A DNA stretch of 64,000 nucleotides from an uncultured Gemmatimonadaceae bacterium (GTDB lineage: Bacteria > Gemmatimonadota > Gemmatimonadetes > Gemmatimonadales > Gemmatimonadaceae). Location of the stretch: contig CAWAGQ010000004.1 in NCBI GenBank assembly GCA_963781585.1, forward strand, positions 320,001 to 384,000. Direction: 5' to 3'. This document shows, piece by piece, positions 1 to 64,000 of this stretch. The notes below the pieces were generated by a model. That model made no database searches, was not told where the DNA came from, and was given only the letters and a program-made list of their open reading frames with translations. Position 1 is the first letter of the stretch, and each line of letters begins with the position of its first letter. A program made the translations under genes and the position numbers.

Positions 1-1
1 C

Positions 2-289
2 GCGACGCCGAGGGGTCGCGATTTTGTCTCAGTCGTCGGGTGGCGCTGCGTCGTTCGATTGGTGAATGGCTCGCCCATCAGCGTTGCCAACCCGGAACCT
101 GACGTAGGGGACTTGTTCGCGGTGGAGGTCTATCAGCGCACCGAAGTTCCACCGGAATACATCCAGTGGAACTGGCGCGGATCGGTGCAAAGCGGAGCCC
201 GTGGCGGGGCGCGCCAGCCGAGGGGAGGGGGAGCGCATGGGCCGTGTACCCTGGTCAACTTCTGGACCAGGGACGCGAAGCGAAAGTGA
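2..289 (+). CDS. 3' end of a gene entering the window; possible plug-like C-terminal domain
   Basis: Frame is open from base 2 to the TGA ending at 289. The pattern C..VNG...AVEVY...EVPPEY...C..VNFWTR resembles C-terminal plug-like domains; recognised by eye only. Confidence 0.4.
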   Translation, partial: ATPRGRDFVSVVGWRCVVRLVNGSPISVANPEPDVGDLFAVEVYQRTEVPPEYIQWNWRGSVQSGARGGARQPRGGGAHGPCTLVNFWTRDAKRK

Positions 290-356
290 GCGGGTGCCGC
301 TCCACGACATCGATCTACCGTCGTTACCTTGTCGGGAGCACCACCGGGAGGGAGCC

Positions 357-781
357 TTGGAGCGAAATGCGTCGGCCGTCTGGTACGGCACGCTGCGGGA
401 AGGTCGAGGGGAGATGTCCGTGAAGAGCGGGGTTCTTCGCGACGCCCGATACACATTCGGCGCGCGCTTCGAATCGGCGCCCGGCACCAATCCGGAGGAA
501 CTGATCGGTGCGGCGCACGCGGGGTGCTTTTCGATGGCGTTTTCAGGCCAGCTCACGAATGCGGGGAATCCACCGGAGCGCGTGACGACGTACGCGACCG
601 TTACGCTGGAGAAGACGGACGCCGGCTTTACCGTCACGGGCATTCATCGGATACCGTTGCCAGGGTCCCAGGCATCAGCGAGGAGGCGTTTCAGGCGGCG
701 GCCACCAGGGCCGTGCAGACGTGTCCGATCTCGCGCCTGCTCAGCACGAAGGTCACCGTGACGGCGCGTCTCGAGGCATGA
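357..781 (+). pseudogene. osmC: OsmC family peroxiredoxin, frameshifted near 648-650 (real lesion or assembly error)
   Basis: TTG start after GGAGGGAG. The first frame reads RNASAVWYG...PGTNPEELIGAAHAGCFSMA. The C-terminal half (DTVARVPGISEEAFQ...TCPISRLL) is in another frame. CAT CG GAT is one base short of His-Leu-Asp. Confidence 0.85.
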
Positions 782-1869
782 CAGCGCAGTCCCGACACGC
801 GCCAGCTGCGAGGCGGCCGACAGAAGCGAAGCAGCGGTCGATCGCCGGAGTGAGTAACAGGCGCTGGCGAACGACGGTGCGCGAGCTGTCGATCGCGTTG
901 GTGGGCGCGATGGCGATTCCTCAGGTCGTACAGGGGCAACGCAAGTACACCGACGCGAGCGGACATCTGCGGGTTGCGCTGGCCCGGCAACCCTTCCTGC
1001 CGAACGGGACGTCGCCGGGACCGGCCACGATGGCCAGTGGCGGAATCCAGGATACCCTGGCGCGGCTCGGGGCCGTGGTGCGGGTGGCCGAGGCGGCGCT
1101 CACACCGGAGGAGAACACCGAGTACGGAGGCTGGAAGCGCCTCGGCATGGCGCTCGGCCACTTTGCCCGGATCGTCGCGCAGAACGAGCGCGACGGCTAC
1201 TTCACGGTCGGGCTGCTGGCGACCTGCCCATCGATGCCGGGTCTGGTGGCCGGACTGCAGCATTCCGGTCCCACCCCGGAGGCGATCCGGATCGGCATGC
1301 TCTGGCTCGACGCGCATCCGGATTTCAACACACCGGAGACGACGCGCAGCGGCTCGTTAGGCGGTATGCCGGTCGCGGTAGCCACCGGCCGGGCGCTGCA
1401 GCGGATGCGCATGGATGCCGGTCTCGATCCACCTCTGTCAGACCGCCACATCGTCATGGGCGGCGTACGCCTCATCGATCCGCTGGAGCGGGAGTTGCTC
1501 GACGACTCGTTCATCGAACAGCTGTCGGTCGACGATCTGCGTACCGGTTCGCCCGCGGTCTTCGCCCAGCTCGATCGCTTGAGTCGTCTCACCGACAAGA
1601 TCTACGTCCACATCGACATGGACGTCCTCGATCCGCGCGAGGTCTCGGGTCACCCCAACAAGGTTCCTGACGGCCCATCGAGCGAGCAGCTGGCGCGGCT
1701 CTTCGAGCAGATCTTCAGCCGATATCCGAAGACCGTTGCGATCGGCTTCGCCACGATTCCCGGCACCGATCCGGGCGGCCTGTCGATCGCGGCGGTGAAC
1801 CGCATGATCGCCGGCGCGGTGCGCGGCGTGATGGAGCGGGAGCGTCGCGACGGGGGCAAGAAGCCGTAG
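778..1869 (+). CDS. Arginase/ureohydrolase-fold protein, possibly exported
   Basis: Metal motifs WLDAHPDFNT and HIDMDVLDP. ATGA overlap with the osmC stop. Hydrophobic N-terminal segment; the true start may be downstream. Confidence 0.8.
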   Translation: MTAQSRHAPAARRPTEAKQRSIAGVSNRRWRTTVRELSIALVGAMAIPQVVQGQRKYTDASGHLRVALARQPFLPNGTSPGPATMASGGIQDTLARLGAVVRVAEAALTPEENTEYGGWKRLGMALGHFARIVAQNERDGYFTVGLLATCPSMPGLVAGLQHSGPTPEAIRIGMLWLDAHPDFNTPETTRSGSLGGMPVAVATGRALQRMRMDAGLDPPLSDRHIVMGGVRLIDPLERELLDDSFIEQLSVDDLRTGSPAVFAQLDRLSRLTDKIYVHIDMDVLDPREVSGHPNKVPDGPSSEQLARLFEQIFSRYPKTVAIGFATIPGTDPGGLSIAAVNRMIAGAVRGVMERERRDGGKKP

Positions 1870-1945
1870 GCCCTACGTCGGGTGAGTCGCCACCGCGGGC
1901 GACGCGCCGGGCGCCGAAGTACCGGGTCGCGGCTTACGCCGCGCG

Positions 1946-3388
1946 CTACAACTGCTTCACTTCGGTGATCAGGTCTGTCAGGCTCTTCTTCGCATCGCCG
2001 AACAGCATCGAGGTCTTGCGGTCGTAGAACAGGGCGTTGTCGATCCCCGCAAACCCGGCTGCCATCGACCGTTTCATGACGATGCAGCTCTTGGCGCGGT
2101 CGGCGTCGAGAATCGGCATGCCGTAGATCGGGCTGGACGGGTCGGTGCGCGCCGCGGGATTCACCACGTCGTTGGCGCCGATGACGAGGACGCAGTCGGT
2201 CGACGGGAAGGCTCCGTTCACTTCGTCCATGTCGTACAGCCTGTCGTAGGGCACGTTCGCCTCGGCCAGCAGCACGTTCATGTGGCCGGGCATGCGCCCG
2301 GCGACCGGGTGAATGGCGTACTTCACGTCCACCCCGCGCTTCTGGAGCAGTTCCGCCAGTTCCTGCACCTGATGCTGGGACTGCGCCACCGCCATTCCGT
2401 ACCCCGGCACGATGATCACGGAATTCGCGTACGCCAGTTGCACCGCGGCGTCGGGGGCGGAGATCGGCTTGACCGACAGTCCGGTGGCGCTCTGCACGAC
2501 CGCTGGTGCCGTCTGCCCGCCGAACGCGCCGAACAGGATGTTCGTGAACGGCCGGTTCATCGCCTTGCTCATCAGTACCGAGAGGATGAAGCCGGACGAC
2601 CCGTCGAGCGCGCCGGACAGAATGAGCACGTTGTTGCCGATCGCGAAGCCGGTGGCCGCCGCCGCCAGCCCGGCGTAGGAGTTGAGCAGCGCGATGACCA
2701 CTGGCATGTCCGCGCCGCCGATCGGAATCACCATCAGCACGCCCAGCAGGAAGGCGACCCCGATCATGGTGAAGAAGAGCACGGTGTTGGACGGGTCGTA
2801 GATCAGATACCCGTAGCACCCGAGCGCCACCACGAACAGCAACGCGTTGGAGGCGTTCTGCCCGGGATAGGTGACCGCCCGGCCGGTGATGAACTCCTGC
2901 AGCTTGCCGAACGCCATGAACGCGCCGGTGACCGTCAGGGCCCCCAGCAGCACCTCGAACCCGACCGCCGCCATCCGGGCATGGGAGAGCGCCACGCCGC
3001 CCGGATCGTGCCAGGCGTTCCAGAACTCGGCTACTCCCACCAGCGTCGACGCCAGGGCGCCGAACATGAGCGCGAACGCGATCCGTTGCGGCATGGCCGT
3101 CATCGGCACCCACATGCCTAACGGGTATCCGATGAGACCGCCCAGGATGAGCCCGATCGCGATCCACCGATAGGTGATGACGTCGTGCTGCAGCAGGGTG
3201 CCGATGATCGCGAACAGCATCCCGACGGCGGCCAGCTGCATGCCGCGGCGCGCCTGGTCGGGCCGCGAGAGGCTCCGAATGCCCAGAATGAAGAGGGCCG
3301 ACGCGACCAGGTAGATGCCCTGAATCGCCAGCTCGCGACGAGGGTCGGCGATCGCCGACTGCGCGGCCACCAGCGCGGCCGCGCTCAC
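1946..3388 (-). CDS. pntB: NAD(P) transhydrogenase beta subunit, copy 2
   Basis: GGADMPVV, VPGYGMAVAQ, HPVAGRMPGHMNVLLAEA, GANDVVNP. GTGA overlap with the upstream pntA2 stop. Confidence 0.95.
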   Translation of the reverse strand: MSAAALVAAQSAIADPRRELAIQGIYLVASALFILGIRSLSRPDQARRGMQLAAVGMLFAIIGTLLQHDVITYRWIAIGLILGGLIGYPLGMWVPMTAMPQRIAFALMFGALASTLVGVAEFWNAWHDPGGVALSHARMAAVGFEVLLGALTVTGAFMAFGKLQEFITGRAVTYPGQNASNALLFVVALGCYGYLIYDPSNTVLFFTMIGVAFLLGVLMVIPIGGADMPVVIALLNSYAGLAAAATGFAIGNNVLILSGALDGSSGFILSVLMSKAMNRPFTNILFGAFGGQTAPAVVQSATGLSVKPISAPDAAVQLAYANSVIIVPGYGMAVAQSQHQVQELAELLQKRGVDVKYAIHPVAGRMPGHMNVLLAEANVPYDRLYDMDEVNGAFPSTDCVLVIGANDVVNPAARTDPSSPIYGMPILDADRAKSCIVMKRSMAAGFAGIDNALFYDRKTSMLFGDAKKSLTDLITEVKQL

Positions 3389-3696
3389 GGCGCGGACTTC
3401 CCGCTCGACCTGCGGTCTCCGCGCTTGAACATCTTCAGCATGCGGTCGGTGATGAGGAATCCGCCCACCACGTTCGACATCGCGCACACCACCGCGACCG
3501 TGCCGAGAACCGTGGCGACCGTTCCGTGCTTCCCGCCCGCAGCGACGATCGACCCGACGAGCGAAATGCCGGAAATGGCGTTGGTCGCGGCCATCAGCGG
3601 CGTGTGGAGGAGCGGCGGCACCCGCGAGATGATCTGGTACCCGAGAAAGGCCGCCAGAAGGAACACGTACGCCTGGATGACGGTTGTGCTGATCAT
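3385..3696 (-). CDS. pntA2: NAD(P) transhydrogenase alpha subunit part 2 (membrane), copy 2
   Basis: VPPLLHTPLMAATNAISG and NVVGGFLITDRMLKMF. Confidence 0.93.
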   Translation of the reverse strand: MISTTVIQAYVFLLAAFLGYQIISRVPPLLHTPLMAATNAISGISLVGSIVAAGGKHGTVATVLGTVAVVCAMSNVVGGFLITDRMLKMFKRGDRRSSGKSAP

Positions 3697-3763
3697 GCGA
3701 GGGAGCGGGTCGGAGGTCGCAGGGCAGGGGACGGAGCGTGGGGACGCGCGTTCGGGGGCACGA

Positions 3764-5152
3764 TCACAGCTGCTTGATTTCCGAAATCAGTTTCGAGAGG
3801 CTCTGTTTCGCATCGCCGAACAGCATCGACGTTCTGGGTGCGTAGAACAATTCATTCTCGATGCCGGCAAAGCCGGCCGCCATGGAGCGCTTGAGGACAA
3901 TGCAGCTCTTCGCCTTGTCCACATCGAGAATCGGCATGCCGTAGATGGGACTTGACGGGTCGTTCCGCGCCGCCGGGTTGACCACGTCGTTGGCGCCGAT
4001 CACGACCGCAACGTCACAATGCGGAAACTCGTCGTTCACGTCCTCCATGGCCCGCAGCTTGTCGTATGGCACGTTGGCCTCGGCCAGCAGGACGTTCATG
4101 TGGCCCGGCATGCGGCCGGCGACCGGATGGATGGCGTACATGACATCGCCGCCGTGCTTCTCGATCAGCTCGGCCAGTTCGCGCACCTGATGCTGGGCCT
4201 GCGCCACGGCCATTCCGTACCCGGGGACGATGATGACCTTGGGTGCGTATGCGAGCTGGATCGCCGCATCCTCGGGTGTGATCGACTTGGCGGTGAGCCC
4301 GGCGACGCTCTTGCCCGAAGTCTGCGTACCGCCAAATGCCCCGAACAGCACGTTGGTCAGCGACCGATTCATCGCCCGGCACATGATCTGCGAGAGAATG
4401 ATTCCCGACGATCCCACGAGCGCGCCGGAGATGATCAGCACGTCATTCCGGATCACGAATCCCGTCATCGCGCCGGCGATGCCGGAGTAGGAGTTCAGGA
4501 GCGAGATCACGACCGGCATGTCGGCGCCGCCGATCGGAATCACAAGAAGCACGCCGAGTGCCAGGGCAGATGCGGTGACCGCAACGGCCGGCCAGGTGAC
4601 ACCGGCGGGCGAAACGACCTGCCACGCTCCCAGCCCCAGAATGGCGACGAACAGAAGCGCATTGAGAACCTTCTGTCCCGGGTAGGTGATGGGGCGGCCG
4701 GTCAGCACTTCCTGCAGCTTCGCCCAGGCGATCAGGCTGCCCGAGAAGGTCACCGCGCCGATGAGGAGCGACAACTCGATGGTGATGCCGGTGTCGAGCG
4801 GCAGCGACTGGCCGGCCGTTCCCGACTTCTGCAATTCCGCCATGCCGACCAGCAGCGACGCGCCGCCGCCGAAGCCATTGAGCAGCGCAACCATCTGCGG
4901 CATGGAGGTCATCTTCACCGCCATCGCCATCCAGTAACCCAGCGAGCCTCCCACCACGACGCCCGCAATCATCTGCACCGGCGACAGGATCTCGAAGATC
5001 ACGACCGTGGTGACGATCGCGAGCAGCATGCCGAGGCCCGAGATGGCGTTCCCCGAACGGGCGGTGGCCGGACTCTGCAGCCTCCTGAGGCCGGTGATGA
5101 ACAGGATCGCCGACACGAGGTACAGCAGCCGGACGATCGGAGCCGGAATCAC
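3764..5152 (-). CDS. pntB: NAD(P) transhydrogenase beta subunit, copy 1
   Basis: MPQMVALLNGFGG, GGADMPVVISLLNSYSG, CRAMNRS and the NADP-binding domain III motifs. Confidence 0.95.
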   Translation of the reverse strand: MIPAPIVRLLYLVSAILFITGLRRLQSPATARSGNAISGLGMLLAIVTTVVIFEILSPVQMIAGVVVGGSLGYWMAMAVKMTSMPQMVALLNGFGGGASLLVGMAELQKSGTAGQSLPLDTGITIELSLLIGAVTFSGSLIAWAKLQEVLTGRPITYPGQKVLNALLFVAILGLGAWQVVSPAGVTWPAVAVTASALALGVLLVIPIGGADMPVVISLLNSYSGIAGAMTGFVIRNDVLIISGALVGSSGIILSQIMCRAMNRSLTNVLFGAFGGTQTSGKSVAGLTAKSITPEDAAIQLAYAPKVIIVPGYGMAVAQAQHQVRELAELIEKHGGDVMYAIHPVAGRMPGHMNVLLAEANVPYDKLRAMEDVNDEFPHCDVAVVIGANDVVNPAARNDPSSPIYGMPILDVDKAKSCIVLKRSMAAGFAGIENELFYAPRTSMLFGDAKQSLSKLISEIKQL

Positions 5153-5436
5153 TTCCTGTCCCCGCGCGAGAACATCTTCAGCATCCGGTTGGTGACGGCG
5201 TAGCCACCGACCACGTTGATCATCGCGAACACCACCGCCGCGAACCCCAGCACGGTCGAGATCCAGCCCAGCCCCGAGCCTGCGACCACCAGGGCACCAA
5301 CGATCGTGATCCCGGAGATGGCGTTTGCGCCCGACATGAGGGGCGTGTGCAGCGTTGGCGGCACCCGGCCAATCAGTTCTGCGCCCAGGTAGGTCGCGAG
5401 GACGAAGATGACGATGCCGGTGATCAGCGTGTCCAT
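5149..5436 (-). CDS. pntA2: NAD(P) transhydrogenase alpha subunit part 2 (membrane), copy 1
   Basis: VPPTLHTPLMSGANAISG and NVVGGYAVTNRMLKMF. Confidence 0.93.
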   Translation of the reverse strand: MDTLITGIVIFVLATYLGAELIGRVPPTLHTPLMSGANAISGITIVGALVVAGSGLGWISTVLGFAAVVFAMINVVGGYAVTNRMLKMFSRGDRK

Positions 5437-5577
5437 GAGCGCGGATCCGGGTTGAGGGTCACACTACAGGCATCGGACGAGGCGAGCAGCGGCCGCCGCG
5501 CGGGCACGGCGCGGCACGGCGCGGTGGCCCTCGAGTGGTCGCAGCTCGTGCGCGCGGTGCACGAGGCGAGGTGGTGA

Positions 5578-6675
5578 TCAGACACGAACCGCGCCAGCGT
5601 GCACGACACACATTGGCCCGGCGATCTCATCCTCGAGGCTGAGGGTGATGGTCCCGTCCTTGAGGAGGTGCTGCAGCAGCGTCAGGCAGTTCTTGCTGAA
5701 CATCAGGCTGGCGTGGAAGGGCACGGAGCTGGGCAGATTGGCCGCTCCCACGATCGTCACGCCGTTCGACTCCACGACCTCGTCCGCCCGGGTGAGCTCG
5801 CAGTTGCCCCCCTGCTCGGCGGCCAGGTCCACGATCACCGAGCCCGGACGCATGGAGGCGACCATGCCGGCGGTGATGAGGCGCGGTGCCGCCCGTCCCG
5901 GGATCTGCGCGGTGGTGATGACGAGGTCCTGGTCCTTGATGTGTTTCCCGATCGCGTCGAGCGTGCGCTGGTGCTCGTCGTCGCTCTGCGCGCGGGCGTA
6001 TCCCCCCGCCGCTTCGGCGTCGGCCTGCGGTTCCGGACCCACGAACGTGGCGCCTAACGACATCACCTGTTCCCGGGCGGCGGCACGGATATCGAATCCG
6101 GAGACCACCGCGCCGAGCCGGCGGGCGGTCGCGATCGCCATCAAACCGGCCACTCCGGCCCCGATGACGAATGTCTTGGCCGGAGGGATGTTGCCGGCGG
6201 CCGTGGTGAGCATGGGGAGCAGCTTCGCCGCGTGCTCGGCCGCCAGCAGCACCGCCTTGTAGCCGGCGATGGTCGCCTGGGACGACAGAATGTCCATCGA
6301 CTGCGCCCGGGTGATGCGTGGGACGCGCTCGAGCGCGAGCGCGGAGACGTTGCCCTGCGCGAGTACCTGGAGGAGATCCGCGCTCGTGGCGGCGGGTAGC
6401 AGCGAGATGAGGAGGGCCCCCGACCGGATCCGCCGGGCCTCCGCCAGCGACGGCTTCTGCACCTTGACCACGACGTCGGCGCTGAACGCGTCTCCGGGAT
6501 CACCGAGTCCGGCGCCGGCTTCCGCGTAGGCCGCGTCGGGGAAGTACGCCGGCACGCCGGCCCCCCGCTCCACGACCACCTCCACGCCCGCCTTCACGAG
6601 GCGTCCTGCGCTCTCCGGCGCGACGGCCACGCGCCGTTCTCCTGCGGCCGTTTCCTTCGGGACTCCGATGCGCAT
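5578..6675 (-). CDS. pntA1: NAD(P) transhydrogenase alpha subunit part 1 (soluble NAD-binding dI)
   Basis: MRIGVPKE..GERRVA, RITRAQSMDILSSQ, GAGVAGL and GGNCELT. Confidence 0.95.
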   Translation of the reverse strand: MRIGVPKETAAGERRVAVAPESAGRLVKAGVEVVVERGAGVPAYFPDAAYAEAGAGLGDPGDAFSADVVVKVQKPSLAEARRIRSGALLISLLPAATSADLLQVLAQGNVSALALERVPRITRAQSMDILSSQATIAGYKAVLLAAEHAAKLLPMLTTAAGNIPPAKTFVIGAGVAGLMAIATARRLGAVVSGFDIRAAAREQVMSLGATFVGPEPQADAEAAGGYARAQSDDEHQRTLDAIGKHIKDQDLVITTAQIPGRAAPRLITAGMVASMRPGSVIVDLAAEQGGNCELTRADEVVESNGVTIVGAANLPSSVPFHASLMFSKNCLTLLQHLLKDGTITLSLEDEIAGPMCVVHAGAVRV

Positions 6676-6776
6676 TCCTGTAGACTCCGGTCAAAAAGCC
6701 CGGGAAGGTTGAACGAAGGGAAGGGGGGATTCAAGGGAGAGAATGCCGACTCTCCGGCGAGGCGTTCCCCGGCGGC

Positions 6777-9731
6777 TCATGGCCGGTAGGCGGCCGTCAC
6801 CCACAGCCTCGCCTTGTGGCGATACGGTGCGTCCAGCGAATACGAGGCCCCCGCACTCGCGCGGACCTGTGGCAGCCGGGCGAAACCTAACGCTTCCGAT
6901 GCAAACGAGCGTTCCACGCCGACCACGCGCTTCCAGTGCTCGAGCGCATCGCCGGCCGCCAGCCAGGTGGCAAACGGCTCGACCGGCCACATTCCCGGAA
7001 TCGACAGGCGGTAGAGACCCATCCGCCTGCCCCCGAGGAAACCGATGGGCACCCCGGGCACCGGCAGCTGCTGCGATACGAATGCCCGGTCGAAATACGG
7101 CACGTCGGCGCCGCCCACCACGAACTGCTCGAACGCGCGCCCGCCGCGTGAATCGCCCCCCGTGGCGGCGTCCACCGCACCCACGCTCGCTTCCGCGCGA
7201 AGCGCCACGGCCTGTGTGCCGGCCACCGCGCCAACGGCCATGATGGTGCGATTCCACCGCTCGGCCCCAGTCGTGCCTCCGCTGCCCTGAAGCGAGACAC
7301 CCACGGCGAGCACCCGCGTCCCGACCGACAGGTTGGCCTGTGCCCGTGCTTCGCCGAATCCGAGCACGCGCCGATTGTCCTGCGCCGGCACGGAGCCTAC
7401 CGCCCCCAGGCTGCCCCCGGCGCGCAACGAGTAGCTGATCGCGCTGAAGTCGCGGTCGAAGCGCGCGACGATCCCCGATCCCACGTACTCGCCGTCGAAC
7501 GGCAACCGTGGCGTGGCCTCGCCGGCCGGTGCGCGCCGGTTCGTGTACCACGCGGCACCTTCGAACACGACGGGCAGCCGCCGAAAGGCGGCGCTCAGCG
7601 ATCCACCACGCCAGGTGCCCGCTTCCCCGTATCCGCCCTGTGCCACGACGCTCAACCTGGCGATTGGGTCGATGTTGGCGACCATGAGCGTGGCCAGCGC
7701 GCCATCGGTGGTCAGCTGTTCGCCCGGCAGGATCCGCCACCGTCGCGGACCCAACCCATAGGCGTGTGGAGGAGAAATGGTCGTCGCGGTGAATGCCGGC
7801 CTCGTCGTATCTGGTCGCGGCGGAGCAGCCGGCGAGAGTTCGGGGTCGAGGGCGACCACGTCCCGCGCGCTGGTCGCGGAGTCGATGGGGAGCCGTCGCA
7901 AGTCGTATCCCTTCGCGTGCAGCGCCAGGAAATACACCAGATTGTCGGCGCGACTCACGTCAGGCGCCAACGCGGCACCGGTCACCCGTGTGAGCGTCGT
8001 GGCCCGGGCGTTGTCGATCTGCAGTCGTTCGAGGTTCGCGATGCCGCCGCGTTCGCTCACTTCCACCACGGCTTCGCCACTGGCGGTCCAGCTTGGCGCG
8101 TATCGCGACGCGCCATCTCCCGGGTCGACCAGGTGCACATCGCGCGTGACCGGGTCGACAATGGCGATGACCCAGCGCCCATTGATGTGATAGCTCGCGG
8201 CGACGCGGCGTCCGTCGGGCGACCACCGCGGCCGATACCAGGCATCGTTCACGTGCGCGGCAACCAGCGTGTGCCACGCGCCCGTCGCGAGATCGACCGT
8301 AACGAGACCACAGCGTCCGTCGGCGCAGCGTACTCCCGCAGCCGACTTGCCGTCGGGAGACGGATCGGCGTGATGGATGCCGGCGCCGTACGTGACGCGC
8401 CGCAGCGCGCCCGTCCGGGAGTTCCAGAGAAAGAGGTCGGGTCGCGAGGCGCCGTCGCCGATCGGCTCCTCGCGATTCACCAGGAGATGCACGTTGTCCG
8501 GGAGCCAACGCGGAAGGTCGTGCGACCGTCCGGCAAATGGCAGCAGTGTGGCGATGGCCCGCCGCGGCGGAGGAAAGGAGTCGGTCGCCGGCACGTCGAG
8601 TGAGTCCAGACGGAGCAGGCGGGCCCGTCGCGCGGCCGCCAACGAGTCGGCGTTGTCGTTCCCCGTGCGCCAGACGACGAGTCGCGACGGCGCGGTGGAA
8701 GAACGAAGAACCACCGCCATCAGCTTTCCGTCGGGCGAGACGGCGGGTTCTCCTGTTGCCCAGTACAACCTCTGTACCAGCTCTCCCTCGACCAGCCCGG
8801 CCTCCTTCAAGCGCCGGTCGATCTCGAGCGATTTGGCGATCACTTCGACGGAGAACCTGCCGTACATGTCGTCAGGCGGCGCCCCGAACACTCCCGCGAA
8901 CGCGGACCCGAAGCTCCGCCGCTGGCGCGCACTCATCCGCCGCCACAGGTAGACGAGGCTGGAGTCCCCCTTGGCCGACCGCAGCCAATCGAGAAATGCG
9001 GAACCCACGAGGTACCGCATGCTTCCGCCCAGAAACGGACTGCTCAGGTCGAGTTGGGAATAGATCGGCAGTTTTCCCTCCAGTGCCCACTGGCGAAGTA
9101 CGGCAGCGCGCCCAACGGAGCTGGGCCGGCCGTCGCCGGTGAGGTCGCCTTCGATGAGCGTGGCGTACCCTTCGATGACCCACTCCGGTGCCTTGCGAGC
9201 CACCGGTCCGATCTGTTCGGGCAGGAAGCGCCACAGCAGGCGCTCGGCGGGATTGCGCGATGGGAAGGTGAGGTGCGCGATGTGCGCGTACTCGTGAACG
9301 GCGAGCGCTTCTCCCCATTCCCGGTACGCACCAAACGAAGGCGACGGTGCCGGGGGCGTGGGCCAGAGGAACATCAATGGTCCTTCGAGAAACGGCAGCG
9401 CAAACCCGTTCGAGACGCTCGATGGATCCTCCACGAGCACCGTCACGCGCGTCCCGGGCACGTTCCCCACCGCGGCGTTCACGCTGGACGCGACGGACTC
9501 CATGCGCTGTGCCACGTCGACCGCCCAGTCGCGCATGGAGGACGGGAAGTGAAATGTGAAATGCGCTGTCTGAACCGTCTGCCACGGATGCGACGGCCGC
9601 GTGAGATACTGCGGCAGTGCTCTCGCCGAAATGGTGGTGAGGAAGACCGCCGACGCCACGGCGCGCCGGTACCAGCGCGCGGCCTCGCGCTCCCGCCCGC
9701 GGACGTTCAGGCGCTCACCGCCGTCAGGCAC
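6777..9731 (-). CDS. Large exported protein: HEXXH metallopeptidase-like domain, PD40/TolB-like propeller and probable C-terminal beta-barrel
   Basis: HEYAH...PEWVIEGYAT; repeats PAVSPDGK, PSPDGK, PRWSPDGR, PSWTASG; alternating beta-strands at the C-terminus. Start uncertain (about 9660-9779). Confidence 0.7.
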   Translation of the reverse strand: MPDGGERLNVRGREREAARWYRRAVASAVFLTTISARALPQYLTRPSHPWQTVQTAHFTFHFPSSMRDWAVDVAQRMESVASSVNAAVGNVPGTRVTVLVEDPSSVSNGFALPFLEGPLMFLWPTPPAPSPSFGAYREWGEALAVHEYAHIAHLTFPSRNPAERLLWRFLPEQIGPVARKAPEWVIEGYATLIEGDLTGDGRPSSVGRAAVLRQWALEGKLPIYSQLDLSSPFLGGSMRYLVGSAFLDWLRSAKGDSSLVYLWRRMSARQRRSFGSAFAGVFGAPPDDMYGRFSVEVIAKSLEIDRRLKEAGLVEGELVQRLYWATGEPAVSPDGKLMAVVLRSSTAPSRLVVWRTGNDNADSLAAARRARLLRLDSLDVPATDSFPPPRRAIATLLPFAGRSHDLPRWLPDNVHLLVNREEPIGDGASRPDLFLWNSRTGALRRVTYGAGIHHADPSPDGKSAAGVRCADGRCGLVTVDLATGAWHTLVAAHVNDAWYRPRWSPDGRRVAASYHINGRWVIAIVDPVTRDVHLVDPGDGASRYAPSWTASGEAVVEVSERGGIANLERLQIDNARATTLTRVTGAALAPDVSRADNLVYFLALHAKGYDLRRLPIDSATSARDVVALDPELSPAAPPRPDTTRPAFTATTISPPHAYGLGPRRWRILPGEQLTTDGALATLMVANIDPIARLSVVAQGGYGEAGTWRGGSLSAAFRRLPVVFEGAAWYTNRRAPAGEATPRLPFDGEYVGSGIVARFDRDFSAISYSLRAGGSLGAVGSVPAQDNRRVLGFGEARAQANLSVGTRVLAVGVSLQGSGGTTGAERWNRTIMAVGAVAGTQAVALRAEASVGAVDAATGGDSRGGRAFEQFVVGGADVPYFDRAFVSQQLPVPGVPIGFLGGRRMGLYRLSIPGMWPVEPFATWLAAGDALEHWKRVVGVERSFASEALGFARLPQVRASAGASYSLDAPYRHKARLWVTAAYRP

Positions 9732-9777
9732 AGTACCACGAACCGCGATGCCGACTCCCCGGTGCCGCCGAGGCGGC

Positions 9778-9805
9778 AAAAAAAACGATGGCCGTCGCCA
9801 TCGTT
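9778..9805 (-). terminator. Intrinsic terminator on the minus strand
   Basis: On the + strand: A8, then CGATGGC-CGTC-GCCATCG. This reads as a hairpin followed by U8 on the minus strand. Confidence 0.75.
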
Positions 9806-9834
9806 CCCCCGGCTCCCGCGTCAGACGGACGATC

Positions 9835-10008
9835 TCAGCTCGCTCCCGGCTTCCGACGCCGCACGCGGTCCTGCAACCACGTCAGAGGAATCAGAAACAG
9901 CGGCGTAAGCATGTGACCGAGCAGCAGATTCACCCAGATCAAGGCCAGATAGAATCCACCAAGCGCGAGCCCGGCCCAAAGTGTTCCCAGCGGTCCGTGA
10001 GTCTCCAC
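9835..10008 (-). CDS. Small (57 aa) membrane protein, hypothetical
   Basis: GTG start preceded by GAGGA; hydrophobic core and basic tail; followed by an intrinsic terminator. Confidence 0.55.
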   Translation of the reverse strand: METHGPLGTLWAGLALGGFYLALIWVNLLLGHMLTPLFLIPLTWLQDRVRRRKPGAS

Positions 10009-10154
10009 CCGTCCATTCCTCGTTCGCGGTATCCAGCTCAGAAAAAATAGTGCGGGGCAGAGCAGCGGGCCAGAGCGCGGGGGCGCTGTCGTCATCGTCG
10101 CTCCGGAACGAACAGCGGCCGCACACCGGAGGCGGTCGGCAGTACCTTTCGCCA

Positions 10155-11471
10155 ATGACCGAGGTGACCCAGGACGTCATTCTCCATTCGGTTGCGGCGC
10201 TGCTCGCTCGGCGTGCGCGTCTGGTACTCGCCGTGTCCGGCGGGATCGACTCGATGACGCTGCTCGACGCGGTGTCGCGTGCGCGCAGTCCGCATCATCA
10301 CATCGTTGTGGCGTCGTTCGACCACGGCACGGGAGCGAGTGCCAGGGAGGCAGTGGCCGTGGCCGCGTTCGAATCCTCGCGACGCGGCCTTGCGGTTCGC
10401 ACCGAGTCGGTCTCGCACTCCCGAGCCACCGAGGCCGTCTGGCGGGACGCGCGATGGCGCTTCCTCCGAGCGGTGGCGGATGCCGAGAACGCGATCGTGG
10501 TGACCGGCCACACGCGCGACGACCAGATCGAAACGGTGTTCATGCGGCTGCTGCGCGGCACCGGACCCCGGGGCCTGGCCGGGTTGCTCGAGTCGCCTCG
10601 CATCGCGCGTCCGCTCCTCCCGCGTTCTCGCCGTGAGGTGGAGCGATACGCGACTGCGCATGGCGTCCGATTCGTGGAGGATCCCTCGAACAGCTCGCGG
10701 CAACACCAACGCAATCGGGTGCGATGGGATCTGCTCCCGGCACTCCGCGCTGTTGTTCCCGGATTCGACGACTCGTTGCTCGCGCTCGCGGCGCAGGCCG
10801 CCGACTGGCGAGCGGACTTCGACGCGGTCGTCGGCTTCTTCATGCGGGCGCCACCTCGGGACGGCGAAGTCGAGGTCGACGCGGACACGCTTCGCGGATA
10901 CCCGGCCTGGATGTTGAGGTACCTGTGGCAGGCCATTGCGGCCGCGGGCGGCATCACGCTGGACCGGCGCGCGCTGACTCGCCTGGCGCGCTTCGCCGAG
11001 CGAGGCCGCTGCGGACAGCGGGTGCCGGTGTCGGGCGGGGTCGAAGTCATCCGTGGACGCTCGTCGTTCTGGATGCGACGAGTACTGACCGGAGCGCCCA
11101 TCGGTCTATGCAGCCTGCCGAAGGGCGGCGAGCTAAGCTACGGACCGTGGCACTTCCGCCCCCTTCCCGGGACTACTATTAACAGCATCGGCCGTGACCC
11201 CTGGGTAACCGCGCTGCCGGCCAACAGCGATCTGGCCGTTCGGGCCTGGCAACCCGGTGATCGCATGCTTGTTGGAGCGGACGGGTCGGAGCGGAAGGTC
11301 AAGCGCTTCTTCTCGGACGCTGGTGTTGTGGGACCCATGCGGGAGGGATGGCCGGTTGTCCTTCTCGAAGGCAAGGTCGTCTGGATTCCAGGAATTCGTC
11401 GCGGTTTGTCATCCATCCGTTGGAACCAGAGAGAACCCATACTCTACCGCTGTGAGCGTCTCACTCGGTGA
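10155..11471 (+). CDS. tilS: tRNA(Ile)-lysidine synthetase
   Basis: PP-loop AVSGGIDS, GHTRDDQIET, RPLL, EDPSN and RNRVR; synteny with hpt-ftsH. Confidence 0.93.
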   Translation: MTEVTQDVILHSVAALLARRARLVLAVSGGIDSMTLLDAVSRARSPHHHIVVASFDHGTGASAREAVAVAAFESSRRGLAVRTESVSHSRATEAVWRDARWRFLRAVADAENAIVVTGHTRDDQIETVFMRLLRGTGPRGLAGLLESPRIARPLLPRSRREVERYATAHGVRFVEDPSNSSRQHQRNRVRWDLLPALRAVVPGFDDSLLALAAQAADWRADFDAVVGFFMRAPPRDGEVEVDADTLRGYPAWMLRYLWQAIAAAGGITLDRRALTRLARFAERGRCGQRVPVSGGVEVIRGRSSFWMRRVLTGAPIGLCSLPKGGELSYGPWHFRPLPGTTINSIGRDPWVTALPANSDLAVRAWQPGDRMLVGADGSERKVKRFFSDAGVVGPMREGWPVVLLEGKVVWIPGIRRGLSSIRWNQREPILYRCERLTR

Positions 11472-12003
11472 TCCGCGGCTGCAGGGGCGTGCCATCCGGC
11501 GCGTCGTCTACTCGACCGAACAGATCGCGGCGCGGGTACGCGAGCTCGGTCGGGAGATCACGGGCGCCTACCCGGACGGGGATCTGCTGGTTCTGGGGCT
11601 GCTCAAGGGGAGCTTCATTTTCGTGAGCGACCTGGTGCGGCAGATCACGCGGCCGCTGCAGGTGGATTTCCTGGTGGTGGCCAGCTACGGGAACGAGCTG
11701 GTGTCGAGCGGCCAGGTGCGGCTCGTGTACGATCCGGAGACAGTCCTGGGAGGGAAGCACATCCTGGTGGTGGAAGATGTGGTGGATTCGGGGCGAACCC
11801 TCAGCAGGGTCATCGACGTACTAATGGAGAGACACCCGGCTTCCCTGGAAGTGTGCGCCATGCTGGACAAGCACGTATCGACGCATCTGGCACGTCCGCC
11901 GAGGTTCATCGGATTCGACGCGCCGCCCGAGTTCCTCGTCGGTTACGGCCTGGATCATGCGGAGAACTTCCGTCACTTGCCCTATATTGCGAGTCTGCAG
12001 TAG
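11452..12003 (+). CDS. hpt: Hypoxanthine phosphoribosyltransferase
   Basis: LKGSFIF, PRPP motif ILVVEDVVDSGRTL, and FLVGYGLD. Confidence 0.95.
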   Translation: MSVSLGDPRLQGRAIRRVVYSTEQIAARVRELGREITGAYPDGDLLVLGLLKGSFIFVSDLVRQITRPLQVDFLVVASYGNELVSSGQVRLVYDPETVLGGKHILVVEDVVDSGRTLSRVIDVLMERHPASLEVCAMLDKHVSTHLARPPRFIGFDAPPEFLVGYGLDHAENFRHLPYIASLQ

Positions 12004-12016
12004 GGCGGAAGGATAC

Positions 12017-13995
<1,979 letters not shown>

Positions 13996-13996
<1 letters not shown>

Positions 13997-14943
13997 TGGC
14001 GTCCGAGCGTTTCACGCCGCACGAGGGCGGGACGCGCACCACGGGAGAAGGGAAGCGCGGCGCTTCGGACGGCGGAACGCCGCGCTGGCGTCTGTTTGGC
14101 GCAGATGTGGCGCTCTCGCGTCCGGTGGTCGTGGGAATTCTGAACGTCACGCCCGATTCGTTCAGCGACGGGGGCCGCTACTCCACGGTCGAGGCTGCGG
14201 TCGCCGCGGCGGAAGAAATGGCTCGCGACGGGGCTGACGTACTCGACATCGGTGGCGAGTCCACGCGACCCGGCTCCCAGCGGGTCTCCGAAGAGGAAGA
14301 GCTGCGGCGCGTGATGCCGGTACTGCGCGCGGTGCGACGCCGCGTTCCGGAGCTCCCGATCTCGCTCGACACGACCCGGAGCAGCGTTGCCGGAGCGGGG
14401 CTTGGCGAAGGCGCCAATGCGATCAATGATGTCTCCGGGCTCCGCCTCGATCCGGATCTCGCCAACGTCGTGGCGGGCATTGGCGCCGGCCTCGTCCTCA
14501 TGCACTCGCGCGGTGGCGCGGACCAGATGGCGAGCTACGACCTCGCCGAGTACGGTGGCGACGTGACCGGGGCCGTTGTCGCGGAGGTCCAGGTGGCGCT
14601 GTCGCGCGCGCGCGAGGCCGGGGTTCGCGACCACTCCATTGTTCTCGATCCGGGTATTGGATTCGCGAAACGCGGCGACCAGTCGCTCACGGTGCTCCGG
14701 GAGCTTGATCGGCTGGCCGTGCTGGGTCTTCCCATCATGGTGGGCGCCTCGCGCAAGCGCGTGGTGGCGGACATCACCGGCGAGATCGTGCCGGCGCAGC
14801 GTGTCTACGGGAGCGTTGGCCTGCACATCGCCGCCCTCCAGCGCGGTGCCCGACTCTTTCGCGTGCACGACGTGAGGGCGCACCGGCAGGCGCTGGACGC
14901 GGCATGGCGCGTCCTCGGTCCGGGCGATCGCGTCACGGCATGA
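13996..14943 (+). CDS. folP: Dihydropteroate synthase
   Basis: GILNVTPDSFSDGG, GGESTRPG, DPGIGFAK, SRKR and RVHDV. The start may be slightly downstream. Confidence 0.95.
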
Positions 14944-16955
14944 CCGCGGGGCCCTCCGATGCGCGGGCCGTCGGGGCGCGCGAGCCGCGTCGGGCGGCGG
15001 AGCGCGGCGCGGGCGTCATGGTGTGCGCCTTTCTCCTGCTGGTGTACTTCGTGTCGCTGGCGCCCGACGTGACACTGTGGGATGCGGGCGAGTTCAACGC
15101 CGCAATCGCCACGCTGGGCATTCCTCATCCGCCGGGGACGCCCCTCTATGTACTCGTAGCCCACGTGTGGGCGCGCCTGTTGCCGCTGTTATCGCAGGTG
15201 GTGGCGGTGAACGCGCTCTCGGCCGTTGCCACGGCTGCGGCGTGTGGACTGCTGGCGCGGCGGATCACAGCCTGGACGGGGAGCGCCGTGTCGGGAATCG
15301 CCGCAGGAGTGACCGCGGGAATCATGTTTTCTGTATGGCAGAACGCCACGGAAACCGAGGTGTACGCGCTCTCCTTGTTGCTGGCGATATCGCTGCTGAT
15401 CGTCGGCGATCGTGCCGGCCGGACGGGATCGGTGCGGCACGCGGTGCTGCTGGTGTACCTGATGGCGCTGTCGATTCCACTGCAGATCAGCGCGCTGGTG
15501 TCGGCGCCCGCGGCCATTCTGCTCGCCAGCACCACCGACGCGGGGCGGATCTCCCGCGAGCGCCTTGTCTCGTTAGGTGCCGCCTTCGCGATGGTGGTCG
15601 GCCTCGGGGTGGGAGCCGCCTGGCTGGTGGTGGCCGGGGCCCTCGTGCTGTTCGGCCTGTCCGGCTACCGCGTGGTACGACGGCAGGCGAGCAACGTGGC
15701 GGCCTGGCGGCTGATAGGGGCCGTGGCGGTGGGAGCCAGCGCCGTGGTGTTCATGCTGATCCGTGCGGCGCACGACCCGGGAGTCAACCAGGGCGATCCG
15801 GCCAGGTGGCGCGCCCTGGCCGATGTCGTCGCCCGACGCCAGTACGACGTCCCTCCGCTCTGGCCGCGCCGCGCACCCATCTGGCTGCAGCTCGGCAATC
15901 TCGTGCAGTACAGCGACTGGCAGGTAGCGGCCGGGCTCGACGCGTCGCCCGGACCATCGTGGCTCCGCACCCCCTGGACCATTGCGTTCGGCCTCCTGGC
16001 CGCAGTCGGCGCCCGGTGGCACTGGAACCGCGAACGCCGGAGTGCCACCGCCATGGCGCTGCTGTTCGCCTGCGCCTCGTTAGGTGTGGTGGGCGTACTC
16101 AATCTGCGCGCCGGACCGAGCATCGGCATCGGCGTCCTGCCGGCCGACGCCGTCCACGAGCCGCGCGAGCGGGACTATTTCTTCGCGTTGGCCTTCGTCG
16201 TGGCGGGTGCGTGGGCGGGAATGGGTGGCGTGGCGGTGGCCGGTCGTCTCGGGAGACGACGGCGGTGGCTCGGTCTGGCAACGGCGGTGCCGCTCGCCCT
16301 CAACTGGCAGGCCACCGACCGCCGCCGACAGCCCGATGCCTCGCTCCCCGACGCCCTGGGCGTCTCGCTCCTGTCGTCCTCGCCGCCGCGTGCGGTACTG
16401 CTGCTCGCCGGCGACAACGACTCGTACGCGACGTGGTTTGAGCAGCAGGTGCACGATCTGCGCAAGGACGTCACGCCGATAACGCTTCCCCTGCTCGGCG
16501 CCGACTGGTACCGCGCCGAACTGGCGCGCCGGGATTCACTCCTGCCAGCGCGCGCGGTGTCGGAGTGGGTCGGTACCGAAGCCACCCTTCGGTTCATTCG
16601 CGAGCAAGCAGCGCGCCTCGGCCGACCGGTTGTCGCGGCCGTTTCGATTCCTCGACAGACCCGCGAGGCGATCGCACCGGACTGGGTGCTGAGCGGAATG
16701 GTGTTTGTGGAGCGCGGGGCGGACCGGGGCGCTCCGACGGTCATCGTGTCCGGCGCGCCTGTCGATCCACGCGCGGCCCGGACCGCTGCACGAGACATCG
16801 CGGCCCGGGTGCCTCAGCTGTCACGTCCGGCTCGGGACCCTGCGGGCACGTACGTCCAGCAGCTGCTGAGCTGCCCGTCGCGCGCGGTGCGCGAAATCGA
16901 CTCCATCTCTACCGGTCGCGACGGTTTACTTGATTCGTGGTGTAACCTCAAGTAG
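14940..16955 (+). CDS. DUF2723 (TMEM260-like, GT-C fold) polytopic membrane protein
   Basis: WDAGEF, LGIPHPPGTPLY, ETEVYAL, PRERDYFF and GDND, plus many TM segments. Confidence 0.8.
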   Translation: MTAGPSDARAVGAREPRRAAERGAGVMVCAFLLLVYFVSLAPDVTLWDAGEFNAAIATLGIPHPPGTPLYVLVAHVWARLLPLLSQVVAVNALSAVATAAACGLLARRITAWTGSAVSGIAAGVTAGIMFSVWQNATETEVYALSLLLAISLLIVGDRAGRTGSVRHAVLLVYLMALSIPLQISALVSAPAAILLASTTDAGRISRERLVSLGAAFAMVVGLGVGAAWLVVAGALVLFGLSGYRVVRRQASNVAAWRLIGAVAVGASAVVFMLIRAAHDPGVNQGDPARWRALADVVARRQYDVPPLWPRRAPIWLQLGNLVQYSDWQVAAGLDASPGPSWLRTPWTIAFGLLAAVGARWHWNRERRSATAMALLFACASLGVVGVLNLRAGPSIGIGVLPADAVHEPRERDYFFALAFVVAGAWAGMGGVAVAGRLGRRRRWLGLATAVPLALNWQATDRRRQPDASLPDALGVSLLSSSPPRAVLLLAGDNDSYATWFEQQVHDLRKDVTPITLPLLGADWYRAELARRDSLLPARAVSEWVGTEATLRFIREQAARLGRPVVAAVSIPRQTREAIAPDWVLSGMVFVERGADRGAPTVIVSGAPVDPRAARTAARDIAARVPQLSRPARDPAGTYVQQLLSCPSRAVREIDSISTGRDGLLDSWCNLK

Positions 16956-16958
16956 TAT
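16930..16958 (+). promoter_or_regulatory. Sigma70-type promoter for yggS-divIVA
   Basis: TTGATT-17 bp-TAGTAT, ending 8 nt before the ATG. Confidence 0.55.
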
Positions 16959-16966
16959 GGGATGTT

Positions 16967-17650
16967 ATGTCGTTCGTCGGACTGGCTGATCGATTCGCTG
17001 ACGTCCGCCACAGAATTGCCGCGGCGGTGTCGCGTGGGGGGCACGGCCAGGCGGTGAAAGTGGTGGCAGTGACGAAGACGCATGGCGCCGAGGCGGTACA
17101 GGCGGCTTGGACGGCGGGGTTGGGGGCGGTGGGTGAGAACCGGGTACAGGAGGCGTTGGCGAAGATGGAGCAGTGCGCGGTGCCGGTGGAGTGGCATCTG
17201 ATCGGTCATTTGCAGCGAAACAAGGTGAAGCACCTGGGACGTTTTGCGTTGTTTCATGCGCTGGATAGCGTGCGCCTGGCCGAGGCGGCGGCGCTGCACG
17301 GTCGTGCGACCGGGGAACGGTATGCGGTTCTGGTGCAGGTGAATGCGTCGGGAGAGACGACCAAGGGAGGTTTCTCCCTGGCTGAGCTGCCTGCGGAAGC
17401 GGATCGGCTGCGGGGGACGCGTGAACTGGATGTGCGTGGCGTGATGACCATGGCGCCTCTGGACGCGGACGAGGCCACCCTGCGCTCGGCGTTCGGAGCC
17501 TGCCGGGACGCGCTGCGGATGTTACGCGAAGCGGGGCACGAAGCGTCGGAGTTGTCGATGGGGATGTCAAACGATTTCGAGGTGGCTGTTGAAGAGGGAG
17601 CGACGATGGTGCGTTTAGGGACGATCCTGTTCGGAGCGCGAGAGCCATGA
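16967..17650 (+). CDS. yggS: PLP homeostasis protein YggS
   Basis: VAVTKT, GENRVQE, WHLIGHLQRNK, LSMGMSNDF and GATMVRLGT. Confidence 0.95.
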   Translation: MSFVGLADRFADVRHRIAAAVSRGGHGQAVKVVAVTKTHGAEAVQAAWTAGLGAVGENRVQEALAKMEQCAVPVEWHLIGHLQRNKVKHLGRFALFHALDSVRLAEAAALHGRATGERYAVLVQVNASGETTKGGFSLAELPAEADRLRGTRELDVRGVMTMAPLDADEATLRSAFGACRDALRMLREAGHEASELSMGMSNDFEVAVEEGATMVRLGTILFGAREP

Positions 17651-18201
17651 CCGACGAGTCGTTTCATCTCACCCCGCTCGACATCCGGCGCTACGATTTT
17701 GGCAGCGCCCTGCGCGGATACGACAAGACCCGCGTGGATCAGTTTCGCGACCAGGTCGCGAACGAAGTCGAGCGACTCGTCAAGCAGTGCCAGGATCTCG
17801 AGGCCAAGGCGCGCGGATTCCACGAGCAGCTGCGGGCATTTCGCGAGCGGGACAAGGCGCTCAACGAGGCGCTCGTCTCCGCCCAGCAGTTGCGCGCCGA
17901 GATTCGCGAGCAGGCCGATCGCGAGGCGCAACTCATCCTGCGGGAGGCGCGTGCCGAGGGAGAGCGGCAGCTCGACCAGCTGCGCCTCGAGATGCACCGG
18001 GTGGAAGGCGACATCGACACCCTCGTCAAGCGACGGCGGTCGTACCTGGCGCAGCTCCGTTCGGTGGTGGAGCATCAGCTGGCGGACATCGAGGCCGCCG
18101 AGGCGGCGCCGAGTTCCATGTCTCCGGGCGACAGCGCCGACTCGCGGGCCCGCGACAATACGGAGACCCCCGCCTGGCTGGATGAACTGGTGAAGGAGTA
18201 G
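17647..18201 (+). CDS. divIVA: DivIVA domain protein
   Basis: LTPLDI...F...LRGYD...VD.F followed by a coiled coil. Confidence 0.9.
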   Translation: MTDESFHLTPLDIRRYDFGSALRGYDKTRVDQFRDQVANEVERLVKQCQDLEAKARGFHEQLRAFRERDKALNEALVSAQQLRAEIREQADREAQLILREARAEGERQLDQLRLEMHRVEGDIDTLVKRRRSYLAQLRSVVEHQLADIEAAEAAPSSMSPGDSADSRARDNTETPAWLDELVKE

Positions 18202-18295
18202 GCGCGGGGCGCGCACTCGCGACGCGGACATCCGGCGCAAAACGAGGGACTGCTGCTAGATTCCCTCGTTTGTCTTTCCGCCATTGGCGCCGCTC

Positions 18296-19147
18296 ATGAC
18301 GATGCCCGGATTGGATCAGGTCACGCAGAAGCTTGAACAGGTGGATGCGGCGGCCGACGTCGTGCGACGTCGCTCGGGCGTCGTGCCGCAGGCTGCCGTG
18401 ATCATCGGGACTGGGCTGGGTGCGCTGGCAACGCGCATCGAATCCGCGACCGTGATCCCGTACGCGGACATCCCGGGCTTCCCACGTCCCACCGTGGAAA
18501 CGCACGCCGGCCGCCTGCTGTGCGGTGAACTGTCCGGACGCCAGGTGGTGGCGATGGAAGGGCGCTTCCACCGGTACGAGGGATACTCTCTGCAGCAGGT
18601 GACCTTCCCGGTCCGGGTGCTGCGCGCGTTAGGCGCACGGGTCTTGGTGGTCTCGAATGCGGGCGGCGGGATGCACCCCCTGTGGGAGGCCGGCGACCTG
18701 ATGCTGCTTGCCGATCACATCAATCTGCTGGGAGACAACCCGCTGGTGGGACCGAACGATGACCGCCTGGGTCCGCGGTTCCCGGACATGTCCGAGCCAT
18801 ACGATCCGGGACTGCGGGCGCTGGCCAGGGAGGTGGCCGCGGCGCAGGGCATCCACCTGCGCGAAGGTGTGTACGTGGCGGTGAGCGGCCCGAACCTGGA
18901 GACGCGCGCCGAATACCGGATGCTGCGCGCGCTGGGCGCGGATGTGGTCGGCATGTCCACGGTTCCCGAGGTGATCGTCGCCGTCCACGGGGGGATGCGC
19001 GTACTGGGCCTCTCGATCATCACCGATCTGTGCCTGCCCGACGCGCTGGCTCCGGCCAGCGTGGCGGACATCATCGCCACCGCGGCGCGGGCCGAGCCGC
19101 ACCTGACCGCCGTGATCACCGGCGTGCTGCGGCGTCTCGACACATGA
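18296..19147 (+). CDS. punA: Purine nucleoside phosphorylase (trimeric type)
   Basis: IIGTGLG, HAGRL, GRFHRYEGY, GPNLETRAE and VGMSTVPE. Start uncertain (18284-18302). Confidence 0.9.
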   Translation: MTMPGLDQVTQKLEQVDAAADVVRRRSGVVPQAAVIIGTGLGALATRIESATVIPYADIPGFPRPTVETHAGRLLCGELSGRQVVAMEGRFHRYEGYSLQQVTFPVRVLRALGARVLVVSNAGGGMHPLWEAGDLMLLADHINLLGDNPLVGPNDDRLGPRFPDMSEPYDPGLRALAREVAAAQGIHLREGVYVAVSGPNLETRAEYRMLRALGADVVGMSTVPEVIVAVHGGMRVLGLSIITDLCLPDALAPASVADIIATAARAEPHLTAVITGVLRRLDT

Positions 19148-22100
19148 CCGCGCTCCGCCGGTATCGCGTGCTGCCAGCCGATCGGCCGGCCGACGATCTC
19201 GAGCGCGAGCTGCTGGAGCGCTGGCGCGACGAAGGGTTGTTCGAGCGCTCCCTGCAGGAGCGCGCGACCAGTGGAGCGCCGCCGTTCGTGTTCTTCGAGG
19301 GGCCGCCCACCGCGAACGGGCGACCCGGTATCCATCACGTCTTCTCGCGCACCATCAAGGACCTCTTCTGCCGGCACCGCCACATGCGCGGCTTCCACGT
19401 GCTGCGCAAGGCGGGATGGGATACCCACGGGCTCCCGGTGGAAATCGAGGTCGAGAAGGAACTCGGCATCAACGGCAAGCAGGAGATCGAAGCGTTAGGC
19501 GTGGAGGAGTTCAATCGTCGGTGCCGGGAGAGTGTCTTCCGGTATCGCAGCGAGTTCGAGCAGCTCTCGGAGCGCATCGCGTACTGGCTGGACTACGGCC
19601 ACCCCTACGTGACCTACTCCAACCAGTACATCGAGAGCGTCTGGTGGGCCCTCAAGACGCTCCATGCGAAGGAGCGCCTGTACCGGGGACACAAGATTCT
19701 TCCGTACTGTCCGCGCTGCGGTACCGCCCTGTCGAGCCACGAAGTGGCGCAGGGGTACGAGGACGTCGAGGATCCGAGCGTGTACGTGGCGCTGGAACTG
19801 CGGGCCGCCAGCGAGGAGGCGCCGTCTCCGTCCGGCGAGCAGGTGGTGGCGCCGGTGGGGGCGGGCGTAGCGACACCGGCGGACGGCTCGCGGCGCCGGT
19901 TGCTCGTGTGGACGACCACGCCGTGGACCCTGGTCTCGAACGTGGCGCTCGCCGTCCATCCCGACCTCGAGTACGTCGAGGTGCGCAAACGGAAAGGCGC
20001 CGACTGGACGTTGGTCCTCGCCGCGGCGCGGGCCGGCGCCGTGCTCGGTGACGACTACGCCGACCGGTGGGAGATCGTCGGGCGGCTCACGGGGCGCGAT
20101 CTGGTCGGCCGTCGCTACCGCCGTCCACTGGATTGGGTGCCGATTGCGCCGGGGAGTGGGGAACACGAACTGATCGTCGCCGGCGACTTCGTCTCGGCAG
20201 AGGACGGGAGCGGCATCGTGCATCTGGCACCGGCGTTCGGGGCAGACGACTACGCGATGGGTCGACGCCACGACCTCGCCTTCCTGCAGCCGGTCAATGC
20301 ACGCGGCGAGTTCGGCGAGGAGGTGCCGGTGGTGGCGGGGAAATGGATCAAGGACGCCGACCCGCTGATCATCGCCGAGCTGCGCCGCCGTGACACGCTG
20401 TGGAAGACGACCACCATCACGCACGCGTATCCGCACTGCTGGCGGTGCCGCACGCCGCTCTTGTACTACGCGCGCGGCTCCTGGTTCGTGCGCACGACCG
20501 TCCTACAAGGAGCAGATGCTCGCCCGCAACGCGCGCGTCGAGTGGCATCCGCCGGAGGTGGGAGAAGGACGTTTCGGTGAATGGCTGAAGAACAACATCG
20601 ACTGGGCGATCTCGCGAGACCGCTACTGGGGAACGCCGCTGCCGGTCTGGATCTGCGAGGAGAACGATCAGCACGTGGAGGTCATCGGTTCGTACGCCGA
20701 GCTCGCAACGAAGGTGGGAAAGACCCTTCCCGACGATTTCGATCCGCACAAGCCGTTCATCGACCAGTACCAGTGGCCGTGCCAGCGGTGCGCTGCCGCC
20801 GGCACGCCACGCACGACGCGCGCGGGGCAGGATCCCGGCGACGCACCGGCGCCACGCATGCGCCGGGTGCCGGAGGTCATCGACGCCTGGTTCGATTCGG
20901 GGTCGATGCCGTTCGCACAGTGGCACTTTCCGTTCGACAACCGGGAGATGATGTCCGCGCAGTACCCGGCCGACCTGATCGCCGAAGGCGTGGACCAGAC
21001 GCGCGGATGGTTCTACTCGCTGCTCGCGATCGCCACCGGGCTGGGGGACGCGCTGCCGCATAACGAGGACATCGCGAACAGGCCTCCGCATGCCGGCCGG
21101 CAGCCCGGCGCGGTGACGCTCGGCGCTCCTCGCAACAGCGAGCGCGTTGCGCCGTCCTACGACTCGGCTCCCTACCGGAGCGTGGTGGTCAACGATAACG
21201 TGCTCGACGCGACTGGCGTGAAGATGTCGAAGAGCCGGGGCAACGTGGTGGACCCGTGGGACGTGATGACCCGTCACGGCGCGGACGCGGTGCGGCTCTT
21301 TCTGGTTGCCGCAAGCCAGCTCGACGTCCCCCGGCGATTCGACGAGAACGCACTGCGTGAGACGGCCGCCCGGTTCCTGGTGACGTTGAAGAACGTCTAC
21401 AGCGGCATCTTCGCGCAGTACGCGAATTTCGGCTGGGAACTGTCGGATCGGGATCCGGCACCGGACCATCGCCCGTTGATCGACCAGTGGATCCTGTCGC
21501 GGACCCGCAGCGTCGAGCTCGAGGCCGACCGCCTGCTCGACGCGTGCGACGCCACGTCGGCCGCCCGCCTCGTCATGGGATTCGTCGTCGACGACGTCTC
21601 CAACTGGTACGTCCGGCTGAACCGCCACCGCTTCTTCAGCGTGGCCGGCGACGACAACCGATCCGCGTTCGCGACCCTCCACGAATCGCTACTCGTCATC
21701 AGCCGATTGCTGGCGCCGTTCACGCCGTTCATCAGTGATCTGATCCATCGCGAGCTGGCCGACGAGAGCGTTCACCTGGCACCGTACGTTCGCACGCGCG
21801 CGTTCCCTCCGCACCCCGAGCTGGAGGCAGCGATGACGGAGGTGCGCGAGCTGTCGCGCCTGGGACGCGCAGCGCGGGAGGACGCCGCGGTCGCGGTAAG
21901 ACGGCCCCTGTCACGCCTTCTGTGCGTGGTTCCGGCTGCACACGTGGAGCGCGACCGACCCCTGTTACCGCTGCTGGCGCTCGAACTCAACGTGAAGGAG
22001 GTCGTACTGCTCACGTCGGCCGATGAGCTCGTTCGGCTCAATGCGAAGCCGAACTACCGTAGTCTCGGCAAGCGGTTCGGCAAGAGCACACCACTCGCGG

Positions 22101-22570
22101 CGAAAGCGGCCGAAGGGTTGCCAAGCGACGTGCTGCGCGCGTTCGAGCGGGGTGAAGCGCTCGCAATCTCGGTCGAAGGGCAGACGCACGTCCTCGAACC
22201 GGAAGACCTCACGATTGTGCGGCGCGCAGCCGGCGACCTGGTGGTGAAGGAATCGGTCGGCCTGTTCGCCGCGATCGATCCGACAATCACGGATTCGTTG
22301 CGCGGCGAGGGGTTGGCGCGTGAGTTGGTGAGCCGAATCCAGCGCATGCGCAAGGAAGCCCGGCTGGCCGTCTCGGACCGCATTCGAGTGTGGGTGGATG
22401 GTCCGGGCGAGATCGAACGGGTGGTTCGCGAGTATAAGGAGGCTATTTCCGGCGAAGTGCTGGCACGGGAGCTCGTTGCCGGCAGAAACCCGGCGGACGT
22501 TGAATCCGCGGTGCAAACAGTGGAGATTGACGGACTTGCTGTTCGCATCGCCTTGACCCTGGATACCTGA
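19144..22570 (+). CDS. ileS: Isoleucyl-tRNA synthetase type 2, with an apparent one-base insertion near 20500
   Basis: EGPPTANGRPGIHH, GWDTHGLP, WTTTPWT, WAISRDRYWGTP, EGVDQTRGWF and KMSKS. The two halves lie in different frames around FVRTT / YKEQM. Confidence 0.93.
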
Positions 22571-22572
22571 AC

Positions 22573-22989
22573 ATGGGAACAACCAGCGGCGTGAAGAAGC
22601 CGAAACCGATGAACAAGAAGAACCTCCAGCACTTCGAGAAGCGACTGCTGGAGGAGCGGCGCCGCGCGCTCAAGGAACTTGGCCACTACGAGGACGTGTT
22701 CGGTGCCACGCCGCAGTCCGCGGACGGAGATCTGAGCTCGTACTCGTTCCACATGGCAGATCAGGGGACCGACGCCATGGAGCGCGAAAAGGCGTTTCTG
22801 TTCGCTTCGCAGGAAGGGCGATTCCTCTGGCACATCGATCAGGCGCTGCGGCGCCTGTACAAGGCCCCGGAGACGTTCGGCAAGTGTCACAATTGCGGCG
22901 AGGACATCGCCTTCGAGCGGCTCGATGCGCTTCCCCATGCGCGCTTCTGCATCAAGTGCAAACAACGGGAAGAAGATGGGAAACAGTAG
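22573..22989 (+). CDS. TraR/DksA family C4 zinc-finger regulator
   Basis: Coiled coil with HMADQGTD at the tip; CHNC...RLDALPHARFCIKC. Confidence 0.9.
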   Translation: MGTTSGVKKPKPMNKKNLQHFEKRLLEERRRALKELGHYEDVFGATPQSADGDLSSYSFHMADQGTDAMEREKAFLFASQEGRFLWHIDQALRRLYKAPETFGKCHNCGEDIAFERLDALPHARFCIKCKQREEDGKQ

Positions 22990-23515
22990 CGAGACCAAGA
23001 GCAGAATATTCTGGGCGGTCGCGGCAGTCATCGTCCTGTCGGATATCGCCAGCAAGAGAATCGCTGTGGCGTCGCTCCCCGTGCGCGGTGTGTCGCAGTC
23101 GGTGGTGGGTGAAGTCGTACGCCTGACGCTGGTCTACAACCCCGGGGCGGCGTTCGGCCTCAATCTGGGGGAGTACTCGCGGTGGATCTTCATTGCGCTC
23201 ACCATCGGCGCCCTGCTGATCCTGGGTCGGCTGTACCGCAACACGGCCGGCGCCGATGTCATGCGGGCCTTCGCCATTGCCCTGGTGTGCGGCGGCGCAA
23301 TCGGCAATCTGATCGATCGCTTCGCGTCGCCGGCCGGCGTGGTGGACTTCATCGACGTGGGGATCGGCGACATGCGCTGGCCCACGTTCAATGTGGCCGA
23401 CATGGCCGTGAGTATCGGGGCGTTTCTGCTGGCCTGGGTGTTGTGGGGCGAAGAACGCGCCGACCGGACTGCGGCACGCTCGGCGGTCGCTTCGGAGACG
23501 CCGCGCACGACGTGA
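22976..23515 (+). CDS. lspA: Lipoprotein signal peptidase
   Basis: YNPGAAFG, GAIGNLIDR, VVDFI and FNVAD. Confidence 0.95.
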   Translation: MGNSSETKSRIFWAVAAVIVLSDIASKRIAVASLPVRGVSQSVVGEVVRLTLVYNPGAAFGLNLGEYSRWIFIALTIGALLILGRLYRNTAGADVMRAFAIALVCGGAIGNLIDRFASPAGVVDFIDVGIGDMRWPTFNVADMAVSIGAFLLAWVLWGEERADRTAARSAVASETPRTT

Positions 23516-24510
23516 ACGACAACGGCACCACCTCCACGCAGGACTTTCTCGTCGAGGCGGACAGTGATGTTCGCCTCGATTTGCTCGTGGCCAGGCAGCT
23601 CGACCTGTCGCGCAATCAGGCGGCGAGTCTGATCGCCCGCGGGCTCGTGACAGTGGCCGGGAAGCACGAAAAGGCGAGCTACCGCGCGCGCCCCGGCGAA
23701 CGCGTGGTCGTGACGGTGCCTCCAGCGCCGGCGCATCATGTGCTGCCGGAGTCGATTCCGCTGGTGGTGGCGTATGAGGACGAACACCTGCTCGTGATCG
23801 ACAAGCCGGCCGGCATGGTGGTGCATCCCGCCCCCGGCAACTGGTCCGGCACGCTGGTCAATGCGCTGCTCGGTCGCGCTGGCGAGGCGTTCCCGGCAAG
23901 CGCCCCGACCGAGCGCGCAGGGATCGTGCATCGACTGGACAAGGACACTTCGGGGCTGTTGCTGGTGGCCAGGACCGATCGCGCGCACCGGATTCTCGCC
24001 GACGCGCTTGCCGCGCGACGCGTCATTCGCCGGTATGCCGCTCTTACCTGGGGACACCTCGAGACGGACGCGTTGTCGATCGATCGGCCGCTGGCGCGCG
24101 ATCCGAGAGATCGGAAGCGGATGGCCGTGGTGCATGCCGGGAAGGCCGCGCGCACGTCGCTGGTCCGCCTGGCCCGTTTCGACGTCGCCGACCTGGTGCG
24201 CGCGCAGCTGCATTCGGGCCGGACCCACCAGATCCGTGTACATCTGGCGTCAATCGGTCACCCGGTGGTGGGGGACGATACGTACGGCGGAGGAGGCGGA
24301 CGGCGGGTGGTAGGACTGCCGCTCAAGCGACACTTCCTGCACGCCGCGTGGCTGCGTTTCCGGCATCCCGTGTCGGGAGCAGAGATGGACCTCCGGTCGC
24401 CGCTTCCGCCCGATTTGCGCGAATCGCTCGCCAGAGTCGCGCACGATGAGGCGGTGACGGCGCAGTCCGATCCACTGGAGGTCTTCGGGTTCTACGATGA
24501 CGGAGCCTGA
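23512..24510 (+). CDS. rluD: RluA/RluD family pseudouridine synthase
   Basis: S4 domain, KPAGMVVHP, catalytic HRLDKDTSG and GRTHQIRVH. Confidence 0.92.
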   Translation: MNDNGTTSTQDFLVEADSDVRLDLLVARQLDLSRNQAASLIARGLVTVAGKHEKASYRARPGERVVVTVPPAPAHHVLPESIPLVVAYEDEHLLVIDKPAGMVVHPAPGNWSGTLVNALLGRAGEAFPASAPTERAGIVHRLDKDTSGLLLVARTDRAHRILADALAARRVIRRYAALTWGHLETDALSIDRPLARDPRDRKRMAVVHAGKAARTSLVRLARFDVADLVRAQLHSGRTHQIRVHLASIGHPVVGDDTYGGGGGRRVVGLPLKRHFLHAAWLRFRHPVSGAEMDLRSPLPPDLRESLARVAHDEAVTAQSDPLEVFGFYDDGA

Positions 24511-24934
24511 AGGGGACGCCGAGCAGGTTCTCCTGCTCGAACTCGCCGGCGCGCTGTACGCCGTCGACAGTGCCGCGGTGCGCGAAGTGATCCCGACGAC
24601 GCCCGCCACGCGGCTTCCCGGTGCCCCGGGGTACGTGCGCGGAATCATGAACCTCAGGGGGCAGCTGCTGACCGTGGTCGACCTCGTCCAGCGGTTGACG
24701 GGAGCCGCGACCTGCAACCCGGAGGGCTCCACGATCGTCGTCCAGTCAGGCGAGCGAATGCTCGGCCTGAGTGTGGATGATGTGCGCCAGGTGCATGCGG
24801 TGGCGGTCTCCGGGGCCGGTGGCGTGTCCATCGATTTCCCGGGCCTGGGTCTGGTTCGTGGACTGGGACGTTTCGGCGACGAAGTCGTCATTGTCCTCGA
24901 CGTGGACGAGATCGTACGGCAGACGCTGGCGTAA
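24497..24934 (+). CDS. cheW: CheW adaptor (1)
   Basis: VREVI...LPGAPGYVRGIMNLRGQLLTVVDL...GLSVDDV. Confidence 0.9.
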   Translation: MTEPEGDAEQVLLLELAGALYAVDSAAVREVIPTTPATRLPGAPGYVRGIMNLRGQLLTVVDLVQRLTGAATCNPEGSTIVVQSGERMLGLSVDDVRQVHAVAVSGAGGVSIDFPGLGLVRGLGRFGDEVVIVLDVDEIVRQTLA

Positions 24935-24972
24935 ACGCGGGGGCTCCGGGCTCCCGGCAGGGAGAGATCACA

Positions 24973-25335
24973 GTGAGCCACACGGTACTGATCTGCGACG
25001 ATGCCATCTTCATGCGCACGATGCTGGGTGACATCCTCCAGCAGGCGGGCTTCGAAGTCGTTGGCGAAGCCGAAACCGGAGCGCAGGCGGTGTCCAAGTA
25101 CCAGGAGCTGCGTCCCGACCTGGTGACGATGGACATCGTGATGCCCGACATGGGGGGGATCGACGCGGTTCGTGAGATCACGAAACGCGATCCGGCTGCC
25201 AAGGTCCTGATGTGCAGCGCGATGGGGCAGCAGGCGCTGGTGGTCGAGGCCATCCAGGCAGGGGCGAAGGACTTCGTCGTCAAGCCGTTCCAGCCGAGCC
25301 GAGTGCTGGAGGCGGTCAATCGGGTGTTGGGCTGA
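24973..25335 (+). CDS. cheY: CheY response regulator (Bacillus/Thermotoga-like)
   Basis: DDAIFMR, phosphoacceptor motif TMDIVMP, CSAMGQQ and KPF. Confidence 0.93.
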   Translation: MSHTVLICDDAIFMRTMLGDILQQAGFEVVGEAETGAQAVSKYQELRPDLVTMDIVMPDMGGIDAVREITKRDPAAKVLMCSAMGQQALVVEAIQAGAKDFVVKPFQPSRVLEAVNRVLG

Positions 25336-25526
25336 ACGGCGCGCCGCGCGTGGTGCCAGCCACCGGATCCTGACGTGGCCGGTTGGCCGCGCCCTTGGCC
25401 AGCCGCCCGGCCCCTCCAGCCTCCGAGAGCCGTCGTCCATGTGTTCGCCCGGGTTTCGGAACGCGCCCCGATCGATCCGCGCGCGATAGTCGAGCCGGCG
25501 TCACTGACCCCCTTCGGTCCCGACCC

Positions 25527-27431
25527 GTGAACACGTCCAGGTACGCGGAGCTGTTCCTCAGCGAGAGCCGTGACAACCTCGTGTCCATCAACGAGGCGCT
25601 GATGGAGTTGGAGCGGGACCCGGCGGCCCCCGCGCACATCGACAGTCTGTTCCGCGGCGTCCATACGCTGAAGGGCATGGCGGGCGTGATGGGCCACAGC
25701 GCCGTGGTGGAGCTCGCCCATGAGCTGGAGACGGTTCTGGCACTGGTCCGCGACGGGGCCCGCGCGCTCACTCCCGACGATCTGGCGCTGCTGTTCGACG
25801 CGGTGGACGTCCTGGAGATGGTCGTCGAGCGCGTCGGCTCGGGGGAAGGCGCCGACGCCATGCCTGACGTGGCGGCGTTATGCGAGCGGCTGCGGTCTGC
25901 CAGCGGGGCCGCTGGTCCTCCGGTCTGGACGGCGACCGCCGAGCACCGGGTGGCGCTGCCGCCCGGCGACGGCGTGGCCGTGCACGTGAGCCTGTCGCCC
26001 GACGCGCCGCTCAAGGGGGCACGCGCGCTCCTCATCCTCCAGCGCCTGCGTTCGTTAGGCGAGATCACCGCCATGTCGCCGGCGGAGAGTGCGCTGCGCG
26101 AAGACAGCTTTGGCGGCGAATTCTCGTTCCGGGTGCGCACCGATGCGCCCGACGAGCAGCTGGCTGCCACGGTACGCGACGCCGGATACGTGCACACCGT
26201 CCGGGTGCGACGCGAGACGACGCCGGCGTCGGGAGCCGGACAGGCGGCGGAGCGGGCGGACGCCGCCTGGCTGTCGGGGGGTCTGAAGGCACCGCTGCAA
26301 CGCTACGTGCGCATCGACGTGCAGAGGCTCGACGGCCTGATGAATCTGGTCGGCGAGCTGGTGATCGCGCGCGGCCGGCTGGCCCGGGCGATCGCCTCCC
26401 ACGTCGACCCCGAGCTCGACGAAGCCGGCGCCACGGTCGCGAATCTGGTAGGCGTGCTGCAGGACGACATTCTGGACAGCCGGATGGTGCCGGTGTGGCA
26501 GGTTTTCGATCGGTTTCCGCGGGTGGTGCGAGACGCCGCGCGGACGCTGGGGAAGGAGATCGAGTTCGTCATCGAAGGACGCGAGATCGAGCTCGATCGC
26601 GCGTTGCTCGAACAAATCGGAGAACCGCTGGTGCACCTGCTGCGAAATGCGGTGGACCACGGCATCGAATCGGCGGCTGCGCGCAGGGAGAAGGGGAAGC
26701 CGGCCGCAGGTCGGCTGGTCCTCGGTGCCTCGCGCGACCGCTCGGCGGTGGTGATCCGCGTCACCGACGACGGGCGGGGCATCGATCGGCGAGAGATTCT
26801 CCGGAGGGCGCGGGCGGACGGCAGTGTGGATGACGAAAAGACGGATCTGACCGACGACGAGGTGTTGCGCCTGATCGCCCGACCGGGGTTTTCGACCGCC
26901 GAACAGGTGACGAATCTCTCGGGGCGGGGGGTCGGTGTGGATGCGGTGGTGAGTCGGATCCGCGCCCTGGGCGGCTCCGTGGAGCTGCGCAGCGAACCGG
27001 GACGGGGCACCACGATCGCCCTGCGGCTCCCGGTGACGCTGGCGATCATTCCGGCCCTTCTGGCACGTGCCGAGCAGGAGACATTTGTGCTCCCGCTCAC
27101 GCATGTCAGGGAGACGCTCCACCTCACCCGACACGTGGTGCGTCAGGTCCGGGGTCGGGACGTGCTGGTATTGCGGGATGACATCCTCCCGCTCCTCAGC
27201 TTGCGGGCGCTGGTAGGCCTTCCAACCCGCGACGCAGAGGGGAGCCAAGTCGTCGTATTGGAGATAGCGGACCGCCGAACCGGACTCGTGGTGGACCAAC
27301 TCCTGGGGCAGCAGGAGGTCGTGGTGAAGCCATTCGATCCGGTGCGTGGTGCCGCTGCGTGTTTCAGCGGCGCGACGATCCTGGGTGACGGCGCGCCGGC
27401 GCTCATTCTCGAGGCCACGAATCTGGTGTAG
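25527..27431 (+). CDS. cheA: CheA histidine kinase (P1-P5, no receiver domain)
   Basis: Hpt FRGVHTLKG; P2-like segment; HLLRNAVDHG, DDGRGID, PGFSTA, SGRGVG; C-terminal CheW-like domain. Confidence 0.96.
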   Translation: MNTSRYAELFLSESRDNLVSINEALMELERDPAAPAHIDSLFRGVHTLKGMAGVMGHSAVVELAHELETVLALVRDGARALTPDDLALLFDAVDVLEMVVERVGSGEGADAMPDVAALCERLRSASGAAGPPVWTATAEHRVALPPGDGVAVHVSLSPDAPLKGARALLILQRLRSLGEITAMSPAESALREDSFGGEFSFRVRTDAPDEQLAATVRDAGYVHTVRVRRETTPASGAGQAAERADAAWLSGGLKAPLQRYVRIDVQRLDGLMNLVGELVIARGRLARAIASHVDPELDEAGATVANLVGVLQDDILDSRMVPVWQVFDRFPRVVRDAARTLGKEIEFVIEGREIELDRALLEQIGEPLVHLLRNAVDHGIESAAARREKGKPAAGRLVLGASRDRSAVVIRVTDDGRGIDRREILRRARADGSVDDEKTDLTDDEVLRLIARPGFSTAEQVTNLSGRGVGVDAVVSRIRALGGSVELRSEPGRGTTIALRLPVTLAIIPALLARAEQETFVLPLTHVRETLHLTRHVVRQVRGRDVLVLRDDILPLLSLRALVGLPTRDAEGSQVVVLEIADRRTGLVVDQLLGQQEVVVKPFDPVRGAAACFSGATILGDGAPALILEATNLV

Positions 27432-27502
27432 CGACATGGTGCGGAACGGTGAGGCTGCAGCCGCGCCGCTCAACGCGTGACACCCACGGTTGGAGAAACG
27501 GA

Positions 27503-28123
27503 ATGCAAGAGCTGCTGAGTCTCAAGCCGGTGCAGATCGACGCGCTGCGCGAGGTGGCCAACATCGGCGCGGGTCACGCGGCGACGGCGCTGTCGCAGAT
27601 GACATCGCAGCGGATCATGATCAGCGTGCCGCGAATCAGCGTCACGCCGCTGGAAGAGGTACCGCCGCATCTGGGCCCGCCCGAGGAGCCGGTGGCCGCC
27701 GTCCTCATGAACATGCTCGGCGACCTGACCGGTCGGACGCTGCTGGTCTTTCCGAAGTCCACCGCGCTGCGGCTGGCCGAGATCCTGTTGCACAAGCCGG
27801 CGGGCACGTTTTCCGAGCTGGGCGAACTGGAGCAGTCCGCGCTGCAGGAAGCGGGAAACATTCTGAGCGGCGCCTACATGAATGCGCTGAGCGACTTCAT
27901 GGGACTCCTCCTGTTGCCGTCGCCGCCCAGTCTGGCCATCGACATGTCGCGCGCCGTGCTGACGACGGCGTATCTGCAGTTCGGTGCCGATCCCAACTAC
28001 GTGTTCTGTGTCGAGACCGAATTCCTCATGCGCGACGCGAACGAGCGGCTGCGCGGGTTCTTTCTGCTGCTGCCGGACCTCGCGTCGCTGCAGAAGATTC
28101 TGCGGGCCGTGCGGCTCGCCTGA
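27503..28123 (+). CDS. cheC: CheC phosphatase
   Basis: Two D/S-x3-E-x2-N sites: DALREVANI and SALQEAGNI. Confidence 0.92.
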   Translation: MQELLSLKPVQIDALREVANIGAGHAATALSQMTSQRIMISVPRISVTPLEEVPPHLGPPEEPVAAVLMNMLGDLTGRTLLVFPKSTALRLAEILLHKPAGTFSELGELEQSALQEAGNILSGAYMNALSDFMGLLLLPSPPSLAIDMSRAVLTTAYLQFGADPNYVFCVETEFLMRDANERLRGFFLLLPDLASLQKILRAVRLA

Positions 28124-28159
28124 CGCGGCGGGCGTGCGCGTCTCCCCGGTGAACTGAGG

Positions 28160-30859
28160 ATGTCGCTTCCCACGGTGTTCCTCTCGGAGCGGGACCGCGA
28201 AGTCCTGCGGAGCTTCGCGCTGCGCGTCGACCCCGCGGATGCCGGATCGCACAACAACCTGGGCGTGCTCTACTACAACAAGGGCATGATCCCGGAGGCG
28301 GTCGAGGCTTTCACGCGCGCGCTCACCCTCGACCCGCAGATGTCGACCGCCGAACGCAATCTGCGCATCGCGTGGTGCGACAGCGGCGCCTTCGAAGAGC
28401 AGGTGAGGGCGCTTGGCGAACGTCTCGCGGCCGACGCGGCCGATCGGGACGCTCGTGACGCGCTGGCGAACGCGTATCTGATGGCCGGCGATTTCGACCG
28501 GGCGGTGGTGGAGCTTGAGCGGCTTGCCGACGCGCAGCCCGATGACGTGGACACCATCGTGCGCCTCGCCCGCGCGGAGCAGCGCCTCGGACATATGGAC
28601 GCGGCGTCGACCTGGCTGCGGCGCGCCCTCGGCTATCGCGAAAGCGACCCGCAGCTCCTGATGCAGTTCGCCGACGTCTCCTATCATCGCGGCCTCGATG
28701 CCGACGCTCTGGCGGCGCTGGAGCGGGTCGTGGAGCACGCCCCGCACCTGGCCGAGGCCCACTACCTGCTGGGGTTCGTGCTCGGTGATCTGGGACGGCA
28801 CGAGGAAGCGCGCGAAGCCACGCGGCGGGCGCTGCGGCTCAATCCGTCGTTAGGCAGGGCGCAGGCGAACCTGTCGCTGGGGCGTGACGGCCCGCTGGCG
28901 ACCCCGCCGGCCGAGGGCCACAACGAACCAGCACCCCTCGCAGGGGGCGCGCTGGCGCACTTCAATCTCGGCATCGCCTTTCGCCAGAAGGGCTACTACC
29001 AGGAGGCGCTCCGCGAGTATCGACTTGCCCTCGACCGCGGTGAAGATCGGGGCCTCGTCACCCAGGCGATGGCGGAAGTCCACCTCCTGACCCGCGAAAC
29101 CGGAGCGGCGGTCACGCTCTACGACCGGCTGGTTGGCAGCGCACCCGACAGCCCCAAGCTGTGGAACGAGCGCGGTGTGGTGCTGCATCAGGCCGGCCGG
29201 ATCGCGGACGCCCGCGCCAGCTACGAGCGCGCGGTCGGTGCGGATCCGGCCTATGCGCTCGCGCTGAACAACCTCGGTGTGGCACACTACCACGCCGGCC
29301 GCCACGATCTGGCGTGCGACGCGTTTCGCCAGTCCATGCTGGAGCAGCCGGCATTCGTCAAGGCCCGGCTCAACCTCGCGCTGCTGCTCTTCCGGCGGAA
29401 GGAGTTCGCGCTCTGCCTGGAAGCCTACCGACAGGTGCTGAATCTCGAGCCGGACCACGCGGTGGCGTGGAACGGCATCGGCCTGGTGCTCTCGGAACTG
29501 CACCAGATCGAGGATGCCCGCAACGCGTTCGGCCGCGCCATCGACGCGCGCCCCGACTACGCCGAGGCGCACTACAACCTCAGTTTCGCCCTGTCGCACC
29601 TCGGCGACTACGCCGGCGGCCTGCGCGAAACGAAACGCGCGCTGGAACTGGACCCGTTCTACGTTCCGCAGAAGTTCGAGCTCGCCATCGATCTCCAGTA
29701 CGAGAACCCGCGCGTGGCGATCGCACCGGAGCTGGGCGCCGACCAGCGACTGGACGGCGCGGTGGAAGAGTTCACGCTGGATGTCGGCGCGCTCGAGACC
29801 TTCTTCGACCAGCTGGCGCCCGCGACCCACGAGGAGCCGCCCGACGCTCCTGGCGGTCCGTCGTATGGGGTCGCGCGCGCGGCGGTGGCCGCGGGGCAGT
29901 TGCCGGCAGCTGCCGCCGAGACAAACCGTGTGCTCGCGGCCGGCGGAGCGCGTGGCGAGGGACTCGGGCTGCTCGGCGGCATCTTCATGCGACAGGGCGC
30001 GTTTGGCGAGGCCCTGGATCGCTTCCGTCAGGCGCGCACGGCGGACGCGACAGACCAGAGCGCGGCCATGGGTGAGGTGCGCGCGCTGCTGCTGCTGGGA
30101 CGTGGGAGCGAGGGGAGTGACCTGGCCGAGGACCTGGCCGCGCGGGCGGATTCCGATGTGGAGGCCCTGCTGCTGGTGGCGCAGGTGCGCGCCGAGCGGG
30201 GTGCACACGGCCCGGCCCTGGCTGCCCTCGATGCGGCGCGCCGCCTGGCTCCGGCGCGCGCCGACGTCCAGAAGGAGATCGGCGACGTGGCGCGTGCCAC
30301 CGGTGACGACGAGCGCGCGCTGGCGGCGTACCGCGCCGCGGTGGCGCTGGACCGCGGATTCGCGGCGGCGCGCGTGGAACTCGCAGCGTTGCTTCGTGGC
30401 CGGGGTAAGGTCGCCGAGGCCGAGCGGGAGCTGGAGGCAACGGTGCGCGATCTTCCGGCCTGTATGGACGCCGCGCTCGAGCTGGCCGACCTGCGCCGGG
30501 CACGGGGACGCCCCGAGGACACAATCGATGTCCTGGTGGAGGTCCTGCGTCGCGATCCGTACCAGCTGGACGTGCTCGTGTCGTTAGGCGAGTCGCTGTT
30601 CCAGTGCGACCGGCGGGGCGACGCCGCCGTGGCCTTCGCCCGGGTCCTCCGCTTCGACCCCGATCACGTGGGCGCCCTCTACTTCGACGGCGTGCTGCTC
30701 GGGAAGCAGCGGCGGTTCGAGGAGGCGGTGGCGCGCTGGCACCGGGTCATCGACCTCGAGCCGGCCAGCGACTACGCCAGGCGCGCGCGTCGCGACGCGC
30801 GGATCGCCGCAGACCTCCAGCGCATCTTCGTGGCGCACGAGCGCCGGGGAGCGGCCTAG
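28160..30859 (+). CDS. Large all-TPR protein (899 aa)
   Basis: Many TPR units (HNNLGVLY, HFNLGIAF, WNGIGLVL, HYNLSFAL); no signal peptide seen. Confidence 0.85.
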   Translation: MSLPTVFLSERDREVLRSFALRVDPADAGSHNNLGVLYYNKGMIPEAVEAFTRALTLDPQMSTAERNLRIAWCDSGAFEEQVRALGERLAADAADRDARDALANAYLMAGDFDRAVVELERLADAQPDDVDTIVRLARAEQRLGHMDAASTWLRRALGYRESDPQLLMQFADVSYHRGLDADALAALERVVEHAPHLAEAHYLLGFVLGDLGRHEEAREATRRALRLNPSLGRAQANLSLGRDGPLATPPAEGHNEPAPLAGGALAHFNLGIAFRQKGYYQEALREYRLALDRGEDRGLVTQAMAEVHLLTRETGAAVTLYDRLVGSAPDSPKLWNERGVVLHQAGRIADARASYERAVGADPAYALALNNLGVAHYHAGRHDLACDAFRQSMLEQPAFVKARLNLALLLFRRKEFALCLEAYRQVLNLEPDHAVAWNGIGLVLSELHQIEDARNAFGRAIDARPDYAEAHYNLSFALSHLGDYAGGLRETKRALELDPFYVPQKFELAIDLQYENPRVAIAPELGADQRLDGAVEEFTLDVGALETFFDQLAPATHEEPPDAPGGPSYGVARAAVAAGQLPAAAAETNRVLAAGGARGEGLGLLGGIFMRQGAFGEALDRFRQARTADATDQSAAMGEVRALLLLGRGSEGSDLAEDLAARADSDVEALLLVAQVRAERGAHGPALAALDAARRLAPARADVQKEIGDVARATGDDERALAAYRAAVALDRGFAAARVELAALLRGRGKVAEAERELEATVRDLPACMDAALELADLRRARGRPEDTIDVLVEVLRRDPYQLDVLVSLGESLFQCDRRGDAAVAFARVLRFDPDHVGALYFDGVLLGKQRRFEEAVARWHRVIDLEPASDYARRARRDARIAADLQRIFVAHERRGAA

Positions 30860-32005
30860 ATGGCGATCGAAGGCCCGCTCCGCGAGCTCGGCATCCACGA
30901 CGTCTTCCAGCTGCTCGACCTCAGCCGCAAGACAGGACGGCTGCGCGTCACCTCGGCCCTCCGCGACAACGAGGGCACGGTCACGTTTCACAACGGCCGC
31001 GTGGTCGGCGCGACCATCCGCACCAACCCGCACCCGATTGGCGAGATCCTCGTGAACGCCGGCAAGATCACCGCCGAGGAGCTGGATCGCGCGAAAGGGC
31101 TGCAGCGCCAGCCGGGTGAACAGCGGGCTCTCGGCGAGCTGCTGGTGAGCATCGGCGCCATCACCCAGCGCGAGCTGGAACGCCAGATCCGCCGGCAGAT
31201 CGAGGCGGTGGTGTTCGAGTTGATGTCGTGGCAGGAAGGATATTTCTGCTTCGCCGAAGGCGACCCCGGCGCCACCAACGGAGGCTGGCATGCCAGCCTC
31301 ACGGCAGAATCGCTGCTGATGGAAGCCGCTCGCCGAATCGACGAATGGACGCGGATTGCACACCGGATTCCGAGCATGACGGCACTGCCCGCCCTCGCCG
31401 ACGTGGATGGCGACCATCCGGCCTCCCTCGACCTGAGACCCAATGAGTGGGAGGTCCTGGCGCAGATCGACGGCGCGACCGACCTCCGGTCCATCGCCGA
31501 GCGGGTGGGGATGAGCGACTTCGACGTGGCCAAGGTGGTGTTCGGGTTGCTCTCGACCGGCGTGGTGACGCTGGTGGAGGGGCCGAGCGCGCCGCCGACG
31601 AACGACGCGAGGGACGACGCGGTCATGTTGCTCTCCGATGCGCGAGAGGCGCTTCGCGATACGCGCGCCAAGGACGCGCTGCAACACGCCGAGCGCGCGC
31701 TGCTCCTGTCGTCGGAGCTGGTCGAAGGCCGGATGGTGGCGGCACAGGCGCTGATCGCGCTCGAACGATTTGGCGAGGCGGAGCGACATCTCGAGCGCGC
31801 GCTGGAGACCGATCCGGACTCCGCGCAAGTGCTCATGACGCTCGCGCGACTCGCGGTCAGGCGCGGCGACCTCGATCGGGCCATCCAGGCCTGGTCGCGC
31901 GTCATCGAGACATCTCCGCAATCCGCGCAGGCCGAGCGCGCCCGCAAGGCGATGGCCTACGCCACTCGCCTGAACGCGCTCGTGGAGGTCGGCGGCGATG
32001 GTTGA
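30860..32005 (+). CDS. DUF4388 (PatA-N-like) plus TPR protein
   Basis: MAIEGPLRELGIHDVFQLL...KTGRL...WQEGYF.F...LLMEAARRIDEW, with TPRs at the C-terminus. Confidence 0.82.
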   Translation: MAIEGPLRELGIHDVFQLLDLSRKTGRLRVTSALRDNEGTVTFHNGRVVGATIRTNPHPIGEILVNAGKITAEELDRAKGLQRQPGEQRALGELLVSIGAITQRELERQIRRQIEAVVFELMSWQEGYFCFAEGDPGATNGGWHASLTAESLLMEAARRIDEWTRIAHRIPSMTALPALADVDGDHPASLDLRPNEWEVLAQIDGATDLRSIAERVGMSDFDVAKVVFGLLSTGVVTLVEGPSAPPTNDARDDAVMLLSDAREALRDTRAKDALQHAERALLLSSELVEGRMVAAQALIALERFGEAERHLERALETDPDSAQVLMTLARLAVRRGDLDRAIQAWSRVIETSPQSAQAERARKAMAYATRLNALVEVGGDG

Positions 32006-32870
32006 TATCGTGGGGCGGTGGACCGATGAGCTGGCGCGCAACCCGGATAGCCTCTCGTTCCTTCGGCTGGCTGACGAGCTCCGTCGCCGCCGTGCCCTTC
32101 CGGAGGCGCGGACGGTGGCCCTGCGCGGACTCGAACGACATCCGTATCTCGCAGACGCCCACGATATGCTCGCGCGCGTGTATGCCGATGATGGAGAGAC
32201 GCAACGCGCGCGCGACGAGTGGGAGATGGCTCTGCGCATCGATCCCGATCATCTGGAATCGCTGAAGGGGCTCGGATTCCTGGCGTTCGCGCGCGGAGAC
32301 CTGGCGGGCGCGGAACGGCACCTCCGCCGCGCCCGCTCCCAGGGCGATCCCGATGCCGGACTTGCCACTGCGCATCGACGCGTCATGGAGGCGATGCGCC
32401 GGGCGTCGCGCGGGCACCCCGAGGAGTCCGTCCCCCACAACGGGACTGGCACGGCGGCCCGCAACGGTAACGGGTCGCGACCCCGTGCGGCCGCACCACC
32501 GAACCGGGCACGCGAACTCTTCGCCCCCCTGCTCGGCGAAGAAGACGGCACGGCGCTGCTCATCGACGCGGACGGCCTCGTCATCGCTGGTGCGTACGTG
32601 GACGAAACGGGCCGTGAGATCGGCGACGAAATCGGCGCTGAACTCTCCGGCGTGAGTGACGAGGCGGCGCGAGCCCTGATCCACTTGCGGCTCGGGACCT
32701 GGGAATCGCTGCTGATCGAGGCGCAGCATGCCACAGTGGGACTGGCGCCGGCCAGAGACGGCGCCGTGGTACTCGTGGCGGCGGCGCGCGATGCACACGT
32801 CGGCCTGGTGCGCCGGCTGCTGATGCAGGCGCGTACTCGTGCGCGGACCTGGATGGCGGGTGCATCGTGA
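31998..32870 (+). CDS. TPR plus roadblock/LC7 fusion protein
   Basis: N-terminal TPRs; C-terminal ALLIDADGLVIAG...GLVRRLL roadblock pattern. Confidence 0.75.
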   Translation: MVDIVGRWTDELARNPDSLSFLRLADELRRRRALPEARTVALRGLERHPYLADAHDMLARVYADDGETQRARDEWEMALRIDPDHLESLKGLGFLAFARGDLAGAERHLRRARSQGDPDAGLATAHRRVMEAMRRASRGHPEESVPHNGTGTAARNGNGSRPRAAAPPNRARELFAPLLGEEDGTALLIDADGLVIAGAYVDETGREIGDEIGAELSGVSDEAARALIHLRLGTWESLLIEAQHATVGLAPARDGAVVLVAAARDAHVGLVRRLLMQARTRARTWMAGAS

Positions 32871-33214
32871 GCGGACCCTTCGACGCCATGCTGTCCGAGC
32901 TCGCGCGAGTGCGAGGCGTGCGCGCAGCCCTGCTGGCCACCGAGAGCGACGGGCTCGCGGCGGCAGGGATTGCGGCAACAGGGGTGCCCGAAGACGCGCT
33001 GGCCGCGTTTGGCATGGCGCTCCTGCGGCGGGCGCGGTTGGCGAACGAAGCGGCGGGATATGGCGCAACGCTGTTCGTGGCGCTGGATGCCGAGCACGGG
33101 CGGCTGCTTGTCGCCGCCCGCGGCGACCTCGCGATCGTAGTTCTGGCGGAGCGCGACGCCGGCACCGGTCTGGTGCGCATCGCCATGCTGCGTGCGATGA
33201 GCGGACTCCCGTGA
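32867..33214 (+). CDS. Roadblock/LC7 protein (MglB/MglC-like)
   Basis: LARVRGVRAALLATESDGL...GTGLVRIAM, 115 aa. Confidence 0.78.
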   Translation: MSGPFDAMLSELARVRGVRAALLATESDGLAAAGIAATGVPEDALAAFGMALLRRARLANEAAGYGATLFVALDAEHGRLLVAARGDLAIVVLAERDAGTGLVRIAMLRAMSGLP

Positions 33215-33666
33215 GCACGACCATGACCACCTTCACGGAACCCCTCCACGCGTTCGCCCACGATGCGCGGGTGCGGCTGGCCCTGGTGCTCGAATCCAGT
33301 GGACAGGTGCTCGCGCAGCACGGTTTCACACGGTCACTCGACGTCATGACCGCCTGTTCGCTTGCCGCAGCCATCCATGCCTCGGCTGCCGAGCTTGGTC
33401 GCGAACTCGGTGGGACAGCGTTCGGCCCGCTGCATCACGCCGGCGACGCGCGTCAGCTCTTTCTGGCGCCGGTCCTGTGCGGCGGCCGGACAATCCTGCT
33501 GCTGGCCGTGTTCGACGGGGCGAGCTCCCTCGGCATGGTCCGGCTGTTCTGGGCAGAGTTCGCACACCGCGTGGGCGATGCCATGGCGCCCCGGGCACGC
33601 GTCCAGGCCACGGAATTCGAGCGCGACCTCGAACACAACCTCGACGCGCTGTTCGGCAGGGTTTGA
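33211..33666 (+). CDS. mglB: Roadblock protein, probable MglB (GAP partner of MglA)
   Basis: LALVLESSGQVLAQHG...SLAA...AVFDGASSLGMVRL; lies immediately upstream of mglA. Confidence 0.8.
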   Translation: MSTTMTTFTEPLHAFAHDARVRLALVLESSGQVLAQHGFTRSLDVMTACSLAAAIHASAAELGRELGGTAFGPLHHAGDARQLFLAPVLCGGRTILLLAVFDGASSLGMVRLFWAEFAHRVGDAMAPRARVQATEFERDLEHNLDALFGRV

Positions 33667-33668
33667 CG

Positions 33669-34274
33669 ATGCCGGTCGTCAACTATCCGTCGCGCGAAAT
33701 TACCTGCAAGATCGTCTACTACGGGCCGGGACGTTCGGGCAAGACCACCAACCTGCAGTACATCCACACGCGGGTTCCGGAGGACCGGCGCGGCAGGATG
33801 GTCTCGGTGGCCACGCAGGGCGATCGCACGCTGTTCTTCGATTTTCTTCCGCTCGATCTGGGGAGCATCTCGGGCTTCACGACGCGATTCCAGCTATACA
33901 CCGTTCCGGGCCAGGTGTATTACCGGTCCACCCGTCGCCTGGTGCTGCGTGGCGCGGACGGCGTGGTGTTCGTCGCCGATAGCCAGCGCCGCCAACTCGA
34001 GGAGAATGTCGAGAGCCTCCGCGACCTGCACGAGTTGCTGGCCGAGCAGGACGTGGACCCGCGGAGCCTGCCTCTGGTCCTCCAGTACAACAAACAGGAC
34101 TTGCCACGGGATCTCATCCTGAACGCCGGCGAACTGGACGAGGCGCTCAATTTCCGGAGCGCGCCGAGCTTTGCGGCCGACGCCCTCGGTGGTGCCGGCG
34201 TCTTCGAAACCCTTCGCCGCATGTCCGAGCTGGTGCTGCGACGCCTCAGCGCGCCTGCAGCAGCCGGGAGATAG
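33669..34274 (+). CDS. mglA: MglA small Ras-like GTPase
   Basis: KIVYYGPGRSGKTTNL, RTLFFDFLP, LYTVPGQVYY, DGVVFVADSQ and NKQD. Confidence 0.95.
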   Translation: MPVVNYPSREITCKIVYYGPGRSGKTTNLQYIHTRVPEDRRGRMVSVATQGDRTLFFDFLPLDLGSISGFTTRFQLYTVPGQVYYRSTRRLVLRGADGVVFVADSQRRQLEENVESLRDLHELLAEQDVDPRSLPLVLQYNKQDLPRDLILNAGELDEALNFRSAPSFAADALGGAGVFETLRRMSELVLRRLSAPAAAGR

Positions 34275-34277
34275 CAC

Positions 34278-36068
34278 GTGATCGACGGCCGCTTTCGCTT
34301 CGACAACTTCATCGTCGGCGCGTCCAATCGCCTGGCGGTGTCGGCGGCGCGCGCGGTGGCCGAAACGCCCGGCGTGGTCTACAACCCGCTGGTCATCTAC
34401 AGCGCGTCCGGCCTGGGAAAGACGCACCTGCTGGCCGCGCTTGGCTACGCCACGCGCGAACTGCACCCCGAGCGCGACGTGGAGTACCTGACGCTCGAAC
34501 GCTTCGTGGACGAACTGCATGCCGCGGTCGCCAGCGGACGCCCCGATGCCCAGTTGCGGCGCTACCAGCACGTCCAGACGCTGCTGCTGGACGACGTGCA
34601 GTTTCTCACCGGACGGGTCGAGACGCAGACGGAACTCCTCCGCATCTTCAACGCGGTTCAGGAGAATGGCGGACAGATCGTGATGACGAGCGATCGGCCG
34701 CCGGCGGAGATCGGCGACGTCGATGCGCGGCTCCTGAGCCGGATGTCGGGCGGCCTGATCGTCGACATCGGCGAACCGGAGTACGAGACCCGGGTCGCGA
34801 TTCTCCGTCACAAGTGCGCCGAGCGAGGGCTGACCTTTGTGCCCGGTGTACTCGAGCAGCTGGCGAGCGCGCCGGCCGGGAGCGTGCGCGAACTCCAGGG
34901 GGCCCTGAATCGGGTTGCGGCACAGCAGTCCATCAGCGACGCGCCGCTCGGGATTCAGGACGTGCGCGTTGCCCTGGCAGGACGGAGCGAAGAGGGACCG
35001 GACGATGAGTACCAGAGCTTCCTGAACGAGGTCGCGGCGACAGTATCGCTGACGGTCGATCCGTGGCGCATCCGGCTGGGAGAAATGGTGTCTCGCTGGA
35101 GCGGCGAAGGGTTTCAGACCACGATGCTGGAGCGTGCGATGGCGGCCAGCGAGGCCCCCGATATCGATGCGCTCGATGCCCGGTTCGCCGCGGCCGCTGC
35201 GCGACTACGGGCGCTCGAAGCCGAAGCGGCCCGTCTCGATCCGAAGCTCATCGAGCTGGCGGCCTTTCGCGATCCCGAACGGGTGGCCGACGCCGAGACG
35301 GTCGTGCTGCGCGCGCTGGCCGCCTACGATCCGCCCCCCGGCCCCGACCGGCGCTTCGGCATCGAACAGTTCGTCGTGGGGGAGCGCAATCGCCTCGCGC
35401 TGCGCGGCGCGGCGGAAGTGATCGCCGTGCCGGGGGCGCGGTACAATCCGCTCTACATCCACGGCGCCACGAGTTCCGGCAAGACACACCTCCTGCACGC
35501 CATCGGCAACGCGCTGGCGGCGCGCGACGGCGGCGGGTGGACGGTCGCCTGTGTCACGGCCCAGCAGTTCACCGATGGACTGATCGAAGCCATCCAGGAG
35601 GCCGAGCTCGAGCGCTGGCGCATGCGGTACCGGGCGGTCGACGCGCTGCTGATCGATGACGCCCAGGCGCTCAGCGGCAAGGAGCGGTCGCAGGACGAGC
35701 TCTTCCATCTCTTCAACGCCTTTCATGACAGCGGCAAGCAGATCGTGCTCGCCGCGGACGTGGCGCCGTCCCAGCTGGTGGAGCTTGCGGCCCGGCTGCG
35801 CTCCCGCTTCGAGGGGGGGCTGGTGGTCGAGCTGGGTCGCGTGTCGCGGGCCGAGCGGGTGGCGCGCTACACGCCCGTCCCTATCGGTGCGGAGGCGGCC
35901 GCCCCCACCATCGACGCCTGGTTCGAAGAGGCGGTCGAGTCACCGCCCGATGCACTGGCCAGCCAGCTCGAGTCGTTAGGCGGCGTCGACTTCTTCTTCC
36001 TCGATCCCGAGAAGTGCATCACCGAATGGCCGGGTGTGGACGGACGCATCATCGAGGAGCTTCGCTGA
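34278..36068 (+). CDS. Protein with two tandem DnaA-type AAA+ domains, lacking DnaA domains I and IV
   Basis: Domain 1: FDNFIVGASN..YNPL..SASGLGKT..LLLDDVQ..RLLSR..VRELQGAL. Domain 2: FVVGERN..YNPL..GATSSGKT..LLIDDAQ..RLRSRF. Confidence 0.88.
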   Translation: MIDGRFRFDNFIVGASNRLAVSAARAVAETPGVVYNPLVIYSASGLGKTHLLAALGYATRELHPERDVEYLTLERFVDELHAAVASGRPDAQLRRYQHVQTLLLDDVQFLTGRVETQTELLRIFNAVQENGGQIVMTSDRPPAEIGDVDARLLSRMSGGLIVDIGEPEYETRVAILRHKCAERGLTFVPGVLEQLASAPAGSVRELQGALNRVAAQQSISDAPLGIQDVRVALAGRSEEGPDDEYQSFLNEVAATVSLTVDPWRIRLGEMVSRWSGEGFQTTMLERAMAASEAPDIDALDARFAAAAARLRALEAEAARLDPKLIELAAFRDPERVADAETVVLRALAAYDPPPGPDRRFGIEQFVVGERNRLALRGAAEVIAVPGARYNPLYIHGATSSGKTHLLHAIGNALAARDGGGWTVACVTAQQFTDGLIEAIQEAELERWRMRYRAVDALLIDDAQALSGKERSQDELFHLFNAFHDSGKQIVLAADVAPSQLVELAARLRSRFEGGLVVELGRVSRAERVARYTPVPIGAEAAAPTIDAWFEEAVESPPDALASQLESLGGVDFFFLDPEKCITEWPGVDGRIIEELR

Positions 36069-37684
36069 TGGCCATCCGCGGCAGTCTCCGGGAAGCGAGC
36101 CTCCCCGATGTCCTCCAGCTGCTCGCCATGGGGAAGAAGACCGGCTGCCTCTCGGTCACCCACCGTCAGAGCTTCGGGACGATCTTCTTCGACAGTGGAC
36201 GCATCTGCTACGCCTCGATCGTCAACCGGCGTGACCGGCTCGGCGATCTGCTCCTGAAGCACGGCCTGATCACCCGTCCGCAGCTCGACGCCGCCGTCGC
36301 CGAACAAGTCGACCGACCCGACCGGCGTCTCGGTGAGATCCTCATCGCCGACGGCCTCCTGCAACCCGAGCAGTTGCGGGAGTACATCACCCATCAGATC
36401 CAGGAAGCAGTCTACTTCCTGTTCACCTGGACGCAGGGGACGTTCAGCTTCGAGCCCGATGTGCGCCCCGACACCCGGGACCTCCTGGTGTCGATCGGCC
36501 CCGAGTCCCTGCTGCTCGAGGGAGCGAGACGGGTGGACGAATGGAGTCTGATCGAAAAGAAGATTACCAGCTTCGATCTCATCTTCGCCCTCGATCGCGA
36601 GCACCTGACCGAAAGCCACGTCGACCTGACGCCCGAACAGGAGATTCTCGTTCCGCTCCTCGACGGACAGCGCGATGTCAGCGCGCTCACGGAAGAAACC
36701 GGGATGGACGACTTCGAGGTGGGCAAGGCGCTGTTCGGACTCCTCTCTGCCGGTTTCCTGCATCGCGCGGGACGCAGCACCGGCCCCGAGACCGTTGCCG
36801 GCGAGTCCCGCATCCTCGAGCACCGCAACCTCGGAGTCGCGTTCTACAGGACAGGCATGTACGACGAGGCGCTCCGCGAGTTCCGGCGGGTCGTCGAGCT
36901 GCAGCCGGGGGACCAGGTCGCAGAATTCCACATCGGTCTGGTGGCGCTGCGCCAGGACCGCCTGGATGACGCGATCCGCACATTTCGCGCGATTGGCGCT
37001 CGTGAGGCGGCACCGGCCTCGGTGTTCGTCAATCTCGCCCACGCCCTCGAGCGGTCGGGTCGATACGACGAGGCCCGCGCCGCGCTGGACGACGCGGAGC
37101 GGTTGCAGCCGCAGGAGCCGATGAGCGAGCTCGCACACGGCGTGCTGTCGTTGCGCCGGGGCGATGTGGAGGGCGCAGATCGACACCTGCAGTGTGCCGC
37201 CGAACGGTGGGGCGGGAAGGCGCGACCGGCAGCATGGTTTCACTACGCCGGTCTGGTGGCGGCGCTGCGCGGCGAGCTCGATCGAGCCACGGAGGTTCTG
37301 GAGCACGGGGTGGTGGCGTATCCACACGTCGCCGCACTGTACAACAACCTGTCCGTTGCCCTGGAGCGTCGCGGGCGCTACGCGGAAGCGTTGGCGGCGG
37401 CAGAGCGGGGGAGCGTGGAAGATCCGGCGCTGCCGCAGCTCCACAAGAACCTCGGCGATCTGCAGTACCGCGCCGGGCACTACGACGAGGCGCTCGACGC
37501 CTATCAGCGTGCGGTCCGGTACGACCCGGAGCTGGGCGGCGACGTCCATCTGAAGATGGGGAACGTGCGGTATCGACGCGGCGAGCGCGACGATGCGATG
37601 CGCTGCTGGGAGCGTTCGCTCTCGCTTGCGCCGGACAATCCCATGGCGAGGAACAACCTCGAGACCGCGCGACGGCTGACGTGA
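36068..37684 (+). CDS. DUF4388 plus MshEN-like motif plus TPR protein
   Basis: GSLREASLPDVLQLL..KKTG; tandem RLG..LL..GLI motifs; LLEGARRVDEW; multiple TPRs. Confidence 0.85.
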   Translation: MAIRGSLREASLPDVLQLLAMGKKTGCLSVTHRQSFGTIFFDSGRICYASIVNRRDRLGDLLLKHGLITRPQLDAAVAEQVDRPDRRLGEILIADGLLQPEQLREYITHQIQEAVYFLFTWTQGTFSFEPDVRPDTRDLLVSIGPESLLLEGARRVDEWSLIEKKITSFDLIFALDREHLTESHVDLTPEQEILVPLLDGQRDVSALTEETGMDDFEVGKALFGLLSAGFLHRAGRSTGPETVAGESRILEHRNLGVAFYRTGMYDEALREFRRVVELQPGDQVAEFHIGLVALRQDRLDDAIRTFRAIGAREAAPASVFVNLAHALERSGRYDEARAALDDAERLQPQEPMSELAHGVLSLRRGDVEGADRHLQCAAERWGGKARPAAWFHYAGLVAALRGELDRATEVLEHGVVAYPHVAALYNNLSVALERRGRYAEALAAAERGSVEDPALPQLHKNLGDLQYRAGHYDEALDAYQRAVRYDPELGGDVHLKMGNVRYRRGERDDAMRCWERSLSLAPDNPMARNNLETARRLT

Positions 37685-38196
37685 CGACCCGGACCGCCAC
37701 TCCTGCCGACGCCGCAGCGGGCGCCGAGATCGTGGTCAACGTCGCCGACTTCGGCGTGGCGCGCGAGCACGGCGTGCTCGCGACGTCAGGACTGGGATCG
37801 TGCGTGGCGATCATCATCTGCGATCGCATCGCACGGGTCGCGGCCATGGCGCACATTCTGCTTCCGGAACCGGACTTCCGTCGAGGGTCGCCCAATCCGG
37901 CAAAGTACCCGCAGACGGCCGTGCCGATGCTGCTCGACGAAATGCACCGGCTGGGCGCGATGGGGCCCTTCGAAGCGAAGCTGGCCGGAGGCGCAAGCAT
38001 GTTCGGCGCCCTGCTCGCAAGCGGCGTGAACATGGGTGAGCGCAACGTCGAGGCGTCGCGCCGGGCATTGGCGGATGCGCGCATCGCGCTGGTGGCCGAA
38101 GACGTGGGCGGAGGTCATGGACGGAGCGTGTTCGTGGACGTCGCGTCGGGGCGCGTGCGGGTGAGTTCTCTCCAGCGGGGCGACCGTGTCCTCTGA
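37681..38196 (+). CDS. cheD: CheD glutamine deamidase
   Basis: GLGSCVAI (catalytic Cys), AHILLP, AKLAGGASMF, GERN and DVGG.HGR. Confidence 0.92.
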   Translation: MTTRTATPADAAAGAEIVVNVADFGVAREHGVLATSGLGSCVAIIICDRIARVAAMAHILLPEPDFRRGSPNPAKYPQTAVPMLLDEMHRLGAMGPFEAKLAGGASMFGALLASGVNMGERNVEASRRALADARIALVAEDVGGGHGRSVFVDVASGRVRVSSLQRGDRVL

Positions 38197-39286
38197 ACGC
38201 CGCACGGTGCTGGTCGTCGACGACAGCGCGCTCGTCTGCCGCGTGGTCGCCGACCTGATCGAGGCCAGTGCCGACTTCCGCGTGGCCGGCATCGCCCGTG
38301 ACGGCTTGGACGCCATTCGCAAGCTGCACAGCCTCGAGCCCGACCTCGTCACGCTCGACGTGCAGATGCCGGATCTCGACGGCCTGCAGACACTCGGCTA
38401 CATCATGAGCGAGGCGCCGCGACCCGTGATCATGCTCAGCGCGCTGGATTCGCTGGGCGGTGCGGATCTGACCATCAGGGCGCTCGAGCTGGGTGCGGTG
38501 GATTTCGTGCGCAAGACCGGGCCTGACGACGCGCTCGATCCGAGAACGCTCCGCGATCGTCTGCTTCGGGCGCTCCGGGGGGCGCGAAACGTGAACCTCC
38601 GCGCCGCATCGGTGCTGGCCCGGCCGCTCGCCGCCCGCAAGTCCGCGCGCCCGGGTGAGAAGCCCGCCACTCATGTCGTGGCGATCGCCGCGTCCACCGG
38701 AGGGCCGCGGGCGCTCGCCGAAATACTGCCGGCGCTTCCCGGAGACCTCGGTGCGGCGGTTCTGGTGGTGCAGCACATGCCGGCCGGGTTCACTGAGAGC
38801 CTGGCGCGCCGCCTCGACCGTCTCGCATCACTTGCCGTGGGCGAGGCGGTAGACGGGGAGGTCCCGCTTGCCGGCCATGCCTACATCGCGCCGGGGGGCC
38901 GCCATCTGACGCTCAGTCGTGACGGTGGGGCCACGCGCCTGGCGGTCGGCGCCGGTGCCGCTGTTCGCGGAGCGCGACCGTCGGCCGACCTGCTGTTCGA
39001 CTCGGTCGCCGAACATCTCAGGGCGGCGGCGGTGGGTGTGGTACTCACCGGGATGGGGCACGACGGCGCCGCGGGCCTGAAGCGCATGCGTGGCGCGGGC
39101 GCCTACGCCCTCGTTCAGGATCGCGGGACCTCCACCGTATACGGCATGCCGATGACGGCGCTCGCACACGCCGGTGCAGATCGGGTGGTGCCGCTGTCGG
39201 AGATGGCGCCCGCGATCCTGGCCGCCCTGGAGGCGCGGGGAATGACGCGCCGCGATGTGACCACCGAAGATCCGATTCTGTCCTGA
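38186..39286 (+). CDS. cheB: CheB methylesterase with receiver domain
   Basis: Receiver (VVDDS, LDVQMP); catalytic ASTGGP, QHMP and GMGHDGA. Confidence 0.95.
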   Translation: MSSERRTVLVVDDSALVCRVVADLIEASADFRVAGIARDGLDAIRKLHSLEPDLVTLDVQMPDLDGLQTLGYIMSEAPRPVIMLSALDSLGGADLTIRALELGAVDFVRKTGPDDALDPRTLRDRLLRALRGARNVNLRAASVLARPLAARKSARPGEKPATHVVAIAASTGGPRALAEILPALPGDLGAAVLVVQHMPAGFTESLARRLDRLASLAVGEAVDGEVPLAGHAYIAPGGRHLTLSRDGGATRLAVGAGAAVRGARPSADLLFDSVAEHLRAAAVGVVLTGMGHDGAAGLKRMRGAGAYALVQDRGTSTVYGMPMTALAHAGADRVVPLSEMAPAILAALEARGMTRRDVTTEDPILS

Positions 39287-39355
39287 GTAGGGAGCGGGGG
39301 TGGGTCCGGATCTCCGGTTCACCACCCCGCGCCTTCGTATCCGATCCACCTGTCG

Positions 39356-39886
39356 ATGCCCGAATCCGACGTGCTCCAGAACGTTGCTCCGCCAGCCCCG
39401 CCGCATGACGCATCGCCGCTGCGTTTTCGCGAGCGCGTGCGGCAGCGCATCGGCACGGCCGACCTTCTGCTCTTCCGGGTGGGACGGGAGGGGTTCGGAA
39501 TCGAGATTCGCGCGGTGGACGAAGTAGTGGAGTCGCCGCGACTGCGGGTTCTTCCCGATGCCCCGGCGACGCTGCTCGGCGTATTCACGCTGCGCGAGCA
39601 GCTGCTCCCGCTGTACGCGGCATCGCTGGTGCTCGGTCAGGAAGCCGAGGCGCCGGACCTGGCACTCGTCATGCGCAGCGGATTGCGGCGGGTGGGGCTG
39701 GCGGTGGACGACGTGGAAGAAGTTGTGGCCGTTTCCATGACCGACCTGCGGGATCCGCCTCCGGGAATTGGCGACGACGATGTTGTGGCCGGACTGGTCT
39801 GGCGCGATGGCCGGATCATCACCGTGCTCGATGCCCGCGCCCTGGTTGCGGCATGCGCCTCGGTGGCGCATCCGGCGGTTCCATGA
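39356..39886 (+). CDS. cheW: CheW adaptor (2)
   Basis: LLFRVGREGFGI..VDEV...LPDAP..LLGVFTLR...GLAVDDV. Confidence 0.82.
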   Translation: MPESDVLQNVAPPAPPHDASPLRFRERVRQRIGTADLLLFRVGREGFGIEIRAVDEVVESPRLRVLPDAPATLLGVFTLREQLLPLYAASLVLGQEAEAPDLALVMRSGLRRVGLAVDDVEEVVAVSMTDLRDPPPGIGDDDVVAGLVWRDGRIITVLDARALVAACASVAHPAVP

Positions 39887-40359
39887 CCACCATGACCGGC
39901 AGCTCGCGCATCATCACGTTCCGTCTCGGCGACGATCTGTTCGCGGCCGACATCTTCGCCGTGGAGCGGGTGCTGCGATACGACGCGCCCCGGGCAATCC
40001 CGAACGTACCCGACTGGATCCGCGGCGTGATCGAGTACCAGGGGCGCGTCGTGCCGGTCGTGGACCTCCGGCGTCGCTTCGGCCTTCCCGAGGCCGACGT
40101 TGGTCCGCAGGCCCGGATGCTGGTCCTCTCGTCAGGCGGGGAGTGGGTGGCGGTCATCGTCGACCTGGTTCTCGACGTGCGGCCACTCGAGGAGGCGGCA
40201 CTGTCGCCGCCGCCCGCGCTGTTCCGCGGGCTGGCCGGCGAATACCTGCGGGGTCTGACGCGTCGGGGAGAGTCGCTGGTGGTTGTGCTGGACGTGGACC
40301 GCCTGCTCTCCAGTCAGGACCGGCTGGTGCTGGCGCCCGCCCGGGGGGCGGATGCCTGA
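39883..40359 (+). CDS. cheW: CheW adaptor (3)
   Basis: ITFRLG...IPNVPDWIRGVIEYQGRVVPVVDLRRRF. Confidence 0.9.
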   Translation: MTTMTGSSRIITFRLGDDLFAADIFAVERVLRYDAPRAIPNVPDWIRGVIEYQGRVVPVVDLRRRFGLPEADVGPQARMLVLSSGGEWVAVIVDLVLDVRPLEEAALSPPPALFRGLAGEYLRGLTRRGESLVVVLDVDRLLSSQDRLVLAPARGADA

Positions 40360-41233
40360 TCCGGCGCGAGCGTCCCTTCGTCTCCGGTTCGAGGGCATCG
40401 GGCAGGCCCTCGACGCACCCGGTGCATCCGGCCACAAGGCCGAGCTCAAGGCCGAGATCATCGCCCTCTTCAAGGCGGTGGATCGCGAGGTGGCCGACCT
40501 CGCGGTCCTGCGCGACGAAGTAAAGGGTCTGGTTACGCGGTGGAAGGCGCTGGACGGGGATGAGGCCGAAGCCAGTCGGGGCGCGGAACCCGCCCCGCCG
40601 CCGGCGGCGCCGACCGTGTCGGGACCCACCCGGGCCGATCACCTGAACGCGTCGAGCCACATCGAGAAGGGGTGGAGCCTCATTTCGCTGGGCGACTGCG
40701 CATCGGCCGAACAGGCGCTGCACAAGGCGCTGTCGCTGGTGCCTAACGACTTGCAGGCCGAGTCGTTGCTGGGATGGGCGCAGATGCTGCAGGGCAAGTA
40801 CGACGACGCGCTGCTCAACTTCCAGCAGGTCCTGTGTCAGGAGCCGGCCAATGCCCTGGCTCGAGTGAACGTGGGGTACATCTGCCTGAAGAAGGGCATC
40901 TTCGGCGAAGCAATCGAGCACCTGTCGCGCACCATCCGCCTCGACAACGATCGGAAAGCGACGCTCTACGCCCACTACTACCTGGGCCTGCTGTACCTGG
41001 AACGTGAGATGTTCGACGATGCCGAGAGCTTCCTGCGCAAGGCCATCTCGCTTGGACCCAACCTGGTGGAAGCGTACTACGAGCTCGGGCGCGTGCTCTG
41101 GTTCGCGGGCAGCGCCGAGGCCGCGTCGCAGGCGTGGCGCGACGGCGTGTCGGCGAACAAGTTCAGTCCATGGGGGAAGCGCTGCGCCGAGATGCTGCGG
41201 GAAGTCGAAGCCGGCGGCGTGCTCACGCGCTGA
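40352..41233 (+). CDS. TPR protein with N-terminal coiled coil
   Basis: About five TPR units (AESLLGWA, ARVNVGYI, AHYYLGLLY, AYYELGRV). Confidence 0.8.
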   Translation: MPDPARASLRLRFEGIGQALDAPGASGHKAELKAEIIALFKAVDREVADLAVLRDEVKGLVTRWKALDGDEAEASRGAEPAPPPAAPTVSGPTRADHLNASSHIEKGWSLISLGDCASAEQALHKALSLVPNDLQAESLLGWAQMLQGKYDDALLNFQQVLCQEPANALARVNVGYICLKKGIFGEAIEHLSRTIRLDNDRKATLYAHYYLGLLYLEREMFDDAESFLRKAISLGPNLVEAYYELGRVLWFAGSAEAASQAWRDGVSANKFSPWGKRCAEMLREVEAGGVLTR

Positions 41234-42192
41234 TCCTCGCCGGTGCGGTCGCCCTCGCGGCCGCGCCGCCCGGAGCCGCCCAGCTCCCGTTAGGCATGCA
41301 GCAGGTGACGGCCGGCCGGTTTACCGTCGCGGCCGAGCCGGGAGACATGCAGCTGGCGCGGGCGCTGCTCGGACGGGCCACCGCCAGGGATACGTTCCCG
41401 TGGCTGCCGCGCCCGCACGAGCCGGTCCTGATCATCGTCGCCCCCGACCGCCGCACCTTCCGGGCACTGGTCGGGCCGGCGGCTCCCGAATACGGCGCCG
41501 CCATCGCCATCCCGGCCGAGCGGCGCATCGTCATGCAGGGCCACAACGCGGCGTCGGATGCCGGTGATCCGCTCGAGGTGCTCCGTCACGAGCTCGCACA
41601 CCTGGCGCTCCACGAGCGGCTGGACAACATCCCGCCTCGATGGTTCGACGAGGGGTACGCGTCGGTGGCGGCCGGTGAGTGGGGTCGCGACGAGGTACTG
41701 GCCACGAATGTTGCGCTTGCCTTGCGCGGCATGCCCTCGCTCGATGCGCTCGACGCACAGTTCGCGGGAGGCGCCGGACAGGCGACCGCCGCCTATGCGC
41801 TGGCACACCGTGCGGTCGTGGAACTCGCGGCGCTCGATCCCGAGCGTGGCCTGTCGCTGTTCTTCGACTATTGGCGCCAATCGGGAGACTTCGACGCCGC
41901 CATTCGTCAGGCATTCGGCATTACCGAATCGGACTTCGTGCAACGCTGGCGCGACCACACGCGCCGTCGCTATGGCGGCCTGGCGCTGTTCGCGGATCTC
42001 ACGATCGGTGCGCTCGTGCTGCTCTTCGTCATCACACCGTTGTACCTCGTGCGGCGCGCCCGAGACCGCGCGCGTCTGGAACGCATGGCGGACACGGAAG
42101 CGCGGGTGGAGCAGCAGGCCCGCGATACTGCCATCGAGGAGCTTCTGCGGAGCGTTACCCCGCCGTCCAGCGACCGTCGCCCCGACACGTGA
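41170..42192 (+). CDS. Membrane-anchored peptidase MA-like (HEXXH) protein
   Basis: Signal-like N-terminus, HELAH...PRWFDEGYA and a C-terminal TM helix. Start uncertain. Confidence 0.72.
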   Translation: MGEALRRDAAGSRSRRRAHALILAGAVALAAAPPGAAQLPLGMQQVTAGRFTVAAEPGDMQLARALLGRATARDTFPWLPRPHEPVLIIVAPDRRTFRALVGPAAPEYGAAIAIPAERRIVMQGHNAASDAGDPLEVLRHELAHLALHERLDNIPPRWFDEGYASVAAGEWGRDEVLATNVALALRGMPSLDALDAQFAGGAGQATAAYALAHRAVVELAALDPERGLSLFFDYWRQSGDFDAAIRQAFGITESDFVQRWRDHTRRRYGGLALFADLTIGALVLLFVITPLYLVRRARDRARLERMADTEARVEQQARDTAIEELLRSVTPPSSDRRPDT

Positions 42193-42227
42193 CGCCGCGG
42201 TGACGTAACAGCAAGCAAGGCTGGAGC

Positions 42228-42256
42228 TTGACACATTTTTCCATCCACCCCATACT
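42228..42256 (+). promoter_or_regulatory. Sigma70-type promoter
   Basis: TTGACA-17 bp-CATACT. Confidence 0.7.
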
Positions 42257-42265
42257 TCGGCGCTT

Positions 42266-42436
42266 ATGGCGTCCGACACCCAGCCGCCGAAACAGCGGCC
42301 GCTTTTGTTTTGGGGGCTCGCGCTGGTCACGATCGTGGCCGGATTCATCGATCTCGCGCGCGGCGGGGAAACCATCGCACCGATCTTGCTGGTAATCGGG
42401 TACTGCATTCTGGTACCGATCGCGATACTCAGGTGA
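42266..42436 (+). CDS. Small 56-aa two-TM protein, DUF3098-like (absent from the ORF track)
   Basis: My translation: MASDTQPPKQRPLLFWGLALVTIVAGFIDLARGGETIAPILLVIGYCILVPIAILR. It sits directly behind a consensus promoter. Confidence 0.7.
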   Translation: MASDTQPPKQRPLLFWGLALVTIVAGFIDLARGGETIAPILLVIGYCILVPIAILR

Positions 42437-42531
42437 TGTGGGCTCAGGCGGGCATTCCGGCCGGACCAAAACCGCGTAGTGGGGTGAACATCGGTGAGAG
42501 CGGGTAGGCGTTCGCACGTTACGGCGTTGAC

Positions 42532-42605
42532 GGGCGAATAGCTCAGTTGGTTAGAGCGCCTGCCTTACACGCAGGAAGTCGGGGGTTCGAGTCCCTCTTC
42601 GCCCA
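42532..42605 (+). tRNA. tRNA-Val(TAC); CCA not encoded
   Basis: Acceptor stem GGGCGAA/TTCGCCC; anticodon arm CCTGC-CTTACAC-GCAGG; T-loop GGTTCGAGTCC. Confidence 0.96.
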
Positions 42606-42693
42606 TGAGTGTTATGTGCTGCAATCACGACACTTACGGACCCTGATTGACGCAATGGGTGTACGCATCGTTAACGCCTTGGAGGTTGATACC

Positions 42694-44412
42694 GTGAAGG
42701 CACGACAGCGCTACACGCGCGTCATGTGCGCACTTCTGCTCGGGCTGTCGGCGTCGACGGCCGGCGCACAGCGGCAGCGGCAGACCCTGCGGCCGGGGCA
42801 GACCCCCGGGCCGCGCTTTCTTGTCCCGATCTTTCATACCGCAAACGGGACCGACAAGACAGTCGGCACGCAGGTTAGCGACGTCATTCGCGAACGGATG
42901 ATGGACGATTTTGCGGCCACCGAGCTGGTCATCGTCCCAAAGGTCGACATCGAGACGAGCCTCGAGCAGTCCGGTTACTCGAAGTCGGAAGCTCTGACCT
43001 TCAACGACCTGAAGCAGCTCGCGCCCACCGTGCATGCCGAGGAATACCTGGACGGCGTGGTCGAGTCGGGCGGAAACGGCACCTACGTCGTCCACGCCAC
43101 CCTGTATCTGGTCCGACCGGAAGGCATGGCACAGCCGTTGCCCGACGTGACGGGCGCAAAACCGGGCGATGTGGCCAAGCAGCTTTCCTCCGAAGTGGAG
43201 AAGGCACGTAAGCAGATCGCGCCAACCCAGGCCTGCCTCATCGACGCGCGGCAAGGGAAGGCCGATGAGGCCCGCGTTCAGGCCGAAAAGGGAATCACCG
43301 CCTATCCAAACGCGGTGCTGGCACGGGTCTGCCTCCTGGAACTAGCTAATCAGACCAAATCCGGCCCGGACTCCATCATCAGGTATTCCGAGGAAATCCT
43401 GAAGATCGCGCCGGAAAACCAGCGCGCGCTGAAGCTCGTGGCGGATGCGTACAACGAAAAGCACGAAGACGACAAGTACGTGAGCGCCATGATGCAGTTG
43501 CTCAAGGCCGATCCCGGCAACGCATCACTGCAGGACCAGGTGGTCCAGACGCTCGTGCGGCTGAACAAGCCCGAGATCGCGAAGCCCATCGTTGAAGAGG
43601 CGGTGAAGCAGAATCCGGGCGACCCCCAGCTGATCCGGGATGAGTGGCTCGTCTATCGCCAGCTGAAGGACTGGAAGCGCGCCGCCGCGGTTGGCGAAGA
43701 GATGATCAAGAGCGACACCGCGATGGGTGATACGCTGTTCTACACCCAGCTGATCGGTGCCTACGTCGCGGACAGCCAACTCCAGAAGGCCGCCGAAGCA
43801 GCGGCGCGTGGCGCGAACAAGCACTCGAAGAATGCGACCCTGTGGCTTCAGTATGCCGAGCTCAGTCGGCAGATCGGGCAGCTTCCGCAGTCACTGCAGG
43901 CGATCAACAAGGTGTTGGAGATAAACCCGAAGTACCCCCAGGCAACCATGGTGAAGGCTCAGATCTTCAGCGAGATGGACCAGGTGGACAGCATGTTTGC
44001 CACGCTCAGGTCGGCGGTGGCGCAGGGCGATGACAAGCAGGTGGCCGGAGGAATGGCGCTCACCAAGGCGAACGCGATCTTCAGAGAGTGGAGCGCCGAC
44101 ACAGCCAAGACGATCGACCGGGGCCACTACGTGATGGGTTTGCTCGCCGCGGCGGACAGCATGAATTCGACGGACGGGTCTTCCTTCCTTCTCGGCGCCA
44201 CAAAGCTGATCGTTGGACAGCTGCTGCTCACGCGGGCAGGGAAGGAACGGAACTGCGACGATGCAAAGCAGGGCAATGACCTGGTTGTGGATGCGGGACT
44301 CCTGATCGCCAAGAGCGGACGCGCCTATCCCCAGCAGGCGCAACAGATGATGGGGAACCAGATGCAGCTCTCGACCTACGGTGCGCAGCTCGTGAAGGCG
44401 GTCTGCAAGTAG
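42694..44412 (+). CDS. Secreted/periplasmic TPR protein
   Basis: GGAGG then GTG; signal peptide ending STAGA-Q; TPR-like helical repeats. Confidence 0.8.
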   Translation: MKARQRYTRVMCALLLGLSASTAGAQRQRQTLRPGQTPGPRFLVPIFHTANGTDKTVGTQVSDVIRERMMDDFAATELVIVPKVDIETSLEQSGYSKSEALTFNDLKQLAPTVHAEEYLDGVVESGGNGTYVVHATLYLVRPEGMAQPLPDVTGAKPGDVAKQLSSEVEKARKQIAPTQACLIDARQGKADEARVQAEKGITAYPNAVLARVCLLELANQTKSGPDSIIRYSEEILKIAPENQRALKLVADAYNEKHEDDKYVSAMMQLLKADPGNASLQDQVVQTLVRLNKPEIAKPIVEEAVKQNPGDPQLIRDEWLVYRQLKDWKRAAAVGEEMIKSDTAMGDTLFYTQLIGAYVADSQLQKAAEAAARGANKHSKNATLWLQYAELSRQIGQLPQSLQAINKVLEINPKYPQATMVKAQIFSEMDQVDSMFATLRSAVAQGDDKQVAGGMALTKANAIFREWSADTAKTIDRGHYVMGLLAAADSMNSTDGSSFLLGATKLIVGQLLLTRAGKERNCDDAKQGNDLVVDAGLLIAKSGRAYPQQAQQMMGNQMQLSTYGAQLVKAVCK

Positions 44413-44435
44413 CGACTCTGGCCGAACACTCCCTG

Positions 44436-44469
44436 GCCCGCTGCCCCTCAGGGCGGCGGGCTTTTTTTT
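44436..44469 (+). terminator. Intrinsic terminator
   Basis: GCCCGCTGCCC-CTCA-GGGCGGCGGGC followed by T8. Confidence 0.9.
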
Positions 44470-44593
44470 GTCCGCCAGCCGCGCGACCTGCTTGCAAGGC
44501 GTGGGAGGGCATTTCCGCCTCGCTGGCGAAATGTCTTACTGACCTTGCGACGCAGCTTGAGATGCCGCGCACAAGTCCCACGTTATCAAGCGC

Positions 44594-44623
44594 TTGACGA
44601 ATTGCCGTCTGGGTCGCTAGGTT
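44594..44623 (+). promoter_or_regulatory. Probable sigma70 promoter of the dcw operon
   Basis: TTGACG-18 bp-TAGGTT. Confidence 0.55.
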
Positions 44624-44633
44624 GTCGCGGGCA

Positions 44634-45572
44634 GTGACCCACTCTGATACCTACGCGAGCGCATTCCACACTCCGGTCCTCGTACACGAGGTCGTTGAGC
44701 TGCTCGGCAACGCTGATCATGTCCTGGACTGCACACTCGGCGGCGGCGGGCACGCGCTCGCGCTGCTCGAGCGGGGCGCCCGGGTAACCGGGCTCGATCG
44801 CGATCCCGAGGCGGTGCGCGCCGCGTCCGCACGGCTCGCGTCGTACGCCGGGACAGGACAGTTCCGCGCTGCGCAAGGCAGCTTTGGCGATCTGAACGCC
44901 ACGGCGATTGCCGATGATGAGCGATTTGCCGGCATCCTGCTCGACCTGGGCGTGTCGTCGCATCAGATGGATTCACCGGCGCGTGGTTTTACGTTCCGAA
45001 CGGACGCGCCGCTCGACATGCGGATGACTGTCGATACGCCGGACGACGCCGCTCGTCTCGTCAACGAGAGCAGCGAACGAGAACTGGCGGCGATCTTCAG
45101 AGACTATGGCGACGTGACGAAGGCCGGACGGCTGGCCCGAGAGATCGTCAGGCGTCGAGGGCGACGACCGTTTCGCATCAGCGACGATCTGGTGGACGCG
45201 ATACGGGCCGTGCTCGGTCCACGCAGCGGACCCGCCGAGTTCGCCCCCGTCTTCCAGGCGCTGCGAGTCGCGGTGAACGATGAGCTGGGCGCGCTCGAAC
45301 GCGCGCTGCCAGTGCTCCGCGACCGGCTTTCCGCGGGCGGCACCATGGCGGCGATCACGTATCACTCGGGCGAGGATCGCCTGGTGAAGCGGGCGTTTCG
45401 CGACTGGAGCGCGGCGTGTGTGTGCCCGCCACGGCAACCAGTCTGCACCTGCCGCGGCCGGCCGCTGGGGCGATCGCTGACGCGTCGTCCGATGCTCCCC
45501 AGCGACGCTGAGAGCGCCTCGAATCCGCGCGCGCGCAGCGCGCACCTGCGGGCATGGCAAAGCGCCGCGTAA
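44634..45572 (+). CDS. rsmH: 16S rRNA m4C1402 methyltransferase
   Basis: HTPVL, DCTLGGGGH, DLGVSS.Q, PLDMRM, FQALRVAVN and NPRARSA. Confidence 0.95.
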   Translation: MTHSDTYASAFHTPVLVHEVVELLGNADHVLDCTLGGGGHALALLERGARVTGLDRDPEAVRAASARLASYAGTGQFRAAQGSFGDLNATAIADDERFAGILLDLGVSSHQMDSPARGFTFRTDAPLDMRMTVDTPDDAARLVNESSERELAAIFRDYGDVTKAGRLAREIVRRRGRRPFRISDDLVDAIRAVLGPRSGPAEFAPVFQALRVAVNDELGALERALPVLRDRLSAGGTMAAITYHSGEDRLVKRAFRDWSAACVCPPRQPVCTCRGRPLGRSLTRRPMLPSDAESASNPRARSAHLRAWQSAA

Positions 45573-45856
45573 AGCTGCGCGGGCGTACCGTGGTCGCGCT
45601 GGTGTTGGGCGCGTTTCTGGCGGTAGCCACCAGCATCGTGTGGCGGCGCTCGCTGGGCAGCGTGCAGGCGCGGCATCTGCACGATCTCCGGACCCAACTG
45701 GCCGATCTGCAGACGCAGCGCGCTCAGCTTCAGGCCGACGTCCATCGCGCGACGAGCCGACCCTATCTGGCGCCGGTGGTGGCGCGCCTCGGGCTGGTGG
45801 TGCCGAACGACAGTCAGGTCATTGTGCTGCCGATGCCGCGGCAACCGGAGCGTTAG
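45554..45856 (+). CDS. ftsL: Cell division protein FtsL-like
   Basis: Basic N-terminus, one TM and a coiled coil; lies between rsmH and ftsI. Confidence 0.75.
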   Translation: MAKRRVKLRGRTVVALVLGAFLAVATSIVWRRSLGSVQARHLHDLRTQLADLQTQRAQLQADVHRATSRPYLAPVVARLGLVVPNDSQVIVLPMPRQPER

Positions 45857-45860
45857 GCGC

Positions 45861-47924
45861 ATGGTGCGGGAGCGACGACTTTCGGTGGTCCATGGGGTGC
45901 TGCTGCTGCTCGCGCTCGCGCTCGTGGCACGCAGCGGCTACGTGCAGCTGTGGCAGGGCGCGAAGTGGGACGCCCGGGCCGAGCGTCAGCAGGTCTCGCG
46001 GGATACGCTGGCCGCGCCACGGGGTGAGATCCTCGACCTGGCTGGCGTGCCGCTGGCCGAAAGCCAGGTGCACGTTCAACTCGCGATCGTGCCGGGCGAG
46101 GTCAAGGAGCCGCGGCGGCTGGCGCGCTCGCTGCAGCACCTCGGCGTGGACGCCGCCACGTTGCGCCGGGTCGCCGACCAGAAGCGGAAGTGGGTTCCGG
46201 TGGGCGGGACCTTCGCGCCGTCCGACGTGAACGGGCTGCGGGTGATGCCGGGCGTGCACGCGACCGACGTCGGGCAGCGCTCCTACCTGCCCTCCGACGG
46301 ATTGCGGAAGATCGTCGGACGCACCGGTCCCGGCGGCGTTGCCATCGACGGGATCGAGCTGGCACTGGATTCACTCCTGCGTGGCGAGCGCGGTACCGCG
46401 GCGGCACTGCTCGATGCGCGTGGGACGCGGTACGAATCGCCCGAGATGCTCACCGCGCCGCCGCTGGGGGGACACAGCATCACCCTCACCGTGAGCTACG
46501 TGGTACAGGATATTTGCGACCGGGCGCTGGCCGATGCCACCGAAAGACTGAACGCGACCGGCGGCGACATCGTGGTCCTCGATCCACGCGACGGCGAGAT
46601 CCGCTGTCTGGCCAGTCGGCGATCGGGCCAGATCGCGACGGCCAGTACCGCGCTCACGGAACCGTTCGAGCCGGGGTCCACGCTCAAGCCGCTCTACGCC
46701 GGCCGGCTGATCGAGTCGGGCAAGGCCAGGGTCTCCGACGTCATCGAGACGTTCAACGGAGTGTACCGGACTCACGGCCGGACGATCAACGACGTGCACA
46801 AGGCGGAACGGCTCTCGCTGGCCGACGTCATCCGCTTCTCCAGCAACGTGGGCATCGTGCGCTTCACCGAACGACTCTCGGCCCGCGAGATGTACGAGAC
46901 GCTGCGCGACTTCGGGTTTGGTACGCCGACCGGCGTGACCTATCCGAGCGAGGCGCCGGGGATCCTGCACGAACCCGCGACCTGGTCGGCGCAGTCGCAG
47001 GCGTCGCTCGCCATCGGGTACGAGTTGGCGGTGACGCCGCTGCAGCTGGCGACCGCGTACGCTGCGCTTGCCAATGGCGGGAGGTTGCTGGAACCGGCGC
47101 TGATTCGCGAAATCCATGATCCCGACGGGGCGCTGGTGTACACGCACCGGCCGTCACTCGTCAGGCAGGTGCTGGCCCCCGAAACGACGCGGACCCTGCG
47201 ACAGATCCTTGCCACCGTGGTGGACAGTGGCACGGCGACCGAGGCCGGGCTCTCGTCATTCGAGTTCGGCGGCAAGAGCGGCACGGCGCGTCGTGCTGCG
47301 GGCGGGACCTATGGTCGCGGCAGCTACACATCGTTGTTCGTGGGGCTGTTTCCGGCCGAGGCACCGCAGTACGTGGTGCTGGTGAAGCTCGACAACCCGC
47401 AGGGGAGCTATTATGGCGGGAAGGCAGCGGCGCCAGTGGCGAGGGCCGTGGTGGAGGCTGCCATCGCTGCGCGTGATGCAGCGCTCGACCAATCGAGCCT
47501 GGCACTGCAGAAGGCCCCCTACGTTCCCCCCGACGTCGATCGAGCGCCCACCGGCCAGGTCGCCTCCTCCGGGCGCAGCGCACCGGGGATGGTGGAGTCG
47601 CCGTCGGCGGACGATTCAGGCAACCGGTCGCACGGCGAGGGCGACAGCCCGCAGATACCAGGCGATGCGTCGACCGGCGTTGCTGCGGACGGGATCTGCT
47701 GTCCGCCGGCGCGATTCGACATCGGCAAGTTGGCGCCGGACACCGCGTCCTCCATGGATCACGTCGTTGTCCCGGATGTTCGCGACGTTCCGCTTCGCAC
47801 GGCGGTGCGCGAACTCCATCGCGCCGGCCTCCGCGTCGTCCTGGTCGCGGGCGGGCCGCCCATGACTCCCTCTCCGGGGACCGCGGTGGCACGCGGATCG
47901 CTGGTGCGGCTCGGCCGGCCATGA
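45861..47924 (+). CDS. ftsI: FtsI/PBP3 transpeptidase with C-terminal PASTA-like segment
   Basis: RGEI.D; EPGSTLK (SxxK), SSN and KSG motifs. Confidence 0.92.
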   Translation: MVRERRLSVVHGVLLLLALALVARSGYVQLWQGAKWDARAERQQVSRDTLAAPRGEILDLAGVPLAESQVHVQLAIVPGEVKEPRRLARSLQHLGVDAATLRRVADQKRKWVPVGGTFAPSDVNGLRVMPGVHATDVGQRSYLPSDGLRKIVGRTGPGGVAIDGIELALDSLLRGERGTAAALLDARGTRYESPEMLTAPPLGGHSITLTVSYVVQDICDRALADATERLNATGGDIVVLDPRDGEIRCLASRRSGQIATASTALTEPFEPGSTLKPLYAGRLIESGKARVSDVIETFNGVYRTHGRTINDVHKAERLSLADVIRFSSNVGIVRFTERLSAREMYETLRDFGFGTPTGVTYPSEAPGILHEPATWSAQSQASLAIGYELAVTPLQLATAYAALANGGRLLEPALIREIHDPDGALVYTHRPSLVRQVLAPETTRTLRQILATVVDSGTATEAGLSSFEFGGKSGTARRAAGGTYGRGSYTSLFVGLFPAEAPQYVVLVKLDNPQGSYYGGKAAAPVARAVVEAAIAARDAALDQSSLALQKAPYVPPDVDRAPTGQVASSGRSAPGMVESPSADDSGNRSHGEGDSPQIPGDASTGVAADGICCPPARFDIGKLAPDTASSMDHVVVPDVRDVPLRTAVRELHRAGLRVVLVAGGPPMTPSPGTAVARGSLVRLGRP

Positions 47925-49441
47925 ACCGGGAGATCTCGTCCGCCGCCATCGTGCGGGCGCTGGAGGAGGCGGGAGAGCTCGTTGGCGTGCGCGGGGACCT
48001 GCCGGCGTCCTTCACGGCACTCTCCGACGACAGCCGGACCGCAACGCCGGGATCGCTCTTTGTCGCCGTGCGCGGTCAGGCGCGCGACGGACACGACTAT
48101 CTGGACGCCGCGCGGCGGGGCGGAGCGGTGGCGGCGGTTGTAGAGGACGCGTCGCGCACCGAACTGCCCACGGTCGCAATCCGGGACAGCCGGCGGGCGG
48201 CGGCGGTGGTCGCGGCCGCGGCCTACGACTGGCCGGCGCGACAACTCGTGGCAGTCGGCGTCACGGGCACGAGCGGCAAGACGACCACCGTCACGATGCT
48301 CCGCCACCTGCTGGATGAACCCGATGCCGCCAGCGCGTCGATCGGAACGTTAGGCGTCCTGACGGGCCGCGTGGGCCGACCCCTGCCGGGCGGCAGCGGG
48401 CTCACCACCCCCGGTCCGGTGGAACTGCAGCGCGTGCTCCGGATGCTGGTGGATGCCGGCGTCCGGCGTGTGGCAATCGAGGTTTCGTCGCACAGTCTCG
48501 ATCAGCGTCGCGTCGAGGGCGTGGCGTTCGCGGTCGCGGTGTTCACGAACCTTTCGCACGAGCATCTGGACTATCACGGCGACATGGCGTCGTACCTGAA
48601 CACCAAAGCGAGGCTCCTTCAACTGCTCGCGCCTGACGGTACGGCGGTGATCAACGCGGACGATCGGGCGTGGGATGCGCTCCCGCCGACCCGGCGGCGG
48701 CTGCGGTTCGGGGTGGGCACGACCGGCGGCGTCGATGTCACGGCGCGGGACGTCCGCTTCACGGCCGCCGGGAGCACGTGGCGGCTGGTGGCTGGCGCGG
48801 AATCCGCGGCGGTGCAGCTCCCCCTGCTGGGCGATTTCAACGTGATGAACGCGCTGGCGGCCGCGACGGCGGCGCGCGCTCTCGGACTCGCGGTGAGCGA
48901 CATCGCCCTCAGGTTGTCGTCGCTGTCGCAGGTGCCGGGACGGCTCGAACGGCTGCTGGATCGGCCGGCGGTGCTCCGCGACTACGCGCACAAGCCCGAC
49001 GCGCTGCGGGCGGTGTTGCGGGCGGTGCGGCCGTTCGTGCGGGGCCGCCTGATCGTGCTGTTCGGATGCGGCGGCGACCGCGACCGGAGCAAGCGTCCGG
49101 TGATGGGGGCGATCGCCGAACAGGAGGCGGATGTGGTGATTCTGACCAGCGACAATCCGCGCACCGAGGATCCGGAGCGGATTCTCGACGAGATCGAGGT
49201 GGGAATGTCCCGGCCGCACGAACGCATCGAGGACCGTCGGACGGCGATCGCCCGGGCGGTGCAGATCGCACGCGCCGATGACGTGGTGCTGCTGGCGGGG
49301 AAGGGGCACGAGACGTACCAGATCCGGGGGACGGAGGCGCTGCCGTTCGACGAGCGGGAGGTGGTGGGGGCGGTGGTGGCCGCGGCAGCAGACCCGGGCG
49401 GCGTGGTGCAGCGAATTGGGCGCGGAGGGGCGGCGGCGTGA
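47921..49441 (+). CDS. murE: MurE ligase
   Basis: GTSGKTT, EVSSH, GCGGDRD, DNPR (meso-DAP-type motif) and AGKGHE. Confidence 0.95.
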   Translation: MNREISSAAIVRALEEAGELVGVRGDLPASFTALSDDSRTATPGSLFVAVRGQARDGHDYLDAARRGGAVAAVVEDASRTELPTVAIRDSRRAAAVVAAAAYDWPARQLVAVGVTGTSGKTTTVTMLRHLLDEPDAASASIGTLGVLTGRVGRPLPGGSGLTTPGPVELQRVLRMLVDAGVRRVAIEVSSHSLDQRRVEGVAFAVAVFTNLSHEHLDYHGDMASYLNTKARLLQLLAPDGTAVINADDRAWDALPPTRRRLRFGVGTTGGVDVTARDVRFTAAGSTWRLVAGAESAAVQLPLLGDFNVMNALAAATAARALGLAVSDIALRLSSLSQVPGRLERLLDRPAVLRDYAHKPDALRAVLRAVRPFVRGRLIVLFGCGGDRDRSKRPVMGAIAEQEADVVILTSDNPRTEDPERILDEIEVGMSRPHERIEDRRTAIARAVQIARADDVVLLAGKGHETYQIRGTEALPFDEREVVGAVVAAAADPGGVVQRIGRGGAAA

Positions 49442-50802
49442 GCTTCTGGACGCTCGATCGCGTCGGGCACGCGCTGCGGGGGCTGGCGCAGGGCGCGATT
49501 CCCGCTGGGCGGGAGCCGTTAGGCGCGGTGTCCACCGATACGCGGACTATCGGTGCGCGTGACGTCTTCGTGGCGCTCCGCGGCGAGCAGTTCGACGCGC
49601 ACCGGTTCCTCGCCGACGCCGCGGCACGGGGGGCGGCGGCACTGGTGGTGGACGATCCGGCACACGCGGTGGGACTGGCCCGCCCGGTGTTCACCGTGCC
49701 CGACACCACCGCCGCGCTCGGCGCGTTAGGCAGCTACCGCCGCCAGGCCTGGGGCGGACCGGTGGTGGCGATCGCGGGCTCCAACGGCAAGACCACCACC
49801 AAGGAGCTGGTGCGGAGCGCGCTGGCCAGCGTACTGGAGGTCCACGCGACCCAGGGCAACCTCAACAACCAGGTGGGTGTCCCGCTCACGCTGCTCGCGC
49901 TGCCCGACGCCGCCGAGGTGGCAGTGGTCGAGATCGGGACCAACGCCCCGGGCGAAGTGGAGACCCTGCGGCGGATCGCGGCCCCCGACATCGCGCTGGT
50001 GACGTCGATAGGTGAGGAACACCTCGAAGGGCTGCACGATCTGGCCGGCGTGTTGCGCGAGGAAACCGCGGTGTACCGGGGCGTCGAGCTGGCGGTGTGC
50101 CCAGCCGGTCAGCCCGCGGTGGGCGCGGCGGCGCGGACGCTGGCGCGCCAGACGGTCGAGGCGGGGCTGGATACGGGCGACCTGCACCCCGAGCGGTGGG
50201 GGATCGATGATGACGGGAAGGGCTGGGTGGAGTTCGGCGAGCTCCGGGTCTCCCTGTCACTGCGCGGGGAGCACAATCTGCGCAATGCGATGCTGGCGGC
50301 CGCGGTTGCCCGGGCCTGCGGCGTGCCAATGGAGGCGGCCGCGCGCGGCATGGCCGCAGTGGCCCCGCTGGCCATGCGAGGCGGCTGGCACCAGTATGCG
50401 ACACTGACCGTGATCAACGATGCGTACAACGCCAACCCGGCGTCGATGCGCGAAGCCATCGCCCTCGTGAATGGGCTGCCGCCCAGGCGCCAGCGCGTAC
50501 TGGTGCTGGGCAGCATGCGCGAGCTCGGAATCCAGAGCGGAGCACTGCACGCCGAGATCGCACGACTGGCCGTCGGGTCGCGGGCCGATGTCATCGCCGG
50601 CATCGGAGATTTCGCGGGGACACTGGTCGCACACGACGGAGACGGCCGCGTGATCACGGCCCCCGACGTCGCGGAGCTGTGGGCGGAGCTGCGGCCGCTG
50701 CTGGCCCGCGACGCAATCGTCCTGCTGAAGGCCTCGCGTGGCGTGCGCCTGGAGCGACTGGAGCCGATGCTGCAGGCGTGGGCCGATTCCCCCCAACCCT
50801 GA
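49438..50802 (+). CDS. murF: MurF ligase
   Basis: GSNGKTTTKE, GNLNNQVGVP, DAYNANP and KASRG. Confidence 0.95.
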   Translation: MSFWTLDRVGHALRGLAQGAIPAGREPLGAVSTDTRTIGARDVFVALRGEQFDAHRFLADAAARGAAALVVDDPAHAVGLARPVFTVPDTTAALGALGSYRRQAWGGPVVAIAGSNGKTTTKELVRSALASVLEVHATQGNLNNQVGVPLTLLALPDAAEVAVVEIGTNAPGEVETLRRIAAPDIALVTSIGEEHLEGLHDLAGVLREETAVYRGVELAVCPAGQPAVGAAARTLARQTVEAGLDTGDLHPERWGIDDDGKGWVEFGELRVSLSLRGEHNLRNAMLAAAVARACGVPMEAAARGMAAVAPLAMRGGWHQYATLTVINDAYNANPASMREAIALVNGLPPRRQRVLVLGSMRELGIQSGALHAEIARLAVGSRADVIAGIGDFAGTLVAHDGDGRVITAPDVAELWAELRPLLARDAIVLLKASRGVRLERLEPMLQAWADSPQP

Positions 50803-50806
50803 AGGC

Positions 50807-51949
50807 ATGCTGCACTTTCTTCTGACGCCGCTCATTCCGCACTTCTCGGTGCTGCGCCTGATCAACTACATCTCGTTCCGGGCGGCGGCGGCAGCCATGA
50901 CCGCGCTCCTGCTCGCGTTCTTCATCGGACCCTCCATCATTCGGCGGTTGCACACATTGCGGGTGCGGCAGGGCGTTCGTGAAGGGACTCCCGACTCGCA
51001 CCTGTCCAAGGCGGCGACGCCGACCATGGGGGGGCTGATCATCCTGGCGTCGGCGATGCTTGCGGCGCTGCTCTGGACTAGGCTCGACAACCGGTACGTG
51101 CTGGTCGCCGTTCTGGTGACGATCTGGATGGGGGGGATCGGCTTCCTGGACGACTACCTGAAGCTGCGGCAGAAGCGCGAAGGGAAGGAAAACGTCGGGC
51201 TGGTGGAGCGGTACAAGCTGGCGGGCCAGATCACCATCGGCATCATCGTCGGCGTGCTGCTGTGGCTGTGGCCGGTCACCAACCTGCCGGGGGCATCGTC
51301 CACGGTGCCGTTCTTCAAGTACGTTCTGGTCGTGCCGGCGTCGGCGGCCCTGGCCTGGCTGTACGTGCCGTGGGTGACGTTCATCCTGACCGGCACGAGC
51401 AATTCCGTGAACCTCACCGACGGTCTGGACGGACTGGCGGCGGGCCTTGCCGCGATTGCCCTCTCCACGTTCGCGCTGTTCGCCTACGTGATGGGGCGCT
51501 TCGACGCGAGCGCCTATCTCCAGCTCTTCTACCTGCGCGATGCCGGCGAGCTCACCGTATACTGCATGGCCCTGGTGGGGGCGTGTATCGGGTTCCTGTG
51601 GTTCAACGCACACCCGGCGCAGGTCTTCATGGGCGACACCGGAGCGTTGGCGTTAGGCGGTGCGATCGGCGCGGTGGCCCTGCTGCTCAAGAGCGAGTTT
51701 CTGCTGCTGTTCGTCGGGGGCGTGTTCGTGGCCGAAACGGTCTCGGTGATCCTGCAGCGGCTGGTGTTCAAGGTCCGGCGCGCCCGGCGCGGGCTGGAAT
51801 ACGCGCGGGCGAATCGGCTGTTTCGACGGGCCCCGCTCCATCATCATTTCGAGCTTGCCGGTTGGAAGGAGGCGCAGGTGGTCGTACGATTCTGGATCCT
51901 CGGCATTCTCTGCGCGTTCCTGGCGCTGTCCACCCTGAAACTGCGATGA
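50807..51949 (+). CDS. mraY: MraY translocase
   Basis: TPTMGG, GFLDDY, NLTDGLDGL, FMGDTG and APLHHHFE. Confidence 0.97.
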   Translation: MLHFLLTPLIPHFSVLRLINYISFRAAAAAMTALLLAFFIGPSIIRRLHTLRVRQGVREGTPDSHLSKAATPTMGGLIILASAMLAALLWTRLDNRYVLVAVLVTIWMGGIGFLDDYLKLRQKREGKENVGLVERYKLAGQITIGIIVGVLLWLWPVTNLPGASSTVPFFKYVLVVPASAALAWLYVPWVTFILTGTSNSVNLTDGLDGLAAGLAAIALSTFALFAYVMGRFDASAYLQLFYLRDAGELTVYCMALVGACIGFLWFNAHPAQVFMGDTGALALGGAIGAVALLLKSEFLLLFVGGVFVAETVSVILQRLVFKVRRARRGLEYARANRLFRRAPLHHHFELAGWKEAQVVVRFWILGILCAFLALSTLKLR

Positions 51950-53334
51950 ATCTCGAGGCCTGGAGAAAAGGCGAGGTGGCGGTGGTCGGCCTGGGCCGGA
52001 GCGGCGACGCCGCGGCCCGGCTGCTTCGCGCCTACCACGCGCGCGTGTACGCCTCCGATGTGGCGGCGACGACCGCCACCACCGGCGTGGCGCAGGAGCT
52101 GCGCGGCGTCGGCGTCGACGCGGTCGCGGGCGAGCACGACCTGAACCGGATCCGCCGTGCGTCGCTGGTCGTGGCGAGCCCCGGTATCGCCCCGGATGCG
52201 CCGCCGCTGGCGCTGGCACGCCAGGCCGGGGTCCCGATCGTGAGCGAGATGGAGATCGCCCTGACGGCAATGCCCGACGCCCATTACATCGCGGTCACGG
52301 GCACCAACGGGAAGTCGACGGTGACCGCCCTCATCGGGCACCTCCTGACCGGACTCGGACATGACGCTGCGGTAGCCGGCAACATCGGACGGCCGCTGGC
52401 CGACGTGGCGCTCCGGTCGCAACGCCCGGCGTGGATCGCCGTCGAGGTGTCGTCCTATCAGCTGCACGATACGCCGAGCCTCGCGCCGGCCGTTGGCGTG
52501 CTCACGAACCTTGCTCCCGACCACCTCGACCGCTACGCCAGCACCGACGCCTACTACGCCGACAAACGTCTGCTCTTCCGCAACGCCACTGCGGCGTCGA
52601 GCTGGGTCGTGAACGTGGACGACGATGAGGCGATGCGGCTGGCCACAACGGCCAGCGGCATGGTCTACCGCTTCAGCGCCGAGGGCCAGCTGGCGGACGC
52701 GTTCTACGACCGCGCCCACGACCGTCTGATCCTGCAGGACGAGCCGCTGCTGAAGCGCTCCGAGTTTCCCCTGCTGGGACTGCATAACGTGGGGAACGCC
52801 CTGGCGGCCGCGCTCGCGGTGGCCCTGGCGCATCCGTCGCATACGTCGCTCGAGGCACGCGGCCGGATGGCCGACGCCCTCCGCTCCGCGCCCGCGTTGC
52901 CGCACCGTCTCGAGATGGTGGGCGAATTCGACGGGGTCCTGTGGATCGATGATTCGAAGGCGACCAACGTCGCGTCGGCGCGGGTAGGCATCGATGCGAT
53001 GACACGGCCCACGATTCTGCTGCTGGGCGGGCGCCACAAGGGGGAACCGTATTCGGCGCTGGTGGAGCCGATCCGGCGGCACTGCCGCAGTGTGCTCGCG
53101 TACGGCGAGGCGGCGGAGCTCATTCAGCGCGATCTCTCGGCGGCGGTGCCGGTGCAGCGCGTCCAGGGGAGCTTCGCGGAGGTGGTGGCACGCGCGCGGG
53201 CGCTGGCGCACGCCGGCGACTGCGTCCTGCTGTCGCCGGCGTGCGCCAGCTTCGACATGTTCGCCGACTACGAGGAGCGGGGTGAGCTGTTTACGCGCCT
53301 GGCGCGCGCTGACGACCCGCGGAGCGACGGGTGA
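51946..53334 (+). CDS. murD: MurD ligase
   Basis: GLGRSG, GTNGKST, EVSSYQL, DSKATN and SPACASFD. Confidence 0.96.
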   Translation: MNLEAWRKGEVAVVGLGRSGDAAARLLRAYHARVYASDVAATTATTGVAQELRGVGVDAVAGEHDLNRIRRASLVVASPGIAPDAPPLALARQAGVPIVSEMEIALTAMPDAHYIAVTGTNGKSTVTALIGHLLTGLGHDAAVAGNIGRPLADVALRSQRPAWIAVEVSSYQLHDTPSLAPAVGVLTNLAPDHLDRYASTDAYYADKRLLFRNATAASSWVVNVDDDEAMRLATTASGMVYRFSAEGQLADAFYDRAHDRLILQDEPLLKRSEFPLLGLHNVGNALAAALAVALAHPSHTSLEARGRMADALRSAPALPHRLEMVGEFDGVLWIDDSKATNVASARVGIDAMTRPTILLLGGRHKGEPYSALVEPIRRHCRSVLAYGEAAELIQRDLSAAVPVQRVQGSFAEVVARARALAHAGDCVLLSPACASFDMFADYEERGELFTRLARADDPRSDG

Positions 53335-54509
53335 CGGCGGCGCCGGCATCCGCCGCAACGCGCGAGCGATGGGCGATGAGCGCCGAAGCGCGCGCGCTGG
53401 TGTTGTGCATGAGCGCGCTGGTGGCGTTCGGGCTGGCGACGCTGTACAGCGCGAGTGCGCTCGTCGCCACCCAGCAGGGGCATGCGAGCTGGTATTACGC
53501 CTGGCGTCAGGCGGCCGGGGTGCTGGTGGGGCTGGTCCTGTTCGCGGTGGCCGCCAAGGTGGACGCCGCGAAGCTGCAGCGGCTGGCGTGGCCGCTGATG
53601 CTGGTGACGATCGTGCTGATGCTGGCCACGGTGCTGCCGTTCACCGAACGGATCGCGCCACGGATTCACGGGTCGCGCCGCTTCATCCTCGGGACGTCGC
53701 TGCAGCCGTCGGAGCTCGGGAAGCTGGCGGTGGTGGTCTGGACGGCGATGCTGATGGTGAAGAAGGGTGAGCAGATGCGCCGCCTGACGAAGGGCCTGCT
53801 GCCCATCCTGCTGGTGGTGGGGCTGCTCGACGTGTTCGCGGTCCTCGAGCCGGACCTGTCGGTGGCGATGATGTACACGCTCCTGATGGCGATCGTGCTG
53901 TTCTCGGGCGGCGTGCGGATCGGACATTTCGTGGCGCTCGGCGTGCTCAGCGTCCCGGTGCTGTGGCAGCAGCTCCTGAAGCTGCAGTACGCGCTGCTGC
54001 GGGTGCTGACGTTCCTGGATCCGGGAGGCGCCCCGCAGCCGCGGAGCTGGCAGTTGACGCAGTCCCTGATCGCCGTGGGGTCGGGTGGTGCCGTAGGGCG
54101 GGGCTTCGGGAACGGGCGCCAGCAGTACGGCTTCGTCCCGTTAGGCTACAACGACTTCATCGCCAGCACGATCGGTGAGGAGTGGGGGTTCCTGGGGATG
54201 GCGCTGGTGGTGGCGGCGTTTGCGGCCTACGCCTATCTCGGGATGCGGATCGCGCGCAAGGCGCGGACGCCGTTTCTGCAGCTGGTGGCGGTGGGTCTGA
54301 CGCTGACCACCGTGATCACGGCGTATCTGCATATCGGGGTGGTCATCGGGCTGCTGCCGACCACCGGCCTCACGCTGCCGTTCGTCTCGTACGGCCGCAC
54401 GAACCTGCTGCTCACGTTCGTGATGACCGGCATCCTGGTCAACATCGGCAGCGAACGCGAGCGGGTGTTTGGCGCCGCGGCCACGAATCCACTCACCGTT
54501 CCGGCGTAG
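53331..54509 (+). CDS. ftsW: FtsW (SEDS family)
   Basis: QPSELGK, GEEWG and TGLTLPFVSYG. Confidence 0.93.
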   Translation: MTAAPASAATRERWAMSAEARALVLCMSALVAFGLATLYSASALVATQQGHASWYYAWRQAAGVLVGLVLFAVAAKVDAAKLQRLAWPLMLVTIVLMLATVLPFTERIAPRIHGSRRFILGTSLQPSELGKLAVVVWTAMLMVKKGEQMRRLTKGLLPILLVVGLLDVFAVLEPDLSVAMMYTLLMAIVLFSGGVRIGHFVALGVLSVPVLWQQLLKLQYALLRVLTFLDPGGAPQPRSWQLTQSLIAVGSGGAVGRGFGNGRQQYGFVPLGYNDFIASTIGEEWGFLGMALVVAAFAAYAYLGMRIARKARTPFLQLVAVGLTLTTVITAYLHIGVVIGLLPTTGLTLPFVSYGRTNLLLTFVMTGILVNIGSERERVFGAAATNPLTVPA

Positions 54510-55612
54510 TGCTGGTCGTCTTCACGGGCGGCGGAACGGGCGGCCACCTCTATCCGGCGCTGGCGATCGCGCGCGCCCTGCGCGCGGTGCGGCCGGGTGT
54601 CGACGTGATGTTCGTGGGAGCGCGGCGCGGCATCGAGCAGCACATCCTGCCGGCCACCGAGTTTCCACACGTCCTGCTCGATCTTCACCCGTATTACCGC
54701 AGCGCCCCGTGGCGCAACTGGCGCACGCTCCGCGGACTGGCGGGATCGTGGCGCACGTTAGGCACGCTGTTCGCCGAACGACCCCCGGCGCTGGTGGTGG
54801 GGACAGGGGGGTATGCCTCATCGGCGACGCTGGCGTGGTGCGCCGCCCACCGCCGACCGTACGTGCTGCAGGAACAGAACAGTTTTCCCGGGCGAACCAT
54901 CCGGTTGTTCAGTCGCGGGGCCCGCGAGATCTACCTGGGCTTTCCCGAGTGCGTCCCGCGGCTGCCGGCGACCGCGCGAGCCAGGGCGGTTGCAACCGGA
55001 AACCCGGTACAGCCACCGCCCGATCCGCGACCGCCCGGCGGCGACGCCCGCCGACACTGGGGGTTTCCCGGGACGAGCGGGCGCGTGCTGCTGGTGTTCG
55101 GCGGAAGTCAGGGGTCGGCGGCGATCAATGCGCGCGTGGACGCGTGGCTGGCGCGGGGTCTCCCCGCGGATGTGTACGTGATCTGGGCGACCGGCATCAG
55201 TCATTTTGCGCAGTACGCCCAACGGGCGTCTCCGCAGGTCGTCGTGCGCGAGTACCTGTCGCCGATTGCCGAGGCGTACGCCGCGTGCGACCTGGCGCTG
55301 ACGCGCGCCGGTGCCATGACCACCGCGGAACTGTGCGCCTGGGCGATTCCCGCGCTGCTGATTCCCCTTCCGACGGCGGCCGCCGACCATCAGACGGCGA
55401 ACGCGCGCTCGCTGGCAGCGGCCGGCGCGGCGCGGTGGCTGGCCGAACGCGACGCGACGCCCGAGCGTCTCGGGGACGAGTTGCAGGCGCTGCTGGGCGA
55501 CCCCGCGGCCCTGGAGTCGCTCGCCGCGGGCGCGCGTGCGCGTGCGCGCCCCGATGCGGCGCATCAGATCGCGACGCGGATCGCCGCGCTGCTCGACCAG
55601 GTGGCCGCCTGA
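54509..55612 (+). CDS. murG: MurG glycosyltransferase
   Basis: GGGTGGH, GGY, EQN, GGSQG, RAGAMT and HQ..NA. Confidence 0.96.
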   Translation: MLVVFTGGGTGGHLYPALAIARALRAVRPGVDVMFVGARRGIEQHILPATEFPHVLLDLHPYYRSAPWRNWRTLRGLAGSWRTLGTLFAERPPALVVGTGGYASSATLAWCAAHRRPYVLQEQNSFPGRTIRLFSRGAREIYLGFPECVPRLPATARARAVATGNPVQPPPDPRPPGGDARRHWGFPGTSGRVLLVFGGSQGSAAINARVDAWLARGLPADVYVIWATGISHFAQYAQRASPQVVVREYLSPIAEAYAACDLALTRAGAMTTAELCAWAIPALLIPLPTAAADHQTANARSLAAAGAARWLAERDATPERLGDELQALLGDPAALESLAAGARARARPDAAHQIATRIAALLDQVAA

Positions 55613-57006
55613 TGCGGGTGGATGGCTCGGACCCGCGACCCGTGCACTTCATGGGGATCGGCGGCGCCGGCATGAGCGCGCTGGCCGAACTGTTCGTCCG
55701 GCGCGGCGCAACCGTCACGGGATGCGACGTCGCCGCGATCGAGCTGGAGGACCTGCGACGTCTGGGCATCCCGGTGGCCGCGGGTCATGATCCCGCGCAC
55801 GTGGAATCCGCTTCGGCGGGAGCGCGGCCGCGCGCGCTGGTGGTGACGTCGGCGATTCCGCACGATCACCCCGAAGTGACGCGCGCGCGGGAACTCGGCG
55901 TCGAAGTCGTCAGGCGCGCGGAAGCGCTGGGCGCCGCGGTGCAGAACGGGACCGTGGTGGCCGTGGCGGGCACGCACGGCAAGACCACCACCACGGTCAT
56001 GGCGACCGAAGCGCTGGCGGCCGCGGGGCGCGACCCGACCGGTGTGGCGGGCGGCCGGGTAGCTGCCTGGCGCGGAAACCTGCGCCTGGGTGGCGAGAGC
56101 CTGTTCGTGGTAGAAGCGGACGAGTACGACCGCTCATTTCTCGCGCTCACGCCGACGGTGGCCGTGGTCACCAATGTCGAAGCCGATCATCTCGACATCT
56201 ATGCCGACCTCGAAGAAATCGGTCGCGCGTTCGAGCGCTTCGTGGCACCCGCGCGCACGGTGATTCTGTGCGCCGATGATCCGGGCGCCGCCGGATTGCG
56301 GGTCGGCAGCACCGCCGAGGTCCTTCGCTACGGCATCACGTCGGCCGACGCGCGGTTGACCGCCGGCGAGATCATGAGCGTCGAGGGCCGACTGAGGGTG
56401 CTGGTGGAACTCGATGGTGAGGCGGTGGGCGAACTGGCGCTGCAGGTGCCGGGGGTGCACAACGTGCGGAACGCGCTCGCCGCGCTCGCGAGCGGACTGG
56501 CGCTGGGCGCCTCGTTCGAGGAGATGCGGCCGGGGCTCGAGCGATTCGAGGGGGTCGAGCGGCGATTTCAGCGCCTGGGGTCGGTGCGGGGAGTGGAAGT
56601 GGTGGACGACTACGCGCACCATCCGACCGAGATCCTGGCGACGCTCGACGCGGCACGGGCGACATTCCCGGGCCGACGCCTGGTGGTCGCATTTCAGCCG
56701 CACCTGTTCTCGCGCACCCGCGACTTCGCGGCGCAGTTCGGCGATGCGCTGGCGCGCGCTGATGTCGTGTTTCTGACGGAGATCTACCGCGCGCGGGAGC
56801 AGCCGCTGCCCGGCGTGACGTCGGCACTGGTCGACCGCGCGGTGCGCACGGCCGGCGGCACGGTCGCCTGGCGTGGCGAGCGCGCCGGGCTGGCCGACGC
56901 GCTGGCCGCCGCGGCGCGGGACGGAGACGTGATCCTGACGTTAGGCGCGGGCGACATCACGCGCACCGGGGCGGAAGTGCTCCGCCGGCTGGCCGAGGCG
57001 CAGTGA
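55612..57006 (+). CDS. murC: MurC ligase
   Basis: GIGGAGMS, GTHGKTTT, EADEYD, DDYAHHPTE and FQPH. Confidence 0.96.
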   Translation: MRVDGSDPRPVHFMGIGGAGMSALAELFVRRGATVTGCDVAAIELEDLRRLGIPVAAGHDPAHVESASAGARPRALVVTSAIPHDHPEVTRARELGVEVVRRAEALGAAVQNGTVVAVAGTHGKTTTTVMATEALAAAGRDPTGVAGGRVAAWRGNLRLGGESLFVVEADEYDRSFLALTPTVAVVTNVEADHLDIYADLEEIGRAFERFVAPARTVILCADDPGAAGLRVGSTAEVLRYGITSADARLTAGEIMSVEGRLRVLVELDGEAVGELALQVPGVHNVRNALAALASGLALGASFEEMRPGLERFEGVERRFQRLGSVRGVEVVDDYAHHPTEILATLDAARATFPGRRLVVAFQPHLFSRTRDFAAQFGDALARADVVFLTEIYRAREQPLPGVTSALVDRAVRTAGGTVAWRGERAGLADALAAAARDGDVILTLGAGDITRTGAEVLRRLAEAQ

Positions 57007-57710
57007 GCGGCGACCAGGCGGCAACCGGCAGGCGGCCCCACTGGCGGCGACGGCTGATCGCCGCGGCGGTGATGATCGCACTGCTCGCACCCTGGTGGGC
57101 GCCGCCGGCCCTGCGGCCGCTGACCTTCTTCCGCGTCCGCCACGTGGAGGTGCGCGGGTGGCACTATTCCTCGCCCGAACAGGTGATGACCCGCCTCGGG
57201 CTCGATTCGACGTTCTCGATCTGGAACGACCTTGGGCCGCTCGCGGCTCGCGTGCTGGCCGATTCGGAGATTCGCGACGTGCACATCACCCGCCGGCTTC
57301 CGTCCACCCTGGTGCTGACGGTGGTGGAGCGCGATCCGGTCGCACTGGTGCCGTCGACCGCGGGCTTCCGCGTGTACGACGCGTCCGGCGACCGGTTGCC
57401 GATCGATCCAACGCGTGCCGCAGTGGATCTTCCCATCCTCGCGCAGCGCGACACGGCGCTCCTGCGCCTGCTCGGCGAACTCAAGGCAGGTGATCCGCGT
57501 TTCTACGCCCGCATCAGCGAAGTACGCCGCGTGGGCGAGGAGGGTCTGGTTCTGAGACTGTCCCACCTCACCGTGCGCACCGCCGCCGACGTCAGCGTGG
57601 AGCGGCTCGCGCAGATATCTTCTGTGGAGCAGGACCTGGCGCGACGACACGCGCGCGTGTCCGAGCTCGACCTCCGCTTCAAAGACCAGATCATCGCCCG
57701 ACTGCAATGA
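57003..57710 (+). CDS. ftsQ: FtsQ/DivIB
   Basis: TM, POTRA-like segment (RRLPSTL..VVER.P) and LDLRF at the C-terminus. Confidence 0.85.
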   Translation: MSGDQAATGRRPHWRRRLIAAAVMIALLAPWWAPPALRPLTFFRVRHVEVRGWHYSSPEQVMTRLGLDSTFSIWNDLGPLAARVLADSEIRDVHITRRLPSTLVLTVVERDPVALVPSTAGFRVYDASGDRLPIDPTRAAVDLPILAQRDTALLRLLGELKAGDPRFYARISEVRRVGEEGLVLRLSHLTVRTAADVSVERLAQISSVEQDLARRHARVSELDLRFKDQIIARLQ

Positions 57711-58966
57711 ACGTCGAACGTCTCGTGGCCGGACTCGATATCGGCTCGGCCAAGACTACCGCCATCATCGCCGAGGTCGTGGGCGAGCTGCCCCGTCACC
57801 CCGGCATCAAGGTGCTCGGCGTTGGACAGGCGCGCACCACCGGGCTGCGGCGCGGGGTGGTGGCGGACATCGAGGAAGCGACCGGCTCCATTCGCAAGGC
57901 GCTCACCGACGCCGAGCGCATGTCGGGGGCCAAGGTCGATCACCTCTACACCGGCATCGCGGGCGAACACATGGAAGCGATGATCTCGAAGGGGATCGTC
58001 GTGGTGAGCGGGAGCGAGATCACGCGCGCCGATGTGGACCGCGTGAACGCGGTGGCGCGAACCCAGGATGTGCCTCAGGACCGGGAGCTGCTGCACGCCA
58101 TTCCGCAGGAGTACACGGTCGACCGGCAGGAAGGGATCCGCGATCCGGTGGGCATGGTGGGGACCCGGCTGGAGACCGAGATGTATCTGGTCACGATCGG
58201 GAGTTCGCCTTCGGTGAACCTGCGCCGCGCGGTGGAGCGCGCCGGCTACAAGGTGCAGGAACTGGTGCTGGAGCCGCTGGCGAGTGCCCTCGCCGTGCTG
58301 ACCGAAGAAGAGAAGGAGCTGGGTGTCGCACTGATCGAGATGGGCGCGGGCACCACCGACGTGGCGGTGTTTCACGAAGGGAAGATCCGCCACCTCGGGT
58401 CGATCACCTTTGGCGGGAGCAACGTCACCAACGATATCGTGCACGGCCTCGGACTCACACAGGCGGACGCCGAGCGGCTGAAAGAACGATATGGCTGCGC
58501 ATACGAGCCGATGGTGGACCGGGCCGACTCGCTGACGCTCCCCGGCACGATGGCACAAGGGGAGCGGCACATCTCGCGTGATCTGCTGGCGCACATCATT
58601 CACCAGCGCATGGACGAGATCTTCGATCTCGTGCTCCGCGACGTGCAGTCGTCGGGGTACCTGAACAAGCTGGCCGCCGGTGTGGTGCTCACCGGCGGCG
58701 CGGCGGCGCTGCCCGGCATGACCGAACTGGCCGCGGACATTTTCGGGTCCGGTGTGCGCACCGGGGCCCCCAAGGAGAACCTCAGCGGGTTGAACGACGC
58801 CGTCGAGGCTCCCCGATTCGCGACGGCAGTCGGGCTCGCGCTCTACGCCGCTAACCGCTACGCCATCGGCGCAGGCGCGCCCGCGTCACGCAAGCTGCAG
58901 CTGAATGCGCCGGGCATGGACAAGCTGGCGCAGCGCGTGAAGACCTGGCTGCAGGATTTCTTCTGA
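57707..58966 (+). CDS. ftsA: FtsA
   Basis: GLDIGSAK, EPLAS, GAGTT, AERLK, LTGG and a C-terminal amphipathic helix. Confidence 0.96.
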   Translation: MNVERLVAGLDIGSAKTTAIIAEVVGELPRHPGIKVLGVGQARTTGLRRGVVADIEEATGSIRKALTDAERMSGAKVDHLYTGIAGEHMEAMISKGIVVVSGSEITRADVDRVNAVARTQDVPQDRELLHAIPQEYTVDRQEGIRDPVGMVGTRLETEMYLVTIGSSPSVNLRRAVERAGYKVQELVLEPLASALAVLTEEEKELGVALIEMGAGTTDVAVFHEGKIRHLGSITFGGSNVTNDIVHGLGLTQADAERLKERYGCAYEPMVDRADSLTLPGTMAQGERHISRDLLAHIIHQRMDEIFDLVLRDVQSSGYLNKLAAGVVLTGGAAALPGMTELAADIFGSGVRTGAPKENLSGLNDAVEAPRFATAVGLALYAANRYAIGAGAPASRKLQLNAPGMDKLAQRVKTWLQDFF

Positions 58967-59080
58967 TCGGTCAGGAAGAGCGTTCGCGCCACTGCCGACG
59001 TCCGGGACCCGCGAGAACGGCGCGGGAGGAGCGCCTTCCGGGGGGTCTTCAACATCACACATCTGCGATGTGCAGAGGAA

Positions 59081-59104
59081 TGTGGAAAAGTGGAATGTGG
59101 ATAA
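59081..59104. promoter_or_regulatory. DnaA-box pair upstream of ftsZ
   Basis: TGTGGAAAA at 59081-59089 (one mismatch) and perfect TGTGGATAA at 59096-59104. Confidence 0.55.
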
Positions 59105-59301
59105 GCGATTGCGCGCGCGGTCGTTAAGTCGTCTGTTCCCTGTAGCCTGTTGAAAAAAACGGTATATATTGGTCGCGGTTTTTCGCCGTGGAGGGCGGGC
59201 GCGACGGAGCCTGGGGCTCCATGTCGCACGGCAGCGCGCCCGCTCTCCATCGCAAGCGGTTCCCCTCCGACCTTCTTCCGAGCACTGGAGTCGCGCGCGC
59301 A

Positions 59302-60513
59302 ATGATCTTCGAGTTCGAAGAGTCCCCGTCTCAGAACGCCCGGATGAAGGTGACGGGCGTGGGTGGAGGCGGCGGCAACGCCGTCAACCGCATGATCGAT
59401 GAACACCTCGAGGGTGTGGAGTTCATCTCGATCAACACCGATGCCCAGGCATTGCTCGCGTCCAAGTCGGACGTGAAGATTCAGATCGGCAAGAAACTGA
59501 CGCGGGGGCTGGGGGCCGGGGCGCGACCCGAGATCGGCCGGCAGGCGATCGAGGAGAATCGCGACGAGGTGTCCCGGGCCCTGGCTGGGGCGGATCTCGT
59601 CTTCGTGACCTGCGGGATGGGTGGCGGGACCGGGACCGGTGCGGCGCCGACGATTGCCCAGCTGGCGAAGGAGGTGGGCGCGCTGACCGTCGGAATTGTG
59701 ACGAAGCCCTTCCTTTTCGAGGGGCGGAAGCGGATGCGGCAGGCTGATCAGGGGATTATGGAGCTGCGGCAACATGTGGACACCATGATCGTCGTACCAA
59801 ATGAGCGGTTGCTGGCGGTTGTGGGAAAGGGTATTCCATTCCAGGATGCGTTGAAGAAAGCGGATGAAGTCCTGTTGCATGCCACCCAGGGCATCTCGAC
59901 CCTCATTTCGAAGACCGGTCTGGTGAACGTCGATTTCGCGGACGTGCGGACAGTGATGCAGGACGGAGGGTCGGCCCTGATGGGAACGGGGATCGGCCGC
60001 GGGGAGAACCGTGCCATGGAGGCGGCGCAGCAGGCGATTTCGAGTCCGCTGCTCGACAACATCTCGGTGGCCGGCTCCACCGGCGTGCTCCTCAACATCA
60101 CCGGCGGGCAGGATCTCACGTTAGGCGAGGTGACGCAGATCAGCGAAATCGTGCACGATGCAGTGGGTGACGATGCCGAGATCATTTTCGGAGCGGTGAA
60201 CGAACCGGCGATGCAGGGCGAGGTGCGGGTGACCGTGATCGCGACCGGATTCGACCGGGAAATCGAGGGAACGCTTGGCCGGGCCGCCCACGGGCGGGTC
60301 ACGGCGACGATCGGCATGGCGGCACAGACGCGCAATGTCATTCCGATCACCCAGCGCGCGCCGCAGCGCGCACCGGCCGTGCCGCGCGTGGCCGGTGCGA
60401 CGACGGCCGAAGGCGGGTCGCGTCGTGTGGTGCCGCCCGCCCAGCCCGCCCGCGCCGAGGCCGAGCTCACGGACATGGACATCCCCACCTTCATTCGGAG
60501 ACAGATGGATTGA
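59302..60513 (+). CDS. ftsZ: FtsZ
   Basis: [22 protein letters not shown] and the C-terminal DIPTFIR peptide. Confidence 0.98.
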
Positions 60514-61757
60514 AGACGTGGGCCGCCCGTGTCCTGACTTATGGGGTTGTGGGCGGCCTGGCGGCCGCTGCGATCGCGTACACCAAGCCGCTCCCTGAAC
60601 GGACGCCAGCGACGCTGCTCACGGTCGCGCCCGATCCCGACTGGCAGGAGCGGGTGGATTCGGTCGGGCAGGGTGAAACGCTGGGCGAGGTGTTCCAGCG
60701 CGCGGGGCTTTCGATTCCCGCCGGAGACGTGCTGCACGCCGCATCGTCACTCGATCCGCGTCGCATTCGCGCCGGCATGCGGGTCACGTTCGGCGGCCCG
60801 TCGACCGATTCCATGCCGCGTCTGATCACGCTGCGGTTGGCGGTGGATCGCCTGCTGCGCCTGACGAGGACCGACTCGGGGTGGGTGGCCCGGGAGGACA
60901 CCCTGCCATGGCGCACGGACACGCTGGTGGTGCGCGGCGACATCGCGAGCACCCTCTATGACGCGCTCGACTCGGCCGCCAGGGTGCTTCCAGCGGGCGC
61001 GCGGGTCGGTCTGGCGTGGGACGTGGCCGACATTTTCGAGTGGCGGATCGATATGAGCCGCGATCTGCAGGTGGGGGACAGGTTCACGGTGCTGTTCGAG
61101 CGCCAGCAGGGCCCTGATGGCACGGTGCGCACCGGCCGCGTGCTGGCGGCGACGTTCACGAACGGCGGGTCCACCCTCGAGGCGATCCGTCACGAGGAGC
61201 CGGGTGAGCGTCCGCGGTACTACGATCGCGAGGGGAAGTCGCTGGAGGCGAACTTCCTGCGCGCCCCGCTCGAGTTCCGTCGCATTTCCAGCGTGTTCGG
61301 GATGCGCAAGCACCCCATTCTCGGCGTGTGGCGCCAGCATGCGGGGACGGACTACGCGGCCGCTGCCGGCACGCCGGTGCGTGCGATCGGAGACGGTGTC
61401 GTGATCGCCGCCGGAAGGCACGGCGGGTACGGCAACGTGATCGACCTTCGTCACCCCAACGGTTTCGTCACCCGCTATGGTCATCTCCGCGGATTCGCGT
61501 CGGGAATCCACGCCGGAACGCGCGTGGCGATGGGGCAGACCATCGGCTATGTGGGGATGACCGGCCTGGCCACGGCGCCGCATCTGCACTTCGAGGTGCT
61601 GGTGGGAGGCGTGCAGCGCAATCCGCGAACGGCTTTGCTGGGGCGCAGCGGCGCGCCGATTCCGGCGTCCGAGCGAACGGCGTTCGAGCACGACCGGGCG
61701 ATCTACCTGGCGTTGCTCGACGCCGGCACCACGACCCGGCTCGCCGACAACAACTGA
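60510..61757 (+). CDS. M23 family peptidoglycan endopeptidase (MepM-like)
   Basis: HAGTD (HxxxD), YGHL and HLHFE; N-terminal TM; TTG start overlaps the ftsZ stop. Confidence 0.9.
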
Positions 61758-61815
61758 TCGATCGCGTCGCGCGCGCGACCGCGGGGTGCTCCGGATCGCC
61801 CGCTAGATTGCGCGC

Positions 61816-63612
61816 ATGGTGATCTGGCTCTGCGCGCTGGCGGCGGGAGCAGCGGCCGCGCTCTGGATGTACGGCGGGCGGCCGTCACGACGGGCCGCCG
61901 GGGTGGCGCTGGCGCTGCGTGCGATCGCGGTGACCGGCGCGATTGCGCTGCTGCTGAATGCCGTGGTCGGTGCACGTCGCGCGGCGCGGCCGCTGGTGGC
62001 GCTCGACGTGTCGGCGAGTTGGCTTCGCGGCCACGACACCTCGGCCTTCGCGTCGGCGGTAGACCGCGCCCGAGGCGACGGAAACGGCGGCCTGTTGGTC
62101 TTCGGCGATTCGACGCGGACGTTGTCGGGCGCGGCGGCGGCCGGCGATGTGGCGTCGCGCGTGCGCCCCGCGGTCGAGCGCGCGCTGGCCGGGGGTCGCC
62201 CCCTGGAGATCGTGACCGATGGCGAGATCGACGACCCCGACGCGCTGGCGGCGCTCCCCGGGGGATCGCGGGTCATTATCCTGGGGACCCGCCCGTCGCG
62301 CGACGTCGCGGTCAGCGAGGTCCGCATCCCGCGCGCGGCCGTGGCCGGCGATACCGTCGAAGCGGACATCGGTCTGGTCGCCGCAAACGCCGGGGCTCCG
62401 GCTGGGCAGCTCACGATCACGCTGGGCGACCGCCGGGTGGAGACCATCGTGGTGGACTCGTTAGGTCCGTTCGGCGAACGACTCGTGCACGCGCGGATCG
62501 CCGTCCCCGCCGTCAGCGGCGCCCTGCTGCTCCGCGCGGCGGTCGAGGCACGCGGCGACGAGGAGCCACGCAATGACACCCTGGCGGTGACGCTCGACAT
62601 CTCGCCGGGCGCGGCCGCGGTCCTGGTCGCGACGTCACCCGACTACGACGTCCGCGAGCTGGCGGCGGTACTGCGCGGGACGGTGTCGCTTCCCACGCGC
62701 GGATTCTACCGGGTCGCGCCCGAGGTGTGGCGGGAGGATGGGTCGCTTGCGCCAGCAACGATCGATGCCGTACGCCGCGCGGCGCGCGATGCCCCTCTGC
62801 TGATTGTCGATGGGGACACCGCCCTGTTCGGCGACCCGCGCGCCTTCGCCCGGGGCTCCCTGCTGCTGATCGCGCCGCCCACGTCGGCGTCGGGCGAATG
62901 GTTCGCCACCGGTACCCCCGTCTCGCCAATGGCCGCAACCCTTGGCGGGTCGCCGTGGGACAGCCTGCCCCCGCTGGACGTGGCGGCACAGATCCCCGAG
63001 GGCGATTTCGAGATCCTGGAAACGAGGAGGGCACGCCGGCTGGACCGGCGCGTGGCGGCGGTGGGCTGGGAGCATCCCCGACGCGTGGTGCTCGTGGCGG
63101 CGTCGGGATTCTGGCGCTGGCGATTCCACGGGGGGGTGGGAACCGGCGTGCACGCGGCCTTCTGGGGAAGCGTGATCGACTGGCTTTCGGCGGAGCGGAG
63201 CGACGTGCGGGCTGCCGTTCCGGTTGATGGAGCGGTGCGGGCCGGACAGCAGGTGCGGTGGCGACGTGGATCGGCTGCCGACACCGTGGTCACGGTGACA
63301 CTTGCGAGGCGCTCCCCGCCGGCCACCGACACGCTGACGCTCCGGTTCCCCGGCGGAACGCTTTTCGCCGAGACGCCGCCGCTCCAGGTTGGCACGTACG
63401 ACCTGACGATGCGCGGTGGACGCGCGATGCTGGTGGTGAATCCATCGGCGGAGTATCTGCCGCGGCGTCCAAGCGTTCGGGCCGGCGAAGTTGGCGCTGC
63501 GGTGGCCTTGTCCGACGCGCCGCGGCTGCGCTCGTTCGGCTGGATCTTCGCGCTCGTGATCGCGGCGCTCTGCGCGGAGTGGATCATGAGGCGACGGCTG
63601 GGCCTTCGCTGA
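61816..63612 (+). CDS. Hypothetical membrane protein (vWA-like DxSxS, Ig-like region, C-terminal TM)
   Basis: N-terminal TMs, LDVSAS, VTDGE, and an EW..RRR.GL C-terminus. Confidence 0.65.
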   Translation: MVIWLCALAAGAAAALWMYGGRPSRRAAGVALALRAIAVTGAIALLLNAVVGARRAARPLVALDVSASWLRGHDTSAFASAVDRARGDGNGGLLVFGDSTRTLSGAAAAGDVASRVRPAVERALAGGRPLEIVTDGEIDDPDALAALPGGSRVIILGTRPSRDVAVSEVRIPRAAVAGDTVEADIGLVAANAGAPAGQLTITLGDRRVETIVVDSLGPFGERLVHARIAVPAVSGALLLRAAVEARGDEEPRNDTLAVTLDISPGAAAVLVATSPDYDVRELAAVLRGTVSLPTRGFYRVAPEVWREDGSLAPATIDAVRRAARDAPLLIVDGDTALFGDPRAFARGSLLLIAPPTSASGEWFATGTPVSPMAATLGGSPWDSLPPLDVAAQIPEGDFEILETRRARRLDRRVAAVGWEHPRRVVLVAASGFWRWRFHGGVGTGVHAAFWGSVIDWLSAERSDVRAAVPVDGAVRAGQQVRWRRGSAADTVVTVTLARRSPPATDTLTLRFPGGTLFAETPPLQVGTYDLTMRGGRAMLVVNPSAEYLPRRPSVRAGEVGAAVALSDAPRLRSFGWIFALVIAALCAEWIMRRRLGLR

Positions 63613-63750
63613 CGTCGCCGGGCACGCCAAAGCGGCCGCCGGCTTGCGCCGGGTTCGGGAAGAGTGTCGCGCGGATCAGGCGCGGCCCGGTGGCGCTCGC
63701 GCGGCCGCCGGCCGCTGCACGAGGGTGTCGCGCCGGTCTACCTTTCGGCG

Positions 63751-64000
63751 ATGAGCCGACTCGTCCGTCGCGCCGGCGACCTGCCCCGGAAGTCCCTCTG
63801 GCAGCGGATCCGCGATCTGGCCCTTGCCGACGTGAATGTTCTGGCGCGCGGGGGGGTGAAATCGGGGTCGTTGGAGCGGCTCGAGGAGCTGCTGCTGGAA
63901 TCCGACTTCGGGGTGCCGACCACACTCCGCCTGGTCGCCGAGGTCGAGGCGCGGGCGCGCCAGGGCGAGGTGAAGACGGCGGAGGAGTTTCTCGGGGCGC
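63751..64000 (+). CDS. ftsY: SRP receptor FtsY, N-terminal part (runs off the window)
   Basis: My translation contains LERLEELLLESDFGVPTT, matching the FtsY N-domain motif. Confidence 0.8.
   Translation, partial: MSRLVRRAGDLPRKSLWQRIRDLALADVNVLARGGVKSGSLERLEELLLESDFGVPTTLRLVAEVEARARQGEVKTAEEFLGA

Follow-up and report, generated by a model that had tools for sequence, protein, structure and literature searches.

An over-represented octamer, CGTTAGGC, is a clade-specific and orientation-blind DNA word in some Gemmatimonadaceae

The window analysed here, the whole of a stretch of 64,000 nucleotides from an uncultured bacterium, belongs to the Gemmatimonadaceae and has a GC content of 0.684. An exhaustive exact search revealed exactly 25 matches to the octamer CGTTAGGY, 21 on the plus and 4 on the minus strand, a density of 1 per 2.56 kb. 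The last base was C in 20 copies (CGTTAGGC) and T in 5 (CGTTAGGT). The genes harbouring the word by way of a TTA codon were housekeeping genes (ftsH, ileS, mur, fts and similar) and not regulators. The copies are given below; aligned relatives, designated by L numbers, are named where they have the word at the same site.

1355..1362, plus strand, CGTTAGGC: sense, TCG-TTA-GGC (S-L-G), arginase-like ORF
3116..3123, minus strand, CGTTAGGC: sense, CCG-TTA-GGC (P-L-G), minus-strand pntB-like gene
6052..6059, minus strand, CGTTAGGC: sense, TCG-TTA-GGC (S-L-G), minus-strand pntA
6885..6892, minus strand, CGTTAGGT: sense, GCG-TTA-GGT (A-L-G), minus-strand TolB-like gene
13407..13414, plus strand, CGTTAGGT: sense, TCG-TTA-GGT (S-L-G), ftsH
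15571..15578, plus strand, CGTTAGGT: sense, TCG-TTA-GGT, ORF of 683 aa without family
16078..16085, plus strand, CGTTAGGT: sense, TCG-TTA-GGT, the same 683-aa ORF as the 15571 copy
18627..18634, plus strand, CGTTAGGC: sense, GCG-TTA-GGC, purine-nucleoside phosphorylase
19493..19500, plus strand, CGTTAGGC: sense, GCG-TTA-GGC, ileS (N-terminal ORF)
26053..26060, plus strand, CGTTAGGC: sense, TCG-TTA-GGC, cheA
28848..28855, plus strand, CGTTAGGC: sense, TCG-TTA-GGC, TPR protein of 899 aa
30582..30589, plus strand, CGTTAGGC: sense, TCG-TTA-GGC, the same 899-aa TPR protein as the 28848 copy
35974..35981, plus strand, CGTTAGGC: sense, TCG-TTA-GGC, DnaA-like double-AAA+ ORF
40741..40748, minus strand, CGTTAGGC: antisense, read CCT-AAC (P-N) in a plus-strand TPR gene
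41288..41295, plus strand, CGTTAGGC: sense, CCG-TTA-GGC, HExxH-like ORF; word at the same site in L019
45851..45858, plus strand, CGTTAGGC: CGT-TAG, the stop of a 115-codon ORF between rsmH and ftsI
48348..48355, plus strand, CGTTAGGC: sense, ACG-TTA-GGC, murE, conserved G-T-L-G-V; word also in L008
49517..49524, plus strand, CGTTAGGC: sense, CCG-TTA-GGC, murF; word also in L019
49724..49731, plus strand, CGTTAGGC: sense, GCG-TTA-GGC, murF; word also in L001
51651..51658, plus strand, CGTTAGGC: sense, GCG-TTA-GGC, mraY, conserved L-A-L-G-G; word also in L007
54139..54146, plus strand, CGTTAGGC: sense, CCG-TTA-GGC, ftsW
54756..54763, plus strand, CGTTAGGC: sense, ACG-TTA-GGC, murG; word at the aligned site in L008 and L004
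56939..56946, plus strand, CGTTAGGC: sense, ACG-TTA-GGC, murC
60119..60126, plus strand, CGTTAGGC: sense, ACG-TTA-GGC, ftsZ, conserved L-T-L-G-E
62459..62466, plus strand, CGTTAGGT: sense, TCG-TTA-GGT, ORF of 598 aa without family

Every coordinate in the preliminary description of this DNA was matched by the exact search and no copy had been overlooked. The ORF that ends at the 45851 copy is assigned as ftsL by position only, in line with the earlier statement that one copy supplies the ftsL stop codon; with the upstream TTG as the start of ftsI, this copy would be read GTT-AGG. The one antisense copy previously reported is that at 40741. At the murE site (48348), 12 other relatives have CTN and one has Ile. 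The window assembly seems not to be free of indel errors: ileS is frameshifted near 20,500, so that one such error at least is apparent.

The number of copies by far exceeded what was expected by chance. Dinucleotide shuffling of the window (n = 100) gave 1.18 CGTTAGGY (sd 1.04, max 4), and synonymous-codon shuffling of a list of 48 genes (n = 1000), in which proteins and codon totals were preserved, gave 0.54 (sd 0.71, max 4); the enrichment thus persisted under the codon-aware null model proposed earlier. The previous estimate of about 3 expected copies was slightly too high (0.5-1.2 by the shuffles). Under an order-2 Markov model 0.39 CGTTAGGC were expected and 20 seen, and its over-representation in the genome of the window is about 40-fold relative to chance. 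The word was also sharply delimited: 25 of the 26 TTAGG and all 25 GTTAGG in the window were inside CGTTAGGY, and its one-mismatch neighbours were present in 0-3 copies, barring generally common words. The strict core is GTTAGGC, with C preferred on its 5′ side and a purine on its 3′ side. Spacing of the window copies had a CV of 0.70 (24 spacings), the closest pair on opposite strands was 547 bp apart, no copy was intergenic (0/25, p = 0.16), and neither conserved flanks nor a hairpin partner were found around the 25 copies.

In the sense frame the word reads NCG-TTA-GGY, and frame analysis assigned 23 of the 25 window copies to it, as counted before. The minus-strand copies at 3116, 6052 and 6885 were sense in minus-strand genes and follow the gene strand, not the replichore, which agrees with the flips of orientation noted in the preliminary description. 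TTA made up 31 of the 2200 Leu codons, 23 of them inside the word; two of the remaining 8 were in a mis-called 5′ extension overlapping tRNA-Val, leaving the approximately six reported earlier. When TTA usage was compared by context, as had been suggested, it was found at 23 of 59 [SAPT]-Leu-Gly sites versus 8 of 2141 other Leu codons (Fisher p = 4e-32). Occupancy by the word itself was 23/61 at [SAPT]LG sites and 1/56, 0/42 and 1/6 in the other frames, where the 0/42 are the antisense Leu-Thr sites (23/61 vs 0/42, p = 1e-6).

A translation-level signal, in which TTA serves as a bldA-like regulatory rare codon or as a ribosome pause before Gly, would agree with the share of TTA codons inside the word (23/31) and with the single frame of 23 of the 25 window copies. 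As under the bldA-type regulation of Streptomyces, TTA is a very scarce codon in a genome of high GC content. Unlike there, TTA is here tied to a fixed 8-base context and to housekeeping genes instead of regulators; TTA-GGY was always preceded by NCG, and the other contexts TGTTAGGC, AGTTAGGC and GGTTAGGC had 0 copies each in the window. The reading is contradicted by the antisense (n = 192) and intergenic (n = 194) copies among 691 on a plasmid of Gemmatirosa described below, and its probability is regarded as negligible.

Related loci were obtained from a scan of genome contigs with MraY, which gave 19 loci in the Gemmatimonadaceae clade besides the window. The word was enriched in 7 relatives represented by MAGs, both short- and long-read (46 copies in 111.6 kb), and had 0 copies in the twelve further loci of the clade (150.8 kb); outside the clade it was at background (10 copies in 987 kb). 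Carriers were thus patchy, 8 of 20 rows with the window counted, and their densities varied between 1 copy per 10 kb and 1 copy per kb, with zero in sister lineages. The presence in related genomes that had been proposed as a check was consequently found in part, in the 7 MAG loci and in Gemmatirosa but not in the 12 other clade loci. In L007 the word occurred in 6 plus and 7 minus copies within plus-strand dcw genes, and the relatives together displayed it in all four open frames and in both orientations, which implies that neither the peptide nor the mRNA is the target.

At 9 aligned window sites the relatives had mostly CTC, CTG, CTT or TTG, and the window copies arise via point substitution in conserved codons and not by cassette insertion. 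Two of the 9 sites were common to the window and L019, the nearest relative, two to L008, and one each to L001, L007 and L004. Both copies that L019 itself possesses coincide with window sites, which at approximately 38% occupancy and with such small numbers is not beyond chance. Word sites therefore turn over between relatives, with no excess of shared copies over the level predicted from occupancy.

Systematic base-calling or polishing errors in the window assembly might be suspected of producing the word, since the ileS frameshift indicates that the assembly is imperfect. The ordinary form CGCTGGGC is still found 10 times in the window, so there was no wholesale replacement, and such an artefact is contradicted by the enrichment in L001, L002, L004, L007 and L008, which have short-read-style contig names, and in a finished isolate genome. 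With this recurrence in independent assemblies, an artefact is scarcely credible.

The isolate is Gemmatirosa kalamazoonensis KBS708, which is cultured and has a finished genome in which plasmid 1 is a megaplasmid of 1.1 Mb. Plasmid 1 contained 792 CGTTAGGY (412 plus, 380 minus), 1 per 1.4-1.5 kb. Outside an integron array there were 691 copies against 11.7 expected, making it by far the top 8-mer, and plasmid 2 had 20 copies in 50 kb against 0.76 expected. Every replicon sampled carries the word, and the enrichment in Gemmatirosa was 53-59-fold. By crude gene calling, the genic copies outside the array were read as NCG-TTA-GGC (n = 265), GTT-AGG (n = 40), antisense CTA-ACG (n = 24) and antisense CCT-AAC (n = 168). 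Relative to available sites these correspond to 265/1066 and 168/571 for the first and last frame versus 40/2562 and 24/1643 for the others. Between called genes there were 194 of the 691 copies, 28% in 15.5% of the sequence (p = 6e-17).

The 7-mer core GTTAGGC was balanced between the strands of plasmid 1 (406:395), and the leading:lagging ratio was approximately 54:46 (367/679; p = 3e-32 vs 0.75), where the replichore borders were a guess based on weak GC skew and the sums were made by hand from a table. The absence of strict replichore polarity proposed from the window accordingly extends to a 1.1 Mb replicon. Spacing was remarkably even, with a CV of 0.82 over 668 spacings and a dispersion index of 0.79; a set of 145 similarly abundant control 8-mers (mean CV 1.01, sd 0.056) contained no word as even. 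The single-orientation CVs were 0.94 and 1.02, so even spacing is a property of the pooled copies and is blind to orientation, which fits a need per DNA fragment. Equal presence on both strands, use of both gene orientations, intergenic enrichment and even spacing together show that CGTTAGGC is a DNA-level, orientation-blind signal. It is a clade-specific and hyper-abundant double-stranded word of some Gemmatimonadaceae. A genome-wide DNA-level signal of the DUS or HIP1 kind was already the reading of the preliminary description, with which the codon-aware null, the frames and the relatives agree; it knew of no account of the word, and our literature search likewise found no published description.

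Chi, KOPS and AIMS resemble the word in that an octamer is the most over-represented word of a genome, and in the window 84% of copies are on one strand. A Chi-like or nuclease-control self tag, read by a helicase-nuclease of RecBCD/AddAB type or by a defence nuclease, would suit two-ended breaks, so that replichore skew would be unnecessary. Length and density are Chi-like (1 per 1.4-2.5 kb), the word is on every replicon sampled, its even spacing fits a per-fragment need and the window favours the G-rich strand by 21:4. Chi, however, acts in one orientation, whereas evenness here is independent of orientation and seen only in the pooled set. Polarity is lacking not only in Gemmatirosa but also in L007 (6:7 strands), and the minus copies of the window track the gene strand. 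Known Chi words consist of common codons with only few-fold enrichment, an order of magnitude below that of the present word. No RecBCD/AddAB or FtsK genes were found within the analysed sequences. We consider a Chi-like role very unlikely.

HIP1 (GCGATCGC) of cyanobacteria is another hyper-abundant octamer, over-represented tens- to hundreds-fold in genes and between them. According to the available part of PMC5861425 it is 15- to 300-fold over-represented within and between ORFs, with unknown function and with sites conserved from one genome to another. A HIP1-like word would be maintained either because selection favours sites for a protein of the nucleoid or of chromosome structure, or through VSP-like, sequence-biased repair or methylation that converts near-matches into the word. 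The 53-59-fold enrichment falls within the HIP1 range, the on/off pattern among close relatives is what horizontal movement of a methyltransferase or of a repair module would produce, and outside the array CGTTGGGC, one transition off the word, is enriched 3.0-fold in Gemmatirosa; the other transition neighbour, CGCTAGGC, is in contrast depleted (0.1x). HIP1 is palindromic with conserved sites, whereas the present word is asymmetric (CGTTAGGC/GCCTAACG) and its sites turn over, and neutral repair bias predicts random spacing where under-dispersion was observed. Such an origin is distinctly improbable.

The 7-base core GTTAGGC is also an exact instance of GTTRRRY, which together with RYYYAAC forms the R′ and R″ consensus of integron sites in the accessible part of PMC12901181. 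The chance of an arbitrary 7-mer or its complement being a GTTRRRY word is 0.002. Plasmid 1 encodes an integron integrase (TIGR02249, 423 bits; cut-off 265) and an array of 57 attC sites folding as R″-L″/L′-R′ hairpins, and the integron of G. kalamazoonensis is already published, as seen from the available part of PMC9024848. The commonest R′ box was CGTTAGGC (21/57) and the commonest R″ box GCCTAACG (18/57).

The word might consequently be read by a tyrosine recombinase of the integron-integrase type, its thousands of genomic copies being IntI half-sites or attG-like landing or binding sites, with the genome adapted to a protein of evolutionarily fixed DNA specificity. The available part of PMC12901181 states that the R box of attI1 is bound in double-stranded form by IntI1 and that attG genomic insertion sites exist. 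In favour are the consensus match and the shared boxes of the array. The genome-wide word is, however, stricter than the attC boxes, which vary at position 7: CGTTAGAC (5 copies, 1.0x) and CGTTAGCC (1 copy, 0.1x) together make up 24 of the 57 R′ boxes and are unenriched outside the array. No integrase was found among the 49 window ORFs scanned, and the window copies are isolated, with no L box; attC hairpin architecture was absent from them and was met only in the 57 array elements of Gemmatirosa. Landing pads within essential genes would be expected to be harmful, and no mechanism was found for multiplying isolated sites, as insertion followed by excision would presumably restore the target. 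We know of no comparable word from other integron-rich bacteria, and on balance recognition by an integrase is unlikely.

A related and more speculative idea, itself quite improbable, is that an integron core site has turned into a genome-wide self tag in some Gemmatimonadaceae, with cassette traffic and self-DNA recognition coupled. If true, GTTAGGC would serve both cassette cutting and joining and the choice of DNA for import, transfer or protection. It would be the first uptake-type sequence beyond Proteobacteria, or the first genome with thousands of sites adapted to a tyrosine recombinase, and having R boxes at such density could affect the origin of new attC sites and cassettes.

Our tentative proposal, held with less than even confidence, is that the word is a self tag of the uptake or transfer type, maintained through molecular drive. 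The machinery for DNA import or DNA transfer would include a protein that favours fragments bearing the word, new copies would spread across the population as these fragments undergo homologous recombination, and copies would settle where they cost least, chiefly at the third codon positions in x-Leu-Gly (NCG-TTA-GGC) and, on the opposite strand, in Pro-Asn (CCT-AAC). The enrichment, the DNA-level character, the blindness to orientation, the even spacing, the turnover of sites and the influence on proteins are observed; a preference in uptake or transfer, and what kind of protein reads the word, are what we infer. The range of densities and the zero in sister lineages fit a drive that can be turned on, become stronger or be lost.

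DUS of the Neisseriaceae and USS of the Pasteurellaceae are similarly short non-palindromic words at approximately 1 per 1-2.5 kb, alike on both strands, evenly spaced and located in the cheapest frames within genes, and their dense copies distort the proteome. They are common to related species, as the present word is to part of its clade. Even spacing and co-evolution with the proteome are features of USS, and both DUS and USS are known to fill whole families. The present word is found in Gemmatimonadota from soil, has only 7-8 bases, coincides with the integron core site and is patchy within one family, and its DUS/USS-like uptake function and receptor are putative. In the available part of bioRxiv 10.1101/2025.10.24.684340, gene copies of DUS/USS are biased toward cheap frames, and about half of all copies and >90% of inverted pairs are in terminators. 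Inverted pairs <=60 bp apart numbered only 3 among 801 copies in plasmid 1, and this scarcity, the lack of intergenic window copies and the patchy spread speak against an uptake tag. The nearly exclusive sense use in the window is also unforeseen by an orientation-blind drive, unless CTA is costlier than TTA, and the drive leaves the identity with the integron core site unexplained. No uptake, competence or transfer genes (minor pilin, type IV pilus, ComEA/ComEC, DprA) were found within the window, and no published report of transformation of any Gemmatimonadaceae member was found.

To our knowledge, hyper-abundant words of this sort have been described in very few lineages, the Neisseriaceae (DUS), the Pasteurellaceae (USS) and the cyanobacteria (HIP1). 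All three of them revealed DNA exchange or chromosome biology, and the new word is in an abundant, little-studied soil phylum. Clade restriction, even spacing and the identity of the 7-base core with the integron core site are new beyond the preliminary description, and this unexplained identity could join two fields. An uptake or transfer tag would mean sequence-biased gene flow among soil bacteria. As the word is on or off between close relatives, comparative identification of its reader is feasible, and its presence in the cultured KBS708 makes uptake, pull-down and methylation tests possible at once. The word is also a sharp taxonomic marker for binning, and calls for caution in codon-based predictions of gene expression. 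The word overrides codon usage and, where densest, bends protein composition: in Gemmatirosa Pro-Asn (n = 571, of which 168 are encoded by the word) exceeded Asn-Pro (n = 402) and the expected 349, and Leu-Gly (n = 2629) exceeded Gly-Leu (n = 2037).

The octamer CGTTAGGY (RCCTAACG on the minus strand) is a real and strongly non-random word of the window. A pattern search retrieved exactly the 25 copies listed in the preliminary description (plus strand, 21; minus strand, 4) without extras, against a mean of 1.18 and a maximum of 4 in dinucleotide shuffles of the window (G+C 68.4%). Shuffling of synonymous codons, with proteins and codon totals kept, gave a mean of 0.54 and at most 4 copies in 1000 shuffles; the signal therefore persisted under a codon-aware null model, which had been proposed as a way to refute it. 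By an order-2 Markov model, CGTTAGGC was the lone outlier among all 8-mers of the window (20 observed, 0.39 expected). TTAGG lay inside the word in 25 of its 26 occurrences and GTTAGG in 25 of 25, and the one-mismatch neighbours had zero or background counts. A purine on the 3′ side (22 of 25 copies) was the sole conspicuous flanking base and a T on the 5′ side was weakly preferred (11 of 25); the flanks were otherwise without conserved bases, and an extended motif was rejected. The plus strand was G-rich nearly throughout the window.

Matches to NCBIfam identified the window as an ordinary stretch of bacterial chromosome with the gene order pntAB, tilS, hpt, ftsH, folP and ileS, then a che/TPR cluster, then the dcw cluster (rsmH through ftsZ). 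Rfam and ARAGORN, run on the whole window, detected nothing besides a single RNA gene:

42532-42605, plus strand, tRNA-Val (TAC)

The first call of a 621-aa TPR ORF overlapped this tRNA gene at its 5′ end, and its start and two of its apparent TTA codons were therefore wrong. Frames and codons were counted on a list of 48 genes made from the NCBIfam matches. On this list 23 of the 25 copies read NCG-TTA-GGY in sense, one formed the CGT-TAG stop of a short ORF at the ftsL position and one was antisense, reading CCT-AAC, all in agreement with the preliminary description. The scarcity of TTA noted there was also borne out: it made up 31 of 2200 Leu codons, 23 of these 31 within the word, and its share was 23 of 59 at [SAPT]-Leu-Gly against 8 of 2141 among other Leu codons (p = 4e-32). 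A preference for Ser ahead of Leu-Gly was not significant in the window (p = 0.076). Occupancy differed between the possible frames: the word was present at 23 of 61 [SAPT]LG sites against 0 of 42 antisense Leu-Thr sites (p = 1e-6), at 1 of 56 Val-Arg sites and, in antisense, at 1 of 6 Pro-Asn sites.

A base-calling artefact, the other refutation that had been proposed, is effectively excluded. CGCTGGGC remained 10 times on the plus strand of the window, so this common codon pair was not systematically miscalled, and wholesale miscalling of CTG or TTG as TTA was rejected. NCG-TTG-GGY was rare in the window, as was TTG ahead of Gly overall. The word was enriched in independent assemblies of relatives, and several of the contigs carrying it were named in the style of short-read assemblers, so the word is real.

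These relatives came from a genome scan with MraY as query, which returned 80 loci (L001, L002 and so on), the window's own genome being absent among them. The best match was 81% identical, and the nearest matches were Gemmatimonadaceae MAGs. Seven loci, the carriers, were enriched in the word, with 46 copies in a total of 111.6 kb:

Carrier loci enriched in CGTTAGGY
L007: 6 plus-strand and 7 minus-strand copies, 12 kb
L008: 10 plus-strand and 3 minus-strand copies, 14 kb
L004, Gemmatirosa sp.: 7 plus-strand and 1 minus-strand copies, 15 kb
L002: 3 plus-strand and 3 minus-strand copies
L001, L014 and L019: 2 copies each

Twelve other loci from the same clade as the carriers had zero copies in 150.8 kb, and the remaining 61 loci had 10 copies in 987 kb. 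An MraY tree of 40 rows was made from the window and 39 of the 80 loci, the omitted 41 being short or from outside the phylum; in eight rows one in-frame stop was replaced by X. The window, L001, L019, L007 and L014 formed one clade (support 100/97), all five with the word. It was also present in L004, L002 and L008 but not in their tree neighbours L006 and L003, and the trait is therefore patchy in the family. In the sister order-level clade it was counted as absent, with single copies at most.

Dialects of the word in non-carriers were sought by ranking the 8-mers of those L001-L050 loci that reached 8 kb (38 loci), and the idea was rejected. The strong 8-mers of L006, L021, L031, L033 and L035 came from local tandem hexamer or heptamer arrays and were not dispersed words (L006, L033 and L035 inspected). 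L006, from a Gemmatimonas sp. MAG, had a tandem (GGCACA)n array at its contig end (1-103). Heptamer arrays of (A/T)TCCGCA were located at L033:8539-8624, L033:13664-13757 and L035:8540-8632 and, by k-mer counts, also in L021 and L031. They lay in facing orientation between genes of the dcw region in Gemmatimonadales loci without the word, and are possibly arrays of regulator binding sites.

The history of single copies was followed at ten window sites, for which the surrounding peptide was aligned to L001-L019 and the codons were read; the site at 62459 had no match. Where x-Leu-Gly was conserved, relatives had CTC, CTG, CTT or TTG. The word was common to the window and L008 in murE, to the window and L007 in mraY, to the window, L008 and L004 in murG, and to the window and either L019 or L001 at the murF sites. 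L019, the nearest relative, had just two copies in 21 kb, both at window sites, and ordinary codons at the other seven aligned sites. Such scattered sharing indicates that copies were made repeatedly by synonymous change, mostly of two bases; by these alignments they do not appear to be inherited as fixed sites. At the ftsL-stop position L019 had CGA-TAG, without the word. In the Gemmatirosa sp. MAG a copy lay directly upstream of ftsI (L004:3423-3430) and may again give a CGT-TAG stop of ftsL.

Replicons from the finished genome of the cultured Gemmatirosa kalamazoonensis KBS708 were also analysed. Plasmid 1 contained 30 copies in its initial 50 kb against 1.3 expected, and 50 kb of plasmid 2 contained 20 against 0.76. 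All 1,106,233 bases of plasmid 1 (NZ_CP007129) were then covered and harboured 792 copies (412 plus, 380 minus; 778 with a final C), which made the word the top 8-mer by a wide margin (53-fold). The plasmid also carried the following element, whose attC sites are here called the array:

810,281-857,786 of plasmid 1 (L097:10281 to L098:7786), attC sites all on one strand, complete sedentary integron

Outside the array there were 691 copies against 11.7 expected. The variants TGTTAGGC, AGTTAGGC and GGTTAGGC were enriched there 34-fold, 12-fold and 2.8-fold, respectively; variation was tolerated at the first base only, so that the strict core is GTTAGGC. CGTTGGGC, one transition away from the word, was 3.0-fold enriched outside the array (130 versus 43), and the other transition neighbour, CGCTAGGC, was 10-fold depleted. 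These unequal counts may reveal how copies form or are lost by decay.

Crude gene calls spanned 84.5% of plasmid 1. Outside the array, 265 copies read NCG-TTA-GGC, 40 GTT-AGG, 24 antisense CTA-ACG and 168 antisense CCT-AAC, and 194 lay outside called genes (28% of the copies in 15.5% of the plasmid). Carriers likewise used all four stop-free frames and both orientations, as read from crude GC3-based gene calls, which speaks for a signal in DNA, as proposed earlier, rather than in peptide or mRNA. A reading at the level of translation is effectively excluded by the antisense copies of the relatives and those outside called genes on plasmid 1. Frames on plasmid 1 formed two classes whose occupancy differed about 17-fold. 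One class, occupied at 25-29%, comprised NCG-TTA-GGC and antisense CCT-AAC, which have the same codon phase (third positions at bases 2, 5 and 8 of the word); the other, occupied at 1.5%, comprised GTT-AGG and antisense CTA-ACG. Elsewhere in the window TTA and CTA were rare to the same degree (8 and 10), so the rarity of a codon by itself fails to explain the classes. The simplest, perhaps partial, reading of the window's sense-frame bias would be a weaker drive that fills only the cheapest frame. The proteins of plasmid 1 contained Pro-Asn 571 times against 402 for Asn-Pro and 349 expected, 168 of them coded by the word, and Leu-Gly 2629 times against 2037 for Gly-Leu; neither excess was seen in the window.

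Strict replichore polarity had been doubted, and on plasmid 1 the presumed leading strand held 367 of 679 copies (54%), summed from a 50-kb table with 800-900 kb omitted and replichore borders guessed from a weak GC skew. This is far below a Chi-like 75%. A tag read by a nuclease without polarity seems improbable to us. Word pairs within 60 bp on plasmid 1 were direct in 23 cases and inverted in 3, and short tandem arrays with a 12- or 15-base unit containing the word were located at L101:5343-5430 and L095:35995-36060 (about 1,005,343 and 735,995 of plasmid 1).

The 57 same-strand repeats at 810-856 kb of plasmid 1, 0.34-3.3 kb apart, fold as R′′-L′′...L′-R′ hairpins and are attC sites. The array is adjoined at its extreme right by a full-length integron integrase, which matched TIGR02249 with 423 bits (cut-off 265) and is encoded on the minus strand, facing the array; no integrase was found among 23 ORFs scanned to the left. 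A further attC-like element lay at 881.8 kb. The R′ boxes were CGTTAGGC (n = 21), CGTTAGAC (n = 13), CGTTAGCC (n = 11) and others (n = 12), with matching complements as R′′ boxes. Excerpts of PMC12901181 give GTTRRRY as the universal integron core and RYYYAAC as its inverse, and report that IntI also uses genomic attG sites. GTTAGGC fits GTTRRRY, which makes the genome-wide word an integron core site; for an arbitrary 7-mer the chance of this is about 0.002. The Gemmatirosa integron is already in print (IntegronFinder 2.0, PMC9024848, excerpts of which do not describe the word); that its R box is the genome's hyper-abundant word is not. This coincidence, on a plasmid with an integron using the word, speaks for a reader of IntI type. 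Such a reader is nevertheless unlikely: the box variants occurring in attC are not tolerated by the genome-wide word, the attC architecture is missing at the window copies, and no mechanism suggests itself by which isolated sites would be multiplied by IntI. Within cassettes the word occurred 18 times, compared with 25.6 at the density of the plasmid as a whole, a depletion so mild that the treatment of cassette interiors as foreign DNA without the word was rejected.

Copies on plasmid 1 were spaced more evenly than by chance (CV = 0.82 over 668 spacings; KS test against an exponential, p = 2e-5; dispersion index 0.79 in 10-kb windows), and a CV this low was not reached by any of 145 controls, 8-mers about as abundant as the word (mean 1.01, sd 0.056). 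The single-orientation CVs (0.94 and 1.02) were above the relabelling null of 0.906, and the evenness is a property of the pooled set only. The CV in the window was 0.70 (24 spacings). Even spacing regardless of orientation argues against Chi or KOPS, which both act in one orientation. It also argues against neutral repair bias, expected to space copies randomly. A structural or repair word like HIP1 of cyanobacteria is rather doubtful, somewhat more so than the IntI-type reader. If each stretch of DNA requires roughly one copy in either orientation, this fits recognition of double-stranded fragments.

The leading reading, still tentative, is that the word acts as an uptake or transfer tag maintained by molecular drive. 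It would be a candidate member of the DUS/USS family, and the terminator feature of DUS and USS is one in which the word differs. Terminator-like inverted pairs were rejected, with none in the window and 3 on plasmid 1. That no description was known still held for the literature found on the word, Gemmatimonad uptake sequences, Gemmatirosa integrons, and octamers or Chi: as a motif the word gave only primers among the papers listed, no paper joined uptake sequences and a Gemmatimonad, Gemmatimonas was not found among the listed papers on octamers and Chi, and no mention was found in the main text of PMC4670013.

Three further observations concern genes of the window. ileS appeared as two overlapping ORFs (19030-20580 and 20390-22570), and conserved IleS sequence continued in another frame after WFVRTT, so that a one-base indel is apparent at 20,480-20,530; either the assembly is wrong there or an essential gene is truly frameshifted. 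On the minus strand (1946-5152), pntAA and a short pntAB-like ORF were followed downstream by two tandem ORFs that each matched the pntB profile over its full length (446 and 454 bits), an unusual duplication of the transhydrogenase beta subunit. Finally, a 596-aa ORF on the plus strand (34278-36068), within the cluster of che, TPR and MshE-N-type c-di-GMP-domain genes at 25-44 kb, contained two DnaA/Hda-like AAA+ modules; the DNA-binding end of DnaA was missing, and a role as replication initiator was rejected.

Follow-up and report, generated by a model that had tools for sequence, protein, structure and literature searches.

Why should the genes of a bacterial chemotaxis system be interrupted, between cheC and cheD, by a set of genes associated with cell polarity? 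The locus raising this question lies in a 64,000-nucleotide stretch of DNA (hereafter the window) from an uncultured Gemmatimonadaceae bacterium. An earlier note on this DNA read it as a single module linking a phosphorelay to a GTPase polarity switch and possibly to the cell cycle. Judged by its sequence, the locus is a chemotaxis operon with an eight-gene cell-polarity cassette in its middle, an arrangement kept in relatives from the same phylum. This suggests a coupling between sensing and the choice of pole, of a kind not yet studied.

Gene content and borders of the cluster

Searches against Pfam, NCBIfam and PDB sequences bore out all 18 genes described earlier, their common orientation and their order between positions 24497 and 42192 of the + strand: cheW-cheY-cheA-cheC, then the cassette (TPR, PATAN/TPR, TPR/roadblock, roadblock, mglB, mglA, tandem DnaA-domain-III ATPase, PATAN(MshEN)/TPR), and finally cheD-cheB-cheW-cheW-TPR-membrane metallopeptidase (Table 1). 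The genes are tightly packed. Nine or ten of the 17 junctions overlap or abut, according to the peptidase start chosen, and the widest intergenic gap (cheB/cheW2) is 69 nt. Start/stop codon overlaps run from the ATPase gene through the PATAN gene into cheD: the ATG of the PATAN/MshEN/TPR gene overlaps the ATPase stop by 1 nt, and the cheD start overlaps the PATAN stop (GTGA). The GTG start of mglB likewise overlaps the stop of the preceding roadblock gene (GTGA).

Inside the 18-gene cluster, no terminator-like site exceeded three G-C pairs, which, together with the packing, fits one transcription unit. Both the sole promoter-like site and the sole + strand terminator-like site with five G-C pairs in positions 24000-43999 lie downstream of the last gene; as 3 terminator-like sites were found versus 7.2 expected overall, the hairpin weighs little as evidence.

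On the 5' side, cheW1 overlaps rluD by 14 nt, confirming the attachment proposed earlier to a flank consisting of yggS, divIVA, a PNP-type phosphorylase gene, ileS, dksA, lspA and rluD. The dcw cluster (rsmH to ftsZ) begins at 44622, 2.43 kb past the peptidase stop and in agreement with the earlier estimate of about 2.4 kb. This spacer contains the hairpin (42283-42299; to 42309 with its T-rich tail), tRNA-Val and a 600-aa-class TPR gene, which bound the cluster from the dcw genes. A Pfam scan of 54 ORFs of the window detected no MCP, CheR, flagellar or pilus genes, the last two as already noted; the receptors are encoded outside the window. The peptidase-like protein has a HELAH (HExxH) motif, a signal-like N-terminal segment and a C-terminal membrane helix, despite a Pfam score below the gathering threshold.

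Table 1. Features of the chemotaxis-polarity cluster and its borders (window coordinates)
Feature	Position	Strand	Evidence and remarks
rluD, pseudouridine synthase, 5' flank	23443..24510	+	Pfam PseudoU_synth_2 2.3e-28 plus S4; start uncertain, longest ORF from 23182
cheW1	24497..24934	+	Pfam CheW 6.3e-29
cheY, single-domain response regulator	24973..25335	+	Pfam Response_reg 9e-32; PDB 1tmy/4iga (T. maritima CheY) E 7e-51, residues 2-118
cheA: Hpt, P2, dimerisation, HATPase, CheW-like; without receiver	25383..27431	+	five Pfam domains; PDB 1b3q E 3.8e-97
cheC, CheY-P phosphatase family	27449..28123 (start may be ATG 27503)	+	Pfam CheC 2.2e-23; NCBIfam CheC_Thtogales 1.6e-51; PDB 2f9z chain A E 1.7e-32
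TPR protein, 899 aa, cytoplasmic, first cassette gene	28160..30859	+	many TPR families; without hydrophobic segment
PATAN (DUF4388) + TPR protein 1	30860..32005	+	Pfam DUF4388 4.5e-31; NCBIfam NF053729 36.9 bits, below cut-off 38
TPR + Roadblock/LC7 fusion	31998..32870	+	Pfam TPR_2 7.8e-8; Robl_LC7 1.5e-5, 25.1 bits vs cut-off 23
Stand-alone Roadblock/LC7, 115 aa	32867..33214	+	Pfam Robl_LC7 24.2 bits vs cut-off 23; PDB 7yh1 (roadblock protein) E 8.4e-5
mglB-like roadblock protein, 151 aa	33211..33666	+	PDB MglB 6h5b/6izw E 5e-9; NCBIfam MglB 1e-5, far below cut-off
mglA	33669..34274	+	PDB M. xanthus MglA 5ymx/6h17 E 6e-68, residues 2-194; T. thermophilus 3t12 E 9e-63
Tandem DnaA-domain-III AAA+ ATPase, 596 aa	34278..36068	+	Pfam Bac_DnaA 5e-102 in two stretches; PDB 8bv3 E 1.3e-52
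PATAN (DUF4388)/MshEN/TPR protein, 538 aa	36068..37684	+	Pfam DUF4388 7.9e-40; NCBIfam NF053729 53.3 bits vs cut-off 38
cheD	37681..38196	+	Pfam CheD 1.1e-24; PDB 2f9z chain C E 6.5e-33
cheB, receiver + methylesterase	38186..39286	+	Pfam CheB_methylest 5e-61, Response_reg 1.4e-20; NCBIfam PRK00742 360 bits, above cut-off 293
cheW2, 176 aa	39356..39886	+	Pfam CheW 3e-25; 36-aa proline-rich N-terminal extension
cheW3	39883..40359	+	Pfam CheW 9.6e-35; ATGA overlap with cheW2
TPR protein, 293 aa, cytoplasmic	40352..41233	+	TPR families
Membrane-anchored HExxH metallopeptidase-like protein, last gene of unit	41170 (or 41296)..42192	+	Pfam Peptidase_MA_2 29.4 bits, below cut-off 32.4
Terminator-like hairpin with T-rich tail, 3' of last gene	42283..42309	+	5 G-C pairs
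tRNA-Val(TAC), border between unit and downstream TPR gene/dcw	42532..42605	+	Rfam 75.8 bits; ARAGORN

Conservation in Gemmatimonadota

A genome scan yielded 80 loci, of which 74 were true dnaA genes and six were related clusters, all from one phylum; only two of the latter (L005 and L006) cover the greater part of the cluster. The earlier note had proposed a synteny search, with loss of gene order in relatives counting against its module. The order proved identical in 6/6 Gemmatimonadota loci recovered (ATPase 45-58% identical), so that objection falls. The conserved order takes in rluD upstream and tRNA-Val, the TPR gene and rsmH downstream: rluD lies directly 5' of cheW1 also in L003, L005 and L006, and L006 has the same tRNA (18747-18820) and the same placement between divIVA/ileS and the dcw genes. 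Both borders of the cassette are kept, the cheC-to-TPR junction in the three loci reaching that far (L003, L005, L006) and the PATAN-to-cheR/cheD/cheB junction in 3/3 (L001, L005, L006). In these last three, cheR precedes cheD, yet there is none in the window, where the adaptation branch may therefore be decaying or encoded elsewhere.

Among the proteins of the cluster, CheY is conserved best (86-88% identical in L003, L005 and L006). Identities are 73-78% for MglA and 65-76% for the PATAN/MshEN/TPR protein, whose length is nearly fixed, while most cassette genes reach 36-58%. The 899-aa TPR protein is 49-53% identical in five loci and the 293-aa one 55-56% in L005 and L006, which also contain the peptidase-like gene. 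No roadblock gene was detected in L005 at the score threshold applied, though a 386-nt space is present there. The ATPase family is large, and every match with an organism name was Gemmatimonad*; among the 10 clusters listed in an atlas search, the commonest phylum was Gemmatimonadota in 8 and Actinomycetota in 1, with no record for 1.

The chemotaxis core, the cassette and its ATPase

The che part (CheA, three CheW, one CheY, CheC, CheD and CheB) resembles a standard chemotaxis core of the Thermotoga-like (F1-like) type rather than an exotic phosphorelay. CheA scored 470 bits with NCBIfam CheA_Halo versus 336 bits with the E. coli-type CheA. CheY shares about two thirds of its residues with T. 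maritima CheY, and its C-terminal stretch, which we take to be the alpha4-beta5-alpha5 region, is near-identical. The default output is thus probably an ordinary motor, polar flagella being present in the phylum; a single polar flagellum has been described in Gemmatimonas cells (PMC9862903).

Besides MglA, the cassette, whose products are cytoplasmic, encodes MglB along with two more roadblock proteins, a large TPR scaffold, two PATAN-TPR proteins and the tandem AAA+ ATPase. By its sequence features MglA is a bona fide group-1 MglA, with the P-loop and TVPGQ invariant in 7/7 sequences. Two MglA loci are listed for Gemmatimonas aurantiaca (PMC4316618 Table S2), so the cassette MglA may be a specialised paralogue, with a role unlike the textbook one. 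MglA/MglB genes are known to recur near PATAN genes (PMC4316618; bioRxiv 10.1101/2021.06.11.447907), and SgmX, an effector of MglA, co-occurs with a TPR protein and with PATAN proteins (PMC11580455). In the first PATAN-TPR protein the MshEN-like motifs are degenerate. The second (predicted structure pLDDT 84.5) has a helical insert (aa 57-110) with two canonical MshEN-type c-di-GMP motifs, as well as a TPR domain and a small winged-helix-like segment.

The ATPase consists of an AAA+ module with lid (1-235), a disordered segment, a helical domain (approximately 259-350), a lidless AAA+ core (356-531) and a disordered tail ending in a conserved C-terminal motif. Neither DnaA domain I nor domain IV was found by Pfam. 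In its predicted structure (pLDDT 86.5) the N-terminal copy superposes on 8bv3 with a TM of 0.94 and an rmsd of 1.6 A (Foldseek); in sequence this copy shows 42% identity to domain III of B. subtilis DnaA. Both copies retain the ATP-site motifs, with conservation of Walker A, Walker B and box VII (40 rows for the first copy, 16 for the second). The N-terminal copy keeps the box VII arginine and sensor II.

Structure co-prediction, also proposed earlier, gave a pass in the weak band for MglA with the ATPase, at 0.46 (runs 0.48, 0.46 and 0.42) versus 0.00 for the best control, with at least 82% contact agreement between runs and a partner pLDDT of at least 80. Among the calibration pairs, 116 of 157 solved complexes reached the mark, as did 2 of 215 mismatches. 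Both of these mismatches, but only 18 of the 157 solved complexes, passed at 0.60 or below, hence a pass in this range is considered wrong in most cases unless the pairing was already likely. The predicted MglA-ATPase contact is therefore weakly supported.

Possible roles of the cassette

We favour, with a probability of about one half, a function read from the gene neighbourhood and from knowledge of the families: a single conserved, co-expressed Gemmatimonadota transcription unit, in which a complete Thermotoga-like core is interrupted by a cassette whose MglA, roadblock, TPR, PATAN and AAA+ proteins form a hub that determines at which pole the chemosensory and motility apparatus is placed. 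The MglB/roadblock proteins would confine MglA-GTP to one pole, where it would draw the TPR and PATAN scaffolds and the ATPase into the hub. This hub would fix the pole at which the chemosensory array and the motility organelle (a polar flagellum and/or type IV pili) are built, and re-establish it at division. It may be modulated by c-di-GMP, via the PATAN insert, and possibly also by CheY-P, while the Che proteins would most likely still signal through CheY to an ordinary motor.

The earlier note had instead placed the GTPase switch under the phosphorelay, as in the Frz system of Myxococcus. CheY-P, reset by CheC, would then bind a PATAN-TPR or roadblock protein and flip MglA between poles. 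In this way chemoreceptor input would change which pole is active for type IV pili or a different polar machine, possibly alongside flagellar control. There are precedents: M. xanthus Frz acts on MglA via receiver proteins (PMC4316618), and in cyanobacteria PATAN is fused to a receiver in chemotaxis-like output regulators binding the pilus motor PilB1 (PMC9090330; bioRxiv 10.1101/2021.06.11.447907); here PATAN and receiver are encoded by separate genes of one operon. The cassette lies directly 3' of cheC, and the strong conservation of CheY is expected of a many-partner protein. However, none of the cassette genes encodes a receiver domain, and the Frz hallmarks, i.e. the CheA-REC fusion, a FrzZ-like dual receiver and RomR, are all missing from the window (Pfam). 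The single CheY, so close to that of T. maritima at its C-terminus, suggests a conventional motor as its target, F1-type systems have been described for flagella or archaella (PMC13747009), and the window lacks pilus genes. We thus consider such an output possible but doubtful.

It is rather unlikely that the two parts merely share a location, a polarity operon having been inserted into a che operon in the phylum ancestor and retained since operon breakage is costly, with independent roles, for instance chemotaxis for one part and gliding, pili or the choice of division site under MglA control for the other. The apparently unrelated genes at both ends of the unit (rluD and the membrane peptidase) and the loss of cheR from a window that kept the cassette would agree with this, as would the MglA neighbourhoods of other bacteria, which 'vary widely' and, in the part of the source consulted, are not reported to include che genes (PMC4316618; its supplement file 3 has no mention of CheA or CheW). 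Against it stand a gene order unchanged despite the low identity of most cassette proteins, the start/stop overlaps at the 3' che/cassette border, and precedents for positioning NTPases in che operons (PMC5706961). Least probable, and by our estimate quite improbable, is coupling to replication: governed by the polarity switch, the tandem protein would act on the real DnaA as Hda does, or as a filament cap does, and so link the initiation of replication to pole identity. The closeness of the N-terminal copy to DnaA domain III, with box VII arginine and sensor II in place, favours this, and Hda is likewise a domain-III-only DnaA regulator (NCBIfam Hda 1.9e-47, below cut-off). The clamp-binding motif of Hda sits in its N-terminal extension, though, and the ATPase has no Hda-type extension, nor domains I and IV. 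Its gene stands amid mglA and PATAN genes instead of replication genes, and the literature searched yielded no paper that connects DnaA-like proteins to MglA. The position between divIVA/ileS and dcw carries little weight, as proximity to division genes says little when a genome is compact, and the tRNA gene and hairpin separate the unit from dcw.

The earlier interpretation is therefore partly upheld: conserved order and dense packing stand, and no paper in the literature searched describes che genes arranged with an Mgl/ATPase cassette, while the che half looks conventional, the Frz hallmarks are missing from the window, and neither the cell-cycle link (based on the DnaA-like fold and neighbourhood only) nor predation found support.

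The proposed polar hub may be compared with ParC/ParP of Vibrio and PpfA of R. sphaeroides, which are also encoded within che operons and work with a ParA-type ATPase (PMC5706961). Since the cluster contains neither a ParA-type ATPase nor a recognisable ParP, the analogy is functional only: the hub would do the job that these proteins do elsewhere. Positioning of the array by the cassette, as ParC/ParP does, appears at least as likely as an action of CheY-P on MglA.

Gene organization and conservation in relatives

Profile searches against Pfam and NCBIfam identified 18 genes on the + strand between 24497 and 42192, in the order proposed in the earlier note, whose account of gene content and flanks also proved correct. 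The eight genes between cheC and cheD are referred to here as the cassette. Packing is tight: 9 or 10 of the 17 junctions overlap or abut, several starts overlap the preceding stop as GTGA, ATGA or TGATG, and the largest gap measures 69 nt. The cassette proteins are all free of hydrophobic segments and signal peptides, which only the terminal peptidase shows. GC content in the window is high (0.62-0.73), and no chemoreceptor, CheR, flagellar or pilus gene was detected among the 54 ORFs scanned in it.

Genes of the che-mgl cluster and of its flanks, with gene starts refined from the sequence
Gene or protein	Position	Strand	Part	Basis
Upstream flank: tilS, hpt, ftsH, folP, TMEM260-like gene, yggS, divIVA, PNP-type phosphorylase, ileS, dksA, lspA, rluD				
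cheW1	24497-24934	+	5' che block	profile search
cheY	24973-25335	+	5' che block	profile search
cheA with Hpt, P2, dimerisation, kinase and CheW-like domains	25383-27431	+	5' che block	five Pfam domains
cheC	27449-28123	+	5' che block	profile search
899-aa TPR protein	28160-30859	+	cassette	
First DUF4388/PATAN-TPR protein	30860-32005	+	cassette	
TPR-roadblock fusion	31998-32870	+	cassette	
115-aa roadblock protein	32867-33214	+	cassette	
MglB-like roadblock protein	33211-33666	+	cassette	
MglA	33669-34274	+	cassette	
596-aa protein with two DnaA ATPase domains	34278-36068	+	cassette	
Second PATAN-TPR protein	36068-37684	+	cassette	
cheD	37681-38196	+	3' block	
cheB	38186-39286	+	3' block	
cheW2	39356-39886	+	3' block	
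cheW3	39883-40359	+	3' block	
293-aa TPR protein	40352-41233	+	3' tail	
HExxH peptidase-like membrane protein	41170-42192	+	3' tail	
Downstream flank: rsmH, ftsI, murE, murF, mraY, murD, ftsW, murG, murC, ftsQ, ftsA, ftsZ	from 44622			

A consensus scan of positions 24000-43999 returned a single promoter-like site (42228-42256) and a single + strand terminator-like hairpin with five G-C pairs (42283-42299), both just 3' of the last gene; such a scan is weak evidence (3 terminator-like sites observed versus 7.2 expected). A tRNA-Val(TAC) gene follows at 42532-42605 (+), separating the peptidase gene from the TPR ORF that comes next, and as the listed TTG start of that ORF (42547) lies inside the tRNA, its true start must be later. 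The hairpin and the tRNA indicate that the cluster adjoins the dcw genes and is bounded from them. A TPR protein of ~600 aa is encoded between the che-mgl unit and rsmH (42616-44412, +), and its position is kept in one related locus (L006, 18946-20628) at 23% identity. Clusters of the dcw type are commonly headed by mraZ, for which the 209 nt separating this TPR gene from rsmH (44412-44622) leave no space.

Upstream, ileS (19030-22570, +) is split between two ORFs that overlap, 19030-20580 and 20390-22570. The first ORF matches the Pfam tRNA-synt_1 profile up to position 200, where the second takes it up again, and this points to a frameshift near 20507. The sequence there shows no homopolymer run, and the frameshift could be either an assembly error or a real disruption. 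Elsewhere in the window, two full-length pntB genes (NAD(P) transhydrogenase beta) lie side by side (1946-3487 and 3764-5152, both -) and are adjoined by a pntA-like AlaDh/PNT gene (5578-6675, -). An ORF of 1000 aa (6777-9779, -) gave only a weak match to PD40 repeats, and one of 598 aa after the M23 peptidase gene (61816-63612, +) had no Pfam match.

The genomes were scanned with a 16-row alignment of the tandem ATPase (A2) and with Walker-A peptide patterns. Of the 80 loci listed, 74 were ordinary dnaA genes of other phyla and six belonged to Gemmatimonadota relatives. The earlier note had made its proposal depend on conservation of the gene order in relatives, and tblastn with the window proteins showed that all six keep it. 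L006 (21.8 kb) reads rluD-cheW-cheY-cheA-cheC-TPR-PATAN/TPR-TPR/Robl-Robl-mglB-mglA-ATPase-PATAN/TPR, followed by cheR-cheD-cheB-cheW-cheW-TPR-peptidase-tRNA-Val-TPR-tRNA-Asp-rsmH. L005 agrees with it from rluD to the peptidase gene, save that the small roadblock gene, for which there is a 386-nt space, was undetected at the threshold used. L003 covers rluD to the ATPase gene, and L001, L002 and L004 inner parts only. Identity to the window proteins is highest for CheY (86-88%), followed by MglA (73-78%) and CheC (61-69%), with 45-58% for the ATPase and 36-51% for the roadblock proteins. The tRNA-Val after the peptidase gene recurs in L006 (18747-18820), where a tRNA-Asp before rsmH (20710-20784) has no equivalent in the window.

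The che core, the MglA cassette and the double DnaA-like ATPase have thus been kept as one packed unit through deep divergence within the phylum. No published description of such a combined che/Mgl arrangement was found in the literature searched on MglA, PATAN, roadblock and DnaA-like proteins and on Gemmatimonas.

The chemotaxis core and the cassette proteins

The closest solved relatives of CheA are fragments of the T. maritima protein (E 3.8e-97, PDB search), and its best NCBIfam model is the archaeal CheA (CheA_Halo, 470 bits versus 336 bits for the E. coli-type model). We take both reference sequences to belong to class F1. For CheY, the match to the T. maritima protein has E 7e-51 over residues 2-118; about two thirds of the residues are identical, and the C-terminal third is almost unchanged. 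The best matches of CheC and CheD are chains A and C of one PDB entry, 2f9z, which fits the remark of the earlier note that the two are partners. On the basis of these CheA, CheY and CheC/CheD matches, the che half reads as a conventional Thermotoga-like core, which we call F1-like; F1 systems are described in PMC13747009 as flagellar or archaellar, with some diderm members.

CheC and CheD are encoded together with CheB and three CheW proteins, and receiver domains are confined to CheY and CheB, CheA having none. In the three loci that cover the spot between the second PATAN gene and cheD, that spot is occupied by cheR (L001, ~8150-9076; L005, 13611-14429; L006, 13371-14342), a gene that the window, with its cheB and cheD retained, lacks throughout its 64 kb (best tblastn E 0.3). 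The second CheW protein carries a proline-rich N-terminal extension of 36 residues before its CheW domain (39356-39470, +), shorter in L006 (CheW domain from residue 23), that loosely recalls the adaptor ParP.

MglA matched the solved MglA proteins of M. xanthus (E 6e-68) and T. thermophilus (9e-63) in a PDB search. Its P-loop GPGRSGKT and the motif TVPGQ are invariant in all seven sequences of the MglA alignment. With this similarity, the P-loop, a threonine replacing the aspartate of DxxGQ (the meaning of this motif being taken from PMC3000849) and an adjacent roadblock gene, mglB, only 2 nt upstream, the protein has the features of group 1 MglA. The MglB-like protein matches a solved MglB (E 5e-9 over 99 residues, PDB search) and falls under the curated cut-offs of Pfam Robl_LC7 (20.7 versus 23 bits) and NCBIfam MglB (25.7 versus 200 bits); the two other roadblock domains are narrowly above the Pfam cut-off of 23, with 25.1 and 24.2 bits.

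Group-1 MglA occurs in Gemmatimonadetes according to Wuichet and Sogaard-Andersen (2014, PMC4316618), who describe its gene neighbourhoods as widely variable and occasionally including PATAN genes. For G. aurantiaca T-27, supplement file 3 of that study lists two group-1 loci, GAU_1115 ('MglB>MglA>') and GAU_1409 ('PATAN>MglA>-PATAN>'), as well as an orphan MglB, GAU_1541; that file mentions neither CheA nor CheW. The presence of two MglA loci in this strain suggests that the che-embedded module may not be the only Mgl module of the phylum.

Both PATAN proteins start with DUF4388, and each is fused to TPR without a receiver (Pfam). The second contains two canonical MshEN-type motifs in a helical insert (aa 57-110; 53.3 bits with NF053729, the NCBIfam model for the c-di-GMP motif, versus a cut-off of 38), while in the first these motifs are degenerate (36.9 bits versus 38). 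The MshEN c-di-GMP receptor consensus reportedly consists of two 24-residue RLGxx(L/V/I)(L/V/I)xxG...Q motifs with a short spacer between them, and by virtue of its motifs the second PATAN protein may be a c-di-GMP binder. Besides the PATAN beta-structure and its helical insert, the model of this protein (pLDDT 84.5) contains a small alpha/beta segment and a TPR solenoid of 300 residues, and Foldseek matched it to TPR proteins only. Winged-helix matches after the PATAN domains were sub-threshold (18.8 versus 27.1 bits, E 0.038) and serve as a lead only. Published work contains several related observations: some DUF4388 proteins bear a GspE_N/MshEN-type domain, and genes for MglA/MglB are repeatedly found close to PATAN genes (Han et al., bioRxiv 10.1101/2021.06.11.447907); PATAN-receiver regulators of Synechocystis bind PilB1 (PMC9090330); and SgmX, an MglA effector, co-occurs in myxobacteria with PATAN proteins and a TPR protein (PMC11580455).

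The tandem ATPase matches Bac_DnaA (domain III) twice, and neither the C-terminal nor the N-terminal DnaA domain was found in it. Its N-terminal copy spans the whole of domain III including the lid, matches domain III of B. subtilis DnaA (E 1.3e-52), and in the model superposes on it at 42% identity with TM 0.94 and rmsd 1.6 A. In the second copy the AAA+ core is present and the lid is missing. Both copies keep the box VII arginine as well as Walker A and Walker B across the 40 and 16 family members of the two alignments (A1 and A2). A disordered stretch (236-258) and then a helical domain (~259-350), which is modelled with confidence, separate the copies, and the last ~60 residues are disordered, ending in a conserved motif. 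Linker and tail gave nothing significant in Pfam, and the linker (aa 255-356) gave no usable atlas match with Bac_DnaA clusters excluded; the helical domain has no Pfam or atlas relative outside its own family.

Lacking domains I and IV, this protein does not qualify as the replication initiator DnaA, and its summed TIGR00362 score is above the cut-off only owing to the two copies. Hda is a single domain III with an N-terminal clamp-binding motif. The tandem architecture sets the present protein apart from it; the Hda models scored 161.7 against a cut-off of 194.8 bits, and the chain begins directly with the AAA+ domain.

In a quick, unrooted tree of 14 of the 40 family rows and 45 of the 74 DnaA cores, with no Gemmatimonadota DnaA, the N halves and the C halves formed separate clades (support 98 and 99) outside the 45 true DnaA cores, which suggests that the fusion is as old as the family. 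Every named organism among the best 120 clusters, which are 52-95% identical, is a Gemmatimonad*, and dozens of representatives in a 50%-identity library keep the tandem layout and the linker down to ~30% identity. A search from a distant member (36% identical to the window protein) returned only the names Gemmatimonadales or Gemmatimonadota. In the atlas search, Gemmatimonadota was the commonest phylum in 8 of the 10 clusters listed and Actinomycetota in one, with no record for one. Judged on these names and clusters, the family looks phylum-restricted among name-bearing matches.

MglA (7-row alignment A3) with GTP and Mg was co-folded against the tandem ATPase (16-row A2). The median score was 0.46 (runs 0.48, 0.46 and 0.42), the best of three controls scoring 0.00; contact agreement between runs was at least 82% and partner pLDDT at least 80. 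Of the calibration pairs, 116 of 157 solved complexes had come up to the mark, as had 2 of 215 mismatches, and the passes at or below 0.60 comprised 18 of the 157 complexes and both of those mismatches. A pass in this range is accordingly rated as wrong in most cases, except where the pairing was already likely, and the use of our own alignments and ligands departs from the calibration. The model counts as weak support and makes it only slightly more likely that MglA and the ATPase are partners.

Possible role of the unit

Based on our observations, we suggest that the unit as a whole is a coupled hub, for which a role in positioning or pole identity is favoured; we give this reading a probability of about one half. 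That role is preferred because the che genes look complete and conventional, with a motor-type CheY, because the cassette has no receiver domain, because the phylum is polarly flagellated and because two other cases are known in which che operons encode positioning NTPases. According to PMC9862903, Gemmatimonas cells bear a single polar flagellum, and one cheA rises along with the flagellar genes on calcium supply. If the cassette positions chemosensory arrays, it would represent a third solution to that problem, one that is not ParA-reliant. The same absence of a receiver makes it doubtful that the cassette is instead a Frz-like output of the che genes, for which the PATAN-receiver fusions of cyanobacteria and the Myxococcus paradigm can be adduced and which would extend Frz-like logic beyond myxobacteria. 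The interpretation in the earlier note, of a phosphorelay linked to a GTPase polarity switch and possibly to the cell cycle, is partly supported: this is an uncharacterised, conserved Che-Mgl unit, but its proposed direction of coupling, its Frz analogy and its cell-cycle link found no support.

The conserved packing argues for co-expression and very probably reflects a shared job of the che core and the cassette, and their mere co-location is rather improbable. A link to replication has in its favour the ATPase fold and the neighbourhood, and we consider it very unlikely. Gemmatimonas reportedly divides by budding, a subject on which nothing was found in PMC7203096. Although this is more speculative still, and we attach hardly any weight to it, the tandem ATPase might be an MglA-controlled switch that hetero-oligomerises with or caps true DnaA, so that the pole inheriting the chemosensory and motility apparatus would also be licensed or barred for replication initiation; if true, a polarity GTPase of the Ras-like kind would be tied directly, at the molecular level, to the replication initiator. 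Readings as a predation or defence system were dropped, as no family match points there.

Communication from a chemosensory system to MglA has been worked out only in Myxococcus, where the modules are genetically separate and joined by lineage-specific receiver proteins. A second, independent arrangement, in one operon and conserved in the recovered relatives, constitutes a natural experiment on which contacts are essential. It also introduces two putative partners, the PATAN-TPR proteins with c-di-GMP motifs and the DnaA-clade double ATPase, so far seen under Gemmatimonadota labels only. Since polarly flagellated Gemmatimonas are in culture and transcriptome data exist for them, the hypotheses are directly testable, and the unit might be of interest for research on bacterial polarity and chemotaxis.

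Comparison with known systems

The Frz pathway comprises the CheA-receiver fusion FrzE, the dual-receiver protein FrzZ and the cytoplasmic receptor FrzCD, and RomR is a polarity protein. Like M. xanthus Frz with MglA/MglB/RomR, the present unit joins a phosphorelay of the CheA/CheW/CheY type to a group-1 MglA and an MglB-like roadblock protein, and there are further roadblock proteins (MglC there) and TPR proteins (the effector SgmX there). However, the CheA-receiver fusion, FrzZ, FrzCD and RomR/RomX are missing here, two PATAN-TPR proteins and the tandem DnaA-like ATPase are extra, and the che genes, unlike those of M. xanthus, are Thermotoga-like and include CheC and CheD. The chemosensory and Mgl modules of M. 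xanthus lie at separate loci, as stated in PMC4316618, whereas here they form one operon. Pfam and NCBIfam searches found no receiver on CheA and no MCP, and the hallmarks of a Frz-type pathway are therefore lacking.

In Vibrio, parC and parP lie inside the chemotaxis operon and hold the arrays at the pole, and PpfA does a related job in R. sphaeroides (PMC5706961). ParC/ParP of Vibrio and Pseudomonas and PpfA/TlpT of Rhodobacter sphaeroides resemble our unit in that an NTPase and adaptors are encoded in a che operon beside cheW, in hosts that, according to the same source, are polarly flagellated, as is the phylum studied here. The NTPases differ: a Ras-like GTPase and a DnaA-clade AAA+ protein here, a ParA/MinD ATPase in those systems. 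No ParA/MinD-family match was obtained for any cluster protein and no ParP-type protein was recognised (Pfam, NCBIfam); the unit does not belong to the ParC/ParP systems, and the resemblance would be one of function only, the role here being putative.

PATAN is also encoded with chemotaxis-like genes in the cyanobacterial Tax/Pix systems, where PatA-type PATAN-REC proteins determine the direction in which cells move and bind PilB1, the pilus motor, according to PMC9090330 and bioRxiv 10.1101/2021.06.11.447907. Here it is fused to TPR rather than to a receiver, and one copy has two canonical MshEN motifs; as both DUF4388 proteins are devoid of a receiver, neither is a PatA-type PATAN-REC regulator.

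With DnaA and Hda, the ATPase has in common the AAA+ fold, Walker A, Walker B, box VII and sensor II. It differs from both in having two domain III copies, the second without the lid, and a family-specific helical domain between them, and in its context of polarity and chemotaxis genes, and from DnaA in lacking domain I and the DNA-binding domain IV.

In Bdellovibrio, a hub of MglA, the TPR protein Bd2492, CdgA and RomR reportedly joins MglA at one pole to a TPR partner and to a receptor for c-di-GMP. The c-di-GMP module of that hub is a degenerate GGDEF, whereas here it would be the MshEN motif inside PATAN; unlike in that hub, an MglB-like protein is present here and the genes are operonic with che genes. 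On the whole, the system consists of known kinds of parts and of one apparently lineage-specific new protein architecture.

What the first reader, a model, noticed from the sequence alone, without database searches (positions are those of the whole stretch)
34278..36068. Tandem double DnaA-type AAA+ protein with no DNA-binding domain, directly after mglA
Seen: two copies of the DnaA domain III signature joined by a helical linker of roughly 120 aa. Each copy has F..F.VG..N, YNPL, Walker A (SASGLGKT / GATSSGKT), Walker B (LLLDDVQ / LLIDDAQ) and the arginine-finger box (RLLSR / RLRSR). Only copy 1 keeps the sensor-II lid (VRELQGAL). Copy 2 stops after the arginine finger and ends in an acidic/aromatic tail (DFFFLDPEK..EW...IIEELR). 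There is no domain I, no domain IV helix-turn-helix and no Hda-type N-terminal clamp-binding motif. Inference: this is not a replication initiator. It may be a co-opted nucleotide switch or scaffold, or a pre-formed pseudo-dimer that caps or modulates DnaA filaments and so couples polarity signalling to replication.
Basis: partly seen in the sequence, partly recalled or inferred. Interest (0 to 1): 0.85.

Follow-up and report, generated by a model that had tools for sequence, protein, structure and literature searches.

The report
DnaA-derived double ATPase in MglA operon
A conserved protein of the phylum Gemmatimonadota is built from two copies of the ATPase core of the replication initiator DnaA but has none of DnaA's DNA-recognition parts, and it sits inside a cell-polarity (MglA / chemotaxis-like) operon, so an initiator ATPase seems to have been recruited to a polarity switch.

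Summary
ORF 34278-36068 (+, 596 aa) carries two Bac_DnaA (DnaA domain III) modules. They are joined by a ~110-aa helical domain with no detectable relative, and the protein ends in a conserved C-terminal motif. There is no domain I, no domain IV and no Hda signature. In 7 of 7 related loci mglA lies directly upstream, and a PATAN-TPR gene follows in 4 of 4 loci with room.

New points:
- Module 1 keeps every catalytic motif (Walker A Lys in 105 of 105).
- Module 2 is decaying. Its Lys is lost in 38 of 105, its lid is lost in the window's lineage, and the whole module is absent in 7 of 150 cluster representatives.
- Module 2 nevertheless keeps its arginine finger and several residues that contact single-stranded DNA in DnaA.
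- A complex prediction with MglA gave weak support only (0.60; best control 0.00).

Best reading (confidence 0.5): an ATP-driven component of the MglA/Che-like polarity module, not an initiator. A role as a DnaA modulator is not excluded. I found no published description.

The parts
34278..36068 (+). Gene for the tandem DnaA-domain-III protein (596 aa, GTG start, TGA stop)
34278..34982 (+). Module 1 (res 1-235): complete DnaA domain III (IIIa plus lid IIIb) with all catalytic motifs
   Evidence: Bac_DnaA 172.1 bits. TIGR00362 254.9 bits. B. subtilis DnaA 8bv3 E 2.3e-52. Fold match TMt 0.94, rmsd 1.6.
34401..34424 (+). Module 1 Walker A SASGLGKT (res 42-49)
   Evidence: K48 conserved in 105 of 105
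34581..34601 (+). Module 1 Walker B LLLDDVQ (res 102-108)
   Evidence: D105 and D106 each conserved in 104 of 105
34728..34742 (+). Module 1 box VII RLLSR (res 151-155). R155 aligns with the B. subtilis arginine finger R264.
   Evidence: R155 in 97 of 105, R151 in 86 of 105. Mapping by the gapless alignment and PMC10721633.
34884..34907 (+). Module 1 sensor II VRELQGAL (res 203-210)
   Evidence: R204 in 95 of 105
35004..35333 (+). Helical linker domain (res 243-352), specific to this family, fold with no known relative
   Evidence: pLDDT 89.7, pTM 0.73 when folded alone. Best PDB match E 2.9. hhalign against DnaA 0.4%. No Pfam or NCBIfam family. Atlas: no usable hit.
35334..35867 (+). Module 2 (res 353-530): DnaA domain IIIa only, lid lost. 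Walker A and B are still intact in this genome.
   Evidence: Bac_DnaA 173.5 bits. TIGR00362 192.0 bits. T. maritima DnaA 2z4r E 2.6e-37. The profile match ends at position 174 of 235.
35463..35486 (+). Module 2 Walker A GATSSGKT (res 396-403)
   Evidence: K402 kept in only 67 of 105 family members
35793..35807 (+). Module 2 box VII RLRSR (res 506-510)
   Evidence: R506 and R510 each in 96 of 105, and each in 37 of the 38 members whose module 2 P-loop is dead
35868..35969 (+). Low-confidence, variable spacer (res 531-564)
   Evidence: pLDDT 44-60. Length of the 518-571 region varies from 26 to 141 residues in the family.
35970..36065 (+). Conserved C-terminal motif (res 565-596: D.FFLD.EK..-.W P...GR..EE..), with a fixed end of chain
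   Evidence: E578 in 101, W584 in 101, R590 in 95, E593 in 96 of 105. 98 of 105 proteins end exactly 2 residues after the EE/ED pair. Low pLDDT in the monomer model.
33669..34274 (+). mglA (Ras-like GTPase), 3 nt upstream of the gene
   Evidence: Arf/Ras/Roc matches. 73-78% identical copies directly upstream of the tandem gene in 7 of 7 loci. Start fixed.
33223..33666 (+). Third roadblock-like gene (147 aa)
   Evidence: Robl_LC7 22.5 bits, just under the cut-off of 23. Conserved at 41-51% identity in 7 of 7 loci.
32867..33214 (+). Roadblock/LC7 protein (MglB-like)
   Evidence: present in 6 of 7 loci at the threshold used
31998..32870 (+). TPR plus roadblock protein
30860..32005 (+). PATAN (DUF4388) plus TPR protein
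28160..30859 (+). Large TPR protein (899 aa)
36068..37684 (+). PATAN (DUF4388) plus TPR protein. Its ATG overlaps the stop of the tandem gene.
   Evidence: Follows the tandem gene in 4 of 4 loci with room.
24497..28123 (+). Upstream Che-like genes: CheW-like 24497-24934, CheY 24973-25335, CheA 25383-27431, CheC 27449-28123
   Evidence: CheW-like and CheY were named from the translations and not scanned.
37684..40359 (+). Downstream Che-like genes: CheD (start uncertain, ends 38196), CheB 38186-39286, CheW 39356-39886, CheW 39853-40359

Best explanation
The gene encodes a cytoplasmic ATP-driven component of the MglA / chemotaxis-like polarity module of Gemmatimonadota. It descends from the ATPase core (domain III) of DnaA but is no longer an initiator.

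Shown:
- The constant parts of the family are module 1 (a fully competent DnaA-type ATP site with lid), a family-specific helical domain, and a C-terminal motif at a fixed chain end.
- Module 2 is a decaying duplicate. It has lost its lid here, its P-loop in about a third of the members sampled, and the whole module in a minority.
- The gene is translationally coupled to mglA upstream and to a PATAN-TPR gene downstream.

Inferred:
- ATP binding and hydrolysis at module 1 switch the protein between assembly states. Arginine fingers from module 2, or from a neighbouring molecule, complete the site, as in DnaA oligomers.
- The switch is read by, or acts on, MglA.
- The flexible C-terminal motif docks the protein onto a partner encoded in the operon. 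The many TPR proteins there are the obvious candidates for binding a free acidic C-terminus.
- The outcome would be ATP-dependent assembly or resetting of a polar complex that controls motility or the polar (budding) growth of these bacteria.
For: Identity and architecture.

Family, not artefact:
- 30 of 30 hits whose source name carries a taxon are Gemmatimonadota (11, 10, 9; lineage of Longimicrobiales checked).

Synteny:
- mglA directly upstream in 7 of 7 loci, at 45-58% identity of the tandem protein.
- The 147-aa roadblock-like gene upstream of mglA in 7 of 7 loci.
- PATAN-TPR, CheD and CheB downstream in 4 of 4 loci with room.
- A 3-nt gap to mglA and a 1-nt overlap with the next gene.

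Asymmetry of the modules (105 sequences chosen by me and not phylogenetically independent):
- K48 105 of 105, D105 104 of 105, R204 95 of 105.
- Against K402 67 of 105 and D461 52 of 105.
- R510 96 of 105.

Single-module variants with linker and tail are 7 of 150 cluster representatives. Their module sits in the copy-1 clade at two or more places.

The tail is conserved, ends the chain at a fixed place in 98 of 105 and is not docked in the monomer model (pLDDT 44-60).

MglA binding, complex prediction: weak support.
- Score 0.60 (runs 0.65, 0.60, 0.59); best of 3 controls 0.00.
- The mark was reached by 116 of 157 solved complexes and 2 of 215 mismatched pairs.
- A score at or under 0.60 was seen in only 18 of those 157 solved complexes and in both mismatches that passed.
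- The runs agree in at least 70% of contacts, and the partner's pLDDT is at least 80.
- My own alignments were used, so the counts hold only roughly. No interface was given.

No defence-system match beyond a generic 28-bit AAA hit.
Against: - No experiment exists; function rests on gene order and conservation.
- The MglA prediction is only a weak pass.
- Context is known for 7 loci only, all Gemmatimonadales or unclassified Gemmatimonadota. The Longimicrobiales branch and the single-module variants have no context data.
- A pure polarity role does not explain why both arginine fingers persist in members whose module 2 site is dead (R155 in 37 of 38, R510 in 37 of 38).
- It also does not explain why module 2 keeps counterparts of the B. 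subtilis single-strand-DNA residues: I190 28 of 39, R202 36 of 39, E228 38 of 39.
- Nor does it explain why module 1 stays 41% identical to DnaA by fold alignment.
- The operon lies between DivIVA and the dcw division cluster, which would suit a cell-cycle role as well.
- The idea that the tail docks on a TPR protein was not tested.
Confidence: 0.5

Rival explanations
1. It is a modulator of the real DnaA. It would join or cap the DnaA-ATP oligomer at the origin, or stimulate DnaA-ATP hydrolysis with one of its arginine fingers in the way Hda does. MglA and the Che-like pathway would control it, so that replication initiation is tied to cell polarity.
For: - Module 1 is far closer to DnaA than Hda is: TIGR00362 254.9 bits against Hda model 86.3 bits; PDB DnaA hits at E 1e-52 against Hda structures at E 3e-8.
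- Both arginine fingers are kept even where module 2 cannot bind nucleotide. This fits an arginine finger that works on another protein's ATP site.
- Module 2 keeps most counterparts of the residues that hold single-stranded DNA in the B. subtilis DnaA filament.
- The operon neighbours division genes.
Against: - No domain I and no room for an N-terminal clamp-binding motif: 7 residues precede the AAA+ core.
- The gene is never seen next to dnaA or dnaN in the 7 loci or in the window. There is no other DnaA-like sequence in the 64 kb.
- Module 1 has lost the counterparts of I190 (hydrophobic in 62 of 62 canonical DnaAs; His and other residues in module 1) and of R206 (Arg in 60 of 62 against 6 of 41).
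Confidence: 0.2
2. It binds single-stranded or distorted DNA through the initiator-specific surface kept in module 2, without sequence recognition. It would tether the chromosome, or a DNA-processing step, to the polar MglA complex.
For: Module 2 carries I436, I439, R448, K468 and E474 at the positions of B. subtilis I190, I193, R202, K222 and E228. Family-wide, I or V is kept in 28 of 39, R in 36 of 39 and E in 38 of 39.
Against: - The Asn187 counterpart is absent in 0 of 39 and 0 of 41 modules.
- The Lys222 counterpart is basic in only 18 of 39.
- Module 2 is missing altogether in 7 of 150 cluster representatives.
- DnaA needs its box-binding domain to nucleate on DNA, and that domain is absent.
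- The residues may be kept for packing or for protein contacts.
Confidence: 0.1
3. It is an ordinary or mis-assembled dnaA: a true initiator, a pseudogene or a chimera.
For: One source labels many family members 'chromosomal replication initiator protein DnaA'. The whole protein scores 441.3 bits on TIGR00362, above the cut-off of 343.9.
Against: - The score passes only because two modules add up: 254.9 and 192.0 bits, each under the cut-off.
- Domains I and IV are absent.
- The architecture recurs in hundreds of independent assemblies.
- Both copies form their own clades apart from canonical DnaA: 97* and 98* SH-aLRT in IQ-TREE quick, and 97* for copy 2 in FastTree.
Confidence: 0.01

Closest known systems
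DnaA, domain III (bacterial replication initiator AAA+ core)
   Same: Both modules match Bac_DnaA end to end. Module 1 superposes on B. subtilis DnaA domain III with TMt 0.94 and rmsd 1.6 A. Walker A and B, sensor I and box VII are present in both modules, and sensor II in module 1.
   Different: Two modules in one chain. No domain I, II or IV. Extra helical domain and C-terminal motif. Encoded in an mglA operon rather than at dnaA-dnaN.
Hda / HdaA (DnaA-related inactivator of DnaA-ATP)
   Same: A DnaA-domain-III paralogue without a DNA-recognition domain that keeps an arginine finger. It is the precedent for a non-initiator job of this fold.
   Different: Scores under the Hda equivalog cut-off: 161.7 bits for the whole protein and 86.3 / 82.2 for the halves, against 194.8. 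No N-terminal extension for a clamp-binding motif (the motif itself is recalled). Tandem rather than single. Much closer to DnaA than to Hda.
DnaC / DnaI / IstB (other members of the initiator clade)
   Same: Weak matches to IstB_IS21 (58.6 bits) and to the DnaI and DnaC models. They show that this clade is reused for ATP-controlled assembly on partners.
   Different: These scores are far below those for DnaA and below the curated cut-offs of the NCBIfam models. No helicase-binding or transposase-linked context.
Tandem (type II) AAA+ proteins such as p97/Cdc48, NSF, Rix7
   Same: Two AAA+ modules in one chain, one of them often catalytically weak.
   Different: Only distant whole-chain matches (TMq 0.26-0.31, rmsd 17.7-21.9 A, 12-15% identity). 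The modules here belong to the initiator type, which is expected to form open spirals rather than closed rings (this expectation is recalled).
MglA/MglB polarity modules with PATAN and TPR partners
   Same: mglA with roadblock (MglB-like) and PATAN genes. A published survey notes PATAN genes near some Group 1 mglA genes and lists 'PATAN>MglA>-PATAN>' for Gemmatimonas aurantiaca T-27 (PMC4316618: passages, supplementary Table S2 row).
   Different: That paper does not mention DnaA: 0 occurrences in the main text and 0 in the 3 supplementary files searched, with 1 file not searched. No AAA+ partner of MglA is known to me (recalled).

Membership tests
DnaA (replication initiator, TIGR00362 / Pfam DnaA_N + Bac_DnaA + Bac_DnaA_C) | AAA+ domain III (Bac_DnaA) | tested here: met
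   Two stretches, E 5e-102; 172.1 and 173.5 bits for the halves
DnaA (replication initiator) | C-terminal helix-turn-helix domain IV that reads DnaA boxes (Bac_DnaA_C) | tested here: not met
   No Pfam hit at E <= 1 in linker or tail. hhalign of linker and tail against full-length DnaA 0.4% and 0.2%. Linker fold has no PDB match at E <= 0.001.
DnaA (replication initiator) | N-terminal domain I (DnaA_N) and linker domain II | tested here: not met
   The protein starts 7 residues before the first conserved Phe of domain III. 100 of 105 relatives have at most 11 residues there. No DnaA_N hit.
DnaA (replication initiator) | One module reaching the equivalog cut-off (343.9 bits) | tested here: not met
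   Halves score 254.9 and 192.0 bits. The whole protein passes at 441.3 bits only by addition.
Hda / HdaA | Score at or above the TIGR03420 cut-off (194.8 bits) | tested here: not met
   161.7 bits for the whole protein; 86.3 and 82.2 bits for the halves
Hda / HdaA | N-terminal clamp-binding motif ahead of a single AAA+ module | tested here: not met
   There is no N-terminal extension and there are two modules. The motif consensus is recalled, not taken from a call.
AAA+ initiator clade (DnaA/DnaC/IstB/Orc type) | Fold of the DnaA-type AAA+ core including the helical insert | tested here: met
   8bv3_A TMt 0.94, rmsd 1.6 A over 233 columns; 2z4r_A TMt 0.89. Gapless sequence alignment to B. subtilis DnaA 112-332.
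AAA+ initiator clade | ATP-dependent oligomerisation through a trans arginine finger | not testable with these tools
   Arginines are conserved but no coordinates or assays were available. pTM 0.49 leaves the arrangement of the two modules open.
Tandem classical AAA+ unfoldases (p97/NSF type) | Two classical-clade modules forming stacked hexameric rings | tested here: not met
   Whole-chain matches only at TMq 0.26-0.31 and rmsd 17.7-21.9 A. Both modules are DnaA-type.
MglA partner / effector | Conserved co-location with mglA | tested here: met
   7 of 7 loci; 3-nt spacing in the window
MglA partner / effector | Physical binding to MglA | tested here: inconclusive
   Complex prediction gave weak support: 0.60 against a best control of 0.00, with the calibration caveats given in the For line
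Anti-phage defence systems (PADLOC) | Match to a defence-system protein model | tested here: not met
   Only mad8 at 28.3 bits with no stretch passing on its own

The most novel reading that the evidence does not exclude
The protein is a DnaA mimic controlled by a polarity GTPase. When MglA and the Che-like pathway signal, its ATP-bound module 1 and the DNA-facing surface of module 2 insert into or cap the DnaA-ATP filament on unwound origin DNA, or its arginine finger fires DnaA's ATPase. In these budding bacteria, chromosome replication would then be licensed by the state of the cell pole. That would be a direct molecular link between a Ras-like polarity switch and the replication initiator.
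Probability: 0.12. Interest if true: 0.9.

Novelty: new variant of a known kind. Interest (0 to 1): 0.7.

Why it matters
DnaA domain III is known almost only from replication: DnaA itself, Hda and the helicase loaders. Here a whole bacterial phylum keeps a paralogue of it under selection inside a small-GTPase polarity operon. The paralogue has its own extra domain and a docking motif, and its second module can be followed through successive stages of decay.

If the best reading is right, it adds an ATPase to the MglA switch, which has so far been described with GTPase regulators only. It also gives a clean case of an initiator core being reused.

If the bolder reading is right, it offers a testable handle on how polarity and replication are coupled outside the Caulobacter model.

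There is a practical point too. Automated annotation calls many of these proteins 'chromosomal replication initiator protein DnaA' because two modules add up past the model's cut-off. This can mislead origin and dnaA assignments in Gemmatimonadota genomes.

Tried and rejected
- the diverse alignment A1 was too variable for the locus search. I replaced it with the closer alignment A2.
Only 7 of the 80 loci kept are the tandem family. The other 73 served as the canonical DnaA set for trees.
Taxon names come only from the name columns.
- the ESM Atlas gave no usable hit for the linker.
- I tested whether the linker is a degenerate domain IV or domain I of DnaA and rejected the idea (hhalign 0.4%; no fold match).
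- defence-system membership rejected.
- Tree placement: the TPR-fused and MshEN-fused DnaA-III proteins (P0230, P0240, P0176, P0184) do not fall in the family's clades. I do not use them as fusion evidence for this family's partners.
- Slip: I gave window:33261-33668, which is out of frame. The 'no family, not conserved' result for that stretch is void. The real gene is 33223-33666.
- Searches were input errors, corrected and 71/72.
Full report
**1. The observation**

ORF 34278-36068 on the + strand encodes 596 residues from a GTG start.
- Pfam finds Bac_DnaA twice (E 5e-102). Scanned separately, the halves score 172.1 and 173.5 bits.
- DnaA_N and Bac_DnaA_C are not among the families found.
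- The linker (res 236-349) and the tail (res 531-596), scanned alone, give nothing significant in Pfam at E <= 1 and nothing in NCBIfam.
- The two halves are 41% identical (72 of 177, E 1e-38), and the window holds no other DnaA-like sequence.
- The gene starts 3 nt after the TAG of mglA, behind a GGGAGA. Its TGA overlaps the ATG of the next gene by one base.

**2. A family, not an artefact**

- The best 120 relatives are 52-95% identical, and 118 of them cover at least 99% of the query.
- A search of one representative per 50%-identity cluster found 19,213 proteins at E <= 0.001.
- I classified the best 150 of those with my own profiles of the AAA module (A), linker (L) and tail (T):

| Architecture | Count of 150 |
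|---|---|
| A-L-A-T | 51 |
| A-L-A | 11 |
| A-A-T | 6 |
| A-A | 5 |
| A-L-T (one module, apparently complete chains) | 7 |
| A-L | 14 |
| L-A-T | 7 |
| A-T | 2 |
| L | 1 |
| A (single AAA module only, mostly canonical DnaA) | 46 |

- The A-L and L-A-T classes are probably fragments.
- Every source name that carries a taxon points to Gemmatimonadota: 11, 10 and 9, which is 30 of 30. They cover Gemmatimonadaceae, Gemmatimonadales and Longimicrobiales (lineage checked).
Presence outside the phylum is therefore not excluded.

**3. Context**

All 7 are Gemmatimonadota metagenome-assembled genomes.
- mglA (73-78% identical) lies directly upstream in 7 of 7.
- A 147-aa roadblock-like gene lies before mglA in 7 of 7.
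- A PATAN-TPR gene, CheD and CheB follow in the 4 of 4 loci whose contig reaches that far. The other 3 loci have no room.
- In the window the run of close-packed + strand genes is: CheW-like, CheY, CheA, CheC, TPR, PATAN-TPR, TPR-roadblock, roadblock, roadblock-like, MglA, the tandem protein, PATAN-TPR, CheD, CheB, CheW, CheW.
- It lies between YggS/DivIVA and the dcw division cluster.

**4. Anatomy and its evolution**

I aligned 105 family members. I chose them, and they are not phylogenetically independent.

Module 1 is fully conserved:
- Walker A Lys in 105 of 105.
- Walker B Asp-Asp in 104 of 105 each.
- Sensor I Asp in 97 of 105.
- Box VII R151 in 86 and R155 in 97 of 105.
- Sensor II Arg in 95 of 105.

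Module 2 is decaying:
- Walker A Lys in 67 of 105.
- Walker B Asp in 73 and 52 of 105.
- Its box VII arginines, however, stand at 96 of 105 each.

In the 38 members with a dead module 2 P-loop, R155 and R510 are each kept in 37 of 38.

Module 2 matches the whole domain III, lid included, in 15 of 40 copy-2 modules examined: 5 of 5 loci and 10 of 35 proteins. In the window and the rest it matches only the core. The missing lid is therefore a secondary loss.

Seven representatives lack module 2 altogether but keep linker and tail. Their single module belongs to the copy-1 clade, in both the Gemmatimonadaceae-like and the Longimicrobiales-like parts of it. Module 2 was therefore lost more than once.

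The AlphaFold model is confident for both modules and the linker: mean pLDDT 87.8, and above 90 for residues 260-520. It is not confident about their mutual arrangement (pTM 0.49) or about the tail (pLDDT 44-60).

The linker folded alone is a confident helical domain (pLDDT 89.7, pTM 0.73) with no PDB match (best E 2.9).

The tail is conserved: E578 and W584 in 101 each, R590 in 95 and E593 in 96 of 105. The chain ends exactly two residues after the EE/ED pair in 98 of 105. This is the signature of a docking peptide whose free end matters (inference).

**5. Relation to DnaA and Hda**

- Each half scores far higher on the DnaA model (254.9 and 192.0 bits) than on the Hda model (86.3 and 82.2 bits). 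Each is below both curated cut-offs.
- The whole protein passes the DnaA cut-off (441.3 against 343.9) only because two modules add up. This explains the 'replication initiator' labels in one source.
- Solved relatives: B. subtilis DnaA (E 2.3e-52) for module 1, T. maritima and A. aeolicus DnaA (about 1e-37) for module 2, and Hda structures only at about 3e-8.
- Fold search: 8bv3 TMt 0.94, rmsd 1.6 A.
- On trees of the AAA core, copy 1 and copy 2 each form their own group apart from 31-62 canonical DnaAs. FastTree with 144 rows gave copy 2 39 of 40 behind a 97* branch and copy 1 41 of 42 at support 87. IQ-TREE quick with 75 rows gave 97* for 21 copy-1 rows and 98* for 21 copy-2 rows.
- The Gemmatimonadales-like and Longimicrobiales-like subgroups recur in both copies. 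The duplication therefore predates their split.
- The root is unknown, so I cannot say whether the two copies are sisters.
- I had no Hda sequences for the tree. The Hda comparison rests on the model scores.

**6. Is there any DNA-binding capacity?**

The box-reading domain is absent. PMC10721633 (passages read) names the B. subtilis domain III residues that hold the single strand: N187, I190, I193, R202, K222 and E228. It reports I190A as defective in single-strand binding and names R264 as the arginine finger.

I mapped these residues using the gapless alignment and the half-to-half alignment:
- Module 1 of the window has D, H, V, L, R, E at these positions.
- Module 2 has D, I, I, R, K, E.

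Across the family, against 62 canonical DnaAs:

| B. subtilis position | Canonical DnaA (of 62) | Module 2 (of 39) | Module 1 (of 41) |
|---|---|---|---|
| I190 | hydrophobic in 62 | I or V in 28 | mostly His or polar |
| R202 | R or K in 56 | R in 36 | R or K in 33 |
| E228 | E in 57 | E in 38 | E in 29 |
| N187 | N in 48 | N in 0 | N in 0 |

The ATP-competent module has therefore lost the key single-strand residue, while the decaying module keeps most of that surface. No explanation accounts for this cleanly. It keeps the DNA-related rivals alive.

**7. MglA binding**

One complex prediction was run: the family alignment together with an 8-row MglA alignment. It returned weak support.
- Score 0.60 (runs 0.65, 0.60, 0.59); best of 3 controls 0.00.
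- The mark was reached by 116 of 157 solved complexes and 2 of 215 mismatched pairs.
- Scores at or under 0.60 belonged to only 18 of those 157 solved complexes and to both mismatches that passed.
- The runs agree in at least 70% of contacts, and the partner's pLDDT is at least 80.
- My own alignments were used, so the counts hold only roughly. No interface was reported.
- I know of no solved small-GTPase/DnaA-type complex that could have been remembered (recalled).

**8. Mechanism**

I commit, at 0.5, to the following. It is an ATP-driven component of the MglA/Che-like polarity module. Module 1 is the switch, module 2 is a decaying partner that still lends an arginine finger and a surface, the helical domain is family-specific, and the C-terminal motif is a tether to an operon partner. 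TPR proteins are the obvious candidates for that partner, but this was not tested.

The rivals are a DnaA modulator (0.2) and a single-strand DNA tether (0.1). A true initiator or an artefact (0.01) is excluded by the data.

**9. Prior knowledge**

Searches found no paper describing a tandem DnaA-domain protein or a DnaA-like gene in an mglA operon. These searches cover open-access papers and bioRxiv only.

The survey of prokaryotic small GTPases (PMC4316618; passages, supplement rows) contributes the following:
- It places Group 1 MglA in Gemmatimonadetes.
- It notes PATAN genes near some mglA genes.
- It lists 'PATAN>MglA>-PATAN>' for Gemmatimonas aurantiaca T-27.
- The parts of the legend I saw do not define the dash. 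I read it as an unnamed gene.
- DnaA is not mentioned in its text or in the 3 supplementary files searched; 1 file could not be searched.

For the PATAN papers I saw only search listings.

**10. Limits**

- Context comes from 7 loci.
- There are no names for most relatives.
- There are no model coordinates and no experiments.
- The conservation counts come from a hand-picked, phylogenetically redundant sample.

Noticed in passing
window 19030-22570: The isoleucyl-tRNA-synthetase-like gene appears as two overlapping ORFs in different frames (19030-20580 and 20390-22570). They match the first and second halves of the tRNA-synt_1 profile. This is a frameshift or a sequencing error.
   Followed up: no
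window 24497-40359: The Che-like cluster has three CheW-type genes, CheY, CheA, CheC, CheD and CheB. I found no receptor (MCP) or CheR gene among the ORFs scanned, although CheB and CheD normally act on receptors.
   Followed up: partly
window 16967-18201 and 44622-53334: The MglA/Che-like operon lies between YggS-like and DivIVA genes upstream and the dcw division/cell-wall cluster downstream: RsmH, FtsI-type PBP, MurE, MurF, MraY, MurD.
   Followed up: partly
window 33223-33666: There is a third roadblock-like gene (147 aa). It scores Robl_LC7 22.5 bits, just under the cut-off of 23, and is conserved at 41-51% identity in 7 of 7 loci. With 32867-33214 and the C-terminus of 31998-32870, the operon has three roadblock domains.
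   Followed up: yes
proteins P0230, P0240, P0176, P0184, P0205 (library, no names): Other non-canonical DnaA-domain-III architectures exist: 1754-2150-aa TPR arrays ending in one Bac_DnaA module; 1876-1990-aa proteins with an MshEN domain and two Bac_DnaA modules; and a 673-aa protein with two Bac_DnaA modules plus the DnaA helix-turn-helix. Their modules fall outside this family's clades.
   Followed up: partly
protein P0130 (674 aa): This is a low-GC relative with the family's linker. Its first module groups with the copy-1 clade (95*), while its second module sits among canonical DnaAs and is fully intact. It has a different C-terminus. It may be an early or foreign branch of the family; its origin is unknown.
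   Followed up: partly
window 34278-36068 and relatives: Annotation trap: the two modules add up to 441.3 bits on the DnaA equivalog model (cut-off 343.9), although each alone fails it. Many relatives are labelled 'chromosomal replication initiator protein DnaA' by one source.
   Followed up: yes
window 37192-38196: The longest ORF holding the CheD domain (domain at residues 223-325 of 334) overlaps the end of the preceding PATAN-TPR gene by about 490 nt. The true CheD start is probably much further downstream and was not determined.
   Followed up: no
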